DNA from: Thainema sp.
GTDB lineage: Bacteria > Cyanobacteriota > Cyanobacteriia > Phormidesmidales > Phormidesmidaceae
Direction of reading: 5' to 3'
Assembly: GCA_052168235.1 (NCBI GenBank)
Contig: JBQLZK010000005.1
Span: 1-64,000 of the forward strand
Length of the DNA stretch: 64,000 bases
A program made the translations under genes and the position numbers. Under the pieces are notes generated by a model. The model was given only the letters and a program-made list of their open reading frames with translations, was not told the DNA's origin and ran no database searches. Shown one piece after another: positions 1-64,000 of the stretch. Numbering within the stretch: position 1 is the stretch's first letter; each line of letters opens with the position of its first letter.

Positions 1-210
1 TTGAGAAAGCCTTCATGTATGGTTACTGTTCATGTCCTGTTTGAGTTTGCTGTAGATGGGACTAAATTAGGACGGAATAAGTAGGACTGCGATCGCAATT
101 CTGGTTATGCTAGTTACATCAGGGTGTTATGCCACTTCTACAGTTTTGGAAAACGATGTTACGCCAGTGGAGTTTAATAATGGCACTGATTATGCTCCTT
201 TCCGTAGTGT

Positions 211-822
211 ATGGATTCTAATTCTCATCAGCCTAAGTTCTCTCAGGAAATCAAAGCCTTACTTGAGCAACTAGCGCACCATCCGCTGACGCTATCTCAC
301 GTGCTGAAAACAACGTCAGAAAGAGGATTCAGCTTAGTCATTGGGCTGCTGGTTCTACCTTTTCTGTTTCCAATGCCGCCAGGATTGACGACGATTTTGG
401 GCTCAGCCTGCCTACTGTTATCGGTACAAATGACGCTGGGACGACGTTCTCCTTGGCTACCACGACGGGTAGCTCAATTTCAGTTTCCGTCACGGCTAGC
501 TCAGCAAATTTTGCATAATCTCAAGCGAGTGACACGGTTTACAGAACGATTTGTCCGACCCCGGTTAACTAAGCTGGCCGAAAGCACACACATTTGGCAA
601 ATCAATGGTGCTTGCATCACCTGGCTGACGCTACTGCTGATGACGCCGATTCCATTGACCAATCCAATTCCCACAATCGGTATTCTCATTTTTGTTGTGG
701 CCACCTTGGAAGCCGATGGACTGCTGATTTGCGTTGGCTATGTCTTAACAGGGTTAATTACGAGTATGTTTGCGCTTCTGAGCTATGGCCTGTGGCAAGC
801 GCCTGATTTGCTCCTGCGCTAG
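211..822 (+). CDS. exoD: Exopolysaccharide synthesis ExoD family membrane protein
   Basis: 203 aa hydrophobic; ERGFSLVIGLLVLPFLFPMPPG, GRRSPWLP and PIPLTNPIPT...LEADG motifs typical of ExoD. Confidence 0.85.
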   Translation: MDSNSHQPKFSQEIKALLEQLAHHPLTLSHVLKTTSERGFSLVIGLLVLPFLFPMPPGLTTILGSACLLLSVQMTLGRRSPWLPRRVAQFQFPSRLAQQILHNLKRVTRFTERFVRPRLTKLAESTHIWQINGACITWLTLLLMTPIPLTNPIPTIGILIFVVATLEADGLLICVGYVLTGLITSMFALLSYGLWQAPDLLLR

Positions 823-905
823 TTTCAGTGGGTGCAATCCTGGTAGCAAATTGATCGTGGCACTTTGGGTAAAATCTGGATTCTGTTTACGGAATCAGAC
901 GGTCA

Positions 906-1991
906 ATGAGCATTCAGCTTTTTCAACGGTTGCACCATCAGCTTCAGCAGGGAGATGTGGTGATGGCGACCGTCATCAGCGCCACAGGTTCGGTGCCGCG
1001 TGAGGTGGGAGCCAAAATGCTGATTTGGGCCAATGGTGAAACGGCTGGCACAATTGGCGGCGGTGCGGGTGAAGCTAAAGTGATTCAAGCTGCACGAGAA
1101 ACACTGCAGACGGGACACCCTCAGCGAGTCGAAATTGATTTATCCGGCGCAACTCATCGCCTTACTCAGGGAGTATGTGGTGGGTGCATGCAGGTTTGGC
1201 TTGGGCTGTGGTCTGGATCGATGGCCGTCAACCGCGTTCGCGAAATTATCACTGTTCTGTCTGACACCAGCCAATCGTTGCTCCCCTACCTGGTGACACC
1301 GCTCGTTGAGTGGGTTGGTGCCACTGCTCCATCGACTCACCCCAAGCAGGCGCTGCCGTATCTTGTTAATCACCAAGTACTGAGCCAGGTTTCAGATTTT
1401 GATGATCGTCAGCTAGCCAATCAACCCGCGATCGCAACTGTTCCCTTAACTATCCCCTCACCTATTTCCGACTCAACGCCAACCATATCAGCCTTCATTG
1501 AACCCTTGCGCCCCGATCCAATGCTGCTGATTGTAGGGGCGGGACATGTAGGAATTGCCCTCGCTCAAGCCGCTCACTTTGCAGGATTCCGTATCGCCAT
1601 TCAGGATGAACGCCCCGAATGGGCCACCCCAGATCGTTTGCCGCCGAATACGCAAATTTTGCCCGGTGCGATCGCACCTGCACTTGCTCATTTTTCGCTT
1701 TCCCCGAATAATTACGTGGCGTTGGTAACGCGGGGATATTCCTACGATGTCGCAGCGCTTACCAGTTTGCTGACGCATCATGCTCAGCTACCCGTCCGTT
1801 ATCTGGGCATGATTGGCAGCCGTAAGCGATCGCAGATGGTTTTACAATCGTTACGAGAAAAAGGAATTACCGAGTCAGTCATCAGAGCTATCCATGCACC
1901 AATCGGCCTAGATATCGGTGCGCTCACTCCAGAAGAAATCGCAATTAGCATCGTTGCAGAACTGATCCAAATACGCCGCCGCAGTGGATGA
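906..1991 (+). CDS. XdhC/CoxI family molybdoenzyme accessory protein
   Basis: GSVPREVGAKM, GTIGGG..E, VCGG, GAGHVG, YLGMIGSRKR, APIGLDIGALTPEEIAISIVAELI. Confidence 0.9.
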   Translation: MSIQLFQRLHHQLQQGDVVMATVISATGSVPREVGAKMLIWANGETAGTIGGGAGEAKVIQAARETLQTGHPQRVEIDLSGATHRLTQGVCGGCMQVWLGLWSGSMAVNRVREIITVLSDTSQSLLPYLVTPLVEWVGATAPSTHPKQALPYLVNHQVLSQVSDFDDRQLANQPAIATVPLTIPSPISDSTPTISAFIEPLRPDPMLLIVGAGHVGIALAQAAHFAGFRIAIQDERPEWATPDRLPPNTQILPGAIAPALAHFSLSPNNYVALVTRGYSYDVAALTSLLTHHAQLPVRYLGMIGSRKRSQMVLQSLREKGITESVIRAIHAPIGLDIGALTPEEIAISIVAELIQIRRRSG

Positions 1992-2014
1992 TACCAGCGA
2001 TTTATCAAGTTGCT

Positions 2015-2830
2015 TCATCGGGGAAACAATCGTTCCAGGCTATCTTGCAGTTGCCGATGAGGATAAATGTCGGGCTTTTTGCTCCAGGCATAGTCGAGCG
2101 CCTGCTGATAGCTCCAGTGGAGATTTTGTGAGAAACAGTAGGCCACACCAATTGAGCCACTGCGGCCAATTCCGGCTCGGCAGTGAATCAAAATTTTGCG
2201 CTTGCCTTGCTGCCGCTGTTCTTCAATCCATGCGATCGCACGTTGAATCAGTTCATCTGCGATTGGGTGCTGAGCGCCATCGCGCGTGCCTAGCTTGCAG
2301 TAAGCAATTCCGGCTTCTGGCGCAAAGGTTAGATTAAGTTCTTCCCCCATATTCAGAACGGCATCAATGCCTAGTGACTCAGCTTGGGAAGCAGCAATAA
2401 AGTTACCGACATAGACCGAAGGCAAAATTTCGGCATAGCTTGGCCCCTGTGTCCATTGGGCACCAGGTGCAGGTAAATGAATATGGAGCTGGCCATTTTG
2501 CTGGAATCCACCGCCCCACTGCCACTGATCCGGCTGAAACTTAGGCCGGACGCGGTAGGTATACTCAAACAGGCCGTCGCTAGTCGGTCGAAGATCGTTC
2601 TGAAAGTGATAGATTCCTGAGGCGTCTTGCCCGTGGTAGAGCAGATCGACGGCGTGCCATTCCCCTTCGCTATGGTGCTGCGTAATCACATTCGACCAAA
2701 GCTGCACCGTTAACTCCTCCGCCGGAACTGGGCTAGCAATTTTTGCGATCGCACTTAGGTTCTCCAACATATACAAATGCATTGAAGACTCTAATGATGG
2801 ATATAAGGTACAAAATGTAACGGTAGACAT
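2015..2830 (-). CDS. Dual-specificity phosphatase with N-terminal aromatic-rich domain
   Basis: Catalytic loop IHCRAGIGRS; EILPSVYVGN DSP start; ATG at 2830 follows a GAGGGG RBS (track ORF starts at 2956). Confidence 0.8.
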   Translation of the reverse strand: MSTVTFCTLYPSLESSMHLYMLENLSAIAKIASPVPAEELTVQLWSNVITQHHSEGEWHAVDLLYHGQDASGIYHFQNDLRPTSDGLFEYTYRVRPKFQPDQWQWGGGFQQNGQLHIHLPAPGAQWTQGPSYAEILPSVYVGNFIAASQAESLGIDAVLNMGEELNLTFAPEAGIAYCKLGTRDGAQHPIADELIQRAIAWIEEQRQQGKRKILIHCRAGIGRSGSIGVAYCFSQNLHWSYQQALDYAWSKKPDIYPHRQLQDSLERLFPR

Positions 2831-3090
2831 AATCCCCTCAGATGAATCAGAAATAATACGTAAATTCGGGTGTTTATTTAGTCTTTGAATTCCCAATAAT
2901 TTACGTGAATATGATTGTTGATACGATGATTTTTCCTTGAATTTAAAAGGCCACAAGTGATTACACGGAATTTAAATTTAAGGTGATATAGATCACTCAA
3001 AAAATGGGTATGGTCTCGCTAAACTGTTACTAAATTGGATGAGTATATCAGCTCAATTGTCATTAGGGTTTCGCTGGATTTCGGGGTTCC

Positions 3091-3318
3091 ATGTACGCGC
3101 AAGCTTATCAACAACAACAACAATCGTCTCAGCCGGCATCTACCGCTGTGTCTGCTGTCGTTGAGCAAATTTTCAATAACCGCAGAATTACGCGCAGTGA
3201 TCAGCAACGTTTAATGACGCTGTTGTTATCTAAAGATGCTTTGAGTCTTGAAGACCAAAATCAAATTAATCGAGTCTTCGATGCCCTGCGTCGCGGACTA
3301 TTGCGGGTGGTTGAATAA
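3091..3318 (+). CDS. Small cyanobacterial hypothetical protein
   Basis: 75 aa helical ORF ending RVFDALRRGLLRVVE; fills the intergenic space. Confidence 0.65.
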   Translation: MYAQAYQQQQQSSQPASTAVSAVVEQIFNNRRITRSDQQRLMTLLLSKDALSLEDQNQINRVFDALRRGLLRVVE

Positions 3319-3379
3319 CTGATAAAGCAGGCTATGCTAGCCTGGCAAAAGTAATCTAGGTTGCTGGAAAAAGCAGCGA

Positions 3380-4369
3380 CTAAAAAAGCTGCCATTCTGG
3401 AGCTTTAAGCCGCTTAAGCCGCTCAATTCGCAGGGAGAAATAGCTGTTATCCAAACGACTAAAGTTGTGCATTTTGGCGAAGTTGAGGCTGATTGACCAG
3501 ACCCAAAAATGAGCCACTTGAGTAAAGGATTGCAGCCTATTAATTTCAAATTCTATCAGCGGGTCAATATCTTGATAACCCTCAAAAAAAGCATCGCGAA
3601 TGCGACGGCTTGTACCTGTGCGGAGAGATATTTCTAAGAATTTGGCCATTTCAAAGGCACGCCAACCGTACCCACACTGGTCGAAATCAAATAGGGTAAT
3701 GCGGTTATCAGGGGTAAAATGCGCGTTGCCGCTGTGGGGATCGCCCCAGCACACCACCCAGTAGGGAGATTCTTTGGGAAAGCCCTCTAGCTCCTGCTTA
3801 AGCTGAGCAATCGTGTCTTCTAAAAACTCTACGTCATGCGGGCGCTGCTGCAAAAATGGCGCGATATTTTCCAGCGCGCCATCCAGCAAATAATCCAGCG
3901 TCAGTGGCTGCCGCTGGATACTGGTTTTAAACTGGCAGGATACCTGGTGCACTTTACCCAACGTTTCGCCAAGGGTATAAGCCTGAGCTGCATTGAGATC
4001 GCCAAAGGCCACCTCTCCAGGCGCATAGATAAACAGCGAAGCGTAGCGCTCACCTTCGGGAGCCGCGATCGCAACATGCAAGTCACCATTGACTGTGAGC
4101 AATGGGTATGCAATCGGTAAATGGTGCGATCGCAAAAAGTCTAGGTACTCTAGCTCAAACTCAATTTCGCTCCGAGAACGCCAGTGGTGATGGGACACCC
4201 GCAGAATATACTGTGTGGCTTCCGTTTCGACTAAGTAAACATCACTCAGCCCACGATGCCAAAAATGACAGCCTGTAATGGAGCTAACTTCGTACTGAGA
4301 CAGAACTTGCTGAATTAAGGCATCAGGCGCAAGTGTTGAATAGGCAACCGGAAAGAGATCTCTAACCAT
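3380..4369 (-). CDS. APH / homoserine kinase type II family phosphotransferase
   Basis: WGDPHSGNAHF and LFDFDQCGYG kinase motifs; ATG at 4369 preferred over 4402. Confidence 0.85.
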   Translation of the reverse strand: MVRDLFPVAYSTLAPDALIQQVLSQYEVSSITGCHFWHRGLSDVYLVETEATQYILRVSHHHWRSRSEIEFELEYLDFLRSHHLPIAYPLLTVNGDLHVAIAAPEGERYASLFIYAPGEVAFGDLNAAQAYTLGETLGKVHQVSCQFKTSIQRQPLTLDYLLDGALENIAPFLQQRPHDVEFLEDTIAQLKQELEGFPKESPYWVVCWGDPHSGNAHFTPDNRITLFDFDQCGYGWRAFEMAKFLEISLRTGTSRRIRDAFFEGYQDIDPLIEFEINRLQSFTQVAHFWVWSISLNFAKMHNFSRLDNSYFSLRIERLKRLKAPEWQLF

Positions 4370-4509
4370 GCACGGTTCCCCACAGCGTGGGGACGAACCC
4401 ATTGCCTATCAATCATACCTGGGAGATTTTGTTCACAGGTCAGGTTTTCCTAGCATTTGCCAATACCAATCTCTCTAATAGACTTCATTGGAAATAAATT
4501 TTGGGGGTT

Positions 4510-4556
4510 GGAAATTGTTTTGTAGCGCGGCTCCGCCGCGCTACAAAACAATTTCC
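4510..4556. repeat. Perfect palindrome, 22-bp arms, loop TCC
   Basis: GGAAATTGTTTTGTAGCGCGGC-tcc-GCCGCGCTACAAAACAATTTCC. Confidence 0.95.
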
Positions 4557-4640
4557 GATAAAGTCTAATAAATACGTACAGGCAAACATGCATCAATGGT
4601 AGTCCTCAAAATCATTACCTGAATACCACTACCGAATCAG

Positions 4641-5201
4641 TTACGGGTTGGTAGCAGATTGCCGTCGATAAAGCTGTCGCTGCCAGCTCAAGAAGTTGGG
4701 TTGGCTGATGCGCTGTTGGCTAGCTTGTTGGCTGAGATAATTGAGATAGCGAGTTCGAGCCGCTTCGACTTCATCAACAGAAACGGCAATTAAACGTGCG
4801 ATCTCATCCAGCGGCACGGTCTGCACAGATTCCAAACCAAACCGACGGCAGAGGAAACTATAGAGCTGATTGGCCCGCTTGACGGCAGACGATTCAGCTA
4901 CAATGCGTTCTAGAATTTGGATACTTTGAATTCGTTGCGTTTTGGCAAATTGCCAAGCCGCCATTGATGTTGTTCGGCTGTATTTGACCTGACCAATGAC
5001 ATAGATGGTTTGACAAGCAAATGAATCGGGTGTGGCTAAACTCGCACCTGGCCAAACTAAATCATTAAAAAATCGTCCAGAGAGAATCAGGCCACCTGTG
5101 CAGTGAGGAGACAGCGCTAATGATGGATTGGTATGTACAGCTAAAGGTGGTAGAGCTGCTGATCCGGAAGTAGATACAGTTGCAAAGTACGATGAAAGCA
5201 T
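4641..5201 (-). CDS. Hypothetical protein, possible Crp-like C-terminal HTH
   Basis: 186 aa; VPLDEIARLIAVSVDEV resembles an HTH preceded by an 'AVKRA..L' helix. Confidence 0.5.
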   Translation of the reverse strand: MLSSYFATVSTSGSAALPPLAVHTNPSLALSPHCTGGLILSGRFFNDLVWPGASLATPDSFACQTIYVIGQVKYSRTTSMAAWQFAKTQRIQSIQILERIVAESSAVKRANQLYSFLCRRFGLESVQTVPLDEIARLIAVSVDEVEAARTRYLNYLSQQASQQRISQPNFLSWQRQLYRRQSATNP

Positions 5202-5321
5202 GTGGAGATTTCGGTCTGGGGTTCTTCACTCTACGTAGGAATCCAGACGGTTCTGGAGCATCCAAATGAACTCTCCGTGAACTCAGGTAATGAAATCGTG
5301 AAGGATTGCCTTCTTATACGC

Positions 5322-5354
5322 TTTAGCGGTGTTGGCTTGGCCAACACCGCTAAA
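5322..5354. repeat. Perfect palindrome, 15-bp arms, loop TTG
   Basis: TTTAGCGGTGTTGGC-ttg-GCCAACACCGCTAAA. Confidence 0.95.
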
Positions 5355-5380
5355 ACTCGCACCAAAATATGCTGAAAAAA

Positions 5381-6115
5381 CTAGAGAGCGCCTAATTCAG
5401 TTGCTGCTGGAGCCGCGCAATCCGTTGCCTCTACAGGCTGAGTTGTTACCTGCACAGTCTCAAAGCCCGCTGTCATCAATAGCTGCGTGACGGCAAGTTC
5501 CGCTTTTTGATTGGCTTCCATCAAAATTTGCTGCTGACAGGCCGCATCGACCAGTTTTGCTAACGATTCCCGTTGAGCCAGAGACTGAAGTTCTGGGGCC
5601 GCATCGGGGCCGAGGCTAAACAATCCCCGGTCATAGTCGTAGACCTGAGAGCGGTTGACATCAATTTTGCTGTCGAGAACTTGGGCAGGTGGCAGTTGCA
5701 CTTGAACGCTATCGCCGCTGACCTGGATATCGGTCGCTGTAATCGCGCTCAAATCAACCCCAGCCCGCACCTCGCCATAGGCAATGTAGAGCAATGTGGT
5801 TTTGCCAATGGTGTATCCGGCAATGGTGCGATCGCGGTGGGCAGGCACAACGGATTCCATGCCAAATACCGCTGTCGTCAGCTCACTGGCTCCCCGAATT
5901 TGTTGCAGCACAACTGAGCGCACATCGGCTTTAGCCTCTGATGGTGCAGGCGACAGCATGACGCGCAACCCCTGCCAAAATCGGCCATCCCGCTGAGTAG
6001 CAACCAGCAACAGCAGCAGTAGGCAAACTGCGATCGCATTTGTACCCAATGACAAAAAGTGTTTGATAACGCGCATTGGCCCACTCAAAATACCAGGAGA
6101 ATAGTGCTGTTTCAT
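5381..6115 (-). CDS. DUF4230 domain protein
   Basis: N-terminal TM; SELTT, GEVRAGVDLS, VQLPPAQVL motifs. Confidence 0.8.
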   Translation of the reverse strand: MKQHYSPGILSGPMRVIKHFLSLGTNAIAVCLLLLLLVATQRDGRFWQGLRVMLSPAPSEAKADVRSVVLQQIRGASELTTAVFGMESVVPAHRDRTIAGYTIGKTTLLYIAYGEVRAGVDLSAITATDIQVSGDSVQVQLPPAQVLDSKIDVNRSQVYDYDRGLFSLGPDAAPELQSLAQRESLAKLVDAACQQQILMEANQKAELAVTQLLMTAGFETVQVTTQPVEATDCAAPAATELGAL

Positions 6116-6177
6116 GGCTGCCCCTAATCCTGTTCTGATTGTAGGTCAAAATTCTTTGGTACAAGCTAACTCATACA

Positions 6178-6214
6178 AATGCCAGCAACGCGGCGATGCC
6201 GCGTTGCTGGCATT
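6178..6214. repeat. Perfect palindrome, 17-bp arms, loop GAT, downstream of thyX
   Basis: AATGCCAGCAACGCGGC-gat-GCCGCGTTGCTGGCATT. Confidence 0.95.
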
Positions 6215-6226
6215 ACCGATTACTGA

Positions 6227-8308
6227 TTAAGGCGACAAGCGGGCTTTCTTGAGGCGATTGGTTTCGTACCAATCTGCGATCGCAGGTACCCAAGCTTGAA
6301 AATGCGGCCAGATAAACTCACAGAGCTTCTGCGCTTCCAGTTGAGCATCGGCTTTCCAGCGCAGGTCGAGCAGGTGCATTAGCGATCGCACATTGGCGGA
6401 TAACACCCAATGTTGCCGAACGTCAAACGGAATTAGTCCGCGAGCATGTTCTTCAGCAAAGCCTTGATCAATCCGAGTTTTATAGCGGCGGCAGGCTTCT
6501 AAACACCATTCCAGATCCTGCTGCCGTAGTTCTTCTGTGTAGTCGTAGTGCTTGCCCTGGCGATCGGTGTAGCTCCCAATGGGACGCAGGTAAAACACGT
6601 CTTCAATATCGCGTTTGCCGTTGACGACATCAACGATACGGCTTCCCGTGTACCGGAAGGAGTTGTGAACAACCAAGCCGTTCGCAACAAAGTTATGCCA
6701 AGGTTCCTCGACTTCGAGGTCATAGGTCATTTGGCAACCTAAATATTCAACCCGAATGACGCGCAGAACATGAGCTCTCAGCTTGCGTCCATTGGGTTTT
6801 GGTTTAGGACTCCATGCCTGTGGCTGTTTAATGGGCTGAAAGTCCGCTGCAAAATCAGCTTCCAAATGATTGTGATGAATATATTCGTGGCAGTTTTTAC
6901 AGAGGCTGACTAGATTCTCCAACTCATAAGCCAGTGATTCATCTGCATACACTGGGACAAGATGATGAGCGTGAAGCTGGCCACCTCGGATGCCACAGCG
7001 CTGGCAAATATAATCAAATTTTTCATGGATCTGCGACGCAACTTGGCGAGTCCACGCACCAATTAGCTCTCGCCCGTCGGATGTTCCACCTTTCCAAAAA
7101 TTCGATTCTGCCCCACGCTTGGTGTATTTCGCTGCGTTTTCCCGGCGTCGCTCAATACTATTTGCAGATAAATTCAACTGATATCCTGGCTTGCCTTTAT
7201 TCCAAGGTGTAAACCCTTTTTGGAAAGGCGTCGGTCGCTTATTCAGAGAGAAGCCATAGTGGTAAACCCATTTTTTGACTGCCTCAACTGAACAGCCAGC
7301 CAGCCGAGCAATTTGATCAACATGCAAACCTTGCTGCAACTGGTCTTCAAGCCACTGCGGATCGCGATAAAGCGCATTGGGATTGTAGTTCCAGGGCTTT
7401 TGTCCGGGCTGAAACTGGGTATTTTGCTGATTGAGCTTTAGCTCAAAGCGCTTTGCCCAATCTTTGACCGTAGTTTCAGAACATTCGGCCAAGTTGGCGA
7501 TTTCTTGGGTTGTCAATCCGCGCTCAATTTGTTGGCTCAGCCACGCTCGATCGCGATACAGTCCTGTACCAACTGCTGTAACACCGTTTGCCATCACGGC
7601 GCACTGGCGAGTCATCCCCACAACTTCGCCACTTGCCGTTGTTTCTAAACCGACGGCTTCGCCCATCGTTTGCCAACCCTGGGTTGTCAATAGGCGATGA
7701 TTGGTGGTGCAGTCCAGCGTTCTACCATCTTCCATCGTCAAGCGGTAAACAGGTTGTACCCCGCTGCACATCACATCGCGAATATGGCTTGTTTCAAAGT
7801 ATCCCGTTTCTTCATTCAGCACTCGCAGGTGCATCTTTTTGAGGCGAGTTTTGCAGTCGCGCCGATATTGACCGGGTGGTTCGCCGTTGCGTCCGCGAAT
7901 GTTGCGATCGCGGATTGCTTTTTCACCGTTTGCCCACAAATCGTAAAGCTCTGCGATTTTGTACTTTCTCAAACCGCCAGAGGCATGAACAAACGTGATT
8001 TCAGTATCACCCGCGAGGCACTGGACATCAAAGCTCACGCCGACCCGATGAGTCCGAATTTGCTGCATGGTGGAGTGAGGAAACCAGCCGCAGTTCAGCA
8101 CAATCTGGGGATGCTCTAGGGGGCCGTAGTGGCCGCGTCCGCCTTTGAGCAAATTGGTGATCACAATCTCGCCGCACTTTTCTTCGTTGGGCCAGCGATC
8201 GCGTTCATCCCAAACGAACGCTTCCGAATAGTCCTGGTGCATGGCAGCGTAAATTGTCTGCTGCGGATTGGGGGTTTGAGCGATAACCTCAACGGTAAAG
8301 CGATCCAT
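6227..8308 (-). CDS. thyX: FAD-dependent thymidylate synthase, intein-containing
   Basis: GHYGPLEH; ThyX motif RTHRVGVSFDVQ/SFRY split by the intein; C-terminal RSLMHLLDLR..DAQLE; start ATG at 8308 (MDRFTVEV). Confidence 0.93.
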   Translation of the reverse strand: MDRFTVEVIAQTPNPQQTIYAAMHQDYSEAFVWDERDRWPNEEKCGEIVITNLLKGGRGHYGPLEHPQIVLNCGWFPHSTMQQIRTHRVGVSFDVQCLAGDTEITFVHASGGLRKYKIAELYDLWANGEKAIRDRNIRGRNGEPPGQYRRDCKTRLKKMHLRVLNEETGYFETSHIRDVMCSGVQPVYRLTMEDGRTLDCTTNHRLLTTQGWQTMGEAVGLETTASGEVVGMTRQCAVMANGVTAVGTGLYRDRAWLSQQIERGLTTQEIANLAECSETTVKDWAKRFELKLNQQNTQFQPGQKPWNYNPNALYRDPQWLEDQLQQGLHVDQIARLAGCSVEAVKKWVYHYGFSLNKRPTPFQKGFTPWNKGKPGYQLNLSANSIERRRENAAKYTKRGAESNFWKGGTSDGRELIGAWTRQVASQIHEKFDYICQRCGIRGGQLHAHHLVPVYADESLAYELENLVSLCKNCHEYIHHNHLEADFAADFQPIKQPQAWSPKPKPNGRKLRAHVLRVIRVEYLGCQMTYDLEVEEPWHNFVANGLVVHNSFRYTGSRIVDVVNGKRDIEDVFYLRPIGSYTDRQGKHYDYTEELRQQDLEWCLEACRRYKTRIDQGFAEEHARGLIPFDVRQHWVLSANVRSLMHLLDLRWKADAQLEAQKLCEFIWPHFQAWVPAIADWYETNRLKKARLSP
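6662..8020 (-). mobile_element. Intein (453 aa) with HNH homing endonuclease
   Basis: Starts CLAGDTEI; block B CTTNHRLLT; ends TYDLEVEEPWHNFVANGLVVHN followed by Ser; internal CQRC..HAHH..NLVSLCKNCH HNH motif. Confidence 0.93.
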
Positions 8309-8432
8309 CACGGTGCGTCTAACTCGACAGGGTTTCTTAGCATACCTGCGATCGCAGTTCTGGAGTTGCGATCGCACACCAAATCTTAATAGACAACTTT
8401 TGGATGCTCATGATCAGAAGCCAAGCTCAGAG

Positions 8433-8768
8433 CTACTGATCTAAAAACTGGTTGAGATCTTCAATTACGCGAGTCAGTTCAGCTTCAGTGGTCAAGCGAA
8501 TCCGCTCATCGCGCACAGTGATCAGCACCTTGGCGGCAAAGGGACTGGGCCAAATATTGGGATTGCAAAACACTTCTAAGAAAACATCACCCGTATGCCG
8601 ATATTCCATTGGCTGCTGAGGTTCTGGCCGACTGCCGATGGAGGCGGCAGCCGCTTTCAGTTTGTTCATGAGAACAGCAATCTCCTGCTTTAGCTCCTCT
8701 GCGGCGGCTTGCGTAAAGCTAAAGCTGACGGAACCTTCGACTAAGTTGAGCTGGATGGTGGAGGACAT
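8433..8768 (-). CDS. Conserved cyanobacterial hypothetical protein
   Basis: 111 aa ORF with FLEVFCNPNIWPSPFAAKVL motif, upstream of thyX. Confidence 0.75.
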   Translation of the reverse strand: MSSTIQLNLVEGSVSFSFTQAAAEELKQEIAVLMNKLKAAAASIGSRPEPQQPMEYRHTGDVFLEVFCNPNIWPSPFAAKVLITVRDERIRLTTEAELTRVIEDLNQFLDQ

Positions 8769-8941
8769 GGGTACAACGAGTCTGATGTGTTACTGGTCGT
8801 CAACGGCGGATTAAATACTGTGAATTGAGCACGTAATCAATCCGCCTACCCATACTAAGGGAAAATTCCCTGCCTAAATCTGCCAAAACTCTAGAAAATC
8901 GTGTTTCAACAACCTATAGAATCTTTCGTCCAATTAGCCAT

Positions 8942-9754
8942 TCAGCTCTCGACTGAAAGAATTTGCGTCGTATTGTTGGCAATTTGTTCTCGCAAGGGCA
9001 CACAGTACTTTCGGCCTGTTTTAAATAGAGTCCAGAACGACATGCGTAAAGGCCAGAACGGAATTTCCATGACTTGGCGGATCACCTGGCGCTCAACCTC
9101 TACCGTTAACTGGCGCAAGTCATCTTGCTTAGTAAGACAGGGAACCGGAACATAATTATATTGCATCAAAATTTCGAGAGCATCTTGATGAGCTTCTAAA
9201 AGCTGATTGGGTCGAGCATTTTGTAGGCGCTGTACGTAAATACCTTCAGGTATAGGCCAATCACGACTATAAGTAGACGTTGTAGAAAGAACTGAGCCAT
9301 TCTCAAAAAATGTAAGAAGTTCAGAAAAGGTTAGATCTTTGACTATATGGATAAGACTCCAGTAGATTGGTCGCTGCTGCTGCTTGAAGATAATCCGTAA
9401 ACCGTCAAAGCTACGCTGAATATAATGTCGATCTAACTCCTCAAATCCAAGCTGTCGCATCTGGTTCGCTTCTTCCTCAAGCTCTGCCATCTTGAAAGTG
9501 AATTTGGATGGAATTGAACGTGGTGCGCCCTCATCCACCAAAGCGTTGAACAGATTTGCATAATTGGACAATGTCACGAGTCCTAGCAAACCGACCAGTA
9601 GAATCGGATAAAACACGATAAAAGACAGGCGGAAATAGATATACGCCGCAAGCATCAAGGCACTAAAGATGATAATGAGTGCTCCAAACCTGAGCCTTAA
9701 AAGGTAAATAGGCAGAATCGGGCGAGGAGTTTGGGAATCAGATTGGGATCTCAT
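8942..9754 (-). CDS. Hypothetical membrane-anchored protein (tandem paralog A)
   Basis: 270 aa, two N-terminal TM segments; co-linear with 9828..10640. Confidence 0.75.
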   Translation of the reverse strand: MRSQSDSQTPRPILPIYLLRLRFGALIIIFSALMLAAYIYFRLSFIVFYPILLVGLLGLVTLSNYANLFNALVDEGAPRSIPSKFTFKMAELEEEANQMRQLGFEELDRHYIQRSFDGLRIIFKQQQRPIYWSLIHIVKDLTFSELLTFFENGSVLSTTSTYSRDWPIPEGIYVQRLQNARPNQLLEAHQDALEILMQYNYVPVPCLTKQDDLRQLTVEVERQVIRQVMEIPFWPLRMSFWTLFKTGRKYCVPLREQIANNTTQILSVES

Positions 9755-9827
9755 GAGGAAACTTACAGAATCAATTGCCTCGTAAGTAGCTACGTTTACT
9801 TATATACGGCTACTTATCGAACGACTT

Positions 9828-10640
9828 TTAAGTAGTAATGGGAAAGATTTTCGTCGTATTGTTGGCGATTTGTTCTCGCAGGGGAACGCAGTACTTCTGA
9901 CCTGCCTTGAATAAAACCCAAAACGTCATTTTTAGCGGCCACAGCGGCACCGTTGTCACGTGGCTGATGACCTGGCGTTCGACATCTCGGCCAAAACTGC
10001 GTAGAGCTTCTTGCTCAGTTAAACAATTAACGGGAACATAACCGTACTGCATCAAAATTTCCAATGCATCTTGATGCGCTTCCAGGAGCTGAGAAGGCTG
10101 GGCGCGTTCTAAACACTGCATATAGATTCCCTCAGCCAAGGGCATATTGCCGCTACTCACCGACGTGGTAGAGAGAAACGAACCGTCTTCAAATGACGTG
10201 AACAGTTCCGAATAGGTAAGCCGCTTCACAAAATGGGTTAGATTCCAATAAATCGGTCGCTGCTGGTGGCTCAACACAATGCGTAGGCCATCAAAGTTGC
10301 GCTTGATGTAGTGTCGATCCAACTCCTCAAAGCCAAGCTGCCGCATTTGATTGGCATCTGCTTCAAGTTCCGCCATCTTAGCCGCAAAATTGGCCGGAAT
10401 TGGTCGCGGTGCGCCCTCTTCTGTGAATGAGTTCAGCAGCGTCGTGTAGTTTGAGAACGTCAGCAATCCCAACATACCCACCAGCAAAAGGGGATAGAAC
10501 ACATAGGCTGGCATCTGAAAATAAAACGAAGCGACAACGAGCGATATAGCAAAAACAGTCGAAAGCTGTCCAGGCTTAACCTGTAGGATTTGAGGCGGCA
10601 AGACGGAGCGAGGTTGCTGGATATTAGGTTGAGATTGCAT
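9828..10640 (-). CDS. Hypothetical membrane-anchored protein (tandem paralog B)
   Basis: 270 aa; shares ANQMRQLGFEELDRHYI, QLLEAHQDALEILMQY and KYCVPLREQIANNTT with paralog A. Confidence 0.75.
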   Translation of the reverse strand: MQSQPNIQQPRSVLPPQILQVKPGQLSTVFAISLVVASFYFQMPAYVFYPLLLVGMLGLLTFSNYTTLLNSFTEEGAPRPIPANFAAKMAELEADANQMRQLGFEELDRHYIKRNFDGLRIVLSHQQRPIYWNLTHFVKRLTYSELFTSFEDGSFLSTTSVSSGNMPLAEGIYMQCLERAQPSQLLEAHQDALEILMQYGYVPVNCLTEQEALRSFGRDVERQVISHVTTVPLWPLKMTFWVLFKAGQKYCVPLREQIANNTTKIFPITT

Positions 10641-10761
10641 GAAGAGTCTCGCAATGTGGTGATTGCTGTTAGCTTGCCCAAGCTGGGGGATGAGATCACG
10701 CTGTCGCTAGCGCTGCGTTACTCTGGGTTAAAGGCTTTTCAATTCGGCATTTGACGGACAG

Positions 10762-12783
10762 ATGACTGCATCCTCGTTTTTATCTCGCTTTAATCGGCAA
10801 AATCGGTCTGACTGGCAGTTGGTTCAGCGGCTCATACCCTATGCCAAGCAAAATAAGCGGCTGTTGATTTGGTCAATGGTGGCGCTGGTGCCCCTTGCGA
10901 TCGCAGGTGCATTGCAGCCGATTTTGATTGGGCAGGCGATCTCACTGATTCGGGGAGAACCCGTTGCCGGTTTTCTGGAGGGTCGGCAGCTGCAAACCGG
11001 ATTGAATATCTTAATTTTGCTGCTGCTGATTACCGTTTCTGTGCGGCTAGTGCTGACGGGTGTGCAGGGCTACCTGGTGCAGGAAGTAGGCCAGCGGATG
11101 ACGGCAGATATTCGCGATGACCTGTTTAAGCATGTGACATCCCTAGCGACGCGTTTTTTTGACCGGACGCCCGTTGGTAAGCTGATCACCCGCCTGACCA
11201 GTGACGTAGATGCGCTGGGCGATGTATTTTCGACGGGAGCAATCGGCATCGTTGGCGATTTGTTTTCGATGCTTGCGATCGCAGTTGCCATGATCTTTCT
11301 TCAGTGGCAGTTGGCAATTTTGCTGATCCTGATGCTGTTTCCAGTGATGGGGCTAATTGTCTACTTCCAGCAGCAGTACCGCAGGGCCAATTACAAAGCG
11401 CGGGAGGAGCTATCGGTACTGAATGCCAACCTAACGGAAAACATTGGGGGCATCAACATTGTGCAGCTTTTTCGGCGGGAGCAGTTCAACAGCAAGCTGT
11501 TTCGCAAGATTAACCAGCGCTACGTGGATGCGGTGGATCGCACGATTTTCTACGATTCAGCGGTATCGGCCACGCTGGAGTGGGTGGCGCTGATTGCGAT
11601 CGCAGCCGTCCTCTGGCTGGGTGGGGTGCTGGTACTGCGCGAGACGCTGGCAATTGGTACCTTGGCCTCCTTTATTCTGTATGCCCAGCGTTTATTTGAT
11701 CCGCTGCGGCAGTTTGCCGAAAAGTTTACGGCAATTCAAGCGGGTTTAACGGCGATTGAGCGCTTAAATGATTTGCTGGCTGAGCCGATCGAAATTCGCG
11801 ATCCGGGTGCCATCGATCCCGCTGCGGAGAACCGATTGTTTCAGCCTGAACTGCCGGATCATCAATCGTTCATGGATCAGGTTGAGCAGGAAAAGGAAAG
11901 CGATTTACCGGACGGTAAGGCTGGACTCGCAGCCGCGATGGGTGGAGAGGGAATAGGAGGGGCAGGTGCGATCGCATCGGCCACATCTACATCTACGTCT
12001 ACATCTCAAAACACACCCGCTTCGCCATCGCTCCTGTCAGGTCGTCCCCCTGCTCCAGCCGAAATTCGGTTTGATCACGTTTGGTTTGGCTATAAGCCGG
12101 ATGAGTATGTCCTGCAAGATCTCGACTTCACCATCACTCCAGGCGAAAAAGTGGCCTTGGTTGGCCCCACAGGTGCGGGCAAAAGCTCCATTATTCGGCT
12201 GCTGTGCCGTCTGTATGACATCAATCAAGGGCGTATTCTGCTGGATGGGGTAGATATCCGCGATATGCGGCAGGTTGACCTGCGGCATCGAATGGCCGTG
12301 ATTCTACAAGATGGCTTTTTGTTCGCTGGTGACGTGAAAAGCAATATTAGCCTGGGCGAAAGCTATTCTGAATCTGAAATTCGCGCTGCAGCAGAACAAA
12401 CTAATGTTGCCCGCTTCATTGAAGAACTACCCCAGGGCTACGAAACATCACTGCGGGAGCGGGGACTCAACCTATCAGGCGGCCAGAAACAACTGCTGGC
12501 CTTTGCCCGGGCCGCGATTCGCAATCCCAGCATTTTAGTACTCGATGAAGCAACAGCCAGCCTAGATGTCGGCACTGAGGCATTGATTCAGCAGGCGCTC
12601 GATACCCTCCTAGAAGGCCGCACAGCCATCATCATCGCCCACCGCTTATCAACCATCCGCAATGTGGATCGAATTCTGGTGCTGAAGCAGGGTCGGCTCG
12701 TTGAGTCCGGTAGCCACGAACAGCTATTAGCGAAAGAAGGGCTATACGCTAGCCTATATCGTCTGCAAATGCTCGGTACTTAA
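10762..12783 (+). CDS. ABC transporter, fused permease/ATPase (MdlB-like exporter)
   Basis: TM domain; Walker A GPTGAGKS, LSGGQKQ signature, ILVLDEAT Walker B. Confidence 0.92.
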   Translation: MTASSFLSRFNRQNRSDWQLVQRLIPYAKQNKRLLIWSMVALVPLAIAGALQPILIGQAISLIRGEPVAGFLEGRQLQTGLNILILLLLITVSVRLVLTGVQGYLVQEVGQRMTADIRDDLFKHVTSLATRFFDRTPVGKLITRLTSDVDALGDVFSTGAIGIVGDLFSMLAIAVAMIFLQWQLAILLILMLFPVMGLIVYFQQQYRRANYKAREELSVLNANLTENIGGINIVQLFRREQFNSKLFRKINQRYVDAVDRTIFYDSAVSATLEWVALIAIAAVLWLGGVLVLRETLAIGTLASFILYAQRLFDPLRQFAEKFTAIQAGLTAIERLNDLLAEPIEIRDPGAIDPAAENRLFQPELPDHQSFMDQVEQEKESDLPDGKAGLAAAMGGEGIGGAGAIASATSTSTSTSQNTPASPSLLSGRPPAPAEIRFDHVWFGYKPDEYVLQDLDFTITPGEKVALVGPTGAGKSSIIRLLCRLYDINQGRILLDGVDIRDMRQVDLRHRMAVILQDGFLFAGDVKSNISLGESYSESEIRAAAEQTNVARFIEELPQGYETSLRERGLNLSGGQKQLLAFARAAIRNPSILVLDEATASLDVGTEALIQQALDTLLEGRTAIIIAHRLSTIRNVDRILVLKQGRLVESGSHEQLLAKEGLYASLYRLQMLGT

Positions 12784-12940
12784 TACTTTACGTGAGCAGA
12801 ATCCTCAGAGAAATATAACAAAGAATACTGGTCATAGATGAAATCTATCTCAAGGTAGACCTTATCGCCTAAATTTGGGTCATCATAGTATACTTAGCTC
12901 AATTTAAATTCTTTACATCCATTTGATTGAGGAGTATTCC

Positions 12941-13132
12941 ATGAATTCCAAGCTAATTAAGCTTCTGATGGCTCTCGGAGTAGTAGCTGCAACCACTGTT
13001 GCCTGCGGCCCTAGCGACACAGAACCAACGACAGAAGATCCCGCGACAGAAGAAGCCGCTCCAGTAGATGAAGCTGCTCCAGCAGAAGAAACAACTCCAC
13101 CAGCAGAAGGCGGTGAAGGTGGTGAGGGCTAA
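12941..13132 (+). CDS. Small acidic lipoprotein ending EGGEGGEG
   Basis: GAGGAG RBS before ATG 12941; signal peptide with lipobox TVAC; E/P/A/T-rich body. Confidence 0.75.
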   Translation: MNSKLIKLLMALGVVAATTVACGPSDTEPTTEDPATEEAAPVDEAAPAEETTPPAEGGEGGEG

Positions 13133-13185
13133 GCAATCTACGTTGCTTGCGTAGTGCTACCTGTAAAGCTTAGCCACTGAATGGG

Positions 13186-13243
13186 AAGCACATAAAAAGC
13201 GAAGTCATGCTTATGTAAGCATGACTTCGCTTTTTATGTGCTT
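13186..13243. repeat. Perfect palindrome, 28-bp arms (possible bidirectional terminator)
   Basis: AAGCACATAAAAAGCGAAGTCATGCTTA-tg-TAAGCATGACTTCGCTTTTTATGTGCTT. Confidence 0.95.
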
Positions 13244-13293
13244 TGACTAGCTCGCTACAGATTGCCTTAAAGCACAAGATGGCTGGTTTTAAA

Positions 13294-13337
13294 CATAAAT
13301 TGTGATGTGGGGCGGTGCTCCCACATCACAATTTATG
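13294..13337. repeat. Palindrome, 18-bp perfect arms, downstream of murA
   Basis: CATAAATTGTGATGTGGG-gcggtgct-CCCACATCACAATTTATG. Confidence 0.93.
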
Positions 13338-13354
13338 GCTAGATTGAGCAATGC

Positions 13355-14743
13355 CTAAAGCACTATTCCTGGCGATTTGACAGATGATGCCTCAGGCGAC
13401 TCAGCACTATGGTGAATGCGCTCGATTTCAGCACCTAGCTGCTGTAGTTTCTGCTCTAGATTTTCATAGCCTCGGTCAAGATGCTGTAAGCCCTGAATGA
13501 TTGTTTCTCCCTCAGCCGCTAATCCAGCCAGCACTAATGCAGCAGATGCGCGTAAATCTGTGGCTACAACTGGAGCTCCAGACAAGAAGGGAACCCCACG
13601 CACTATCGCATTGTTGCCTTTCACGCGAATATCAGCTCCCATCCGCTGTAGTTCTGCGACATGGCGCAGTCGATTCTCAAACACAGTTTCAGTGATGATA
13701 CTGTTGCCTTCGCTCAGCGTCAAAAGCGCCATGAACTGAGCCTGCATATCAGTAGGAAAGCCAGGATAGGGCAGTGTTTTAATGTCGGTCGCTATCCGCT
13801 GCTCACCCGGAGTGATACGCATGCGGTTCATTCCTTCCATTTGCACAAGCGTGCCAATCTCACGCAGTTTGGCAACTACGGCTGCAATATGGTCTGGAAT
13901 GACGGGAGATAAAGAAATTTCCGACTGGGTAATAGCTCCTGCTATCAGGAACGTACCCACCTCAATTCGGTCAGGAATGATGGCATAGTCTGTACTGTGC
14001 AAGCTGGGAACACCCGAAATCACAATCGTCTTTGTGCCAGCCCCACGGATGCGCGCACCCATTGCTCGACAGAAGTTTGCCAAATCGACCACTTCTGGCT
14101 CTTGAGCGGCGTTTTCGATGATAGTTTCACCTTCAGCTAGGGTGGCAGCCATCATCAGCGTTTCGGTTGCGCCAACGCTGGGATAGTCCAGATAAATCTT
14201 CGCTCCCTGGAGGCGGCGACGATTGCCAGGAATAGCAGCGTGAACTGTGCCGTGATCGATATGCACATCTGCGCCCAGCGCCTGAAGACCTCTCACGTGC
14301 AGTTCAACCGGTCGAGCACCAATAGCACAGCCACCCGGCAGAGGAACCCGCGCCACGCCTAGACGGGCCAACAGTGGCCCAATCACGAAAAAGCTTGCCC
14401 GCAACTGGCTGACAATCTCATAGGGTGCGCGAGAATGGACAATATGGCGTGAGTCGATTTCAAGAGTATCTTGGTGACGCTTGACCTTTGCTCCTAGAGC
14501 CAACAAAACGTCACTCATGCGAGCAATGTCAACTAAATTCGGAACGTTGCGAATTCGGCATTCCTGTGAGCACAGTAAGGTGCCTGCAAGGATGACCAAT
14601 GCCGAGTTCTTGGCCCCGCTGATATTGACATGTCCACTGAGCTGGCGCTTGCCGCGAATTCGCAGCGCCGCATCACCCGTTGCCGAGGATGGGGAGTTAT
14701 TTGATAGACCGAGAGAGGGATTAATGGCTCTATCCTCCAGCAT
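13355..14743 (-). CDS. murA: UDP-N-acetylglucosamine 1-carboxyvinyltransferase
   Basis: [20 protein letters not shown] (catalytic Cys), [20 protein letters not shown]. Confidence 0.97.
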
Positions 14744-14942
14744 TAAGACTAAATCAGGTATAAATTCGTCTAGATTCTACCTGAAAGACATGGGGTGTCT
14801 ACCCCGAATCTTGTTATTTATAGCGGAAGATAGGAAATTTGTCGTCAACATTTTTTGATTTTCTACCCGTTATACAGTTGACGAAATGGCAATAATGCTG
14901 AATGATTATAAATCGCGGTACATTTTGTACCGAGTAACGCTG

Positions 14943-15026
14943 GCGGAACTGGCGGAATTGGTAGACGCGCTAGATTCAGGTTCTAGTGTCCGCAAGGACT
15001 TCCGGGTTCAAGTCCCGGGTTCCGCA
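14943..15026 (+). tRNA. trnL: tRNA-Leu(CAG)
   Basis: Acceptor GCGGAAC/GTTCCGC; D-loop GAATTGGTAGAC; anticodon stem CTAGA-ttCAGgt-TCTAG; long variable arm; GGTTCAAGTCC; CCA not encoded. Confidence 0.96.
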
Positions 15027-15468
15027 TCTCAAAGGGCTGTAAAGCCGATGTGGGTTGAAGTAAGGCCCCAAATACCTACAGCCGTACTTATGCTGCTGCT
15101 AACGGCTGGGCCAATGTAGATGTAGAGTTAAGCTGCGATCGCACTTTGATCTCTGCTGCCTTACCTCAATCACATAACCCTTACAATGTTGAAATTATGG
15201 CTCTGCTGCCTGAGGTATTGAGCTAAAAGCATCAGATGCATATTTCAGAGCCATCTGGCGAAAACTTAGATTTTCTTATGATTTTTTGCTGTTTTGCAAC
15301 AAAAAACTGATCAATCCCGATCAATTTTCAATGGTTCTAATTTAGTGTTGAATTAGCTCGTGCTGAATCAGCCGTGCGCTAAACTGGGCCACCCAAGTTG
15401 ATCCATATTTTTCATATCGAAATCCATGCTGCAACTAGTTTCGATATAGCACTATCCGCTTAAAACCG

Positions 15469-15523
15469 GACAGATAGTTTTTGAGAAGTTGCACAGAGCA
15501 CAGCTTCTCAAAAACTATCTGTC
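15469..15523. repeat. Palindrome, 20-bp perfect arms, upstream of TrmH gene
   Basis: GACAGATAGTTTTTGAGAAG-(15 nt)-CTTCTCAAAAACTATCTGTC. Confidence 0.93.
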
Positions 15524-15552
15524 TTGACCCGATGACGTAAGGCCATAACTGA

Positions 15553-16368
15553 ATGCTGACGAGTCTCCAGAATCCCCTGATCAAAGCCATTCGTAAGCTG
15601 CACCGCACAAAGGGGCGACGACAGCAGCAGCAGTTTTTACTCGAAGGAACCCATCTTATTCAAGAAGCCTGTAGCGTTGCGTATCCTCTCCAAGTGGTGT
15701 GTCATACCGAGGAGTGGCAGCAGCGGTATCCTGCCCTATGGCAGACCGTGCAGCAGCAAGCGGAGCGGATTGAGGTAGTTAGTCCTGATGTCTTAGCCGC
15801 TCTGGCGACGACCGTGCAGCCAGATGGCGTTGTTGCCACCGCGCCCCGTCGCACTGCTATATCTGAATCTGAAAAGGATGCGTCTGGGGATCGGACACTT
15901 GGCACGTCCCAGGCATTCTTAGGGCTAATGCTGGAAACGCTACAAGATCCTGGTAATTTGGGCGGCATTATTCGGACAGCCGCAGCCACCGGAATTGACC
16001 AGCTTTGGGTCAGTGCGGACAGCGTGGATGTGGATCACCCGAAAGTGCTGCGTTCTTCGGCTGGGCAGTGGTTCCGTGCTCCGACTCTGACCTGTGCCGA
16101 GCCAGTTGCGATCGCACGACAGCTTCAGCAGCAGGGGGTGCAAATTATTGCAACGCGCCCAGATGCGGCCCAGGTTTACTGGGATGTCGATTTGCGATCG
16201 CCGACCCTGTTGCTGATGGGCAATGAAGGAGCGGGTTTATCGCCAGACTTGACGGATCTAGCGGATCTGTCGATCACTATTCCACTCAGTCCCGGCGTTG
16301 AATCGCTCAACGTGACGATTTCGGCAGCGTTAGTGCTGTATGAAGCGAAACGACAGCGGCGGGATTAA
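15553..16368 (+). CDS. TrmH/SpoU family RNA methyltransferase
   Basis: LQDPGNLGGIIRTA, MGNEGAGLS, ESLNV motifs. Confidence 0.93.
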   Translation: MLTSLQNPLIKAIRKLHRTKGRRQQQQFLLEGTHLIQEACSVAYPLQVVCHTEEWQQRYPALWQTVQQQAERIEVVSPDVLAALATTVQPDGVVATAPRRTAISESEKDASGDRTLGTSQAFLGLMLETLQDPGNLGGIIRTAAATGIDQLWVSADSVDVDHPKVLRSSAGQWFRAPTLTCAEPVAIARQLQQQGVQIIATRPDAAQVYWDVDLRSPTLLLMGNEGAGLSPDLTDLADLSITIPLSPGVESLNVTISAALVLYEAKRQRRD

Positions 16369-16384
16369 TCGGGACGGGTTAAGC

Positions 16385-16657
16385 TTAATATCCTTCAGCT
16401 TGATAGCGCATATAGTTTTCGATGTCCTGAACAGCTTCCTCTAGCTCCTCTAGGGTGAACTGAGAGGAGCGAGGCTTTTCGCGGCTTGCTTGGGGTGATT
16501 GTTTCGCAGCCGCAGGGTTGGCGTTTTGTTCAGAGCGAACTGGAGCCACAGGCGGGTTGTCTGCTGCCTCGGATTGCAGCGTGTTCTGCAATTGAGATAG
16601 AGACTCCTCAAACGCCTGCATGGCGGCACGTCGAGCTTCAGATTGACTCATAGCCAT
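16385..16657 (-). CDS. Hypothetical protein
   Basis: Short ORF with RRAAMQAFEESLSQL and LEEAVQDIENY; GAGGAGG RBS before ATG 16657. Confidence 0.65.
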   Translation of the reverse strand: MAMSQSEARRAAMQAFEESLSQLQNTLQSEAADNPPVAPVRSEQNANPAAAKQSPQASREKPRSSQFTLEELEEAVQDIENYMRYQAEGY

Positions 16658-16937
16658 CGTTTTGGGAAGCCTCCTCAAAACTTATGATCTATTTTCAACA
16701 TGCCCAATTCTGCGGCTGAATTTGCCAAGCCGATTGTGATCCAGAACCAGATCATCATGAAAATTGTTTGATTCTTCATAATTTGGCATGGAGCAGTGCG
16801 ATCGCAGCTAATCACATAATCACAATGAATCATGGGTTAACGGTTGTCTAATTTGCCCCTGCGGTCAACAATAGGTGAGGGTTAAGTGGCCGCATAGCTG
16901 GTTTTTGGAGTCTGTTTTTAGGTTTTAGGAGAAGTCC

Positions 16938-18371
16938 GTGAGCGAAGCATTTGATTATGATTTGATCATCATTGGCGCAGGCGTCGGTGGACATGGAGCC
17001 GCGCTGCATGCTGTTGCCAATGGATTAAAAACGGCCATTGTGGAAATGGCAGATATGGGTGGAACCTGTGTCAACCGAGGCTGCATTCCGTCAAAGGCTC
17101 TCCTTGCCGCTTCGGGTCGAGTGCGCGAATTGCGCAATGCCCATCACCTCCAGTCTCTGGGTATTCAACTGGGTGGGCTATCATTTGACCGAGCTGCGAT
17201 CGCAGATCACGCAGCCAATCTGGTCGCCAAGCTACAGGGCGATTTGACCAACAGCTTGACCCGTCTAGGCGTTGATACACTGCGCGGTCGGGGCCGAATT
17301 GCAGGTACTCAGAAGATTACGGTGACGGGTGAAAACGGCGAACAGGTCTTCACCGCCCGCGACATCATCTTGGCTCCTGGTTCGATTCCCTTCGTACCGC
17401 CAGGGATTGAGGTTGATGGCAAGACTGTATTTACCAGTGACGACGCGATTAAGCTGGACTGGCTGCCGGACTGGGTGGCCATCGTCGGCAGTGGCTACAT
17501 TGGCCTAGAGTTTTCCGATGTCTACACGGCACTCGGTTCAGAAGTCACCATGATTGAAGCGCTGGATCAGCTAATGCCCGGATTTGATCCCGATATCGCT
17601 AAGCTGGCGCAGCGGGTACTGATCACGCCCCGCGATGTCGAAACGCGAGTGGGACAGTTGGCCATGAAAGTGACGCCCGGTTCTCCCGTTGTGATTGAGC
17701 TGGCCGATGCTAAGACGAAGGAAGTGACTGAAGTTCTAGAAGTTGATGCCTGCCTCGTAGCAACGGGCCGGATTCCAGATACCAAAGATTTAGGTTTGGA
17801 GTCTATCGGGCTGGAAACCGACCGTCGTGGATTTATTACCGTGGACGATCACATGCGTGTCCTGCGGGATGGCCAGCCTGTCGAGCATTTGTGGGCGATT
17901 GGTGATGCGACGGGTAAGATGATGCTGGCCCATGCGGCTTCGGCTCAAGGCATCGTCGCGGTTGAAAATATCTGCGATCGCGATCGCACCGTCAACTACC
18001 GCAGCATTCCCGCCGCCGCCTTTACTCATCCCGAAATTAGCTTTGTCGGTCTGACGGAACCTGCGGCTAAAGAATTGGCCGATGCTGAGGGATTTGAGAT
18101 TGCCACCACGCGCAGCTACTTCAAGGGCAACTCTAAGGCGTTGGCCGAAGGAGAAACGGACGGCATCGCTAAAGTCATTTACCGCAAGGATACGGGCGAA
18201 ATCCTCGGTGCTCACATTCTGGGCCTGCACGCATCCGACCTGATTCAAGAAGCCGCAAATGCGATCGCGCAGGGACTATCAATTCAGGATCTGTCGTTTA
18301 TGGTGCATACCCACCCAACCCTCTCAGAAGTACTTGATGACGCCTATAAACGGGCTGTTGCAGCACATTAA
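16938..18371 (+). CDS. lpdA: Dihydrolipoyl dehydrogenase
   Basis: [13 protein letters not shown] redox motif, GAGVGG FAD site, HTHPTLSE C-terminus. Confidence 0.97.
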
Positions 18372-18377
18372 ACCGAC

Positions 18378-18484
18378 CTAAGGATTGTGGATTAAATAGC
18401 CTGTAAACCATTCCATCTGTAGGGGCACGGCAATGCCGTGTCCCTACTCCAAAGATTGCACCTTATTAAATCTACGCTCCTAAG
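18378..18484. mobile_element. MITE-like element with a central GTAG-type REP hairpin (18419..18447)
   Basis: Imperfect 22-nt terminal inverted repeats (16/22) around GTAGGGGCACGGC-aat-GCCGTGTCCCTAC. Confidence 0.6.
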
Positions 18485-18522
18485 CAAGAGCCCCTTCCCG
18501 TGACGCGGGAAGGGGCTCTTGC
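18484..18522. repeat. Palindrome, 17-bp perfect arms
   Basis: GCAAGAGCCCCTTCCCG-tgacg-CGGGAAGGGGCTCTTGC. Confidence 0.95.
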
Positions 18523-18532
18523 GGTCTTTAGA

Positions 18533-19432
18533 TTAGGCGCTTGCCAGCACCAGATTAGCGGCTTTTGTCCAGGTGTAGGGCTGCTGGCGGGCAACGCTCT
18601 TAAACGTATCGCAGGTGATATCTACGCCCAGCCAAGTGCCTAAAATCTCTAAATCCTGATCAAAAATAACCTTTAGCCTTTCCACATTTTCCGGTGATAC
18701 GGTGGGCTTTTGCTTAACCGTTAACTGTCCCCGTACCCAGGTGCGGAACGACTTTGGCACCATTTGGCGACGTAGTGCTTCCAACATCGAGTTGTGAACC
18801 ACAAACTCCAGTACCGGATGATTGCGAATGCGATCGCTGGAGGCGTTTTGCTGCTGCGCCTCATCCTGCCAAATCGGCTGGTGGGGATACCCCAAGAATT
18901 CACAAACTCGCTCTAGCTCCTCTTGAGGATACGCACAGAACCGCTCGAAGAAAATCGGCAGAATACGATCTGACCCAAAGGTTTCCAAGTAGGGCCGCAA
19001 CTGCATCGCGTATTGACTGTACTCAATCAGCGTCGGATAGTCATCCAGAACCGCATTGATATCAAACGTCGAAACCTGGCGCTTTGTCCACTCATGCACA
19101 AAATGGGAAACTAGCCGATCGATCGGATGGCGCATCATGTAGATGAATTTGGCCTGGGGAACGTACTGCTGTAGGCGTTCAATGGTGTGAGGGTAGGTCG
19201 GTAACTTTGTGTAATGAGTGCTCGATTCGCCGCATAAGTCGCCTGAATCAGCGTTGGCAAATAAATCGGTATACCAGTTCAGACCCCGCTCATATATTTC
19301 ATCATTGCTAAAAAAATTCGGTTCTTTAGGCTCAGTCATAAAGAAGCCAGGTTGTGCAGCCAACTGATCATGTAGCGTACTGGTTGCACATTTCATGCCG
19401 CCAATGATGATGAAGTGGGGGAAACGAGCCAT
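18533..19432 (-). CDS. Sulfotransferase family protein
   Basis: PHFIIIGGMKCATSTL (5'-PSB) and MRHPIDRLVS (3'-PB); ATG 19432 after GAGGAG. Confidence 0.9.
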   Translation of the reverse strand: MARFPHFIIIGGMKCATSTLHDQLAAQPGFFMTEPKEPNFFSNDEIYERGLNWYTDLFANADSGDLCGESSTHYTKLPTYPHTIERLQQYVPQAKFIYMMRHPIDRLVSHFVHEWTKRQVSTFDINAVLDDYPTLIEYSQYAMQLRPYLETFGSDRILPIFFERFCAYPQEELERVCEFLGYPHQPIWQDEAQQQNASSDRIRNHPVLEFVVHNSMLEALRRQMVPKSFRTWVRGQLTVKQKPTVSPENVERLKVIFDQDLEILGTWLGVDITCDTFKSVARQQPYTWTKAANLVLASA

Positions 19433-19785
19433 GTAGTGCTCCTCAGTCAGTAAAGTTACAAATCGACACACTTACTGTTTAACCCTACATCAGATAAATC
19501 GCCTATTCTGTAATTTCACGAGCAGGCTTTTGAACTCTTTATCAAGCGTGAAAGCAGTTGAAGAGTCAATAAATCCGAGGCCTTATCCTGCTAGAGATAG
19601 AGGATGGATTCATTAATTTACACTCGGTTATTTTGCTGCTACTGGGCGATAGCAAACAGTTTCCACTCGGTTTTGATGCTGAGTATTGAGGGTAGCGATT
19701 GTATTATTTGTAGTATAAACCTGCGGAATTGCTGACAAAAAAGCTGTAGATCCGGTCATACCTCTAAAATTCGAGGGCAGGACTC

Positions 19786-20772
19786 ATGCGTACTACAGCA
19801 CCGCAATGTACTCTAACCGAACGTACCTATCAAGATGAAACTGATTTAACTGCGATCGCAGATCTGACTAACCTCTGCTACAAAGCTGACCAAATCGATG
19901 CCTTTATGGCTATTAGCGAACTGCTAGAAGATTTTAATGCACCTAACTTTGATGTCAACCGTGACCTGCGGCTGTGGGAAGACGAGCAAGGTCGCTTACT
20001 AGCCATTGCCGATCTGTGGCGTCCCGAGCCAGGTGATGAGCTGTCCTGCGGTTTGGGCTTTTCTATCCATCCCGAGATCCGAGGCAGTGGCATTGAAGCG
20101 CAAATTGTGCAGTGGGCTGAGGCTCGGGTTCAAGCGATTGGCCAGGAATTTGAGGGAACGGTCATGCTGAACTCGGCAGCGCGATCTCACCTGCGTGACC
20201 GCTTCGCCATGCTGGAGCAGCACGGGTTTAGCTGGTGTCGCACGTTTAAGCGACTATCGCGATCACTAGTAGAGCCGATTCCGGCAGTGTCTTTACCAGA
20301 GGGGTTCACGGTTCGCTCCGTGAATCCGGCGCAGGATGGGGCCGCTTGGGTGGAGATGTTCAATCAGACCTTTGTGGATCACTGGAACCACCATCCCGCA
20401 ACTCTGGAACGGTTTGACTACTACAGGTCTTTACCGATCCATAATCCTGAATTGGATTTAGTTGCGATCGCGCCGGATGGAACGATGGCTGCATTCTGTC
20501 TCAGCATCATTTATGCCGAAGAGAACGCCCAACTGGGGCGTCAGGAAGGCTGGGTTGGCTTGCTGGGAACTCGGCGCGGCTATCGGCGGCTGGGTTTGGG
20601 TCGAGTCATGCTGCTAGAAGGACTACGGCGACTCCAGGCAGCGGGTATGGATACAGCACTCATCGGTGTCGATAGCCAAAACCCAAATCAGGCCTATCGG
20701 CTCTATGAAGACGTTGGATTTCAGCTTCTATTCGAGTCAATGGTTTATGCCAAGGTGATTCGAGAAGGCTAA
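19786..20772 (+). CDS. Tandem GNAT acetyltransferase (MshD-like)
   Basis: HPEIRGSGI and LGTRRGYRRLGLGRVML acetyl-CoA motifs; N..AYRLYEDVGF. Confidence 0.88.
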   Translation: MRTTAPQCTLTERTYQDETDLTAIADLTNLCYKADQIDAFMAISELLEDFNAPNFDVNRDLRLWEDEQGRLLAIADLWRPEPGDELSCGLGFSIHPEIRGSGIEAQIVQWAEARVQAIGQEFEGTVMLNSAARSHLRDRFAMLEQHGFSWCRTFKRLSRSLVEPIPAVSLPEGFTVRSVNPAQDGAAWVEMFNQTFVDHWNHHPATLERFDYYRSLPIHNPELDLVAIAPDGTMAAFCLSIIYAEENAQLGRQEGWVGLLGTRRGYRRLGLGRVMLLEGLRRLQAAGMDTALIGVDSQNPNQAYRLYEDVGFQLLFESMVYAKVIREG

Positions 20773-20784
20773 TGGCAACTCATC

Positions 20785-20825
20785 AGCGTAAAGCGGGGAC
20801 GGCGTTGCCGTCCCCGCTTTACGCT
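20785..20825. repeat. Perfect palindrome, 19-bp arms, overlapping the ribD stop codon
   Basis: AGCGTAAAGCGGGGACGGC-gtt-GCCGTCCCCGCTTTACGCT. Confidence 0.95.
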
Positions 20826-21964
20826 TGTTGATTATTTGAATCTACCAAATACCCCTCGATCAAATAATCATCGCCGACGGTACGGCAGGTGAGCTGGCTG
20901 AGCGGCAGCGCATCGGTCATTTTTTGCAGACCCATTTCACCGACGGGCGAGGGAGCCCGCTGTCCACCGATGAGTTTCGGTGCAATAAACGCCCAGATTT
21001 TTTGCACACTGCCGGAGCGAATCGCTTCCGCCGCCAAGACTCCGCCACATTCCCAGAGGACGCTGTTTAAGCCATGCTGGCAGAGATTGGCCATTAGATC
21101 GTCCGGTGTCAGCCGATCAAATTCCAGCACTTCGACACCGCGATCGCACAATTTAGCTTTCAACTCTGGATTGGCTCCCATTTCCGTGGCCACCAGCGTC
21201 GGCGCAATGTCCACATCCCAAAGCTTGGCATCCAACGGTAGATCCAAACGGCGACTCATGACCACGCGCAGCGGATTGCGATCGCAAATGCCGTGGCTAG
21301 TCAACAGCGGATTATCTTTGCGTAGCGTATTGCCGCCGACAATTACCGCATCGCAGATCGAGCGCAGCCGATGCACCTCCTGGCGTGCCGCTGCCCCTGT
21401 CACCCAAGCGCTGTGGCCTGTACTAGCGGCGATTTTGCCGTCCAGCGTCATGGCGTATTTCAAAATGCCAAAGGGGCGCTGATGGCGGACGCGGTGAATA
21501 AACGCTTCGTTCAATTTCTGACAAGCCGCTTCTTCCACGCCAACAAGGACTTCAATTCCGGCATCCCGTAATCGCTGAATGCCGCCGCCTGCGACGCGCG
21601 AATCGGGATCAACCATGCCGACAACGACTTTTTTTATTCCCGCTGCAATCAGCGCTTCGCTACAGGGCGGGGTGCGGCCATAGTGATTGCAGGGTTCCAA
21701 ACTGACGTAAGCCGTTGCGCCTTGAGTGCGATCGCCTGCCGCTCGTAGCGCAAAAACTTCGGCATGGGGCTGTCCGGCCTGGGGATGAAACCCTTCGCCG
21801 ACAATTTCGGGTTCTCCAGTCTGGCTTTCCTGGACAATGACGCAGCCGACCATTGGGTTAGGCGAAGTCCGGCCTGCCGCCTGTCGCGCCAGGTTGATAC
21901 AGCGCTGCATCAATGTGCGATCGCGCTCTGTTCCCAATGTTTTAACTGAACTCGTTTCAGACAT
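20819..21964 (-). CDS. ribD: Riboflavin biosynthesis deaminase/reductase
   Basis: PNPMVG, HAE, LEPCNHYGRTPPC, KYAMTLDGKIA, DNPLLT. Confidence 0.96.
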   Translation of the reverse strand: MSETSSVKTLGTERDRTLMQRCINLARQAAGRTSPNPMVGCVIVQESQTGEPEIVGEGFHPQAGQPHAEVFALRAAGDRTQGATAYVSLEPCNHYGRTPPCSEALIAAGIKKVVVGMVDPDSRVAGGGIQRLRDAGIEVLVGVEEAACQKLNEAFIHRVRHQRPFGILKYAMTLDGKIAASTGHSAWVTGAAARQEVHRLRSICDAVIVGGNTLRKDNPLLTSHGICDRNPLRVVMSRRLDLPLDAKLWDVDIAPTLVATEMGANPELKAKLCDRGVEVLEFDRLTPDDLMANLCQHGLNSVLWECGGVLAAEAIRSGSVQKIWAFIAPKLIGGQRAPSPVGEMGLQKMTDALPLSQLTCRTVGDDYLIEGYLVDSNNQQA

Positions 21965-22007
21965 GCTTAGTACTTCGTAGGATGGGCATCGCCACCATCA
22001 TTAGCTC

Positions 22008-22345
22008 TTAAAACACCAGCGGCCACAGCTCAGACACTCGCACCGTCCAACCCGGTAAGAGTTCTGGCACCGTCAACAGATCGCCGTCTTTGAGAATTTC
22101 TGACGTATCGCTACCGGGGCGATAAACTTCCACGGTGCGGGTCTCGGGATTCACGACCATCCCAACTTGAGTGCCCCAATCCAAAAGCTTTGTCCTTCTG
22201 CCACAACTGATTCAGGTTATCCATCGGTGACTTTACTTCGACCATTAGGTTAGGTGCAAGCTCAGCAAAACTGCGAGGACTCTGCCGCAATCGCTCAACT
22301 TTGCCGAAGGAGACATCTGGCGCACGATATCAGTATAAAGATTAA
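22008..22345 (-). pseudogene. Uma2 family endonuclease remnant (5'-truncated, frameshifted)
   Basis: Manual translation: RAPDVSF..LAPNLMVEVKSP in one frame, then WGTQVGMVVNPETRTVEVYRP..LTVPELLPGWTVRVSELW* in another; shift near 22190. Confidence 0.85.
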
Positions 22346-22475
22346 AAAATCTAAACTCAATGACGCTGCACTATTAGACCTTTGGAACAATAAAGGTGTA
22401 AACACGCACGTATTCGTGTTGTTTATCACAAGTTTCAAGGTTGTCACCGTGTAATTGTTGAATTTGGATAGAATC

Positions 22476-22763
22476 ATGTATACCCGTTGTATCGTTTGCT
22501 CCAGCTTGATTACAGCTGTGCTAGGAGCCGTGCTTGGTGTTGCGATCGCAGAAATTAGTCAACACGATCTGTATCAAGATAAAACTCATCGTAACTATGC
22601 CCTGATCGGTGCTGGCGCTGGCTTAGTCGTCGGGGCTGGACAAGAAGCCATTCGTCAGACAATTCAAGCTGATCGGGACGCTCACCCGAACTGGAACTAT
22701 ACCTTCGAAGAGTCAGTTCAGGATTATCGCCGCTATCTAGAACAAAACTGGAACGATTCTTAA
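22476..22763 (+). CDS. Hypothetical membrane protein (glycine-zipper-like)
   Basis: Two hydrophobic Gly-rich segments (AVLGAVLGVA; GAGAGLVVGAG). Confidence 0.65.
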   Translation: MYTRCIVCSSLITAVLGAVLGVAIAEISQHDLYQDKTHRNYALIGAGAGLVVGAGQEAIRQTIQADRDAHPNWNYTFEESVQDYRRYLEQNWNDS

Positions 22764-22765
22764 AC

Positions 22766-22824
22766 AAAACCAATGCTGTTGTGTTGTCCCCGCAGCGTGG
22801 GGACAACACAACAGCATTGGTTTT
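22766..22824. repeat. Palindrome, 26-bp perfect arms, filling a convergent intergenic gap
   Basis: AAAACCAATGCTGTTGTGTTGTCCCC-gcagcgt-GGGGACAACACAACAGCATTGGTTTT. Confidence 0.95.
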
Positions 22825-23956
22825 AGAAGTCAACGCCTCGCTTCAAATCAACGCCTTTCTCGGCGTAGTGCTTGTGGCAGAATACCTCAGAATGCACGCT
22901 GGCCAGATTGAAATAAGCGGGGGGATTTTTGCAGCGTCCGGTCATAATCACCTCAGTGTCGCGGGGCTTTCGCAGGAGTGCCTGCACAATCGGCTCCTCC
23001 GGCAGCAGCTCCAAATCCACTGTGGGATTAATTTCATCCAGAATAATCGTTTTATAAAGACCAGATGCGATCGCAGCTCGGGCAATTTCCCAGCCCCGCT
23101 CAGCTTCTACATAGTCCAATTCTTGCTGCTGTCCCCGCCAAACGATAGCATCCCGACCACAGCGCTGATGGTCAACTAGATTGGGATAGCTCTGTCGTAA
23201 AGCTGCGATCGCGGCATCTTCGGTGTAACCTTGTCCACCCTTGAGCCACTGTACAATCAGTACCCGGTGGGAAAGGTCTTGGCTGATCCCTTTGCCGATT
23301 GCTTGTAGGGCTTTACCGAGGGCGCTAGTGGATTTGCCTTTGCCCGCACCAGTGTAGATTTCAATGCCTTCAATTCCGTGTTCTGCTGCTTCAGGATGGT
23401 GATGAGGCCGCATTTCTGAATGCAAATCGGCAATGTCCAACAGGGCCTGCGGTGCGCCCCGCCCCGTGGCGATGATTTCCAGATGATCTGGCTTGCGCTT
23501 CAGCGTCCGTACCACTTCATCCACAGGCAATAACCCTAAATCCAACAGGGGATTGAGTTCATCCAGCACGACAACGGAATAGAGACCAGATGCGATCGCA
23601 CCTTTGGCAATATCCCAGCCCCGCTGCGCTTCCTGCTTGTCAAATTTGGTGATGTCATCCGGCCCAAAAAATTCGGCACGTCCCGTCCGTACCTGGTCAA
23701 TTAAATGGGGAAAACCTCGCTGGAGCGCATCAATAGCCGCATCTTCGCTGTAGGCTCGTCCTGGCCCTTTCAAGAATCGTAGGAGTAGCACCCGCGTTTG
23801 CACATCAGACCGAATGCCCAAGCCGATAGAGCGTAGGACAACCCCTAGCGCAACCTGGGACTTGCCCTTGCCCAAACCGTCATAAACATGGATTTGTCCC
23901 GCAACACGCTCAGATATAGCTTGGGCGGTGCGGATGCCGATACCTGTTCTCGTCAT
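22823..23956 (-). CDS. cobO: Cob(I)yrinic acid a,c-diamide adenosyltransferase, two-domain cyanobacterial form
   Basis: Two GKGKS P-loops, two LDE.N motifs, TGR motifs; ATG 23956. Confidence 0.92.
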   Translation of the reverse strand: MTRTGIGIRTAQAISERVAGQIHVYDGLGKGKSQVALGVVLRSIGLGIRSDVQTRVLLLRFLKGPGRAYSEDAAIDALQRGFPHLIDQVRTGRAEFFGPDDITKFDKQEAQRGWDIAKGAIASGLYSVVVLDELNPLLDLGLLPVDEVVRTLKRKPDHLEIIATGRGAPQALLDIADLHSEMRPHHHPEAAEHGIEGIEIYTGAGKGKSTSALGKALQAIGKGISQDLSHRVLIVQWLKGGQGYTEDAAIAALRQSYPNLVDHQRCGRDAIVWRGQQQELDYVEAERGWEIARAAIASGLYKTIILDEINPTVDLELLPEEPIVQALLRKPRDTEVIMTGRCKNPPAYFNLASVHSEVFCHKHYAEKGVDLKRGVDF

Positions 23957-24089
23957 GGTACTCAATTCGGAACCTCTATGTGTAGCACCTAAGGAGACTA
24001 ACTGCCTTCATTGTCTCCATATATAGCGTGATTTGAGCTTATTAGCTGATTCATTTTGCAATTGATCATCCTTGGCAGGTCTAAATACA

Positions 24090-24255
24090 GTGTTGGGTGT
24101 TGGGTACTGGGTGCTGAGTACTGGGTGTTGAGTGCTGAGGATTCGAGTTCGTCATAGTTATTTACCCCTTGATTCCCTCGACTCCCCTTACAGCCCTTCA
24201 CAGCCTTTTACAGCCTCACTCCTGAGTCCTTACTCCTTACTCTCCTCTCCCACTT
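24090..24255. repeat. Short tandemly repeated (STRR-like) heptamer tract plus CTTTACAGCC-like modules
   Basis: Seven GTRYTGR heptamers at 24090..24138, then CCCTCGACTCCC and three (C/T)ACAGCC units. Confidence 0.8.
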
Positions 24256-24485
24256 CACCAATTCCTGCAAAATTGCTACCAAATTAACCAGACACGGTAT
24301 AACCTTAAGCAGGATTTCGGCAGGCTGATTGAATCGTAGGTCTGAATCTCCGCAATCCGCATAAGAAATCGATGGTGAATATGACAATCGAATGCCAATT
24401 ACGTTGAGCCATGATCTCCACTATCTGTTGAACGTCTGCTCAAAATCTTTGCTAACTCTTGTTTTAACTCCGCACCTCAACCGTC

Positions 24486-25085
24486 ATGGATGACATTACC
24501 CTGACCACTGTTATACCGCTACCAATGGTCTTATTTCAGACTCTTTTTTTGCTGGTCGCCATTATTGTCGAGGCGATGGTGCTGCGGCAAAATTTGCGCT
24601 GGCCTCGCCGCATCAGTTTGGAGCGGTCTGCCACGATCAATTTATTGGCGGTAACAGTAGGCTGGATGCTGTTTTTCTTGATCGAACCGATCTTGCCACC
24701 GGGCTTACGAGAGCAGGTGATGAGCTTTATCTTTTTCGATCGCTTTTTTGCCAATGAGTGGTCCGGCAGCTTGGCGATTTGGTTGGTGGGAGCGGGGATT
24801 GTCGCCTTTTTCCTGACGTTTTTCATCAAGTTAGAGGGGTTGACGCTGCTGCTGCGTCTGCTGAAGCCACCGGATTTTCAAACCCGCGCCCAAATTTTGG
24901 CAGAGGAATCTAGCCATAAAAGCGCAACTGGACGGAGCCGATCGCGGAAGCTGCGCCAGAGTCAGTTTAATTTGCAGTATCAGCAAGAGCGCGATCGCAC
25001 CAATGCCGTTTTGCGAGCCAATGCCGCTAGCTTTACGGTGATTCTCATTTTGCTGCTGCTGCGTATCGTGCTTCAGGAGATTTAG
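24486..25085 (+). CDS. fraC: Filament integrity protein FraC
   Basis: PLPMVLFQTLFLLVAIIVEAMVL..TINLL..VGW pattern, multi-TM, directly upstream of a FraD-like gene. Confidence 0.78.
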   Translation: MDDITLTTVIPLPMVLFQTLFLLVAIIVEAMVLRQNLRWPRRISLERSATINLLAVTVGWMLFFLIEPILPPGLREQVMSFIFFDRFFANEWSGSLAIWLVGAGIVAFFLTFFIKLEGLTLLLRLLKPPDFQTRAQILAEESSHKSATGRSRSRKLRQSQFNLQYQQERDRTNAVLRANAASFTVILILLLLRIVLQEI

Positions 25086-25087
25086 CG

Positions 25088-26395
25088 ATGGTCAACGGCA
25101 TGGTTAATTTGTTCAAAAATACGTTTAAGCAGACGTCTCAGACTGTTGGCTATACGTTCAATCGGGTCAAGCCGCCGCGCTCATTCTCCTGGCAAATGCT
25201 GCTGCTGCTGAGCGTGTTTTCCTGGGTGCTGTCGCTACTGGCAGAGGCTAATTGGCTGAGCCACTTTTTAACCAATGGTGCGTGGCTGTTTCTGATTTCG
25301 GGAGTGAACTGGGCGCTACTGGAAAATCCCGTCAGGATATTTGGGTTGAATTTAGGGCCGTGGATTACCGGCGCACTGGTTGGTCTATTTCTCTTTGGAC
25401 AAGGTGAAAGTATTGACCTACAGATTGTGTTAGTTCTGTGGCCGCTGATTTCAACTGCGATCGCAATTTTCCCCTATTTTCTCTCCAAAGATTTGCAGTT
25501 GACGGTGCCCAACACCAAAGCCCAACAGCAAATCGTCCTGCTGATTCTGATTAACTTGACCTTGAGCTGCTGGATTCAGTTTTATTTCAATATTCAAAGA
25601 TGGCTAACCCAGTATCCCAGCCTGTTGGTGTCTAATTTTTCAGCCAGTGCCTTTGTCCTGTCGCTCGGTGATGTTGATGCCACTCCAAGGGGTGTTTCGC
25701 TGCTGGAGCAAACTGAAGCGCTGATCATCAATGAAATTGATGGTAAACCCTGGTCTTATGCGGAACGCTGGCTATTCCAGATTGATAATAATTTGCCAGA
25801 GCTCCGAGCCGATGCCTTAGACCGCTTACTAGAAGCGGAAGAAGATCACTTCTGGAACCTGCAGGAAGACGTTGACTCAGCTGGAGCAAACTATGAGCTG
25901 AACCTCCGCGCTATCTGGACTGGGCCAGGCACCCTGGATCAACCCTATGCACTCCAAGAAACCTGCGAAATCCGCCAAACTCAGTCCGTTACCGCACCTG
26001 CTGCGCCTGGTGCTGTAGCGGGTGCGATCGCATCCGGTGATAATTCCAATCTCAGCACTGCCGCCAACAATACGCCGATGACCGAAGTGGTCTGCTCCGA
26101 GATTTCTGAAGTACCAGTGGAACCAGCCGAACCGCCTGCACCTGCTGTCGCCCCGACCCCAAGTGCACCTGCCGCACCGACGACGGCTCCAATGACGCCC
26201 AACAGGGTGCCTCCTGATGCTCTGATGCCGACACCCCCGAATTCAGCCCCTACACCAACGGCTCCAGGACTGAATAATGCAGCTCCTGGAGCATCACCGT
26301 CTGCTGTGCCGCCTACAACTGCACCCGCAACCGCACCTACTACTGCACCCGCCACTGGACCTGTCAACTTTGGTGAACCCGCATCAACCCCCTGA
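25088..26395 (+). CDS. fraD: Septal junction protein FraD (DUF5357-like) with Pro/Ala/Thr-rich tail
   Basis: PPRSFSWQMLLLLSVFSW, five TMs, SCWIQFYF..WLTQYPSLL, PWSYAERWL; operonic with fraC. Confidence 0.75.
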   Translation: MVNGMVNLFKNTFKQTSQTVGYTFNRVKPPRSFSWQMLLLLSVFSWVLSLLAEANWLSHFLTNGAWLFLISGVNWALLENPVRIFGLNLGPWITGALVGLFLFGQGESIDLQIVLVLWPLISTAIAIFPYFLSKDLQLTVPNTKAQQQIVLLILINLTLSCWIQFYFNIQRWLTQYPSLLVSNFSASAFVLSLGDVDATPRGVSLLEQTEALIINEIDGKPWSYAERWLFQIDNNLPELRADALDRLLEAEEDHFWNLQEDVDSAGANYELNLRAIWTGPGTLDQPYALQETCEIRQTQSVTAPAAPGAVAGAIASGDNSNLSTAANNTPMTEVVCSEISEVPVEPAEPPAPAVAPTPSAPAAPTTAPMTPNRVPPDALMPTPPNSAPTPTAPGLNNAAPGASPSAVPPTTAPATAPTTAPATGPVNFGEPASTP

Positions 26396-26434
26396 TCAAC
26401 AAACGGTGGCTGCTGCAATGCCACGTATCAATCT

Positions 26435-26483
26435 CAATCTGATTGCTTACAGGTGCGCGTTGCACCTGTAAGCAATCAGATTG
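26435..26483. repeat. Palindrome, 22-bp perfect arms
   Basis: CAATCTGATTGCTTACAGGTGC-gcgtt-GCACCTGTAAGCAATCAGATTG. Confidence 0.95.
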
Positions 26484-26495
26484 GAAGGTTAAACA

Positions 26496-26546
26496 AAAGG
26501 ATGAGGGTTTTAGCGACTGTAACAGTCGCTAAAACCCTCATCCTTT
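26496..26546. repeat. Palindrome, 25-bp perfect arms
   Basis: AAAGGATGAGGGTTTTAGCGACTGT-a-ACAGTCGCTAAAACCCTCATCCTTT. Confidence 0.95.
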
Positions 26547-26650
26547 CGTCCAAAAATCAAATAACATTCCAAGTCGTGTAAACAACCAAAGTCGCCTTTA
26601 TGAGTAGCTTGCCGCTTTATTGTGCTGGGTTTTGATAGTTAATGTGCCGC

Positions 26651-28867
26651 TTAAGAAGAAACGGCAGGTTTAGTAGAAGACGGGAGAGACTGCGTTGTAG
26701 TCGGCGATAGCAGCGGTAGCATTAGCCGTACCAGCGTTCCCTTACCCTGGCCATCGCTGTGCAGCGTAATATATCCCCCCATTAACTGCATCAGATTGCG
26801 TGAAATCGCTAACCCTAAACCCGTTCCCTCATGGCGACGCGTCGTAGAACCATCCACCATCACAAAGGGCTTGAATAGCTTTGACTGTTGCTCTGGCTCA
26901 ATACCAATCCCCGTATCTTTAACATCAACCACAACCCACTGGTCAATCTCTCGGCTAATCGCTTTGCGATCGCGGGGCGGCAATCCGCTGACGAGTGAAG
27001 TGCGATCGCTAATCTGCACAGCCAAGGTAATGCTGCCCTGGTCAGTAAACTTAACCGCGTTGTAAATAACGTTCAGCAAAACCTGTTTTAGCTTTGAGCG
27101 ATCTACCTGTACCATCGGCTTGTCTGCGCGTGCTGTATGACTAGCCGAATTATTAGATGGTGGCCGACTAGACGATGCCTTATGAAGCAGGGGCATATAA
27201 ACCAACTGCAGCCCCTTTTGTTGTGCATGGACCTTTTGTAAGTGGATGACCTCACCCAATAAATCATGCAGATCAACCGTTTCTAGATACAGGGAAAGGG
27301 CACCCGCTTCCACCCGAGCAATATCGAGAATATCATTGATGATTTTCAGTAGATGAACCGCCGAATCGTAGGCTCGCTGTAGAAATTCCTCCTCTTCAGC
27401 CTCATCATCACAGCAGTCATCTAAAACCAGTCGAATGCAGCCAATAATGCCGTTTAGAGGCGTTCTGAGTTCGTGAGACGTAGTAGCCAAAAATTCGCTT
27501 TTCAACTGGTTGGCCAGCTCTGCTTCCCGACGTGCCTCATCTAGTTCATTGGCTCGACTCTCTAGCCGACGCATCATATCTTCTAGCGCGCTAGCGAGAT
27601 AATTCAGTTCTCGAATCCGAAAATTTTTAGGTATAGGCCCGGCTCCAGCCAAACTGTTAATCCGACGAGCATAAACTCCCAGCTTTTCAATCGGCGGCGA
27701 TAGGTACTGAGCAATCCACAAAGCAGCTAGCACGTATGCGCCAATCAGGCCCACCGTTAGCCCGACCAGAACCCGTTGAATCTTATGGAGTCCCTGTAGG
27801 GCTCTATCGGTTGGCGAGACGGCAAAAATAGTCCAAGTTAAAGCCTCTTCGCTATTTTCTTGATTCTTAATTTTGGCCGGACCATAGCCAGTGACCCATT
27901 CCTGTTTGCCATCGATAAGGTTAGAAAGCCGAGTGGCACCTCCTTGATCGGTGCTACCCGTATTTTCAATAATTGATGAAAATGCCTGGGGATCAGCGGC
28001 TAACGTTTGGCTCTTTTGTCCGACTTTGTTGGGATCAGGGTGACCTACGATTGTGCCATCTTCAGCAACAACCATAATTGGCCCTTTTAAATAACCCTGA
28101 GAAGACGATTGAGCGGGTAAGAGATTCGTTTTCAGCACGAGGCGATATCGCAACTGGTCATCTGGATAGTAAATAGGCATGCCCAGCACAACATCTAGCC
28201 TGGTTGGCTGGTTAGCTAAATCCTTCGCTTGCTGTCTTGCATTTTCTAGCTGTTGCTTGGCTAGATCTGACTCTCCATCTACTTCTCCATCTTGAATGGG
28301 ATTCGGTAACGATATTCCCTGCTGTGAAGAGGCATCTGCATTTGTGGTTTGCGGTGTAATCCTACTGCCCACCGATAATACCCGTACGCTAGTTCTATTG
28401 AATGCAGACGATAAGTCATTCAGCTCCATTAAGGTAAGGGCAGCATTTGCTCCCAATGTTTCGTCGCCACAGGTACTCGCTGAAATCGCTTTGGGCAACG
28501 GACGAAGGGGGCTTTCTTTGGGTTTGATTAGTTGAATGCAGATTACATCGGTGGGCAAACGAGCTTGCAGTTCCTCCAGAAAAGCAAGCGTTTCTTGCTG
28601 AGATCCGCTTTGCAGAGCACTGCTTTGGGCTGCCGTTAACAGATTGTTTTGTAGCGTCTGCATGGCTTGCTCAATTTCGCCCGCCTGACGGGCTGCGCTT
28701 TCCTGCAGGCTTTCCTCAGCAATGGTCAACAGTTCAGTGCGTGCGATGCGGAGGGCTACAAACTCTCCAATCAGCAAGATGGGAATGCTGAGCACGATTA
28801 TTTGCATGAGCAAGAGCCAGCGGAATGACGCCTGGCCGACAAATCTAGCCATGAGTATGCTTTGCAA
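26651..28867 (-). CDS. Membrane sensor histidine kinase (Cache-like, HAMP, HisKA, HATPase)
   Basis: [12 protein letters not shown]-box, NAVKFT, DTGIGI, GTGLGL; two TMs. Confidence 0.92.
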   Translation of the reverse strand: MQSILMARFVGQASFRWLLLMQIIVLSIPILLIGEFVALRIARTELLTIAEESLQESAARQAGEIEQAMQTLQNNLLTAAQSSALQSGSQQETLAFLEELQARLPTDVICIQLIKPKESPLRPLPKAISASTCGDETLGANAALTLMELNDLSSAFNRTSVRVLSVGSRITPQTTNADASSQQGISLPNPIQDGEVDGESDLAKQQLENARQQAKDLANQPTRLDVVLGMPIYYPDDQLRYRLVLKTNLLPAQSSSQGYLKGPIMVVAEDGTIVGHPDPNKVGQKSQTLAADPQAFSSIIENTGSTDQGGATRLSNLIDGKQEWVTGYGPAKIKNQENSEEALTWTIFAVSPTDRALQGLHKIQRVLVGLTVGLIGAYVLAALWIAQYLSPPIEKLGVYARRINSLAGAGPIPKNFRIRELNYLASALEDMMRRLESRANELDEARREAELANQLKSEFLATTSHELRTPLNGIIGCIRLVLDDCCDDEAEEEEFLQRAYDSAVHLLKIINDILDIARVEAGALSLYLETVDLHDLLGEVIHLQKVHAQQKGLQLVYMPLLHKASSSRPPSNNSASHTARADKPMVQVDRSKLKQVLLNVIYNAVKFTDQGSITLAVQISDRTSLVSGLPPRDRKAISREIDQWVVVDVKDTGIGIEPEQQSKLFKPFVMVDGSTTRRHEGTGLGLAISRNLMQLMGGYITLHSDGQGKGTLVRLMLPLLSPTTTQSLPSSTKPAVSS

Positions 28868-29303
28868 TGCAATCGGTTAGAGAGTAAGCCCAGAATTCCG
28901 CCACGAGCAAACCACAGTGAGAGCTAGCTATAACGGTGGTGTGGAATGATTCTTTGGCATAATCTTTGGTCAATTTAACATTTTTGTTTACTGCCGCTCG
29001 TGGGTTAAATCTGGCTTAACATAATTGAGACACAGGCAGAAACTCTACTGGTAGCAAAATTTGTCCTGCAATCTACTAGAAATAGCGTCGTGCCACATAT
29101 TTTGTCTTCACGATGATTCCGCGAAAGTTTACTGATTCTTGCGATTTACCACAGCAATCACTACCGTAATGACCGTATATCAAATTTCACCTGGGCAGTG
29201 GTCATGCCTTTATCTTTACTTCTATCCTGGTAAAGAGTGGAGAAAAGCTGGTTTTCACAAGTAGCTTTTGATATCAACCCATGCTGATAAGGAGTTTGGC
29301 ACT

Positions 29304-29675
29304 ATGCCAGGATTTGGAGAACTCGTGCAAAAGGCATTTTATCTCGGAGTTGGGGTTGCATCTTACGCCGGAGAGAAAGCGGGCAGCAAGCTAGGCGAAT
29401 TTCGGGCACAGGCCCAAAAAATCGCGGATGAAATGGTGGCTCGCGGTGAAATGACGACGGAAGAGGCACGACGACTTGTGAATGAAGTGGTGCAGCGGGC
29501 GCAGCAACAGCCAGAATCGGATGGAGAAGAGACCGGACGAGAACCCAGACGGATTGAGATTTTGGACGATAGCGAAATTGTTCCACACGGTGGCTCGACA
29601 GATGTGAATGATTTGCGCCATCAGGTTGCAGATCTGCGAGATGAGCTGCGACGGTTACGTGATCAAAATCGGTAG
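29304..29675 (+). CDS. Phasin-like / PhaF-family coiled-coil protein
   Basis: VQKAFYLGVG..DEMVARGEMTTEEARR..PRRIEI; AAGGAG RBS before ATG 29304. Confidence 0.7.
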   Translation: MPGFGELVQKAFYLGVGVASYAGEKAGSKLGEFRAQAQKIADEMVARGEMTTEEARRLVNEVVQRAQQQPESDGEETGREPRRIEILDDSEIVPHGGSTDVNDLRHQVADLRDELRRLRDQNR

Positions 29676-29697
29676 AAGAACAGGAGCGGTTGGCGTT

Positions 29698-30111
29698 ATG
29701 GAAGACTGGCAGCGAGAGATGTATCGGCAGTTTGAGCAGTGGGCAGATGAGGCTGAGCAGTTTTGGACAGAGACGACTCAGGTCATGCTGGACACAATTG
29801 ATGAAGCTTGTCAGCTTTCAGAAGCGATCGCAAAAGATTTAGAAGATATTTTTTGGGACGAAATAGAACGATTAGAAGCATGGTTAGGCTCCCCCGCAGA
29901 CCCAGGGTCTGTTTATCGCTACGATGCCCATATTGAGTTTAATCATGATATGGATCTGCCTGATTTCCGGCTGTGGCGAACTCCAGCCGTTTGTGCCAAC
30001 TGCCGTCACTATCATGGGCAGGTGTATGGCGGCAATCTACTAGTTTGCGGTATGCATCCCTATGGCCCTGGTGAAGAGGCAACATCATGTCCCGACCGGG
30101 AGATGTATTGA
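29698..30111 (+). CDS. Hypothetical protein with C-terminal Cys/His motif
   Basis: CANCRHYHG..LVCGMHPYG..CPD; AGGAG RBS before ATG 29698. Confidence 0.75.
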   Translation: MEDWQREMYRQFEQWADEAEQFWTETTQVMLDTIDEACQLSEAIAKDLEDIFWDEIERLEAWLGSPADPGSVYRYDAHIEFNHDMDLPDFRLWRTPAVCANCRHYHGQVYGGNLLVCGMHPYGPGEEATSCPDREMY

Positions 30112-30124
30112 AGTGCTTCTTTAA

Positions 30125-30275
30125 AGGGCTGAGGACTGAGTGAAGAGGTAGATGGGTGGATGAGTGGATGGGTAATCAGGTGATTGGGGGATTGCGCAAC
30201 AAAACATGCTGCTTCATTACTCTCCTACCCTACAACTCTCCTACCCCTACAACCCCTCACTCCTCACTCCTCTCG
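30125..30275. repeat. Low-complexity STRR-like tract
   Basis: GATGGGTG/GATGAGTG units, then CTCTCCTACCC x2 and CTCACTC x2. Confidence 0.65.
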
Positions 30276-30322
30276 GCTTACGACTTTTAGTGCTGAGGAT
30301 CATAGCGACAAATCGGGTGAAC

Positions 30323-31141
30323 TCAGCGCATGAGCGGAAAATAGTGCCCAACAGGGCCTTGTCCCTGGCCGATACGTAGGCAATAGTGTAGCGCTTGAGT
30401 GACGTACTGTTTGGCAGCTTGAACAGCAGTAAACGTATCTTTTCCTTGAGCGAGATTAGCCGCGATCGCAGCCGATAGGGTACAGCCTGTGCCGTGGGTA
30501 TCGGTTGTATCGACCTGTTCTGTTTTCAAGACTTCCAAAGTATCAGCACTGGCAAACACATCCACCCCACGTAGTTCATCTGGCATTGCGCCACCTTTGA
30601 CCACAACGGACGTGACGCCGAGATCAAGAATGCGCTGGGCGGCAGATTTCATGTCGTTTAGGGTGTTGATTTCTCGACCGCTGAGGATTTGCGCTTCGTA
30701 GCGGTTGGGAGTTAATACCTGTGCGAGCGGTAATAAAAACTGTTTGAGAGTTGCGATCGCACCGTCGTCAATTAACTGTGCTCCCGTGCGCGACACCATC
30801 ACCGGATCGATGACGAGCTGAGGAATGGGATGAGCCTGTAAAAACTCCGCCACCGCCGTCATAATCTCAGCATTCAGCAACATGCCTGTTTTAGCGGCGG
30901 CAACTGTCATGTCGCTGGTGACGGATTGAATTTGGGCAGTCACGGCTTCCGGCGGTAGGGCATCGACTCGCTGTACGCCTTGGGTATTCTGCGCCGTAAT
31001 GCAGGTTATCGCACAGGTGCCATGTACCTGATGAAAGGAAAAGGTGCGCAGGTCGGCCTGAATGCCTGCGCCGCCACCGCTATCTGAACCCGCAATCGTC
31101 AGTGCGATCGCAGGAGTTTGAGGTGATGACTGAGTGAGCAT
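30323..31141 (-). CDS. thiD: Hydroxymethylpyrimidine/phosphomethylpyrimidine kinase
   Basis: LTIAGSDSGGGAGIQADL, KTGML, IDPVMV, THGTGCTLSAA. Confidence 0.96.
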   Translation of the reverse strand: MLTQSSPQTPAIALTIAGSDSGGGAGIQADLRTFSFHQVHGTCAITCITAQNTQGVQRVDALPPEAVTAQIQSVTSDMTVAAAKTGMLLNAEIMTAVAEFLQAHPIPQLVIDPVMVSRTGAQLIDDGAIATLKQFLLPLAQVLTPNRYEAQILSGREINTLNDMKSAAQRILDLGVTSVVVKGGAMPDELRGVDVFASADTLEVLKTEQVDTTDTHGTGCTLSAAIAANLAQGKDTFTAVQAAKQYVTQALHYCLRIGQGQGPVGHYFPLMR

Positions 31142-31479
31142 GATTCAGACGATTCCTAGAAATGCCGCTAGAAAGATAGTGAGGCCGATTGGATAAGGTC
31201 ACCTCGTTTGTGGCCGTAATATGTCGAAAATTTAAAGAGTTTGGCGAAAAACAGCCGTTTATCCTGAAGGCGACTGAAATTCCAGTATGAGTGGTTAGTC
31301 CGATCAAGAAAACTGAACACAAACAACGAACGCATAAAGCCCAAATTCAGGAACAGAGCAGTGGTAAAGCTGCTCATTCCTGACGTTCAAATTCAAACTG
31401 ACCCACTCTTTTTTGTTTATCGCTCAGGCGTCTTGCCGGATAGGAAACAGCCGAGCGGGCACAACTGATCGTTTCACCA

Positions 31480-32772
31480 TTAGCGAGGTCGCCGCCGCTG
31501 GAGAAATTCGGGAATATCTAGCCCTGGACGGGTCGGCTTGGGTTCCTCAGCGGGTTGAGGTGTGGTTTGCATGGGGCGTCGCGGTGGAGGCGATGCAGGT
31601 CGGCTAATCGGTGCAACCCGTGCGGCTGGGGGAGCCTGCACTTCTCCAGTAAAGCCTGTGGCAATAACGGTAATGCGGACTTCGCCCTGGAGCCGATCGT
31701 CAATTACCGCGCCAAAAATAATATTGGCGTTGGGATCAACGGCTTCATAGATGATTTCTGCCGCCGCGTTCACCTCATGCAGCGTTAAGTCGCTGCCGCC
31801 CGTGATATTAAATACGGCTCCCCGTGCGCCATCAATGGACGATTCGAGTAGCGGTGAAGAAATAGCTGCGATCGCAGCTTCCCGTGCTCTAGATTTGCCA
31901 GAACCCTGACCAATTCCCATCAGCGCCGAACCCGCATCAGCCATCACCGCGCGAACGTCGGCAAAGTCTACGTTAACCAAACCGGGAATCGTAATAATGT
32001 CGGAAATGCCCTGCACACCCTGACGCAGAATATCATCGGCAATCCGGAACGCTTCTTGGACGGGCGTTTGCTCAGAAATTACCGTCAGCAGCTTATCGTT
32101 GGGAATCACGATCAGCGTATCAACTCGGCTTTGCAGCGCTTCAATGCCTTCTTCTGCCTGTCCTGTGCGGCGACGACCTTCAAACGTAAAAGGACGAGTG
32201 ACAACGCCAACGGTCAGGGCACCCACTTCTTTGGCAACCTCGGCCACCACAGGCGCAGCTCCTGTTCCGGTACCGCCACCCATACCTGCGGTGATAAATA
32301 CCAGGTCAGACTGCTCTAGCGAACTGGCAATCTCATCTCGCGATTCCTCTGCCGCTTTTTGACCAATAGCCGGATTACCGCCTGCGCCCAATCCCCGCGT
32401 CAGCTTTTGGCCAACTTGGAGGCGATTGATGGCACTCGCATTAGTTAAAGCCTGTGCATCTGTGTTAATTGCCCAGAACTCAACTCCAGCTACGCCACTC
32501 GAAATCATGCGGTTGACTGCATTACAACCGCCGCCGCCAACACCGATTACTTTAATCCGGGCTACGCTACCTGGCACAATATCACCGTCCCTCATATCTT
32601 CTCCCATCATTAAACGCGCATCATGGGACTGACTGGAGTTAAAGCTTGAGCTTGTAAAAGGATTATTAGAATTGGATGCCATAGCCGTTTCAGCTGCGAT
32701 GGGTATAGGAGATGGGTTCTCTGGCCGATCGCTTTCGTTATAAATAAAAGCGTTGTCATCTATATTGGTCAT
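31480..32772 (-). CDS. ftsZ: Cell division protein FtsZ
   Basis: [22 protein letters not shown] tubulin signature, [13 protein letters not shown] 32772. Confidence 0.98.
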
Positions 32773-33086
32773 CTTATCTATCAATCAATGTTCCGGCTTT
32801 GGAATTTTTGGGGTTGTCAAAAAAATTGAGACTGAAAAATGGGTAACTTTAGGCAGGGTTGATTCTAGTCAAATATAGGGTAAGTTCCCTGAAAACCCAA
32901 GCGATTGCAAATTGATGCCGCCAGATCAAGACAATAGTCTGGATTCCCCAACTCTAGAAACAGCAACAGAGAGAAAACAGCTCAATGCATGAGCGCTATC
33001 AACACATGAGAGTCATCAAAAGTTACTATGCTCAGCCTGCATAATGCAAGATTGTTCAGGATCTCTCAATCCTTTCGGTTGAATCG

Positions 33087-33929
33087 CTAATTTTTCGTCA
33101 TTATTTGTAACTTCGGCGCTTGGGGATTGCGCAAATCAATATAGTCAATTGTTTGGCCGTTGAGCTGCTGAGGTAACTGTCGCATCTGGTTCAACGCCTC
33201 AATTTGTTTGGGAAAGTAGCTGGATGAATAGGAACCAAAATGCACAATCCCCAGTTCTGTGTGCAGAATCAGGTTGGATGGGATGCGCCAATCGATAGCT
33301 TTGATCTGAACGGGACTAGTTTGTAGATGCTGATATAGGCTGCTCCACTCGGTTTGTTGGGCAGTTTGCTGGGCGCTGAAACCGTAAATGCGTAAGGGAG
33401 GTAATTCGTCGGCTTGATCGAGTTCGGCCAACTGACTCAGCGGCATCCACAAACCGCTGGCATCCAATAAGCCAGTTTGATTGGGGTCAAGCGCACTCAG
33501 GTCGATAGTATCTGAAATCTCGGTTTGTTTTGGTAGTGCGATCGCAACTGGATGTCGTTCTTCGACCTGCACAACCAACCGAGGTGGCAGAAGGCGACGC
33601 GTGACTTTCGCTTGAACAATCGGCGCTAATGTTTCTAGCTGCGCTTCGATCGCTTCTGGTTCGATTTCTAGTAGAGCCTTTGGATAGTCAATCGGCAGCA
33701 GCGACTGAATCTGTTCGGGTGATAGCAGTTGATTGCCCTGAACGGTGACTTGGTTTGGTTGACGAATCAGCCACACGGGTCGCGTCATTAACCAAGCGGA
33801 ACCCACTGCAATGCCGCTAATCGCAGAAGCTCGCCACAGATTTTGCAGCAGTCGCCAACGCCGCTGCCGCCGCAGCGACTGCCGCCGTTCGGTCAGTTCA
33901 TTTCGAGAGGTGGGAGAAATGGGCGTCAT
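33087..33929 (-). CDS. ftsQ: Cell division protein FtsQ
   Basis: Basic N-terminus, TM, POTRA (VQGNQLLS..VTRRLLPP..VEER), YIDLRNP; upstream of ftsZ. Confidence 0.9.
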   Translation of the reverse strand: MTPISPTSRNELTERRQSLRRQRRWRLLQNLWRASAISGIAVGSAWLMTRPVWLIRQPNQVTVQGNQLLSPEQIQSLLPIDYPKALLEIEPEAIEAQLETLAPIVQAKVTRRLLPPRLVVQVEERHPVAIALPKQTEISDTIDLSALDPNQTGLLDASGLWMPLSQLAELDQADELPPLRIYGFSAQQTAQQTEWSSLYQHLQTSPVQIKAIDWRIPSNLILHTELGIVHFGSYSSSYFPKQIEALNQMRQLPQQLNGQTIDYIDLRNPQAPKLQIMTKN

Positions 33930-34029
33930 CTAAGTCAATGAGGTGAGGAAGCAGTGATGAGGACTCCTCATCTAGCAGCCATAACAATAGCGCTAAGTTG
34001 GTGACTTGTGTTGATGAGTTCAGGAAATT

Positions 34030-34440
34030 CAAAGGGAGGGGGTGTAAAGGCTGTAAAGGCTGTAAGGGGCAAGGGGGCAGGGGAGCGAAGGGGGAGTCGA
34101 GGGAGTCAGGAAGAGAGAGATGAGTAATCAAGAGCTGTAGGGTGTTGAGCAAAGCGAAACGCACCAAGGGCTGCAAAGGGCTGTAAGAGTCGAGTTTTGA
34201 GTTTTCAATGTTGAGTGTTGAATGCTTGACTCAATTCAAATTGAGGATGAACAGAATCAACATTTATAGGGCAAGGGGCTTAAGCCCCTTGTTCAGTGCA
34301 GTCTTACAAAGGATTGGTATGACTCAATTCAAAACTTAACATTCAAAACTTCTCACTCTTCTCGCCTCACTCCAACAGACCCTACGACTTCCTTTACAGC
34401 CTCTACAGCCCTTTACAGCCTTCCTTACGCCTCACCCTCC
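34030..34440. repeat. Nested inverted-repeat composite of short repeat modules
   Basis: Outer GGCTGTAAAG vs CTTTACAGCC units; inner GAGTTTTGA vs TCAAAACT units; central perfect CAAGGGGCTTAAGCCCCTTG (34272..34291); 14-bp direct repeat TGACTCAATTCAAA at 34227 and 34320. Confidence 0.8.
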
Positions 34441-34457
34441 ATCACCGAAGCCAGAAA

Positions 34458-34769
34458 TTAGAGCAGATTAAAGCCGTAAACTTGGGATGCGATCGCACTT
34501 AGCAGTCCCAACAATCCCAACGTGCGGCGGAAGTAGTTGACACCTTGGAAGAGTTCTAGCCAAGACCAGGTAAAGAAGGTGCCAAATGCGATCGCGCCGA
34601 ATAGATGCTCTAGGGCACTATTGGTTGAGAAGAGGTACAGGGCAGTGGCGGCAAAACTGGTCAAAATTGGTAGATTGGGCGGTTGGGCAATCACAATATC
34701 GCCTTTGTCGTCGCGGAAGAAGCGGTCGAATAGGGTCGTAGCGGTCGTGTTGTTCATCGGCTTCAGCAT
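34458..34769 (-). CDS. Hypothetical membrane protein
   Basis: IVIAQPPNLP..WSWLELFQGVNYFRRTLG; hydrophobic. Confidence 0.75.
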   Translation of the reverse strand: MLKPMNNTTATTLFDRFFRDDKGDIVIAQPPNLPILTSFAATALYLFSTNSALEHLFGAIAFGTFFTWSWLELFQGVNYFRRTLGLLGLLSAIASQVYGFNLL

Positions 34770-34838
34770 CCGTTTTGTGAATTGGTCTGTTTTATTAAAA
34801 TCATGCTGAGCGGCTAAGACCTGTTGCTAGGGAGAGAT

Positions 34839-35270
34839 TTAGGGGCGATACGTCTGCCGCAGTTGTTCAAGCTGTTGTGCCCATTTGCCAGCGAGTTCGG
34901 CATCGGTGAAGGGAATGGATACGGTTTCATTGGGGAGGTGAATTGCGATCGCAACTTTACGTCCTTTTTCGGGCAAATCAGATGTTTCGTCTAGCTGAAT
35001 TGGAAACTCTTGACCATCCACGTTCACGCTAATCGACTCCACCTCTTTCAGTGAAACCGTTTTAAGATCCACAGGCCCTTTGCGCGATGGCGATCCCCAG
35101 GTCAGTTGGTCAGCTTTTTGACCCAGCGCAGCGTAGATATCGTATTTGGCTCGTTCAAAGTCCGCTGCCCAGGTTTTGTAGGCTTCAACTTTTTGGTATT
35201 CGTTCCAACCCGCCCAGGCCAGCCAGATAAACAAACCGAGCAGCGGCAACCACATTAAACCTCGTTCCAT
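34839..35270 (-). CDS. Conserved cyanobacterial hypothetical protein
   Basis: MERGLMWLPLL..WAGWNEYQKVEAY..KYDIY; GGAGG RBS before ATG 35270. Confidence 0.8.
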   Translation of the reverse strand: MERGLMWLPLLGLFIWLAWAGWNEYQKVEAYKTWAADFERAKYDIYAALGQKADQLTWGSPSRKGPVDLKTVSLKEVESISVNVDGQEFPIQLDETSDLPEKGRKVAIAIHLPNETVSIPFTDAELAGKWAQQLEQLRQTYRP

Positions 35271-35485
35271 ATTGCGCGATCCCTCCAACAGCCAGCGCCA
35301 CTATTGTCGCGTAATTTTGTGACGTAATCTTGCAATCTGAATTGCGATCGCAGCTTGATATTGTGCCCAAAGTCCCTGGAGTTGGCGCATAACGGCGAAT
35401 TCCAAGAGTGGCTGATTCACTCGGTGCTGGGCTATCGTGGTGGAGCGTACTTCGCATCACACCGCAGACTGACACACCACGACCT

Positions 35486-37267
35486 ATGAAAAAGCTGTTA
35501 CTAATCGGGCTGTTTTTGGGAGCCATGCTCTGGGCACTGATGTCCTATTCTGGACTGGCCAATCAGGGCACGTATGACAGTTTGATCCTCAACTTTGCCG
35601 ATGATATTCCGAATGAGCAGATTGAGCAGGAACTAAGTGCGATCGCAAAACAGTATGGCACTTCATTTCGGCTGAATAGTTCCTTTTCAACGGATGAAAA
35701 TCTCTATTTAGTTGAAGGGGATCAGGCTCTACTCAAGCAATTACGCCGCTCAGAATTGGCCAAAGAAACGGAAACCATTGAGCCAAATTATCAATACTCA
35801 ACGCTGGCGATTCCCAATGATCCCGACTACAGCAAGCAGTGGAATCTGCGCTCAATCGGTATGGAAAAAGCCTGGGAAGAGACCCAAGGTGAGGGCGTTG
35901 TCGTCGCTGTGATCGATACGGGTGTGAGTCGCGTTCCGGATTTGAAGGACACCAAGTTTGTCAAAGGCTACGATTTTGTCAACGATCGCGAGGATGCCTC
36001 AGACGATAACGGGCACGGCACTCATGTTGCTGGAACCATCGCTCAATCCACAAACAATAAATATGGTGTGGCGGGGATCGCCCACAAAGCCAGCATTATG
36101 CCACTCAAAGTCCTCTCCGGTTCCGGTGGCGGCAGCGTAGCCGATATTGCCGAAGCAATTCGCTATGCGGCAGACAATGGGGCAGACGTGATCAACATGA
36201 GTCTAGGTGGCCCTGGCGATACCGATTTGCTGCGGACAGCGACCGAGTATGCCTATCGGAAAGGGGTTGTAGTGATCGCAGCGGCGGGTAACGAGCAGCG
36301 CAACTCCGCGTCTTATCCGGCCCGCTATCCGCACGTTCTGGCAGTTGCGGCATTGGATGCCACCGGACAAAAGGCTCCCTACTCAAACTTTGGCGCAGGC
36401 GTGGATATTTCCGCACCAGGGGGATCGCTGGTCAGCGGTGAAGCAGGCGGCATTCTGCAAAACACGATTAATCCCCAAACCGGGGAATCTGTCTTTTCAG
36501 CCTTTCAAGGCACCAGCATGGCCGCCCCCCACGTAGCGGGTGTAGCCGCGTTGATTAAGTCCCAAGGTGTTGAAACGCCCGACGAGGTGTATGAAATCCT
36601 GCGTGAATCATCACAGAAAGTCGAGAACGACACGTTCAACCACTTTGGCGCGGGTCAACTCAATGCATCAGAAGCGGTGCGATTCGCGGGTCACGGCAAG
36701 ATTAGCCTACGCCATTTCTTCCGCTGGCTGGTGGAAAATGGCTATCTCAATCTCAAGTTCTGGTTCGACGGTGGTGTTGTCGCGCTATTACCAAAACTGG
36801 CGATGGTGATTGGCTCATATCTACTGGCTTGGCTGCTGCGGGTTTACTTACCGCTGGTCTGGACGTGGCCGCTCTCCTGGGGATTGATTATGGGCAGCAC
36901 GGGACTGTTCCTGTTCCGAGGACTGTACATTTGGGATTTACCCCAGTGGCCATTCCGCGTGGCGGGTAGCGCGATCGCAGAATGGGGTAACGTCATCCAA
37001 GGCAGCAGTCTACTGAATCCGATTTTTGCTAGCGTGTTGATTCCCTTTGTCCTGATGGCCCTATTGCTGGGACATTCTAAGTGGAAGTGGTTCATGATTG
37101 GCACGAGCCTGGGCATGGCGGTGTTCTTGGGCGTAAGTGCGATCGCAGATCCAAGTTTAATGTGGCTCGGTCAGGGCACAATCGCCCGTGGGTATCTCGC
37201 GTTTAATGCGCTGCTCTGCTATGGTTTGGCGTATCTAGCCACCAAAACGGAGGTGAAGCCTGTATGA
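35486..37267 (+). CDS. S8 subtilisin-like serine peptidase with C-terminal membrane domain
   Basis: Triad VAVIDTG, HGTHVAG, GTSMAAPHVAG; N-terminal signal; hydrophobic C-terminus. Confidence 0.93.
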   Translation: MKKLLLIGLFLGAMLWALMSYSGLANQGTYDSLILNFADDIPNEQIEQELSAIAKQYGTSFRLNSSFSTDENLYLVEGDQALLKQLRRSELAKETETIEPNYQYSTLAIPNDPDYSKQWNLRSIGMEKAWEETQGEGVVVAVIDTGVSRVPDLKDTKFVKGYDFVNDREDASDDNGHGTHVAGTIAQSTNNKYGVAGIAHKASIMPLKVLSGSGGGSVADIAEAIRYAADNGADVINMSLGGPGDTDLLRTATEYAYRKGVVVIAAAGNEQRNSASYPARYPHVLAVAALDATGQKAPYSNFGAGVDISAPGGSLVSGEAGGILQNTINPQTGESVFSAFQGTSMAAPHVAGVAALIKSQGVETPDEVYEILRESSQKVENDTFNHFGAGQLNASEAVRFAGHGKISLRHFFRWLVENGYLNLKFWFDGGVVALLPKLAMVIGSYLLAWLLRVYLPLVWTWPLSWGLIMGSTGLFLFRGLYIWDLPQWPFRVAGSAIAEWGNVIQGSSLLNPIFASVLIPFVLMALLLGHSKWKWFMIGTSLGMAVFLGVSAIADPSLMWLGQGTIARGYLAFNALLCYGLAYLATKTEVKPV

Positions 37268-37482
37268 GCTTAAAACTAGAAGGCAAAATCCAAAAAGTTG
37301 CGATGGGATCGGGCACTTGGGCACTCGCAACCGCCGATCAAACATACGAAATACACGACATACCCGATGATCTAAAACGGGAGGATCTCAGCGTCAAGGT
37401 GACGGGCAAGGTTCGCGACGATGTGATGACCTTTGCAATGATTGGCCCCGTGTTGCAGATCGAATCCTACGAAGTTCAGTAA
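37264..37482 (+). CDS. Small hypothetical protein coupled to the peptidase
   Basis: ATGA start/stop overlap, GGAGG RBS; 72 aa beta-rich. Confidence 0.75.
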   Translation: MSLKLEGKIQKVAMGSGTWALATADQTYEIHDIPDDLKREDLSVKVTGKVRDDVMTFAMIGPVLQIESYEVQ

Positions 37483-37498
37483 GTTACAAAAGCACAGC

Positions 37499-37535
37499 AG
37501 AAAGGGCGATTGGCACAGTGCCAATCGCCCTTTCT
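37499..37535. repeat. Perfect palindrome, 18-bp arms
   Basis: AGAAAGGGCGATTGGCAC-a-GTGCCAATCGCCCTTTCT. Confidence 0.95.
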
Positions 37536-37561
37536 AAATATTTGATTACCGCTAAGACAGC

Positions 37562-37822
37562 CTATAGCTTGCCCTCAAACCGCTGATACCAAATCCAGTT
37601 GCCCAGAACAGTGATGAGGAACACGATACCGCCGCCAACCAAAGCCAGTGTCGGATTGTAGCCACCACGACTTAAGTTTTCCATCCAGAGGTGAGTGCGA
37701 TCGGACGGCAGCAGCAGATTCATCATAAATGGCGACAGATACATCAGCGCTCCACCGACCAACAGCCAGCCCACCATTGAGGTCAGCAGAAAAATTGTTT
37801 TCGCAGTCGATTGAGTACCCAT
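37562..37822 (-). CDS. Hypothetical membrane protein
   Basis: 86 aa, two TMs. Confidence 0.7.
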   Translation of the reverse strand: MGTQSTAKTIFLLTSMVGWLLVGGALMYLSPFMMNLLLPSDRTHLWMENLSRGGYNPTLALVGGGIVFLITVLGNWIWYQRFEGKL

Positions 37823-37824
37823 TT

Positions 37825-38178
37825 TTAACTATCTTCAGATGTGTCTTGCAAAATTTTTTCCAAGGTTGTCTTTAATCTTGGCAAGTCTACTTGAATGGTT
37901 GCCCAGATGATCTCTAGGTCTACCTGAAAATATTCGTGAATAGCTACGTTCCTCATGCCTCGAATATCTAACCAAGGTATTTCAGGATAGGCCGCTTCCA
38001 CTTCTAGTAATATAGTCGCTGTAGGCTCACCAATCACAGCGAGTCCGTACAAAACAGCTTTCAATGTGCGTCGATCCTGACAAAACTGGGCAAAAGTCAT
38101 ACCTTCAACAAACTGCTGAATTTCGACGACTTCATCCAACATGTCTTGGATTCTTTCGAGGAAACCTCTAGAAGGCAC
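37825..38178 (-). CDS. HepT-like HEPN ribonuclease toxin (DUF86)
   Basis: IPWLDIRGMRNVAIHEYF = RX4HXY motif. Confidence 0.9.
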   Translation of the reverse strand: MPSRGFLERIQDMLDEVVEIQQFVEGMTFAQFCQDRRTLKAVLYGLAVIGEPTATILLEVEAAYPEIPWLDIRGMRNVAIHEYFQVDLEIIWATIQVDLPRLKTTLEKILQDTSEDS

Positions 38179-38461
38179 GCACTGCCTCCTTCAGCACTGT
38201 TTCTTTTAAAGTTGGTTTGAGAGAGGTAGGTGTGCCTAAATCCACGGAGCAGCCCAAGATATCCTCTAAATAGCGCTTCAATCCCAGAAACGTAAATAAG
38301 CCAACAGGTTTCTCGAACTCCACCAGCAGATCTACGTCGCTTTTGGCATGAGTGGTATCTCTTGCAACTGAGCCAAACAAAAATAGCGCTTTTACTGAGT
38401 ACTGCTGTAGCTGCTCTCGATGTTCGGATAACAAGTCTAAAACTGTTTGTCTACACAGCAT
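38168..38461 (-). CDS. Minimal nucleotidyltransferase antitoxin (MntA-like)
   Basis: FGSVARDTTHAKSDVD = GSX10DXD; overlaps the HEPN gene. Confidence 0.9.
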   Translation of the reverse strand: MLCRQTVLDLLSEHREQLQQYSVKALFLFGSVARDTTHAKSDVDLLVEFEKPVGLFTFLGLKRYLEDILGCSVDLGTPTSLKPTLKETVLKEAVRAF

Positions 38462-38492
38462 TGATTAGCTCCTCCTAAGTCTAGACGCGCTA

Positions 38493-38566
38493 GTAGGTTG
38501 GGTTGACGAAGGAAACCCAACAGGATAGGTGAGGTGTCGGGTTCCGCGTTGCTCAACCCGACCTAC
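38493..38566. repeat. REPIN-like inverted pair of GTAG REP units
   Basis: GTAGGTTGGGTTGA..AACCCAAC and GTCGGGTT..TCAACCCGACCTAC. Confidence 0.8.
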
Positions 38567-38570
38567 GAGA

Positions 38571-39782
38571 TTAAGCCATTACCGTTTGTACTGCTTTTAG
38601 GTCGAAGATTTTGGCGATGGTTTCTTCGACGGCTCGGTCGGGCGTAGATGCTCCGGAGGTAATGCCAACGGTGATTTTGCCAGCGGGTAGCCAGTTTTGC
38701 GTCACCGTCAAATCCTCATGCAGCGGCTTGTGTTCAATCTGTTGATCCGCGCCAATCCGGTCGGCGCTGTCGATGTGGTAGGACGGAATGCCACGCTCTA
38801 CGGCGATTTCCTGGAGGTGAGTCGTGTTCGACGAGTTGTAGCCACCGATGACCACCATCACGTCGATGTCTTCCTCAATGAGCTGGAACATAGCGTCCTG
38901 CCGCTCTTGGGTGGCATCACAGATGGTGTTGAAGCTCTGGAAGTGTTCGCTGACCTCGGTGGGGCCGTACTTTTTCATCATTGTGCGTTCCAGCAGCTTG
39001 CCGATCTGCTCGGTTTCGCCCTTCAGCATGGTGGTTTGGTTGGCGATGCCGACGTAGGCCAAATCCACATCGGGATCAAAGCCTTCCGAGTGAGCATGCT
39101 TGAACTTCTGCATGAACTCAGCCTTATCACCACCATTCAGGATGTAGTCGGCGACATATTCCGCTTCTTTCAGGTTCAGCACCACCAGGTATTTACCCGC
39201 AAAGGAACTGGTGGCAATAGTTTCCTCGTGCTTGTACTTGCCGTGAATAATTGAGGTAAAGTCTTTTTTCTTGTGCTTTTCGACGGTGTTCCACACTTTA
39301 GACACCCAGGGGCAGGTGGTGTCCACAATGGTGCAGCCGCGATCGCTAAGTAGCTGCATCTCCTGAACGCTGGCACCAAAGGCAGGCAAAATCACCACAT
39401 CGCCCTGTTCCACCACAGAAAAGTCTTTCTGACCGTCCTGCACTTCGATGAAGCCGACGTTCATCTCTTTGAGCCGCTGATTCACGGACGGATTGTGAAT
39501 AATCTCATTCGTGATCCAAATGCGCTCAGTGGGGAAGTGCTGCCGCGTTTCGTAGGCCATTGCTACGGCTCGCTCCACACCCCAGCAAAATCCGAAGGCT
39601 TCGGCTAGGCGAATTGTAACGTCGCCTCGGGTGAGGGTGTAGTTGTTGTTGCGAATTTCTTGGATCAGGCTGCTCTGATACTCCGTCTGGAGCTGATCGG
39701 CAACGGCAGCTTCATGGCCGAAGCCGCGCCGATGATAGTGTTCGGACTGCTGGAGGGAACGCTTAAAGGCTTTGGTATCCAT
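38571..39782 (-). CDS. ispH: 4-hydroxy-3-methylbut-2-enyl diphosphate reductase
   Basis: [43 protein letters not shown]. Confidence 0.97.
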
Positions 39783-39846
39783 AGGATGTTTGTAAAGTTG
39801 CCGTTGGTAATCAGCCTATCAAATTCAGGTCTTCAATTCATACTGA

Positions 39847-39899
39847 AAAAAGCGGTTAGAGAGGGGCACGCGACGCGTGCCCCTCTCTAACCGCTTTTT
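39847..39899. repeat. Perfect palindrome, 25-bp arms, loop GAC
   Basis: AAAAAGCGGTTAGAGAGGGGCACGC-gac-GCGTGCCCCTCTCTAACCGCTTTTT. Confidence 0.95.
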
Positions 39900-39946
39900 C
39901 ATTCAGTCGAAAATGCGATCGCACCCAAGCCCACGTACTAGACACA

Positions 39947-40813
39947 CTAAGGCTCAGCATTCGCAACAGAAACATCCTGCGATAGTTTCAACTGGCTGTA
40001 AAGCTGAAAGGCAGTGCGCCAGACGAGATAGCCCTGTTCGTTCAGGTGTAGGCCATCGGTGCTGAGAGTGGGTTTTAGATAGCCATCACTGCCAACAAAT
40101 AGGGGATAGAGATTGAGAAATTCAATTTCGTGTTCAGCCGCGATCGCAGCTAACTGTTCATTCACCGCTTCAATTCGATCATTGGGCAAAGCAGCGAGTT
40201 TTGCTTTGCCTTCCCAACTGGCGGTTTCGCCTTGGTGGGGCAGGATTGACTGAAGAATGATTGGCGTATCGGGGTGTGTCCAGTTAAGGTAGCGGACAAT
40301 CTTGCGAATATTGCGAACCACCTGATCGGGGTCTTGGCCCTGAATCAAATCGTTGATGCCAATCATCAGCACAATGACAGCGGGATCGGTTTGGTCAAGG
40401 AAGTGAACGCGATCGAGTACGCCTTCACTAGTGTCACCGGAAATGCCTTGATTCAACCAGGTATAGCCATCGGGGAGTAAATCGGGCGGAAACCAGAGGC
40501 TAATTGAGTCGCCCAGCAAAATAGCGAGATTTTCAGGCTGCTGCTCTTGCATAGCAATGGCTTCTTGCCGCAGCAGATCCGTCCACTGGTCATAGTCCAA
40601 ATAATGCCTTGGCCCAAGCTGGGGAACAATACTAGATAACGTGGCCGATGGATCAGCGTTTTCCTCAGCGGTGGAGAGCGATGCGATCGCAGTTTCTGGC
40701 TGGGAAGCCTGCCGAATTTGGCGCGGCAGCAAGCCAGCAATGCCAGCAAAGCACAGCCCGCTGAGGATGAGCATCAATCGAATGAGTTGAGTTTGCCAAC
40801 CTGAGTTAGACAC
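39947..40813 (-). CDS. GDSL/SGNH hydrolase
   Basis: LLGDSIS, NQGISGD, GIND, DGLH blocks; N-terminal TM. Confidence 0.92.
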   Translation of the reverse strand: MSNSGWQTQLIRLMLILSGLCFAGIAGLLPRQIRQASQPETAIASLSTAEENADPSATLSSIVPQLGPRHYLDYDQWTDLLRQEAIAMQEQQPENLAILLGDSISLWFPPDLLPDGYTWLNQGISGDTSEGVLDRVHFLDQTDPAVIVLMIGINDLIQGQDPDQVVRNIRKIVRYLNWTHPDTPIILQSILPHQGETASWEGKAKLAALPNDRIEAVNEQLAAIAAEHEIEFLNLYPLFVGSDGYLKPTLSTDGLHLNEQGYLVWRTAFQLYSQLKLSQDVSVANAEP

Positions 40814-41271
40814 ACGCAGCTATCCATATTGAGAGGATTGGCTCAGATTTTATAGCAAACTTCTCCGGTTGGCATGGCCTTGTAACGGTAATCAAACCTT
40901 GAGAGAAATCTATCCCAAAAGATGTTTGGTTATAAGTTACAAGTATCAGTGAGTTTGAGTACATGGATTCATGACTTCTGCCATATTTTTTGTTAGCCCA
41001 CAAATAGGATTGGGTACTCTACGTCTATCCAACCAAAGGCAGAAAAAAGGCGGGAAGTAAATACGTAATCGAACATCCTTATTACATATTTACGTAATTT
41101 CCAGGTAACTTCATCGTTGCAGCTGTTTGCTTGGCTCCGTTACTTGAGCGGCTGAATAACCGTCCTAATACCTGTCATATGCAATCCGGTTTGAGAAGCG
41201 GATTCGGCATTGTGCGTTCTCTGTTTAAGGTTTACTCCACGATTACCCTGTCGCTATTCCCCGGTTAAGCT

Positions 41272-42288
41272 ATGCAGTTGCGCTTTAAATCAATCACCAC
41301 AAGTTTTCTCCTGGCCGTTCTGACATTTACGCTGACCCTCAGCTGTAGTCGATCTGATCCAAATCTCACCCAAACTTCCACTGAACCATCATCTACAGAT
41401 AATTTTCGAGTCGCCATGATCACCAGTGGCGCGCAAGATGACGGCAGTTGGAGTGAGTCAGGTTACAACGGCTTACAGATGATCAAAGAAGAATTTAACG
41501 CCGCAGTTGACTTCAAAGGCGAAATTAGTGATGCCGATGCAGAGCCGTTGCTTCGGCAGTATGCAGAAGAAGGCTATGACTTCATCATTGCCCACAGTGG
41601 AGGGTACATTGAGCCTACTGAGAAGATTGCGGATGAATTTCCTCGCACCAAGTTTGCGATTGTCACCACCTATCCAGGCAACAACCGCAACTTGGGAGCT
41701 GTAGCTTTCCGATCTGGCGAAGTTGGTTATCTGTCTGGTGTTTTAGCAGCAATGACCACGCAGACGAACAAGGTGGCCTATATTGTCGGTGCCGACTATC
41801 CCGTTTATGTAGAAGAAGCACAGCTTTTCCGTAAAGGCGCATTGGCGACAAATCCCAATCTGGAAGTAGCAACGGAATTTCTGCAAACCTGGACAGATGG
41901 CGAAATTGGCAAAGAGGTCGCGCTGGGATTAGCTGACCAAGGCTATGACGTGTTTGCGATTAACGCTGATGAAGCTGGGGTCGGGGCAATCAAAGCGGTT
42001 ACTCAGCGGGATGGAACTCGCGTAATTGGCTGGACAACGGATCAGTACGAACTGGCTCCCGATCGCGTCATTACGAGCATGCTGCAGGATATTCCCAAGC
42101 TGGTCTTTAATTCAGCCGATTTGATGCAGCAGGGACGCTGGGAAGGCAAGCTGTACAAATTTGGGCTCAAGGAAGGCATTTATGATATTGCTCCATTCCG
42201 GGGTTCGCTCACTCCAGAACAGGAAGCAACCTTCAACGATATTCGTGAGCAGGTCATGACCGGAGAAATCGATATTTCGCCCAACTAA
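41272..42288 (+). CDS. BMP family (PnrA/Med-like) solute-binding lipoprotein
   Basis: Lipobox LSC; DGSWSESGYNG, AEEGYDFIIAH, GYLSGVLAAMTTQTNKV motifs. Confidence 0.85.
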   Translation: MQLRFKSITTSFLLAVLTFTLTLSCSRSDPNLTQTSTEPSSTDNFRVAMITSGAQDDGSWSESGYNGLQMIKEEFNAAVDFKGEISDADAEPLLRQYAEEGYDFIIAHSGGYIEPTEKIADEFPRTKFAIVTTYPGNNRNLGAVAFRSGEVGYLSGVLAAMTTQTNKVAYIVGADYPVYVEEAQLFRKGALATNPNLEVATEFLQTWTDGEIGKEVALGLADQGYDVFAINADEAGVGAIKAVTQRDGTRVIGWTTDQYELAPDRVITSMLQDIPKLVFNSADLMQQGRWEGKLYKFGLKEGIYDIAPFRGSLTPEQEATFNDIREQVMTGEIDISPN

Positions 42289-42301
42289 GCCGAACCCTGT
42301 T

Positions 42302-44935
42302 ATGAATCAGTCAACTAAATTCAAATTCACACCGCTCAAAGTAGCGAACGGCTGGCAGCGGTTCCGCTCAATTAGCAATCAGATTCGGTTGGGGCTGATG
42401 GGTATGGTGCTACTGAGCGTCATTCCAATTGGCAGTATCCTCATCTACTTGAGCTTTCAGGATTATGCAGACCAGCTGGTCATGCTGCAAGAAGAACGTA
42501 GTGAACTAGCGGCGGGCAAAATCGAAAACTACCTGGATGATCTCCAGCGCAAGCTGAACTATCTGGCGCGCGTGCCGGGTTTAACCAACTTTGATCCGGC
42601 ACAACAGCAGCAGATCCTGGAAGGATTAGCCCGTCATAACGATGCCTATGAACTGATTGCGATCGCAAATAACCAGGGACAGGTCACAACTGCCATTTCA
42701 CCCTACGGTGAAGTAGCAGCAAATAGCATAGCCGATCAACCCCTTTTCCAACGAGCCTTTCGGCAGCAGGAAGAATATGTTGATCCGGTGCAAATCGATC
42801 CTGAGACGAATATTCCAATGGTGATGCTAGCGGTTCCGATCCGCAACGCGGCGGATCGAGTTGATGGCGTTCTATTTGCCAAGATCAATCTCAATTTTCT
42901 CTGGTACGTGGTGTCTCAAACGGAGGTGGGTGAAACGGGTTCGGTCTACATTATGGATGAGCGCAGCTACATTGTTGCTCAAACCGGAGCTAATGCTGAA
43001 ACCTTTAAGTTAGAAGATATGGGCCGTTCTGCTTGGGCAGAGGCTCTGGCCGATGTCGAAGAGGGGGAAGTTTATCGCTATCGGGGACTCAAGGGCAAAC
43101 CTGTTTTAGGTGCTGTCAGTCCCGTTCCCAGCGTCAGCTGGCATGTGGTGGTAGAACTGCCGACGCGGGAAGCCTACGCGCCGCTGTATCAGATGTTGAG
43201 CATCCTGATTGGTTCGGCGATCCTGCTGCTGCTAGTTGCGATCGCAGCCGGGCTGGTGCTGGAGCGGCGGATTACGTTGCCCCTGCGGCGGTTGACCGAT
43301 GCGGCCATTGACATGAGTCAAGGTAACTACGACAGCCAGGTCAATGTGCGATCGCGCAATGAATTTGGCCTATTGGCCCAGGCGTTTAATCAAATGGCCC
43401 AGCAGGTTAAGCAAGCCTTCAATGTCCTAGAACAGGCCAATGAAGAACTTGAGCAGCGGGTGGCCGAGCGGACGGCAGAACTGCGATCGGCCAAAGAAGC
43501 CGCCGATACCGCCAACCATGCCAAGAGCGAATTCTTAGCTAACATGAACCACGAGTTACGTACACCGCTGAACGGCATTCTAGGCTATGCCCAAATTCTA
43601 GAGCGCGATCCAGCCATAACGCCGAAGCAATTAAAAGGGGTGGAAGTGATTCGTCAGTGTGGGGCCCACCTGCTGACGCTGATCAATGACATTTTGGATC
43701 TGTCCAAGATTGAAGCGCGCAAGATGGAACTCTATCCCCAGGATTTCCACTTGCCGAATTTCCTCATGGGCACGGCTGAAATTTGCCATGTCAAAGCCAA
43801 GCAGAAGGGGATTGCATTTGAATATGCTGAGCCGAGCCATCTGCCCACCGCTGTTCATGCAGACGATAAACGGCTGCGGCAGGTGCTGCTCAATTTGCTG
43901 AGTAATGCGATTAAGTTTACCGATACGGGCACCGTTACGTTTCGAGTCGATCCGAGTCCAGCGGATTCACTGGCCTCCAACACTGCTGCCGAAGAGGCTT
44001 CAGTCTGTCGCTTACGCTTTACGGTGCAGGATACGGGCATCGGTATTGCCCCCGAACGCATACAGCGTGTGTTTCATGCTTTTGAGCAAGCCGGAGATCG
44101 CGATCGCAATGCAGAAGGGACGGGGCTCGGCTTAGCGATTAGTCAACAAATTATCCAAATGATGGGCGGTGAAATCGTCGTCACGAGTGAACTGGGGCGG
44201 GGGAGTACATTCTCATTTGAGATTGTCTTACCCCTAGCCAAAGATTGGGTAGACATGGCTCCTGCCGATCAGAAGCCCAAGGTCATTGGCTATCGCGGCC
44301 AGCCTTACACAATTCTGGCTGTGGACGATCATGCCGAAAATCGCTCTGTCTTGGTGAATATGCTGGAGCCGCTCGGCTTTGACCTGATCGAAGCCGAAGA
44401 TGGACAGGGGGGCTATGAGCTAGCCTGTCAAATGCAGCCGGACTTGATTATTACCGACGTGATCATGCCGCGGATGACCGGGTTAGAAATGACGCAAAAG
44501 CTGCGGCTGCGGCCCGAATTCGCCAGTATCCCCATCATTGCCTCACCCGCTAGTCTGTCCCATGTTGAGCAGCAGGAAAGTTTGGATGCGGGCTGTAGCA
44601 GCTTTTTTCCTAAGCCAATTGAGTTTGATGCCCTACTCCAGCAGCTGGAAACATTCCTCAATCTGGAATGGGTCTATGAAGGCGATCCAGAGGCTGAAAC
44701 GGTCTTTTTTGACTTGACGGCATCCACCAGTCCAGAGCTGAAAGTTCCTCCAGCGGCAGAGCTGGCTGCTCTCTACGAAGCTGCGCAGGGCGGATTTATG
44801 GCCGAAATTCAGCAAGAAGCAAACCGATTGAAAGCACTCGCGCCTGAATATGAAGCATTTGCCAATCGGCTGCTGGAACTGGCCCAAGATTTTGAGGATG
44901 AGGCCATCCTCCACCTAGTAGAACAGTACGTTTAA
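42302..44935 (+). CDS. Hybrid histidine kinase (dCache-HAMP-HisKA-HATPase-REC)
   Basis: [22 protein letters not shown]; receiver [16 protein letters not shown]. Confidence 0.93.
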
Positions 44936-44958
44936 GAATATGTCTGAGGGACAGATTG

Positions 44959-46374
44959 ATGTATAACAAATCCCATCTCATCCAACCTACATCAGCGGAG
45001 CATCAATTAGAAACATCGTCTCCGACCCAGGAACTGTCTGCACGGGGCACCATCTTGGTGGTGGATGATAATCCTACGAATATTCAGGTGCTGTTCGATC
45101 TGTTGAACGAGTCGAACTATCGAGTTGCGATCGCAAAAAGCGGTGAAATTGCCCTCAAGCGACTCCAGGGAAATTTACCGGATTTGATCTTGCTGGACGT
45201 GATGATGCCCGGTATTGACGGGTTTGAAACCTGCCGTCGTCTAAAAGCTTCGGATATCACCAAAGACATCCCGGTAATTTTCATGACGGCCTTGTCCGAT
45301 ACGGTTGATAAGGTAAAAGGGCTCAAGTTGGGCGCGGTAGACTACATCACCAAGCCGATCCAGCACGAAGAGGTGCTGGCTCGCATCGATGTTCATCTCC
45401 AGTTACATCAGTTGAATCAGACGTTAGAACAGCGCGTGTGCGATCGGACTGCCGAACTCAGTCACGCCCTAGAGGAACTCCAGCAAACGCAGTTACACCT
45501 GGTGCAGAGCGAGAAAATGTCATCTCTGGGTCAACTTGTGGCCGGTGTCGCTCATGAAATCAATAATCCCGTTAATTTCATCTACGGCAACCTGTTGCCT
45601 GCTGAAAACTACGTCACCGATCTGCTCGAACTAATCCAGCAGTATCAGACCTATGTTCCCAATACGCCTACCCCAGTACAGGACTGCATTGAAGAAATTG
45701 ATCTTGACTTTATTCAAGCGGACTTGCCGCGTTTGCTATCGTCGATGAAGCTGGGTGCCGACCGCATTCGCCAAATTGTGTTGTCGCTTCGTAACTTTTC
45801 CCGCTTAGACGAAGCTGAAATCAAAGCGGTCGATATCCATGAAGGTATCAATAGCACACTGCTGATTCTGCAACATCGGCTCAAGACCATGCATCCAGTC
45901 TATTCTCACATTGAAATCGTGAAGGAATATGGTGCAATCCCGGTCGTTGAATGCTACGCCAGTCAGCTCAACCAGGTATTTATGAATATCTTGGCCAATG
46001 CAGTTGATGCAATTGACGAGACACTGAACCAGCCAGCGGAACAGTCTTGTTTCTCAAGCCAGCGCCGACCTACCATTCGCATCCAGACGCAGCAAGATGG
46101 GGGCATCGTCGTAATTCGGATTCGTGACAATGGTTCTGGTATTCCTGAATCGATTCAAGCCAAAATCTTTGATACGTTTTTTACAACCAAATCTATTGGC
46201 AAAGGCACTGGGTTGGGTCTATCTATTAGCCACCAAATCGTGACTGAACGGCATGGCGGACAGTTGTTGTGCCAGTCTTCCCCTGAGCAGGGCACCGAAT
46301 TCACGATTTGCATTCCGATTCATCAACAGACTAATAAAAGATCCGTTGAAGCAGCAGAACTCTCTCATCTGTGA
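44959..46374 (+). CDS. REC-HisKA-HATPase hybrid kinase
   Basis: ILVVDD, LLDVMMPGIDG, QSEKMSSLGQLVAGVAHEINNP, FFTTK..GTGLGL. Confidence 0.93.
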   Translation: MYNKSHLIQPTSAEHQLETSSPTQELSARGTILVVDDNPTNIQVLFDLLNESNYRVAIAKSGEIALKRLQGNLPDLILLDVMMPGIDGFETCRRLKASDITKDIPVIFMTALSDTVDKVKGLKLGAVDYITKPIQHEEVLARIDVHLQLHQLNQTLEQRVCDRTAELSHALEELQQTQLHLVQSEKMSSLGQLVAGVAHEINNPVNFIYGNLLPAENYVTDLLELIQQYQTYVPNTPTPVQDCIEEIDLDFIQADLPRLLSSMKLGADRIRQIVLSLRNFSRLDEAEIKAVDIHEGINSTLLILQHRLKTMHPVYSHIEIVKEYGAIPVVECYASQLNQVFMNILANAVDAIDETLNQPAEQSCFSSQRRPTIRIQTQQDGGIVVIRIRDNGSGIPESIQAKIFDTFFTTKSIGKGTGLGLSISHQIVTERHGGQLLCQSSPEQGTEFTICIPIHQQTNKRSVEAAELSHL

Positions 46375-46461
46375 CCTCATAAACCTGGCAATCCAAAGAG
46401 ATCCTGCTAAGCTTTACCGTATCCGACTTCGTTATTAAGTTTGATTAAGTTTGTCGCCGGG

Positions 46462-47991
46462 CTATGGCTGCTGCTGTTGGCGTTGAATTGTGCGCCGCAC
46501 GGTTTGAGAACGCTGTAATACCTCAGTAAGTTCATCTAAATCCGTGTGTTTAATCGAGTCCGCTTCATGAATTTCGGCCTGCAAATCAGCCACTTGATCG
46601 GCTAGGCTCTGCTGCCGACTTGTTACCACCAGCGCCATGTCCTCAAACAGCTCAGCTAAAAGGCCTAACTCATCTGGACGCTGGGCAATATCATTTAGCT
46701 CTCCGCGCTGATAGCGGTCTTGCTTTATTTCAGAGGCAGCTTCATTCAGCCGTCGAATAGGGCGCACAATCCAGAGAGACAGCAAAATCCCTAGTAAAGT
46801 TGCGCCTGCTGTAATACTGCCACCGACAAGCAGCGTATGCTGAACCGTCTTATCAACGTGATGCATGAGTTCAGAGCGAGGCACAACTGTCACGACCCAC
46901 CAATTCAGCCCAGCCCGGTCTTGCCAAGGAAAGGCTGATACATAGTGCTGTTTACCTTCTACGATGAAACGATGGACTCGATTCGATGACAGCAAACCAA
47001 CATCCGTCTCTTCGTTTAAGAAACGCGCCGTTGCCTGAATCACTGGGTCTGCACTGTTCTCTGGCGAAATTGGCACAGCCCTGCCATTCATCAGGTTGTA
47101 GGACTGGGCACTCCCTGAATTTGCAACTAACAACCCATCATTGTCCACAATAAAAATGCGAGTCGATGCCGGTAGCTGGAGATCATTGAGATACTCGCTA
47201 ATTGCGCCGAGCTTCAACTCTACACTGAGCACACCCATCAAACCGCCCGCATTGGTATAGACTGGCTGACTAGCCGAAATGACTAGAATTTCTGGGGCAT
47301 CATCCCACTCATCCCGACTCCAAATTGCTCGTCTAGATTGCTCAGCAGCCCGATAGGATACCTCTGCCTTTGGATCGTAGGCGGCAGTGCCACCTTCCCC
47401 ATTTGCTTGATACAGCGTGGTTCGCTCGCCCGTTGCGCTGGTGTTGTAGGAGTACAAATTTCCGGGATTATTCTCGCTATCTACAATCTCAATCAGAGCC
47501 GCATCGCGATACATTCCCGATCCGACAAAATCTCCATTGGCTGATGTCCAAGAGAGATAGGGCACGTCAAATGCCTGCATTTGCTGCCAAAAATAGGTGC
47601 CTAACGCATCTAAATCCTGAGCATCGATCAATTCGGACTGCAGGGCTTCGCCGTTAATCTGATTGAGCTGCTGTGGAAGTTGTAGATAATTGGTCAGCCG
47701 CGATTCAATATTGCTTTTGGTAGAACGCTGGAGCTGCTGCGCTAGATCACTGACCGCCCGTTGACCGTTGCGAAAGGCCAAGAAACCCGTCAGTCCAATA
47801 CCAAAAACAAGGGGCACAATCACCAGCACGGGCAGCGTCCAGCCAATCGACAGTAATCGATTACGAGTATCCCCGGCAGAGGATTGTTTGCCATTCGGGA
47901 GGGATGTTGAAGATAGATCAGGTTCGGATAAACCAGATACGTAGGCTGATCGGGATTGGTCGTCTGTAGCGGACGAGGCAGGCTGTATCAT
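46462..47991 (-). CDS. Cache-HAMP membrane sensor lacking an output domain
   Basis: TM-periplasmic-TM; IVRPIRRL..RPDELGLLAELFEDMA HAMP; then a short coiled coil and stop. Confidence 0.8.
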   Translation of the reverse strand: MIQPASSATDDQSRSAYVSGLSEPDLSSTSLPNGKQSSAGDTRNRLLSIGWTLPVLVIVPLVFGIGLTGFLAFRNGQRAVSDLAQQLQRSTKSNIESRLTNYLQLPQQLNQINGEALQSELIDAQDLDALGTYFWQQMQAFDVPYLSWTSANGDFVGSGMYRDAALIEIVDSENNPGNLYSYNTSATGERTTLYQANGEGGTAAYDPKAEVSYRAAEQSRRAIWSRDEWDDAPEILVISASQPVYTNAGGLMGVLSVELKLGAISEYLNDLQLPASTRIFIVDNDGLLVANSGSAQSYNLMNGRAVPISPENSADPVIQATARFLNEETDVGLLSSNRVHRFIVEGKQHYVSAFPWQDRAGLNWWVVTVVPRSELMHHVDKTVQHTLLVGGSITAGATLLGILLSLWIVRPIRRLNEAASEIKQDRYQRGELNDIAQRPDELGLLAELFEDMALVVTSRQQSLADQVADLQAEIHEADSIKHTDLDELTEVLQRSQTVRRTIQRQQQQP

Positions 47992-48535
47992 TTCAGTTAC
48001 CTGTCGTTGATGATTTGATGGGTGGGTTGACCCAAAACATCCCTGGTTTCATTACTGTATCAAGACTATCCTCTGCCTCGGTCAACTTTGCCGTTAAACT
48101 TTAATTTCTGACTAATCAATCACTGTCATCATCTACAATCGTGCCATTTTGGCCCAAAATAGAGAACAGGGAAGATTGTCAGGCAACGTCATCTAGCAAT
48201 TTCGTTGGAAAGCTGTTGAATCGCTTCTGTGAAAGGTACGTTCCGCCTGCTGTTTCTGAACACGTAAAGAGGGGTTTCGCCAATGGGATCAATTTGATTC
48301 CAGCTTGATCCCGAATGATCCCTAGAGGAGAGGTACAGTGATTGATATCCCTCTATGATTTCAGAGGTTCCCTTGGTCACGCGATTTTTCGCGATCATCA
48401 TAGAGCTGCCGCTCTATCCCTATCCCTGCATTCGAATCTTGCCTTTGCTACGTCGAAACGTAGATTCGCTATTTTGCGAGATGTGAAGTGTAAGATGCGA
48501 GTCAATTTAAGCCAGTCGATTCATCGAGACTATCC

Positions 48536-50554
48536 ATGAGGATTTCAACTTCCGTTTTGGAAGCCTTGCTGCAAAGGCGGCCTGAACTGCGCCCTCAAAT
48601 GTATTTCAAGTCGTCACTCACGGCTTTGTCTCACGCGATGGAAGACCAGGTGTTGGCCAGCACGTCTGAGCAACCTCTGATTATTGCCAGCTTTCAGCGC
48701 GAGCGATTTTATCGTCAAGAAGCTCATCGCTATGAACGAATTGCCAGCGTTACCAATCAGGTTTATGTGCTGGCTGCGCCTGAGACAGAATTTACGAATC
48801 GCTCAGACGAATACGAAACCATTGCGTTTGAACCTGAAGATATGCTGTCTCAAGAGTGGCATCTCGTGGTGGTGGGACAGCAGTATACGGCCTGTTTGAT
48901 TTGCCGGGAGCATTATGGTGGACAGGATTCATCCCCGGAGTTAGAAACCTCGAAGTCGTCACCACTGGCAATGGATCAGGTGCGACGCTTTGATGGAGTA
49001 TGGACGTCTGATCCGGCAACAAGTTATGACGCGGCGGATATTTTACTGGCGCGCATCCAAACATATCGACCGGAATTAAAAGACAAAATTGCGATCGCAC
49101 GTCAGCTCTATCTCACCTCGGAACCCCAACTGCGCGATGTCGATCCCGATCCGTTTGCTCAGCGATTGGTGACGTATCTGCAGGCGGGTCAGTATAAGCT
49201 GCTCAAGGCTTACCGTTCGATTGCTGCCCAGGAACAGCGGGAACGGTTGATTAACTCAATTACCGCTGCGATTCGTCGGTCTCTTGATCCGGACGAAATT
49301 TTTCGAATTGCGGTGACGGAAATGGGGCAGGCGCTAGATGTTTGCCGCTGTATTTTGTATCGCCATAAAGCTGGCACGACGGATACCCAAATTCAGCATG
49401 AACATTTGGGACGGGATGTGCTCTCTTTGAAGGAGCAGGTGTGGCCCTTAGAGGAGAATCCGCTGTTTCAGTATGTGATGAATCATCATGAATCTTTATC
49501 AATCAGTGATACAGCCCAGTCCCAAGCTGATTTGGATGTTGATTTAACAGCGGTTCAGGATCTGATTGAGCAGTGGCAAATTCGATCCTGGTTAATTGTG
49601 CCAATTTTGTATAAAGGGCGTGTTTTAGGAGCCATTGAGCTGCACCACTGTCGGCCTGCTCCATATTCCTGGACAAAAGATGAAGTGACGCTGGTCAATG
49701 CGATCGCAACTCAACTAGGGGTTGCCCTGATTCAGGCAGAATCCTATGCCAATTTGGAGGATTTGAATCAGCAGCTCGAAGCGCTGGATCGCACCCGCAG
49801 TAATCTGATTGCGATTACAGGCCATGAGCTGCGGACACCGCTATCAACCATTCAGGTGTGTCTGGAAAGTTTGGCCACAGAACCCGACATGTCACCCGAG
49901 TTACAGCAGGTGATGCTTAACTCGGCCCTGTCTGATGCGGAACGCATGCGCAAGCTAGTGCAAGACTTTTTGACCCTCTCTCAACTGGAGAGCGGTCGAA
50001 TCGAGTGGCACTTAGAGCCGCTGTCGGTACAAGAATGTATTGATCTGGCGCTGAGCAGCGTACGGGCACGTACGTCCAGAGATGAGATTCCCAAGCTGGA
50101 AGTGGATGTACCCAACAAACTACCGCTGATTCGAGCCGATGGGGAATGGCTAGTGGAAGTGCTGACGAAACTACTTGATAACGCCTGCAAATTCACTAGC
50201 TCAGACGGCGTCATCAGGATCAAGGCAGAGCCCAATGGTGGCAAAATGCTGGAAATCACCGTGGCGGACACGGGGCGGGGAATTGAACCCCAACGACTAG
50301 AGTTTGTATTCGATCGCTTCTATCAAGAAGAGGGGGCATTACGGCGCAGCGCGGGGGGTACAGGTTTAGGACTAGCCATCTGTCGTCAAATTGTTACAGG
50401 ACTCGGCGGCGAGATTTGGGCGGAATCTCCTGGTCGCGATCAGGGCAGCCAGTTCCACTTCACAGTGCCAACGGTTGAACCTAATCCCACAAAATCGACC
50501 TCTAAATCGTCCCGTTCCTCTAAATCCTCCAAAAAGACCAGTTCTCGTAAGTAG
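48536..50554 (+). CDS. DICT-GAF histidine kinase (Hik2-like)
   Basis: YFKSSLTALSHAMED and FQRERFY DICT motifs, GAF, GHELRTPLST, GGTGLGL. Confidence 0.88.
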   Translation: MRISTSVLEALLQRRPELRPQMYFKSSLTALSHAMEDQVLASTSEQPLIIASFQRERFYRQEAHRYERIASVTNQVYVLAAPETEFTNRSDEYETIAFEPEDMLSQEWHLVVVGQQYTACLICREHYGGQDSSPELETSKSSPLAMDQVRRFDGVWTSDPATSYDAADILLARIQTYRPELKDKIAIARQLYLTSEPQLRDVDPDPFAQRLVTYLQAGQYKLLKAYRSIAAQEQRERLINSITAAIRRSLDPDEIFRIAVTEMGQALDVCRCILYRHKAGTTDTQIQHEHLGRDVLSLKEQVWPLEENPLFQYVMNHHESLSISDTAQSQADLDVDLTAVQDLIEQWQIRSWLIVPILYKGRVLGAIELHHCRPAPYSWTKDEVTLVNAIATQLGVALIQAESYANLEDLNQQLEALDRTRSNLIAITGHELRTPLSTIQVCLESLATEPDMSPELQQVMLNSALSDAERMRKLVQDFLTLSQLESGRIEWHLEPLSVQECIDLALSSVRARTSRDEIPKLEVDVPNKLPLIRADGEWLVEVLTKLLDNACKFTSSDGVIRIKAEPNGGKMLEITVADTGRGIEPQRLEFVFDRFYQEEGALRRSAGGTGLGLAICRQIVTGLGGEIWAESPGRDQGSQFHFTVPTVEPNPTKSTSKSSRSSKSSKKTSSRK

Positions 50555-50956
50555 GGACAGACCCTATGCAACCTAAATTCTGCATCTCCAAGTTAGGCAC
50601 TCCCCGACTTGGAGCAGGTTGTCCTCACGATCAATATCTCAATAGCATGACTTGGGTTGAGTTTATTTATGTCGGTCTACTAACGTCATATAAACTACTT
50701 CGATATAATATGTAAGGGTGTTTTGTAACACTGCGCAGATCAAGGCGCAAATCATCAGTTATCCATCTATCGCTCAGCGGCAGAAAGGCAGGTAGCCAGA
50801 AGCATCACAGTTTAACAAGTCATATTCTGCGTCAGTACTGTGTTCATCTAAAGCATCTTTTAGAACACGCTCTGCTGAAATATGCCACGATATCCAAACC
50901 GCTCGCAACTTGTATCTGATGATGACTCTGCTCGTCGATTGAGCACTGATAGGGTG

Positions 50957-53485
50957 ATGAAAAAACACCAATTATTTACGAAGCAGGTCAACCAGTGGCG
51001 GCAGCAAGCTAGCCATCAGTCTCCTCGATTCTTGGGTGCTGGCAAGCTGCGTGATTCATGGGAACGGCTCCAGCGACATGGGCGAACGCTGCTGCTGGAT
51101 TCGAACCAGTCTACAGCTCACTATCGGGGTAAACAGCCTCCCTCACCCAACCAAAATTTTCCTAAAAAATCGACACCCCACTCACGTCAATCATCCACAT
51201 CGACGTGGGCGATGGCGGCAGTAGCCGTGGTGGTTTTGACTGCGGCCATTGGCCAGCGCTTCTATAACGAACCGAAGCTGGCCATTGGCACAACTGCGCC
51301 TCAAACTTTTGTGGCTCCCAGTAGCGCCACCGTGACAGATGAAGCAGCCACCGCAGAAAAGCGTCGAGCTGCCGAAAATGGATCGCTCAAGATTCTAATG
51401 ATCGATCAAGCGACGAACCAAACCATTTTGGATCAGCTACAGCGATTGCTGAATGAAGGGACTCAGCTGCGTCAGGATGCTGGAACGCTACCTTTTATCT
51501 CGACCGCCATCCTTTCGACTGAAACGCAAGAGTATTTGCGCCAAATAGAAGAATGGGACTGGCGTCGGTTGCGGGCTGCGGCCTTGCGGCAGGCCAATAG
51601 AGAAGATCCTGCGGTGATTGATGACGGCAGCGGCAACATTGAATCTCCTTCGGCTTCAGCCGCATCGCAACAGGCGCTACGAGAACTCAGCAGCTACTAT
51701 CGCCGCTCGTCTGCAGCGGATATACAAGTTGTGGATGATGCCATTACGCAGGCTCGTCGCCAGTATGCTGAGGTGGTTGAGCGGCTGAAAAAACTTGATT
51801 CGGACGTTCCAACTTCCATCTACAGCTCAACGCTACTGAATCTATCGACTTCAGAGTGGCAGTTGGTTCGGACGGCTATTCGCGAAACCATGCAGCGAAT
51901 GCTGGCCCAAGGCATCGCCTATGGTACCCCAGACTCCATTTTGCAGAAGGCTGTTGCACTTCAGGTTGAAGCGACGATTCCTGAGAAAGCACAGTCCTTT
52001 GCGTCAGGGCTGATTTTGAGAACACTGAAGCCGAATTTAATTGAAGATTCAGAGCAGACGCGGATGGCGGCGCAACGGGCGGCGCAAGCGGTTGATCCGG
52101 TTCAGTACACAGTGCAGGAGGGGGGCACCATCGTGGCCGTGGGTGAGGAAATCACCCAGGAAACATTTGTTGTTTTGGACTACTTTGGCCTCAGTCGTCG
52201 GGGAGTAAACTGGATTGGCTTTGTTGGCTTTGGCATTGCGATCGCAGGTTCAGTAACGCTCTTTCTTTGGGTTGAGCAAGCATTTTATTCAGGCTTACGT
52301 CGCCGCGACCACATTCTGCTCTTTCTCTTAGCGCTCAGCACACCCGTTGTAGCAGTCGTCAATAGCTCAATTGTGACTTTACCCGCTGTGGGACTCCTAA
52401 CGGGTAGCTTCTATGGGTCAATCTTGAGCATTACTGTGGTTGGCCTGCTGGCGGTGCTGCTGCCGATTGGTCTCGAACTGAGCATGGTGCCCTTCATTGC
52501 AGCGGCAGCAGGTGGCATTGTGGGCGGCATCATGGCGGGGCGGTTGCGATCGCGAGAAGAACTGGCGCTGTTGGGTGGAGCCGTAGGCTTGACCCAAGCG
52601 GTTGTTTATCTGCTGCTGACGCTGATTTTCACCGGCGGTAGCAGTCCCATTTGGTATTTGCTGATTGCCAATTCCGCTTGGCATGGCTTCATTGGTCTGG
52701 CCTGGAGTGTCGTTGCCCTGGGCATTAGTCCATACCTGGAACATGTGTTTGACCTCGTCACCGCGATTCGTTTGGCTGAACTATCGAATCCCAATCGTCC
52801 CCTATTAAAGCGATTGGCCTCTGAGGCTCCGGGCACGTTTCAGCACACGATGTTTGTCGCCTCTTTAGCTGAAGCGGCAGCACGAGCGTTGAACTGCAAT
52901 GTGGAACTGGTGCGGGCGGGCACGCTCTACCACGACATCGGCAAAATGCACGATCCGCTGGGCTTTATTGAGAATCAAATGGGCGGCCCTAACAAGCACG
53001 ACGAAATTAATGACCCTTGGAAAAGCGCTGGCATTATCAAAAAACACGTCACCGAAGGCATCGTGATGGCAAAGAAATGCCGTCTGCCCAAAGCCGTACG
53101 CGCTTTTATTCCTGAGCATCAGGGCACAATGTTGATCACTTACTTTTATCACCACGCCCAACAGCAGGCTGAAGCTGATTCCACCATTATTGTGAATGAA
53201 CAGGTCTTCCGCTACGACGGGCCGATTCCTCAATCCCGCGAAACAGGCATCGTCATGCTGGCTGATTCTTGTGAGGCAGCATTGCGATCGCTAAAAGATG
53301 CCAGCCCTGAAGAAGCCTTGTCGATGGTCAATCGTATTCTACGTGCCCGCTGGAAAGATGATCAGCTTGTTGATTCCGGCCTGAGCCGTGATGACATGAC
53401 TACCATCGCTAGCATCTTTGTCAAAGTGTGGCAGCAGTACAATCACCAGCGGATTCCTTATCCCAAATCAGCTTTGAAGAGCTAA
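50957..53485 (+). CDS. 7TM-HD phosphohydrolase (PgpH-like, candidate c-di-AMP phosphodiesterase)
   Basis: Extracellular domain plus TMs; EAPGTFQHT, YHDIGK, EHQGT, VMLADS; start uncertain (50882 or 50957). Confidence 0.88.
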   Translation: MKKHQLFTKQVNQWRQQASHQSPRFLGAGKLRDSWERLQRHGRTLLLDSNQSTAHYRGKQPPSPNQNFPKKSTPHSRQSSTSTWAMAAVAVVVLTAAIGQRFYNEPKLAIGTTAPQTFVAPSSATVTDEAATAEKRRAAENGSLKILMIDQATNQTILDQLQRLLNEGTQLRQDAGTLPFISTAILSTETQEYLRQIEEWDWRRLRAAALRQANREDPAVIDDGSGNIESPSASAASQQALRELSSYYRRSSAADIQVVDDAITQARRQYAEVVERLKKLDSDVPTSIYSSTLLNLSTSEWQLVRTAIRETMQRMLAQGIAYGTPDSILQKAVALQVEATIPEKAQSFASGLILRTLKPNLIEDSEQTRMAAQRAAQAVDPVQYTVQEGGTIVAVGEEITQETFVVLDYFGLSRRGVNWIGFVGFGIAIAGSVTLFLWVEQAFYSGLRRRDHILLFLLALSTPVVAVVNSSIVTLPAVGLLTGSFYGSILSITVVGLLAVLLPIGLELSMVPFIAAAAGGIVGGIMAGRLRSREELALLGGAVGLTQAVVYLLLTLIFTGGSSPIWYLLIANSAWHGFIGLAWSVVALGISPYLEHVFDLVTAIRLAELSNPNRPLLKRLASEAPGTFQHTMFVASLAEAAARALNCNVELVRAGTLYHDIGKMHDPLGFIENQMGGPNKHDEINDPWKSAGIIKKHVTEGIVMAKKCRLPKAVRAFIPEHQGTMLITYFYHHAQQQAEADSTIIVNEQVFRYDGPIPQSRETGIVMLADSCEAALRSLKDASPEEALSMVNRILRARWKDDQLVDSGLSRDDMTTIASIFVKVWQQYNHQRIPYPKSALKS

Positions 53486-53639
53486 GTCAATTACTTTTCC
53501 ACATTCAGATTTATGCAACAAAGCCAGCCTAAAGTGCAAGAATTATAAAGAGTTGAGTGAGATGCTGATAACCTGCTATCAGTTCTTGATGAGATTAGAG
53601 AAAAAGCTAGGATGAAGGTTGTATCTGGAGGGAAAAACG

Positions 53640-53891
53640 ATGGTTAGTCCAGCGCAGGTCGAATCGATGATCAAGGCCGGTTTACCCGATGCCGAAATTC
53701 AAGTCATGGATCTTACAGGTGGCGGCGATCACTATCAAGTCACCGTCGTTTCATCGGCATTTGAGGGCAAAAGTCTGATCCAGCAGCATCAAATGGTGTA
53801 TCGGGCGGTGCAGCAAGCAATGTCTTCAGAAGCGATTCATGCCCTATCACTGAAAACCTATACTCCAGAAACTTGGGCGAGCGCTAGCTAA
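53640..53891 (+). CDS. bolA: BolA family protein
   Basis: [30 protein letters not shown]. Confidence 0.93.
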
Positions 53892-54014
53892 ATACTACGG
53901 CAGGCTTCGTCTGTCATCGTGTTTTTCATTTGCCCGTAATTTAGTAGATGCCATTGGCGATTCGCTAAGATTGACGTATCGTACTCAATACATTCAGAGC
54001 ACCGCGAAATAACT

Positions 54015-54338
54015 ATGACTCCAGAACTCAAAGCACGTATCGATCAGCTGGTTCAAGATAATAAGATTTTGGTGTTCATGAAAGGCACCAAGCTGATGCC
54101 TCAGTGTGGATTCTCCAATAATGTTGTTCAAATACTGAACATGATGGGTGTCCCTTATGAAACAATTGACGTATTAGAAGATTACGAAATTCGCCAGGGT
54201 ATTAAAGAATATTCTGCTTGGCCCACCATTCCTCAAGTTTATATTAATGGGGAATTTATTGGTGGTTCCGATATCTTGATTGAGCTCTATCAGAAGGGTG
54301 AGTTACAGCAAGTGCTAGAAATTGCGTTAGCGTCTTAG
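54015..54338 (+). CDS. grxD: Monothiol glutaredoxin
   Basis: [18 protein letters not shown]. Confidence 0.95.
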
Positions 54339-54398
54339 TACAAGCTCAATTCAAAGCAAAGTGTTTGTATCTCAGCTATATCAATAAAGCAAAATTAG

Positions 54399-54430
54399 CC
54401 GCATCTCAATAGAATCGGGATGCGGTTTTT
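54399..54430 (+). terminator. Probable intrinsic terminator after grxD
   Basis: CCGCATC..GATGCGG stem followed by TTTTT. Confidence 0.6.
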
Positions 54431-54591
54431 GATTGAATTAAAACTGTTTATCGATGCATTTTTCTCGAAAAAATAGTGCGTTTTATCTCTTGATGTGCAA
54501 CGAAATCCTGTGTCATTGTTAGCTATAAACTGCTATATAAGTAGGTTGGCATAGATAAACGCATTTAACGGGGGGGAGCGCCCCCGGCTTT

Positions 54592-54685
54592 TAGAGCGGT
54601 AGCCAGCTAAATTAGGACACGGAATTGTTGTGGCACGGTATCGCCACGTCACAACAATGTCCTAACCAATATGGCTACCGCTATA
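54592..54685. mobile_element. MITE-like element with central degenerate hairpin
   Basis: Imperfect 28-nt TIRs TAGAGCGGTAGCCAgctaaaTTAGGACA / TGTCCTAAccaataTGGCTACCGCTATA around TTGTTGTGGCACGGT-atc-GCCACGTCACAACAA. Confidence 0.7.
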
Positions 54686-54759
54686 GATTAAGCATTTATT
54701 TATATGCAGCCACTTATTATTTAGTTTTATCTATTCAATTCCGGTTGCAATGTATAGTC

Positions 54760-56523
54760 ATGCTGAAAATTCGCCAGCGACGTCGTCAACTCTGGCAGCT
54801 TTATCAGTCGCAAGGTCTCTGGGGAAGCACGATTTTTCTCCTTCAATACTTCAAGCGACATCTAATTCGCAGGGCAAATTATCAAGTTTGGATTCAGTGG
54901 AAGAATCTGGTTGACTGGCGACGGTATCGGCAGGCTGGGCAAACAATACAGCAGTTCCAGTATCGTCCTCGATTTCTAATCTTGGTGCATCCGGCATACT
55001 CAACCGACGAGCCCTTGCAGCAAACAATTGAATCGGTGAGATCGCAACTGTATCCAGACTGGTCACTTCATATGATCCAGTCCTCAGATTCGTCAGATCC
55101 CCTAACGCTGGAGCACATCCTCACCCAGGCAGACAAAGCGCAGTGTGAATATGTGCTGATGATCTCGGCTGGCGATCGGCTAGCAGCACCTGCTTTGTTT
55201 GAAGTTCTAGCGCTGATTAACCAGCAGCCTGAAGCCGACTGGATTTATAGTGATGAAGATGTTTTAACTCAAACTGGGAAACGCTCTGCTCCGTTCTTCA
55301 AACCGGACTGGTCACCAGACTATTTTCACGAGTTTCCCTATGTCGGTAATCTCAGCGTGTATCGCGTCAGCTGCTTGCGTGAGATTGCCGATTGGCAGTT
55401 AGAAGCGAAGAACTGCGATCGCACCTCCGCACTTTCTCTCACCACACCTCTCAACCCTTATCAACTCATGCTGAGCGTCGTGGAGCATACTCAGCAGATT
55501 TATCATGTGCCGAAAGTGCTTTATCATCGCTGGCAACAGTCAGACTCCTGGCATCCAGCCACATGGGTTCAGTCCCATCCCACCGAGGCTCAAGCTGCGT
55601 TAACTGCCTACTTGCAACGAAGCGCTTCCCCTGGCTGGGCCGAGCCAATGGCTACTCCCGGCCTTTTTCAGGTGCGGCGACAGTTGACCGAACAGCCGCT
55701 GATTAGCCTGATCATTCCGAGCGCAGCTAAAACTCTAAAAACACCCACTGGCCCAATCTGCCTAGTCGAGCAGTGCATTCGCAGCGTGCAAGAGCGTAGC
55801 ACCTACCGCAACTTTGAGATTGTGCTGGTAGATGGGCATGATGTGGCGGATGAGATATTGGAGAAGTTAGGTGCGATCGCAGCCAATAACCTCAAACTAG
55901 TTCGCTGTCGTGAACCGTTCAATTTTTCGCAGCGGATGAATCAAGGCATTGCCGCAGCAGCGGGTGATGTCTTGCTGATGCTCAACGACGATGTCGAAGT
56001 TTTGACCCCTAACTGGCTGGAGCTCATGCTCGAACTTGCTCAACAGCCGGAAATTGCTGCCGTCGGTGCTAAGTTATTTTATCCCAATCAAACCATTCAG
56101 CACGCAGGTGTAATTATTCCTGCGGGTAATCCGAGCCACGCTTTTGCCGGAGTTCCCGCCGCAGATCCAGGCTACTTTTATTCCAATTGGGTGACCCGAA
56201 ACTACATCGCTGTTACTGCTGCCTGTCTCATGGTTCGTCGGAATGTTTTTGAGGCTGTTGGTGGATTTGATGAGTCATTTCCACTCAACTACAACGATGT
56301 AGACCTTTGCCTCAAATTTCATCAAGCAGGATATCGCAACACATTGACTCCCCATGCGCAGCTGTTCCACTACGAATCCGCCACTCGTGATAAAGGTTTA
56401 AATCCTGGCGAACTAGAGCACTTTAATCAGCGTTGGAGCCAGTATTTTGCCCAATTTGGTACTGATCCTTATTACAATACAAACCTATATGCCTACACTC
56501 AGCATTTTGATGCCTTTCAATAA
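54760..56523 (+). CDS. Glycosyltransferase family 2 (tandem domains)
   Basis: IYSDED..FKPDWSP, LISLIIP, FNFSQRMN, LNDD, VTAACL, YNDVDLCL; ATG 54760. Confidence 0.9.
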   Translation: MLKIRQRRRQLWQLYQSQGLWGSTIFLLQYFKRHLIRRANYQVWIQWKNLVDWRRYRQAGQTIQQFQYRPRFLILVHPAYSTDEPLQQTIESVRSQLYPDWSLHMIQSSDSSDPLTLEHILTQADKAQCEYVLMISAGDRLAAPALFEVLALINQQPEADWIYSDEDVLTQTGKRSAPFFKPDWSPDYFHEFPYVGNLSVYRVSCLREIADWQLEAKNCDRTSALSLTTPLNPYQLMLSVVEHTQQIYHVPKVLYHRWQQSDSWHPATWVQSHPTEAQAALTAYLQRSASPGWAEPMATPGLFQVRRQLTEQPLISLIIPSAAKTLKTPTGPICLVEQCIRSVQERSTYRNFEIVLVDGHDVADEILEKLGAIAANNLKLVRCREPFNFSQRMNQGIAAAAGDVLLMLNDDVEVLTPNWLELMLELAQQPEIAAVGAKLFYPNQTIQHAGVIIPAGNPSHAFAGVPAADPGYFYSNWVTRNYIAVTAACLMVRRNVFEAVGGFDESFPLNYNDVDLCLKFHQAGYRNTLTPHAQLFHYESATRDKGLNPGELEHFNQRWSQYFAQFGTDPYYNTNLYAYTQHFDAFQ

Positions 56524-56537
56524 GCACGGAGATCAGT

Positions 56538-57371
56538 TTGGTTGACCTTATTTCAATTCACACACCCAAAACAGCTGGAACCTTGTTTTTTGAAGTCTTA
56601 AAGAGCGTTTATGGCGAAGAAAAAATATTTCGAGACTATTCAGGCCAGGCTCCACAGACGCATCCAAGAATCGATGCAATGACCGACGATATTCAGGTAA
56701 TTCACGGCCATTTTTGTGCCCAATGGTATGACGATTATTTCCCATCAGCAAAGCGAATCACCTGGTTGAGGCATCCAATATTTCGATTTATTTCCTTCTA
56801 CTATTTTTGGATGAGCTTGCCCTACGACGAGGATGCGGCACCATTACGAAAATATGCCCAAAATAACAATCTCAGCTTGTTAGAATTAGCAGAACATCCG
56901 AAGATGAAGAACCAAATGATGTTCAACTTTATAGGAGAATCATCACTAAAATCCTATTACTTTGTTGGCATACAAGAATTTTTCGAGGGGGATCTGCTGG
57001 AGTTGGGCAAAGCTCTGAGTTGGCCTCAGAAAGTAGTACAACATTTTAGTCAGCTAACGCCCAATAAAAATCCAAACTCTCGCTATCTGCAGTACGTCAA
57101 TGAAATACTGTCCGATCATTGTTTGGTATCTCGGCTAGTCAAAGCGTTAGAACCAGATTGTGAACTCTATCAATCAGCTTTAGAAATTCGTGCTAATCGC
57201 CGGAACGAATCGAAATTCATGCAGCAAACCTTAGCTGATTGGGAACGCTCAAGGTTCTATCTCAGTCAATATCAAAAATCCACCTCTGCCGCTCTAACCT
57301 TTAGAGCAACAGCCGAAAAAATTCGACAAACGTATTTCCGGTATAGGAATGTGAACAGGCGAAATTCATGA
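56538..57371 (+). CDS. Sulfotransferase family 2 protein
   Basis: HTPKTAGT, IHGHF, LRHPIFRFISFY. Confidence 0.85.
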   Translation: MVDLISIHTPKTAGTLFFEVLKSVYGEEKIFRDYSGQAPQTHPRIDAMTDDIQVIHGHFCAQWYDDYFPSAKRITWLRHPIFRFISFYYFWMSLPYDEDAAPLRKYAQNNNLSLLELAEHPKMKNQMMFNFIGESSLKSYYFVGIQEFFEGDLLELGKALSWPQKVVQHFSQLTPNKNPNSRYLQYVNEILSDHCLVSRLVKALEPDCELYQSALEIRANRRNESKFMQQTLADWERSRFYLSQYQKSTSAALTFRATAEKIRQTYFRYRNVNRRNS

Positions 57372-57570
57372 TACAGGTCATTTGCAACATTGACCGTTGA
57401 TAGGGCCTCGCATTATGCTATCTTCTCAAAGACACTCAACTGCCTACATTTCTCTCGAAGGATTCACAATTTATTTACGATCCTTTAGTAAATAGCCGGA
57501 TATTCGTCTTGAACTGCTGGAGATGGTGGTGCAGTAGCCTTTTGTAATTGGTGTGGAGTAGCTCATTCTT

Positions 57571-58746
57571 ATGTTGGCAAATCAAACAGAACAGGTTAAT
57601 ACCGATACATCTGAACCGCTTGTGTCGGTTGTTATGCCATGCCTAAACGAAGAGCAAGCCATTGGCATCTGTATCCAGAAAATCCAAACCACACTGGCAC
57701 AGGCTAATATTCCCGGTGAGATTGTTGTTTGTGACAACGGCTCAATCGATCGCTCTGTTGAAATCGCAAAGAGCATGGGCGTTCGAGTGGTGCACCAGCC
57801 GCTCCGTGGATACGGTAACGCCTACATTAAAGGTCTAAGCAGCGCCAAAGGTCGATACATCATCATGGGAGATGCAGACGATACTTACGACTTTACGCTC
57901 ATCCCCAAATTCCTAGATTTACTAATGTACAAAGGCTACGACTTCGTTACGGGTAGCCGCTACTTAACCGCAGGTGGAAAAAACATTACGCTGCTGCACC
58001 GATTCCTAGGCAATCCAGCGATCACCGGAATGCTCAACTTCCTATTCGGGACAAAGTACACCGATGTCTACTGCGGCTTCCGTGGGTTTAGCAACGAAGC
58101 ATACCAACGGATCGCGCCCGTTAGCCCCGGTATGGAGTTCAACTTGGAACTAGCTATCAATGCGGGTTTAGCCAATCTCAAGATCACCGAAATTCCCATC
58201 CATCTTGCGCCTCGAATTGGCGAGTCGAAATTGAGAACGTTCCGGGATGGTTGGCGCAGCTTGCGGATGATGCTGCTGTACTGCCCCAACAAGGTATTTC
58301 TGTGGCCAGGAACGCTATTCTTTCTGATTGGGTTAATCCTGCACTTCATTACCCTGACAGGCGCTGTGCAGTACGACGGTCGTCCATTGGGCGTGGTAAC
58401 GGGCATCTTCGCGACGATTTTCAGCGTTGTAGGTTTTGAAGTTTTCAGCTTGGGCTTACATGCCAAGACCTATTCGTGGAGCCGTCGATTCGAAAAGAGA
58501 AATTCTGCACTGCAAAAGTTCTATCGAATTTTCAACCTAGAAACAGGCTTGCTAGCTGGAGGGGGCACGGTATTAGCTGGTAGCGCCATCTTGGTTTGGC
58601 TGGTTGTAGGTTGGTTAAATTCGAACTTGACGCCGCTTGCTCATCCAGAATGGGCTTCGTTTGCGGCAACGTTGATCATTATTGGACTCGGCACTGTTTT
58701 CTCGTCGATCTTTATTTCGGCGATGTCTATCGATTCTCAAAACTAA
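57571..58746 (+). CDS. DPM1/GtrB-like GT2 with C-terminal TMs
   Basis: VVMPCLNEE, CDNGSID, GYGNA, MGDAD, GSR, GESKL..DGWR. Confidence 0.9.
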   Translation: MLANQTEQVNTDTSEPLVSVVMPCLNEEQAIGICIQKIQTTLAQANIPGEIVVCDNGSIDRSVEIAKSMGVRVVHQPLRGYGNAYIKGLSSAKGRYIIMGDADDTYDFTLIPKFLDLLMYKGYDFVTGSRYLTAGGKNITLLHRFLGNPAITGMLNFLFGTKYTDVYCGFRGFSNEAYQRIAPVSPGMEFNLELAINAGLANLKITEIPIHLAPRIGESKLRTFRDGWRSLRMMLLYCPNKVFLWPGTLFFLIGLILHFITLTGAVQYDGRPLGVVTGIFATIFSVVGFEVFSLGLHAKTYSWSRRFEKRNSALQKFYRIFNLETGLLAGGGTVLAGSAILVWLVVGWLNSNLTPLAHPEWASFAATLIIIGLGTVFSSIFISAMSIDSQN

Positions 58747-58828
58747 TGTTCAGAATTCAAAAACTGTGAACATTAGCCGTTAACAATGAGTGCTTAGTGA
58801 TGTTTTTGAACGGGAGGAGGATGAGAAC

Positions 58829-59539
58829 GTGTCTGGTCTAAAAAATGTGAAAAAGTCTCCAAGTGAGTTTTACCAAAACCAGCCTGATCCGGTCAATCTC
58901 GTGAGCCGTTTGGTTTGGTACGCACGCAAGCGCATGTATCGGACTCTCATGAGGTTTGCCAAGCTGACAGCTGAGTCTACTGTTGTCGATGTTGGTGTGA
59001 CTTCAGATCGGCGTAAGGACTCCAATTTCTTCGAGCAACTTTATCCTTACTCGGATCGGGTGACAGCTGTTGGCCTAGAGGATGCCTATTTTTTAGAGCA
59101 AGAATACCCTGGGCTTAAGTATGTACAAGCTAATGGTCTTGAACTGCCCTTTGCAGACAAAACATTTGATTTAGCGACCAGTTTCGCAGTGATTGAGCAT
59201 GTCGGTAGCCGTGCCAATCAAGCCAAATTTGTGCAGGAGCTATGTCGAGTTAGCCGTGCCTGCTTTATCACCACGCCGAATCGCTGGTATCCTGTTGAAG
59301 TACATACGGTACTGCCGTTAGTTCACTGGTTACCTCCAACTTGGTTTCGCCGCATCTTAAGATGGTTGGGGCGCGATTTCTATGCTCAAGAAAAGAATTT
59401 GAATCTACTGACGGAGAAGGAGCTGCTTGCTTGCTTCCCGCCAAACTTCAAGATCTACACAGGCCACTTTCGCCTGCTGGGCTTGGTTTCAAACCTAGTG
59501 TTTTACGCGGTTGATATAGATCACGTGGCTGCTGAGTAG
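58829..59539 (+). CDS. SAM-dependent methyltransferase
   Basis: VVDVG, LPFADKTFD..VIEHVG, TTPNRWYPVEVH; GGAGGAGG RBS before GTG 58829. Confidence 0.88.
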   Translation: MSGLKNVKKSPSEFYQNQPDPVNLVSRLVWYARKRMYRTLMRFAKLTAESTVVDVGVTSDRRKDSNFFEQLYPYSDRVTAVGLEDAYFLEQEYPGLKYVQANGLELPFADKTFDLATSFAVIEHVGSRANQAKFVQELCRVSRACFITTPNRWYPVEVHTVLPLVHWLPPTWFRRILRWLGRDFYAQEKNLNLLTEKELLACFPPNFKIYTGHFRLLGLVSNLVFYAVDIDHVAAE

Positions 59540-59605
59540 TTGTCGATATTACTGAATTGAGATGACGGACTTGTTGAACCAGCACTCTATGATTTTGAGC
59601 TTTTT

Positions 59606-60556
59606 ATGAAATCAAACCGTTGGCGTGCTGCTGTTCGTGGGCTAATAGGCTTAGCGATTGGAGCCGTTTTTCTGTGGCTTTCACTGCGGCAAACGAGTCT
59701 AGATCAGGTACAAACGATTTTGATAGAAGCTAATCCTGGTCATCTCGGGTTGGCTTTATTGGCCTATTGGATTGATTTAGGTTTCAGAGTGGCGCGGTGG
59801 CGAATTTTGTTGTGGGAGATAAAACCGCTTTCCTTTCGTTCCGTCAGTCTGGGTTTAATTGTTGGTTATGCCGCCAATAATCTGCTGCCCGCTCGGTTAG
59901 GGGAGCTATTTCGGGCTGATTTTGCCGGGCGGCGATATCGTTTGTCTCGCTCAGCGGTGATTGCATCTATTTTTGTGGAACGTGTACTAGATGGTTTGGT
60001 ACTGGTTTTGTGCCTCGTCCTAGGCAGCTTATTTATTCCTGGACATCCTATATTAGAGCGCTTAACTATTCTGAGTGCTTTGATGTTTCTCGGAATTTTT
60101 GGATTGTTGTGGCTCATTAATCGCGGTTTTTTGGCGGCGCAAATTCAGGCTGTACCTGCGATCGCAAATCGTTGGCAGAGCTTTCGGGCTGGCCTGGGAA
60201 TTATGCGTGGACAGGGGGCACTGAAGGTTATTGGACTCTCTCTCATCATCTGGTTACTAGAAGGAACGGCAATCTGGCTGGTTTTACAAGCTGTGGGCGT
60301 ATCGCTGAACGGACTACAAATGTTGCCCATTGTCGGGATTACTAGCTTGAGTACGCTGATTCCGTCTGCGCCCGGATTCGTTGGCACGTACCAATACGCG
60401 TATGCTGTAGGATTACAGTTGTTTAGTTACGGTTCAGCCTTGGGAATTGCCGCAGCAACTGCGGTTCAACTTTTTCTGCTAGGCAGCGTTACAATTACCG
60501 GATTAATTCTGTATACGAGTTTGAGCATTCTGGACACCCAACGTTTTAAAAGCTGA
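59606..60556 (+). CDS. LPG-synthase TM / flippase-like protein (YbhN family)
   Basis: RVARW, NNLLPARLGELFR, VERVLD, PSAPGFVG. Confidence 0.88.
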   Translation: MKSNRWRAAVRGLIGLAIGAVFLWLSLRQTSLDQVQTILIEANPGHLGLALLAYWIDLGFRVARWRILLWEIKPLSFRSVSLGLIVGYAANNLLPARLGELFRADFAGRRYRLSRSAVIASIFVERVLDGLVLVLCLVLGSLFIPGHPILERLTILSALMFLGIFGLLWLINRGFLAAQIQAVPAIANRWQSFRAGLGIMRGQGALKVIGLSLIIWLLEGTAIWLVLQAVGVSLNGLQMLPIVGITSLSTLIPSAPGFVGTYQYAYAVGLQLFSYGSALGIAAATAVQLFLLGSVTITGLILYTSLSILDTQRFKS

Positions 60557-60566
60557 AGTCAGACGT

Positions 60567-62516
60567 ATGAAGCCTCTAGGAAAATGGTTATGGATTGTTT
60601 GGGCTAGGGTATGCTCCTTCTTTCAAGCCTCTAGCCGTACCGTCGGTTTATCAAGTTTGATTGCATTGCTAATTGCGATCGCACTTTTCCCAACTTGGCA
60701 TCGAATTTTTACGGTACGAGATCTGCCCGTTCAAATAAAAATGGCGGCTCCTCAAGAAGAATATGTAAGAGTATATTGGGATCATCCGGAACGCCATCCA
60801 GATGCTTTTGAGCGAATTGAAGTTCGTCAAAATTTGCTTCCCAATCAAACGCTATCAAAATATAAATTTTCAGTTGTCAGAACGCCCTGGCAACGCTTAC
60901 AAATTGTTGGAGAAAATGGTACAAATTTGCGAATTCCCCTAGCACAAGTTGCAGGCAAGCAGATTCAAAAGCAGGGACAAGACTTCCAGTTACCGATATC
61001 TGTTTGGAATCGGCTTAGTCGAGCGCTTGTTACTACTGGTTTAAGCTGGGGGCTGATGACATTTTTGTTTATTAGCGTCATTCATATTTGGCAACGCAAA
61101 AGTAACGGACGATTTGGTGTAGCAACCTATATCTTGACTTTATCGATTACTCTGAGTAGCTTTTGGACGCTGCTATTTTATCCGGGAGTCCTATCTTTTG
61201 ACTCAGTTAATCACTGGGTACAAGGGCTGCAAAATGAGTATGATGCATGGTGGCCGCCTATCTTAGCTATGGTGATGCATGCCACTCAGTATTGGTCAAA
61301 AGATCCCAGCTTATTTACCTTTATCCAAGGTTTCTTATTTTGGGCATCATCTTTATATTTACTCTGGCAGATCGTTGGTAAGTCTCGCTTCTTTCTGATT
61401 AATGCTAGCTTATTCGTCTTTGTTCCACCGATATGGTTATATTCCAACGCTACGGTTTCCAATAGTTGGATGACAATATTTGTTTTGCTGTCAGCGAACT
61501 ATCTAGTACAGTTTTGTCGACAGCAAAGAAGACGCTTCTTTTTATTATCCATTTGTTTTTTATCTATTGCAATTTGCTTTAGGCGTGAGGCTATTTTTTT
61601 AGTTGCTATTCCAATCGCTATTTATCTATATTGGTCATCGAAATCGGATAGGAGCTTATCTTCAATAGGTAGACGTGGAGCAATTATTTTATCGATATTA
61701 TTATTATCCGTTATTCCAGCTGTGTTACTTTCACTAAGTCCCAATGTCTCGGGGCAGTCTCCTACAGGTTATGTTTTTCTAAGCCAGTATGCGGGTGTTT
61801 TGAGCAGGGCAAATAATCAAGCCGATTCAGAATATTTGATCAAGGAAAAACAATCTATTGACGAGAAATTTGGTGAGGGCACATTTGATGTGTTGCTAAC
61901 TAAATATAATTGTTTTGATTCAATATTAACAATTGGATACTTTAAAAAGAACAGCTTTCAGGGACGGACGAAACAGGCAGTTTTATTTGAAAATAATGAT
62001 TTCGTCCTTGGCAAAGTACTGAGCGCTGCTGCAAAGCATCCAGTTGCTTACCTTAAACATAAAGCCTGTAATTTTTCCTACACGCTGCAGAAGTCTAAGA
62101 TTACATACAATACCTGGGGGTTGATTGAGCCGGGACCGGATAAGCCAAGGGAGCGGCTTAATATTCAATTCAATAGCCAATTACCCCGTGTGAAAGCAGC
62201 CTATGTTGCGATGCTGGACAAGATGCTGAAGCATCCATTACTGTCGCTGCTGTTTCGGCACTATATTTTTCTGGCGTTATCAGTAGTATTTTTGATAGTT
62301 GGTGCTTTGACCCGCAAGCCAGAATTCCTTGTTCCATCAGCATTCAGCGTTGTATATCCAGTTGGCTTAATTATTCCCGATTCCTTTCCACACTGGCGCT
62401 ATCTCTTTGTTTGCTATGTTTTGGCCTGGATTTGTCTATTGGCCGCCGGAAATCTGTTGGTAATTTGGGGATGGCAGTGGTGGCAACGCCAGCAAGATGC
62501 ATCAGTTGACGCTTAG
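60567..62516 (+). CDS. Polytopic membrane protein, possible GT-C glycosyltransferase
   Basis: YPGVLSFDSVNHWVQG..WWPP loop, many TMs, C-terminal WRY. Confidence 0.65.
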   Translation: MKPLGKWLWIVWARVCSFFQASSRTVGLSSLIALLIAIALFPTWHRIFTVRDLPVQIKMAAPQEEYVRVYWDHPERHPDAFERIEVRQNLLPNQTLSKYKFSVVRTPWQRLQIVGENGTNLRIPLAQVAGKQIQKQGQDFQLPISVWNRLSRALVTTGLSWGLMTFLFISVIHIWQRKSNGRFGVATYILTLSITLSSFWTLLFYPGVLSFDSVNHWVQGLQNEYDAWWPPILAMVMHATQYWSKDPSLFTFIQGFLFWASSLYLLWQIVGKSRFFLINASLFVFVPPIWLYSNATVSNSWMTIFVLLSANYLVQFCRQQRRRFFLLSICFLSIAICFRREAIFLVAIPIAIYLYWSSKSDRSLSSIGRRGAIILSILLLSVIPAVLLSLSPNVSGQSPTGYVFLSQYAGVLSRANNQADSEYLIKEKQSIDEKFGEGTFDVLLTKYNCFDSILTIGYFKKNSFQGRTKQAVLFENNDFVLGKVLSAAAKHPVAYLKHKACNFSYTLQKSKITYNTWGLIEPGPDKPRERLNIQFNSQLPRVKAAYVAMLDKMLKHPLLSLLFRHYIFLALSVVFLIVGALTRKPEFLVPSAFSVVYPVGLIIPDSFPHWRYLFVCYVLAWICLLAAGNLLVIWGWQWWQRQQDASVDA

Positions 62517-62689
62517 CTTGATATTCAAATTGTGATTCAAATCATCTGAGCATTTGATGTAGGTCAAAATGGCGCTTGATGCCTATCAGGGTTTTCCCTG
62601 ATATCCGTCAGCCTAAAATGGCTGGAATCTCACAAATTCAAGCGCTTCACCGTCACAAGCTAGTTTGGGTTTTCCTGGCATTCTAATAA

Positions 62690-63007
62690 GTGTTGATGTA
62701 CTGCTTATTGGAATCCGCCATGACTACTCACCATTCGTCCAGTGCCACGGTTGATTTGCTGACTCTAACCAAAGAAGAGCAATCGATGAATCTGAGTTTG
62801 CTGATTGCCCGGAAACTCGCAGCCGTGTATTGGCGGCGACTGGTTAGGCTCGGTGTTCCGGTTGAAGATGCAATGTACATTGCGATCGCAGTTGCCAAGT
62901 TCGATGTTGCGAACAAGCAGCCGCGCCCCAAGTACCGCAATTTGATTGGCAAATACTGTTCCCATATTTGTCGGGCTGAACTCTGGCGACCGGGTCTGTT
63001 GGTATGA
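62690..63007 (+). CDS. Hypothetical protein
   Basis: 105 aa ORF; true start may be 62720 or 62786. Confidence 0.55.
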   Translation: MLMYCLLESAMTTHHSSSATVDLLTLTKEEQSMNLSLLIARKLAAVYWRRLVRLGVPVEDAMYIAIAVAKFDVANKQPRPKYRNLIGKYCSHICRAELWRPGLLV

Positions 63008-63296
63008 GAGGATACAGTCGTATGAGACGATAGCAAAAGCGCTAAACTTGGCAGCAATCCCAGTTCTCCATTTGGTTATAACTACACAACTTGGTTGTCG
63101 CTGAATTGGGGTTGATCACGGAGCCAGCTAAAATCGTCGTGCTTTTTCGAACTCGTAAAAACGCCGACTGAACTTGAAGAAATCATATAGCCACTTAGAC
63201 TGTCGATGTTTCCTGGAGAAAAGGTGGGCAGACTAAGAAGACGGCAAGCGCTTTTGACCGTACCGATCGAACCTTGAGTAGGAGTTAACTGACTAT

Positions 63297-64000
63297 ATGA
63301 CTGCTGTTAGCACCACGTGGCAGCACCACTTTGTCGATACCAATCAAATTCGCCTCCACTGTGTTACCCAGGGAGAAGGAGAACTCGTTGTTCTTCTACA
63401 CGGATTTCTGGAGTTTTGGTATTCGTGGCGGCATCAACTACCTGCACTTTCTCCTCACTTTAAGGTTGTCATTCCCGATTTACGGGGTTACAACGACTCT
63501 GATAAACCCAGTGATGGGTATGACTTAGACACCCTGAGCCAAGATATTCGTGGTTTGATTGAGGCGCTGGGCTATCAAAAAGCACATATCGTTGGTCATG
63601 ACTGGGGTGGTGCGATCGCATGGCATTTGGCCCAACAGTTTCCAGCGGTGATTGATCGGCTAGCCATATTAGGCGCACCCCATCCACATCGGTTCCGGCA
63701 GGAACTAATTAGCAATCTCGATCAGCTCCGTCGCAGTTGGTATCTGCTAGCGATGCAAATGCCAGGGCTACCGGAATGGCTGATCCGCCAGAATTTGGGT
63801 CAAATTGTGCGATCGCTGTTTCAAGATCAGGCGGTTCGCAAAGGCGCATTTACCACTCAAGACACAGAACTCTACCAAGCGGCACTGGAAAAACCCGGCG
63901 CACTCGCTGCTGCCATGCGGTACTATCGCCAGTTTCTCTCGATTCCAGACTGGCTCAAGCACTGGAACCGCACTCCTGCTCGTATTCAAAGCCCAACATT
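63297..64000 (+). CDS. Alpha/beta hydrolase (epoxide hydrolase-like), runs off the window end
   Basis: Not in ORF track; manual translation MTAVSTTWQHHFV..LLHGFLEFWYSWRHQ..PDLRGYN..GHDWGG; AGGAG RBS. Confidence 0.92.
   Translation, partial: MTAVSTTWQHHFVDTNQIRLHCVTQGEGELVVLLHGFLEFWYSWRHQLPALSPHFKVVIPDLRGYNDSDKPSDGYDLDTLSQDIRGLIEALGYQKAHIVGHDWGGAIAWHLAQQFPAVIDRLAILGAPHPHRFRQELISNLDQLRRSWYLLAMQMPGLPEWLIRQNLGQIVRSLFQDQAVRKGAFTTQDTELYQAALEKPGALAAAMRYYRQFLSIPDWLKHWNRTPARIQSPT

Follow-up and report, generated by a model that had tools for sequence, protein, structure and literature searches.

In the Thainema sp. genome (G000), long perfect hairpins that occur only once each and stand at gene ends are likely bidirectional terminators, kept flawless by replication template switching together with selection. 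Their position, anatomy, concerted arm change, loop flips, border pattern and patchy distribution are observed, and it is from these that actual termination and the replication step are inferred. The mechanism itself has already been published (the quasi-palindrome template-switch model, PMC5941160, PMC8794818), and what is found here would be a known process on an unusually large scale in a filamentous cyanobacterium.

The draft assembly of G000 (205 contigs, ~7.5 Mb) contains 1000 perfect palindromes with an arm of at least 14 bp and a loop of at most 9 nt. A Markov genome of order 3 and equal size contains none with an arm longer than 13 bp, and a chance origin is therefore excluded. The arms (14–43 bp) form a separate length class: counts drop to 52–60 at arm lengths 12–13 and then stand at about 50–130 per length from 14 to 25. 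By blastn-short, 367 of the 1000 are single-copy, that is, a second locus is absent, and 633 (~63%) have other loci in the genome as REP/MITE-like repeat families. The set is thus a mix of two classes, mobile REP/MITE-like repeats and single-copy gene-end hairpins. Among the former, family 1 has 98 members whose copies are 97% alike, while in families 0, 6 and 11 the copies differ among themselves, yet every copy is perfect. Multi-copy palindromes are mostly missing from the matching site of the congener G001 (36 of 45).

The window, i.e., the whole stretch of 64,000 nucleotides analysed, holds all 13 palindromes listed in the initial annotation (Table 1). Perfect arms of 15–28 bp were confirmed for 12 of them, with centres of 1–8 nt; that at 15469 has perfect 20-bp arms around a 15-nt centre. 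The supposed uniformity of the set was not borne out, since three of the 13 (4510, 13294 and 15469) are ordinary mobile repeats; as these belong to families, the arms are unrelated within the window but not genome-wide. The 13294 family also occurs in G001, and the absence of the element from the matching site there marks an insertion. A GTAG head, as in 18419, is a feature of REPs. No palindrome of this class was found in the stretch 40–64 kb of the window. Folded as RNA, the 13 have predicted energies between −24.7 and −49.2 kcal/mol.

Table 1. Palindromic elements of the window, their surroundings and the matching site in the congener G001.
Position	Class	Arms; centre	Context	Matching site in G001
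4510..4556	repeat family 1, ~108 loci	22 bp; 3 nt	84 nt downstream of stop of minus-strand gene 4641..5201	absent
5322..5354	single-copy	15 bp; GC-N3-GC	26 nt past stop of DUF4230 gene (5381..6115, minus)	different perfect 19-bp palindrome, family-like
6178..6214	single-copy	17 bp; GC-N3-GC	12 nt past stop of thyX (6227..8377, minus)	counterpart not found; heptamer repeats occupy site
13186..13243	single-copy	28 bp	convergent gap, small ORF ending 13141 / aroA (13355..14743, minus)	kept; one paired change beside centre, 19 perfect pairs; outer part perfect in G000 only
13294..13337	repeat family, core of ~80-bp element, ~15 loci in G000	18 bp; 8 nt		empty; family at other sites
15469..15523	small repeat-family element, ~5 loci	20 bp (15469-15488 / 15504-15523); 15 nt	30 nt upstream of SpoU methylase start, not a gene 3′ end	absent
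18419..18447	GTAG-headed REP element, family 4, ~85 loci			absent
18484..18522	single-copy	17 bp	convergent gap, lpdA-like (16938..18371) / sulfotransferase gene (18533..19471, minus), 10 nt from stop of the latter	outer pairs kept, inner stem replaced yet palindromic; 4 paired changes; one A.C mismatch in the G001 hairpin
20785..20825	single-copy	19 bp; GC-N3-GC	convergent gap; right arm overlaps ribD (20819..21964, minus), including its stop codon and last bases	3 paired changes (one mirrors TAA/TAG stop difference), 3 one-sided
22766..22824	single-copy	26 bp	fills convergent gap 22455..22763 / cobO (22823..23965, minus)	outer 8-9 bp and right-arm-like piece remain, around ~270-nt insert
26435..26483	single-copy	22 bp	first of pair in convergent gap 26395/26651	synteny broken
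26496..26546	single-copy	25 bp	second of pair in convergent gap 26395/26651	synteny broken
37499..37535	single-copy	18 bp	convergent gap, S8 peptidase gene (35408..37267) / 37562..37822 (minus)	14 perfect pairs, one paired change, widened centre
39847..39899	single-copy	26 bp, A5/T5 ends	47 nt past stop of GDSL lipase gene (39947..40813, minus), upstream of ispH	7-bp stem only, core common; arm length difference 19 bp between species

The placement at gene 3′ ends described earlier holds for the single-copy palindromes of the window, seven of the ten lying in convergent gaps and three just past a stop in tandem gaps. Genome-wide, according to a rough gene set built from ORFs (4921 genes, 76.5% coding), the 367 are distributed over convergent (172), tandem (152) and divergent (26) gaps, gene interiors (9) and contig edges (8), against an intergenic background of 17% convergent, 54% tandem and 29% divergent bases. 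Hairpins of tandem gaps stand at a median of 38 nt from the stop upstream of them, as against 153 nt from the next start. The general layout is an A-tract, a GC stem, a triloop closed by a C-G pair, a GC stem and a T-tract. The inner ~9 bp of the stem are 55–71% GC. Farther out, starting at about position 11, T makes up 37–51% of the 3′ arm and 52–59% of its last four bases; the 5′ arm mirrors this enrichment with A. This is the anatomy of a bidirectional terminator, as had been proposed, and the single-copy hairpins are most likely intrinsic terminators of this kind, perhaps serving also as protective stems at the 3′ end. The five terminal bases of the 3′ arm include at least three T in only 51–65% of the hairpins, and those without a T run are possibly 3′-end processing or stability elements.

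A simple terminator scan of 20 kb, whose T-run rule cannot pass a perfect palindrome without an initial A and a final T, flagged only three of the nine listed palindromes there (13186, 20785 and, on both strands, 22766), two more of the 13 lying within; its total of 30 was not clearly higher than in shuffles (21.3, sd 4.9). For RNA there are only contigs, assembled from runs of a ~90% relative, and termination is thus a deduction from sequence. It has been reported in PMC12642595 that Rho is absent from the cyanobacterial phylum and that canonical terminators end only 22% of the transcription units of S. elongatus.

The six GC-N3-GC centres noted at first (4510, 5322, 6178, 13294, 20785 and 39847) read as described, save for an extra base at 13294, and so do the two one-off centres (18484 and 22766). 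The consensus extends to the whole genome: among 80 three-base centres of single-copy palindromes, 44 are GC-N3-GC and 60 are closed by a C-G pair, and C occupies position −2 in 64 of 80 one-base centres (background C 0.27). Moreover, the C-G-closed triloop is common to single-copy and repeated palindromes. Mismatches do lie at the centre and the outer arms are flawless, as the initial annotation had observed: complementarity is 0.23–0.30, i.e., chance, just outside the arm and mostly 0.46–0.67 inside the centre (the full range, counted from the first inner mismatch towards the middle, is 0.37–0.67, the innermost offsets, of 10–19 cases each, giving 0.23–0.42). Single-copy hairpins with at least 16 matched pairs are perfect in 283 of 392 cases. 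Of 500 adjacencies to gene 3′ ends, 16 show the arm running into the end of the coding sequence. The left arm at C2:289779 is made up of the final codons and stop of the gene, which are conserved in G001, and the mirror image exists in G000 only.

Comparison with G001, the single congener used (860 kb), located matching sites for 51 single-copy palindromes, 28 of which are retained at the same site. Fourfold sites of the two genomes have diverged by 0.376 (37,377 sites), enough to destroy any 20-bp stem that is not maintained; the stems change at 0.129 per site, about one third of this rate, and selection therefore certainly acts. Among the 492 aligned stem pairs of the retained hairpins, 411 are unchanged, 35 have changed on one side, two are paired but non-Watson-Crick, and 44 are paired Watson-Crick changes, versus 2.7 expected with independent arms. 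At least one paired change occurs in 20 of the 28, and 15 of them are mismatch-free in G001. Nine orthologous loops have equal, non-zero length: one is identical, four are inverted to the exact reverse complement (c/g, tc/ga, tgc/gca and ca/tg) and four differ otherwise. Arm lengths, read by eye, differ by at least 4 bp for 16 of the 29 pairs that could be compared, in either direction; with one congener the changes are not polarised, and extension in G000 could as well be decay in G001.

These paired changes, the four loop inversions, the sharp borders and the mirrored coding ends together argue for copying at the DNA level by template switching or fold-back synthesis, as first suggested. Recent creation, which had been part of the same suggestion, does not fit, because both arms of the core are equally old in G001 for 28 of 51; that is to say, most palindromes are maintained and remodelled rather than newly made. 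The length and perfection of the single-copy hairpins would most likely come mainly from this DNA-level process and not from selection pair by pair. During replication, the nascent strand may fold over on itself at the core, a stable triloop closed by C-G, and copy its own first arm (intramolecular template switching), which would remove mismatches of the outer stem and lengthen the arms into flanking DNA, sometimes across a stop codon. The outer borders would come out sharp and the centre imperfect, and occasionally the switch would invert the loop. Selection would then retain the hairpins where stopping or protecting a transcript is useful.

Selection could in principle do the whole work, as both directions of a bidirectional terminator need Watson-Crick pairs, which point mutation and compensatory fixation would restore. 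The strong preference for convergent gaps and gene 3′ ends, the A-tract and T-tract, the slow stems and the 44 paired changes, which alone may also be a product of selection on an RNA stem, all agree with this, but it is rather unlikely to suffice. A loop has no pairing to select, yet four of nine are exactly inverted; erosion by point mutation should leave residual pairing one base outside the arm, where only chance complementarity is found; and arms are as long in tandem gaps (mean 20.0–20.5) as in convergent ones (20.4), though one direction would suffice there. G.T-type stem mismatches are not commoner than A.C-type ones (73 and 82 of 282), arms of 20–35 bp far exceed usual terminator stems, and related cyanobacteria carry 0–2 such palindromes per 40 kb. 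That the single-copy palindromes are instead lone or strongly diverged REP/MITE members spread by a transposase is very improbable: the 633 palindromes with further loci, the 36 of 45 multi-copy ones missing in G001 and the family-like palindrome at 5322 there speak for it, but the other 367 lack a second locus by blastn-short, 28 of 51 occupy the same site in G001, some arms hold the stop and last codons of the adjacent gene itself, and G001 has no Y1 transposase match. An assembly or polishing artefact that symmetrised imperfect hairpins is scarcely credible. The genome is a draft, and palindromes are known to disturb assembly (PMC3017870); against this, the same class occurs in genomes and metagenome contigs that were assembled independently (G001, G022, L117–L119), orthologous hairpins show mirrored differences at matching sites, and Logan contigs of two runs (X1 and X2), which may be the source sample, span 20785–20825 with 0 differences.

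Among cyanobacteria, palindrome density is patchy, ranging from 0 to 13 per 40 kb. It reaches 133/Mb in G000, 150/Mb in G001, 13 in 40 kb in G022 and 7 in 10 kb in L118/L119, and 11 of 16 other relatives, with samples of 32 kb or more, are devoid of them. This recurrent patchiness, the triloop centre common to both classes and the differing but individually perfect copies of families 0, 6 and 11 would suit a dedicated lineage-specific enzyme system, one that nicks at the triloop hairpin and copies the DNA beside it in mirror image, as in a strong version of the earlier idea. Such a system is improbable, as a candidate gene was not found, half of the palindromes are old and general replication template switching accounts for every pattern. 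Nor does seeding by REP/RAYT hold, for Y1/HUH transposases do not track palindrome richness: G000 encodes a single IS200-type TnpA and, within a larger protein, one Y1 domain, the equally rich G001 yields no Y1 match at E ≤ 1e-8, and palindrome-poor relatives have up to nine. The genes sbcD, xseA and recJ, together with an RNase HII-like match, are present whether a genome is rich or poor in palindromes.

REP/REPIN elements and RAYT transposases were reportedly described by Bertels and Rainey in 2011. The GTAG-headed families with 14-bp arms (e.g., 18419) and other multi-copy palindromes resemble them, and the C-G-closed small loop is common to both; the single-copy palindromes, without a common arm sequence, do not, and RAYT-like genes do not track the trait. 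Chloroplast mRNAs carry 3′ inverted repeats, likewise post-gene stem-loops of cyanobacterial lineage, which are regarded as mainly 3′-end processing and stability elements. Bidirectional intrinsic (Rho-independent) terminators and the gene-end inverted repeats of E. coli (Miura et al. 2018, PMC6060812) share the GC-rich stem-loop shortly past the stop, the A-tract ahead of it, the T-tract behind it and the enrichment at convergent genes. Unlike intrinsic terminators, the Thainema hairpins have flawless arms in a length class of their own, with a clear T run in about half.

A close match in process is quasi-palindrome correction (Lavi et al. 2018, PMC5941160; Monttinen & Loytynoja 2022, PMC8794818; PMC8604942; PMC13100816), in which switching of the template makes the two arms of an inverted repeat alike, lengthens them and flips the spacer. 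All of this recurs here, in arms made uniform, mirrored changes of several bases, longer arms and inverted spacers. The E. coli inverted repeats analysed in PMC5941160 have arms all below 20 bp (mean 5.75 bp), with prevalence falling with length, in contrast to the hundreds of 14–35 bp arms per genome seen in some cyanobacterial lineages only. Long, unrelated, intergenic palindromes argued to require active maintenance have been described in Blochmannia (Williams & Wernegreen 2010, PMC3017870), whose tiny AT-rich endosymbiont genomes hold 6–20 each, of 62–136 bp with at most three mismatches allowed; Thainema differs in having 1000 palindromes in the 7.5-Mb genome of a free-living cyanobacterium and in the arm evolution documented against its congener.

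All 13 palindromes of the window, named here by their start positions, are present as the initial annotation described them, and they belong to a class that extends through the whole genome. Twelve have perfect arms of 15–28 bp around centres of 1–8 nt, and 15469 differs from these in its longer centre. In the 7.54-Mb draft genome of this Thainema sp. (G000; 205 contigs, 50% G+C), of which the window is C5:1–64000, 1000 perfect palindromes with an arm of at least 14 bp and a centre of at most 9 nt were found, and an order-3 Markov genome of equal size never gave arms above 13 bp, so the number is far beyond chance. The arm-length spectrum dips to 52–60 at 12–13 bp and then runs at roughly 50–130 per length up to 25 bp, so the long palindromes form a separate class and do not simply continue the distribution of ordinary short hairpins. 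The palindromes are very unlikely to come from an assembly artefact, since the class recurs in independent assemblies and orthologous stems carry mirrored changes; in addition, Logan contigs of two sequencing runs (X1 and X2) span 20785–20825 with 0 differences. The 8-base palindrome GCGATCGC, which we take to be the cyanobacterial HIP1 repeat, occurs in the window at 1.19 per kb, and together with the encoded filament-integrity protein FraC it indicates a filamentous cyanobacterium.

Two kinds of palindrome are mixed here: mobile repeats, and single-copy hairpins at gene ends that are probably kept perfect by template switching. According to blastn-short copy numbers, 367 of the 1000 have no other locus, 131 have 1–9 others and 502 have at least 10. 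These counts replaced a 12-mer uniqueness filter, which was far too strict; a 14-mer filter is also strict (279 vs 367 palindromes at spacers of 0–9 nt).

Palindromes and other features of the window, with the state of the matching site in the congener G001 (repeat family, multi-copy and REP/MITE-like; single copy, no second locus by blastn-short)
Position	Feature	Gene context	Loci in G000	Site in G001
4510	Repeat-family palindrome		~108	
5322	Single-copy palindrome	Tandem gap, just past stop	1	Different perfect palindrome instead
6178	Single-copy palindrome	Tandem gap, just past stop	1	Absent
6227–8377 (minus)	thyX (Thy1) split by an intein that contains HNH endonuclease and HTH domains (Pfam Thy1, Intein_splicing, HNH)			
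8942–9754 and 9828–10640 (minus)	Adjacent 270-aa ORFs, no Pfam match, mutual DNA identity about 68–70%			
13186	Single-copy palindrome	Convergent gap	1	Retained; one paired change, 19 perfect pairs
13294	Repeat-family palindrome		~15	Missing
14943–15026 (plus)	tRNA gene			
15469	Repeat-family palindrome, perfect 20-bp arms, 15-nt centre		~5	Missing
18419	GTAG REP, repeat family		~85	Missing
18484	Single-copy palindrome	Convergent gap	1	Outer pairs kept; inner stem replaced, still palindromic
20785	Single-copy palindrome	Convergent gap	1	Three paired changes, one mirroring the TAA/TAG difference of the ribD stop codon inside the arm
22766	Single-copy palindrome	Convergent gap	1	
26435	Single-copy palindrome	Convergent gap	1	Outside comparison (contig end, broken synteny)
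26496	Single-copy palindrome	Convergent gap	1	Outside comparison (contig end, broken synteny)
37499	Single-copy palindrome	Convergent gap	1	One paired change
37825–38461 (minus)	HepT-like RNase and MNT-type nucleotidyltransferase genes, 11-base overlap; looks like a toxin–antitoxin pair			
39847	Single-copy palindrome, 26-bp arms	Tandem gap, just past stop	1	7-bp stem

The repeat-family palindromes behave as mobile DNA: of 45 multi-copy palindromes with matched flanks in the congener, 36 have no counterpart there or a diverged one. Multiple copies that share their arm sequence, as in REP/REPIN-RAYT systems, are found for 4510, 13294, 15469 and 18419, and not for the ten single-copy palindromes of the window or the 367 of the genome. 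Copies of families 1–4 are ~97% uniform, and roughly a fifth of them carry one mismatch. Copies of families 0, 6 and 11 (e.g., C27:63182 and C16:100276) differ at several arm positions while each is still perfect, which points to concerted evolution of the arms, or regeneration from one arm, in mobile repeats also. The link to REPs spread by RAYT transposases that had been proposed for the palindromes finds no backing in the gene content, as G000 has only one IS200-type TnpA, of 153 aa, and one Y1 domain, which is part of a Type ISP-C protein. No Y1 transposase match at E ≤ 1e-8 was obtained in the equally palindrome-rich G001, and palindrome-poor relatives have up to nine matches. A 706-aa protein at 520–2640 of locus L012 (G000:C2:256629–258749) carries a Type ISP restriction-enzyme C-terminal specificity domain, with a Y1 (IS200-like) transposase domain inserted at residues 328–426.

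The single-copy palindromes are concentrated at the 3′ ends of genes. Based on our crude gene calls (4921 genes, 76.5% coding), the 367 are divided into 172 in convergent gaps, 152 in tandem gaps, 26 in divergent gaps, 9 inside genes and 8 at contig edges; convergent gaps make up 17% of the intergenic bases of the genome, tandem gaps 54% and divergent gaps 29%. A palindrome in a tandem gap lies at a median of 38 nt from the upstream stop vs 153 nt from the next start, and over 500 adjacencies to a 3′ end the median stop-to-palindrome distance is 33 nt, with arms overlapping the coding end in 16. Seven of the ten single-copy palindromes of the window lie in convergent gaps and the other three just past a stop in tandem gaps; the palindrome-free part at 40–64 kb consists of co-directional gene arrays with one convergent gap only.

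In sequence, these palindromes have the anatomy of bidirectional intrinsic terminators, and termination itself is predicted. A GC-rich stem-loop lies close downstream of the stop: the inner ~9 bp of the arm has a GC content of 55–71%, the T content of the 3′ arm is 37–51% from about position 11 outward and 52–59% in its last four bases, and the 5′ arm is the mirror of this with A in place of T. The A and T tracts would pair with each other and lengthen the palindrome. At least three of the five terminal bases of the 3′ arm are T in 65% of the convergent-gap and 51–52% of the tandem-gap palindromes. The tandem-gap palindromes, for which one direction would suffice, equal the convergent-gap ones in length. 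Predicted RNA folding energies of the 13 palindromes are −24.7 to −49.2 kcal/mol. A consensus terminator scan of 20 kb flagged three of the nine listed palindromes (20785, 22766 and 13186), and its total of 30 sites vs 21.3 (sd 4.9) in shuffles is not informative.

The age of the palindromes was judged from the congener G001, of which 860 kb of 6.6 Mb was sampled. Its identity over larger syntenic blocks, mostly genes, is 84–91%, and 37.6% of 37,377 four-fold sites differ, a divergence at which an unmaintained 20-bp stem would not survive. Both flanks were located for 51 single-copy palindromes; 28 of these persist as orthologous hairpins (both arms aligned over 60% or more of the stem pairs), and for the remaining 23 the hairpin is missing, replaced or unrecognisable. 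About half of the compared palindromes thus have cores as old as the genus, and the recent creation suggested in the initial annotation is refuted on its own terms, which named equal age of both arms in relatives as the sign against it. In the 28 hairpins, 492 stem pairs were aligned: 411 are unchanged, 44 are changed in both arms and still Watson–Crick, 35 are changed in one arm (giving G.T in 13) and 2 are changed in both arms without being Watson–Crick. The 44 paired Watson–Crick changes compare with 2.7 expected if the arms were independent, and such an excess of mirrored changes is what template switching predicts. No mismatch is present in G001 in 15 of the 28 hairpins, and 20 have at least one paired change. 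At G001:C5, about 96170–96410 (locus L015, orthologous to window 6116–6240), runs of a 7-base repeat flank the gap in opposite orientations, and these heptamer arrays, forming inverted arms, occupy the site of the 6178 palindrome.

Further signs of copying come from loops and arm borders. Among 30 orthologous pairs (the 28 and two just under the threshold), nine loops are of equal non-zero length, of which one is the same in both genomes, four match as exact reverse complements (c/g, tc/ga, tgc/gca and ca/tg) and four differ in other ways. Template switching between inverted-repeat arms can invert the spacer, as PMC8604942 states, and such inversion is seen in these four of nine loops, with the flanks alignment-checked for two: at C13:68759 and C13:80896 the flipped loop lies between stems that are unchanged or changed in mirror fashion. 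Selection has no pairing to restore in a loop. Arm borders appear to move in both lineages: in 16 of the 29 pairs that could be compared, the arms are unequal by 4 bp or more, G001 having the longer ones in five (our own unscripted reading). Some length differences are mirrored too, e.g., at C10:93311. At C2:289779 the left arm is made up of the last codons and the stop, which are conserved in G001, and its mirror image exists solely in G000; for this arm and that of 39847, gain and loss are indistinguishable with one congener.

These patterns match the classical quasi-palindrome template switch. A nascent strand would fold back at the stable core and copy its own first arm, by which the outer stem would be renewed and could grow into the flank; the centre would be the primer–template junction, so that irregularities would stay there, and the loop could emerge inverted. 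Within the interpretation of the initial annotation, fold-back synthesis or template switching is therefore the part that stands, being supported by mirrored changes, loop flips and sharp outer borders, and the REP/RAYT link and recent creation are the parts that fall. The mechanism is not new: published work has used the template-switch model for perfect inverted repeats in E. coli (PMC5941160) and, more broadly, for RNA hairpins (PMC8794818). Selection must also be involved, since the divergence of the stems is 0.129 per site vs 0.376 for four-fold sites, and since the palindromes cluster at 3′ ends.

The central consensus reported for the window also holds in the genome. Of 80 three-base centres of single-copy palindromes, 60 are closed by a C-G pair and 44 read GC-N3-GC. 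In one-base centres C stands at −2 in 64 of 80 (background C in that arm, 0.27), which amounts to the same C-G-closed triloop, and odd centres outnumber even ones by 246 vs 121. Repeat-family palindromes follow the C-G closure too (222/263 and 99/106). The C-G pair is the most stable closure of small loops in both DNA and RNA; because of this, a REP-derived seed is not needed, and the consensus fits fast hairpin nucleation.

The way in which pairing ends bears on other explanations of the perfect arms. Directly beyond the outer arm ends, complementarity is at the chance level of 0.23–0.30 (offsets 2–15); inward of the first inner mismatch it is mostly 0.46–0.67 (range 0.37–0.67), and it falls to 0.23–0.42 at the innermost offsets inside the centre (10–19 cases each). 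Erosion of the arms by point mutation would leave residual pairing beyond them, which is absent. Of the 392 single-copy hairpins that have 16 or more matched pairs, 283 are without any mismatch, 52 have a single one and 57 have two or more, and the mismatches tend to lie in the inner half. Tolerance at the RNA level would favour G.U mismatches; no excess is seen, with G.T types at 73 vs A.C types at 82 among 282. Spacers of perfect-armed single-copy inverted repeats under the strict 14-mer filter are mostly short (0–9 nt, n = 279; 10–19, n = 105; 20–29, n = 27; 30–400, n = 29). 

The palindrome-rich trait is patchy and recurrent among cyanobacteria. The density of perfect palindromes with an arm of at least 14 bp is 133 per Mb in G000, 150 in G001 (460 kb), 5 in G005 (400 kb), 20 in G014 (200 kb) and 25 in G026 (200 kb), where all five are copies of one repeat. 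G022, from another family, has 13 in 40 kb (C1:1–40000, L200 and L201), G012 has 5 and G017 has 4 in 40 kb each, 11 other relatives have 0–2 each (32–40 kb each) and six further relatives have 0 each (0.3–11 kb each). Eighty metagenome loci around ispH (682 kb), obtained with an IspH query at no more than 83% protein identity, none from this genus, and serving for density only, contain 23 within 10 loci. Of these loci, L118/L119 hold 7 palindromes within 10 kb, the longest arms reaching 37 bp; four of those in L119 are 10–71 nt from a stop (2461, 2737 and 5520 at 10–15 nt, and 7281 71 nt past ispH), and 5744 repeats 2461. G022 and L118/L119 are even richer in long perfect palindromes than G000.

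The more than 25-fold density difference among related genomes points to some determinant of template-switch rate or palindrome tolerance. For the candidate suppressor genes covered (sbcD, xseA, recJ and an RNase HII-like match), presence or loss gave no pattern with density among 31 genomes. sbcD is above the cut-off in 28 of the 31, including G000 and G001, xseA in 30 (missing only in the palindrome-poor G005) and recJ in all 31; an RNase HII-like match, below the family cut-off everywhere, occurs in 28, including G000, G001 and G022. It is improbable, in our estimate, that certain cyanobacteria (this genus, G022 and the source organisms of the loci L117 and L118/L119) have a dedicated, possibly transferable palindrome-writing activity, which would nucleate at a C-G-closed triloop and mirror the local DNA, gene ends included. 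If it existed, such an activity would make and refresh two-way transcript-end signals and would also keep the diverging copies of palindromic repeats perfect.

The palindromes are a large new instance of kinds already known. Published counterparts are the inverted repeats at gene ends in E. coli (PMC6060812), perfect inverted repeats that are conserved (PMC5941160) and the long intergenic palindromes of Blochmannia (PMC3017870); among journals outside subscription, no paper on long perfect gene-end palindromes in cyanobacteria was found. How transcripts end in cyanobacteria without Rho is an open question, and PMC12642595 reports that canonical terminators end only 22% of transcription units in S. 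elongatus. With a long perfect hairpin in roughly a fifth of convergent gaps (172 palindromes, 847 gaps; crude gene calls), G000 is a good place for testing hairpin-dependent termination and RNA-end protection. It also offers a large natural data set on hairpin template-switch evolution, with hundreds of orthologous stems, mirrored changes, loop flips and moving borders.

As for transcripts, no starts or ends were seen in the Logan contigs of four sequencing runs (X1, X2, X3 and X7). Near 5375 and 18382, two RNA contigs from a ~90% relative stop within 18–30 nt of a gene end, a weak hint at best, and one RNA contig has 193 other letters in place of 20778–20836. The tRNA gene is the sole Rfam match in the window at gathering thresholds, and metagenome contigs pile up there.
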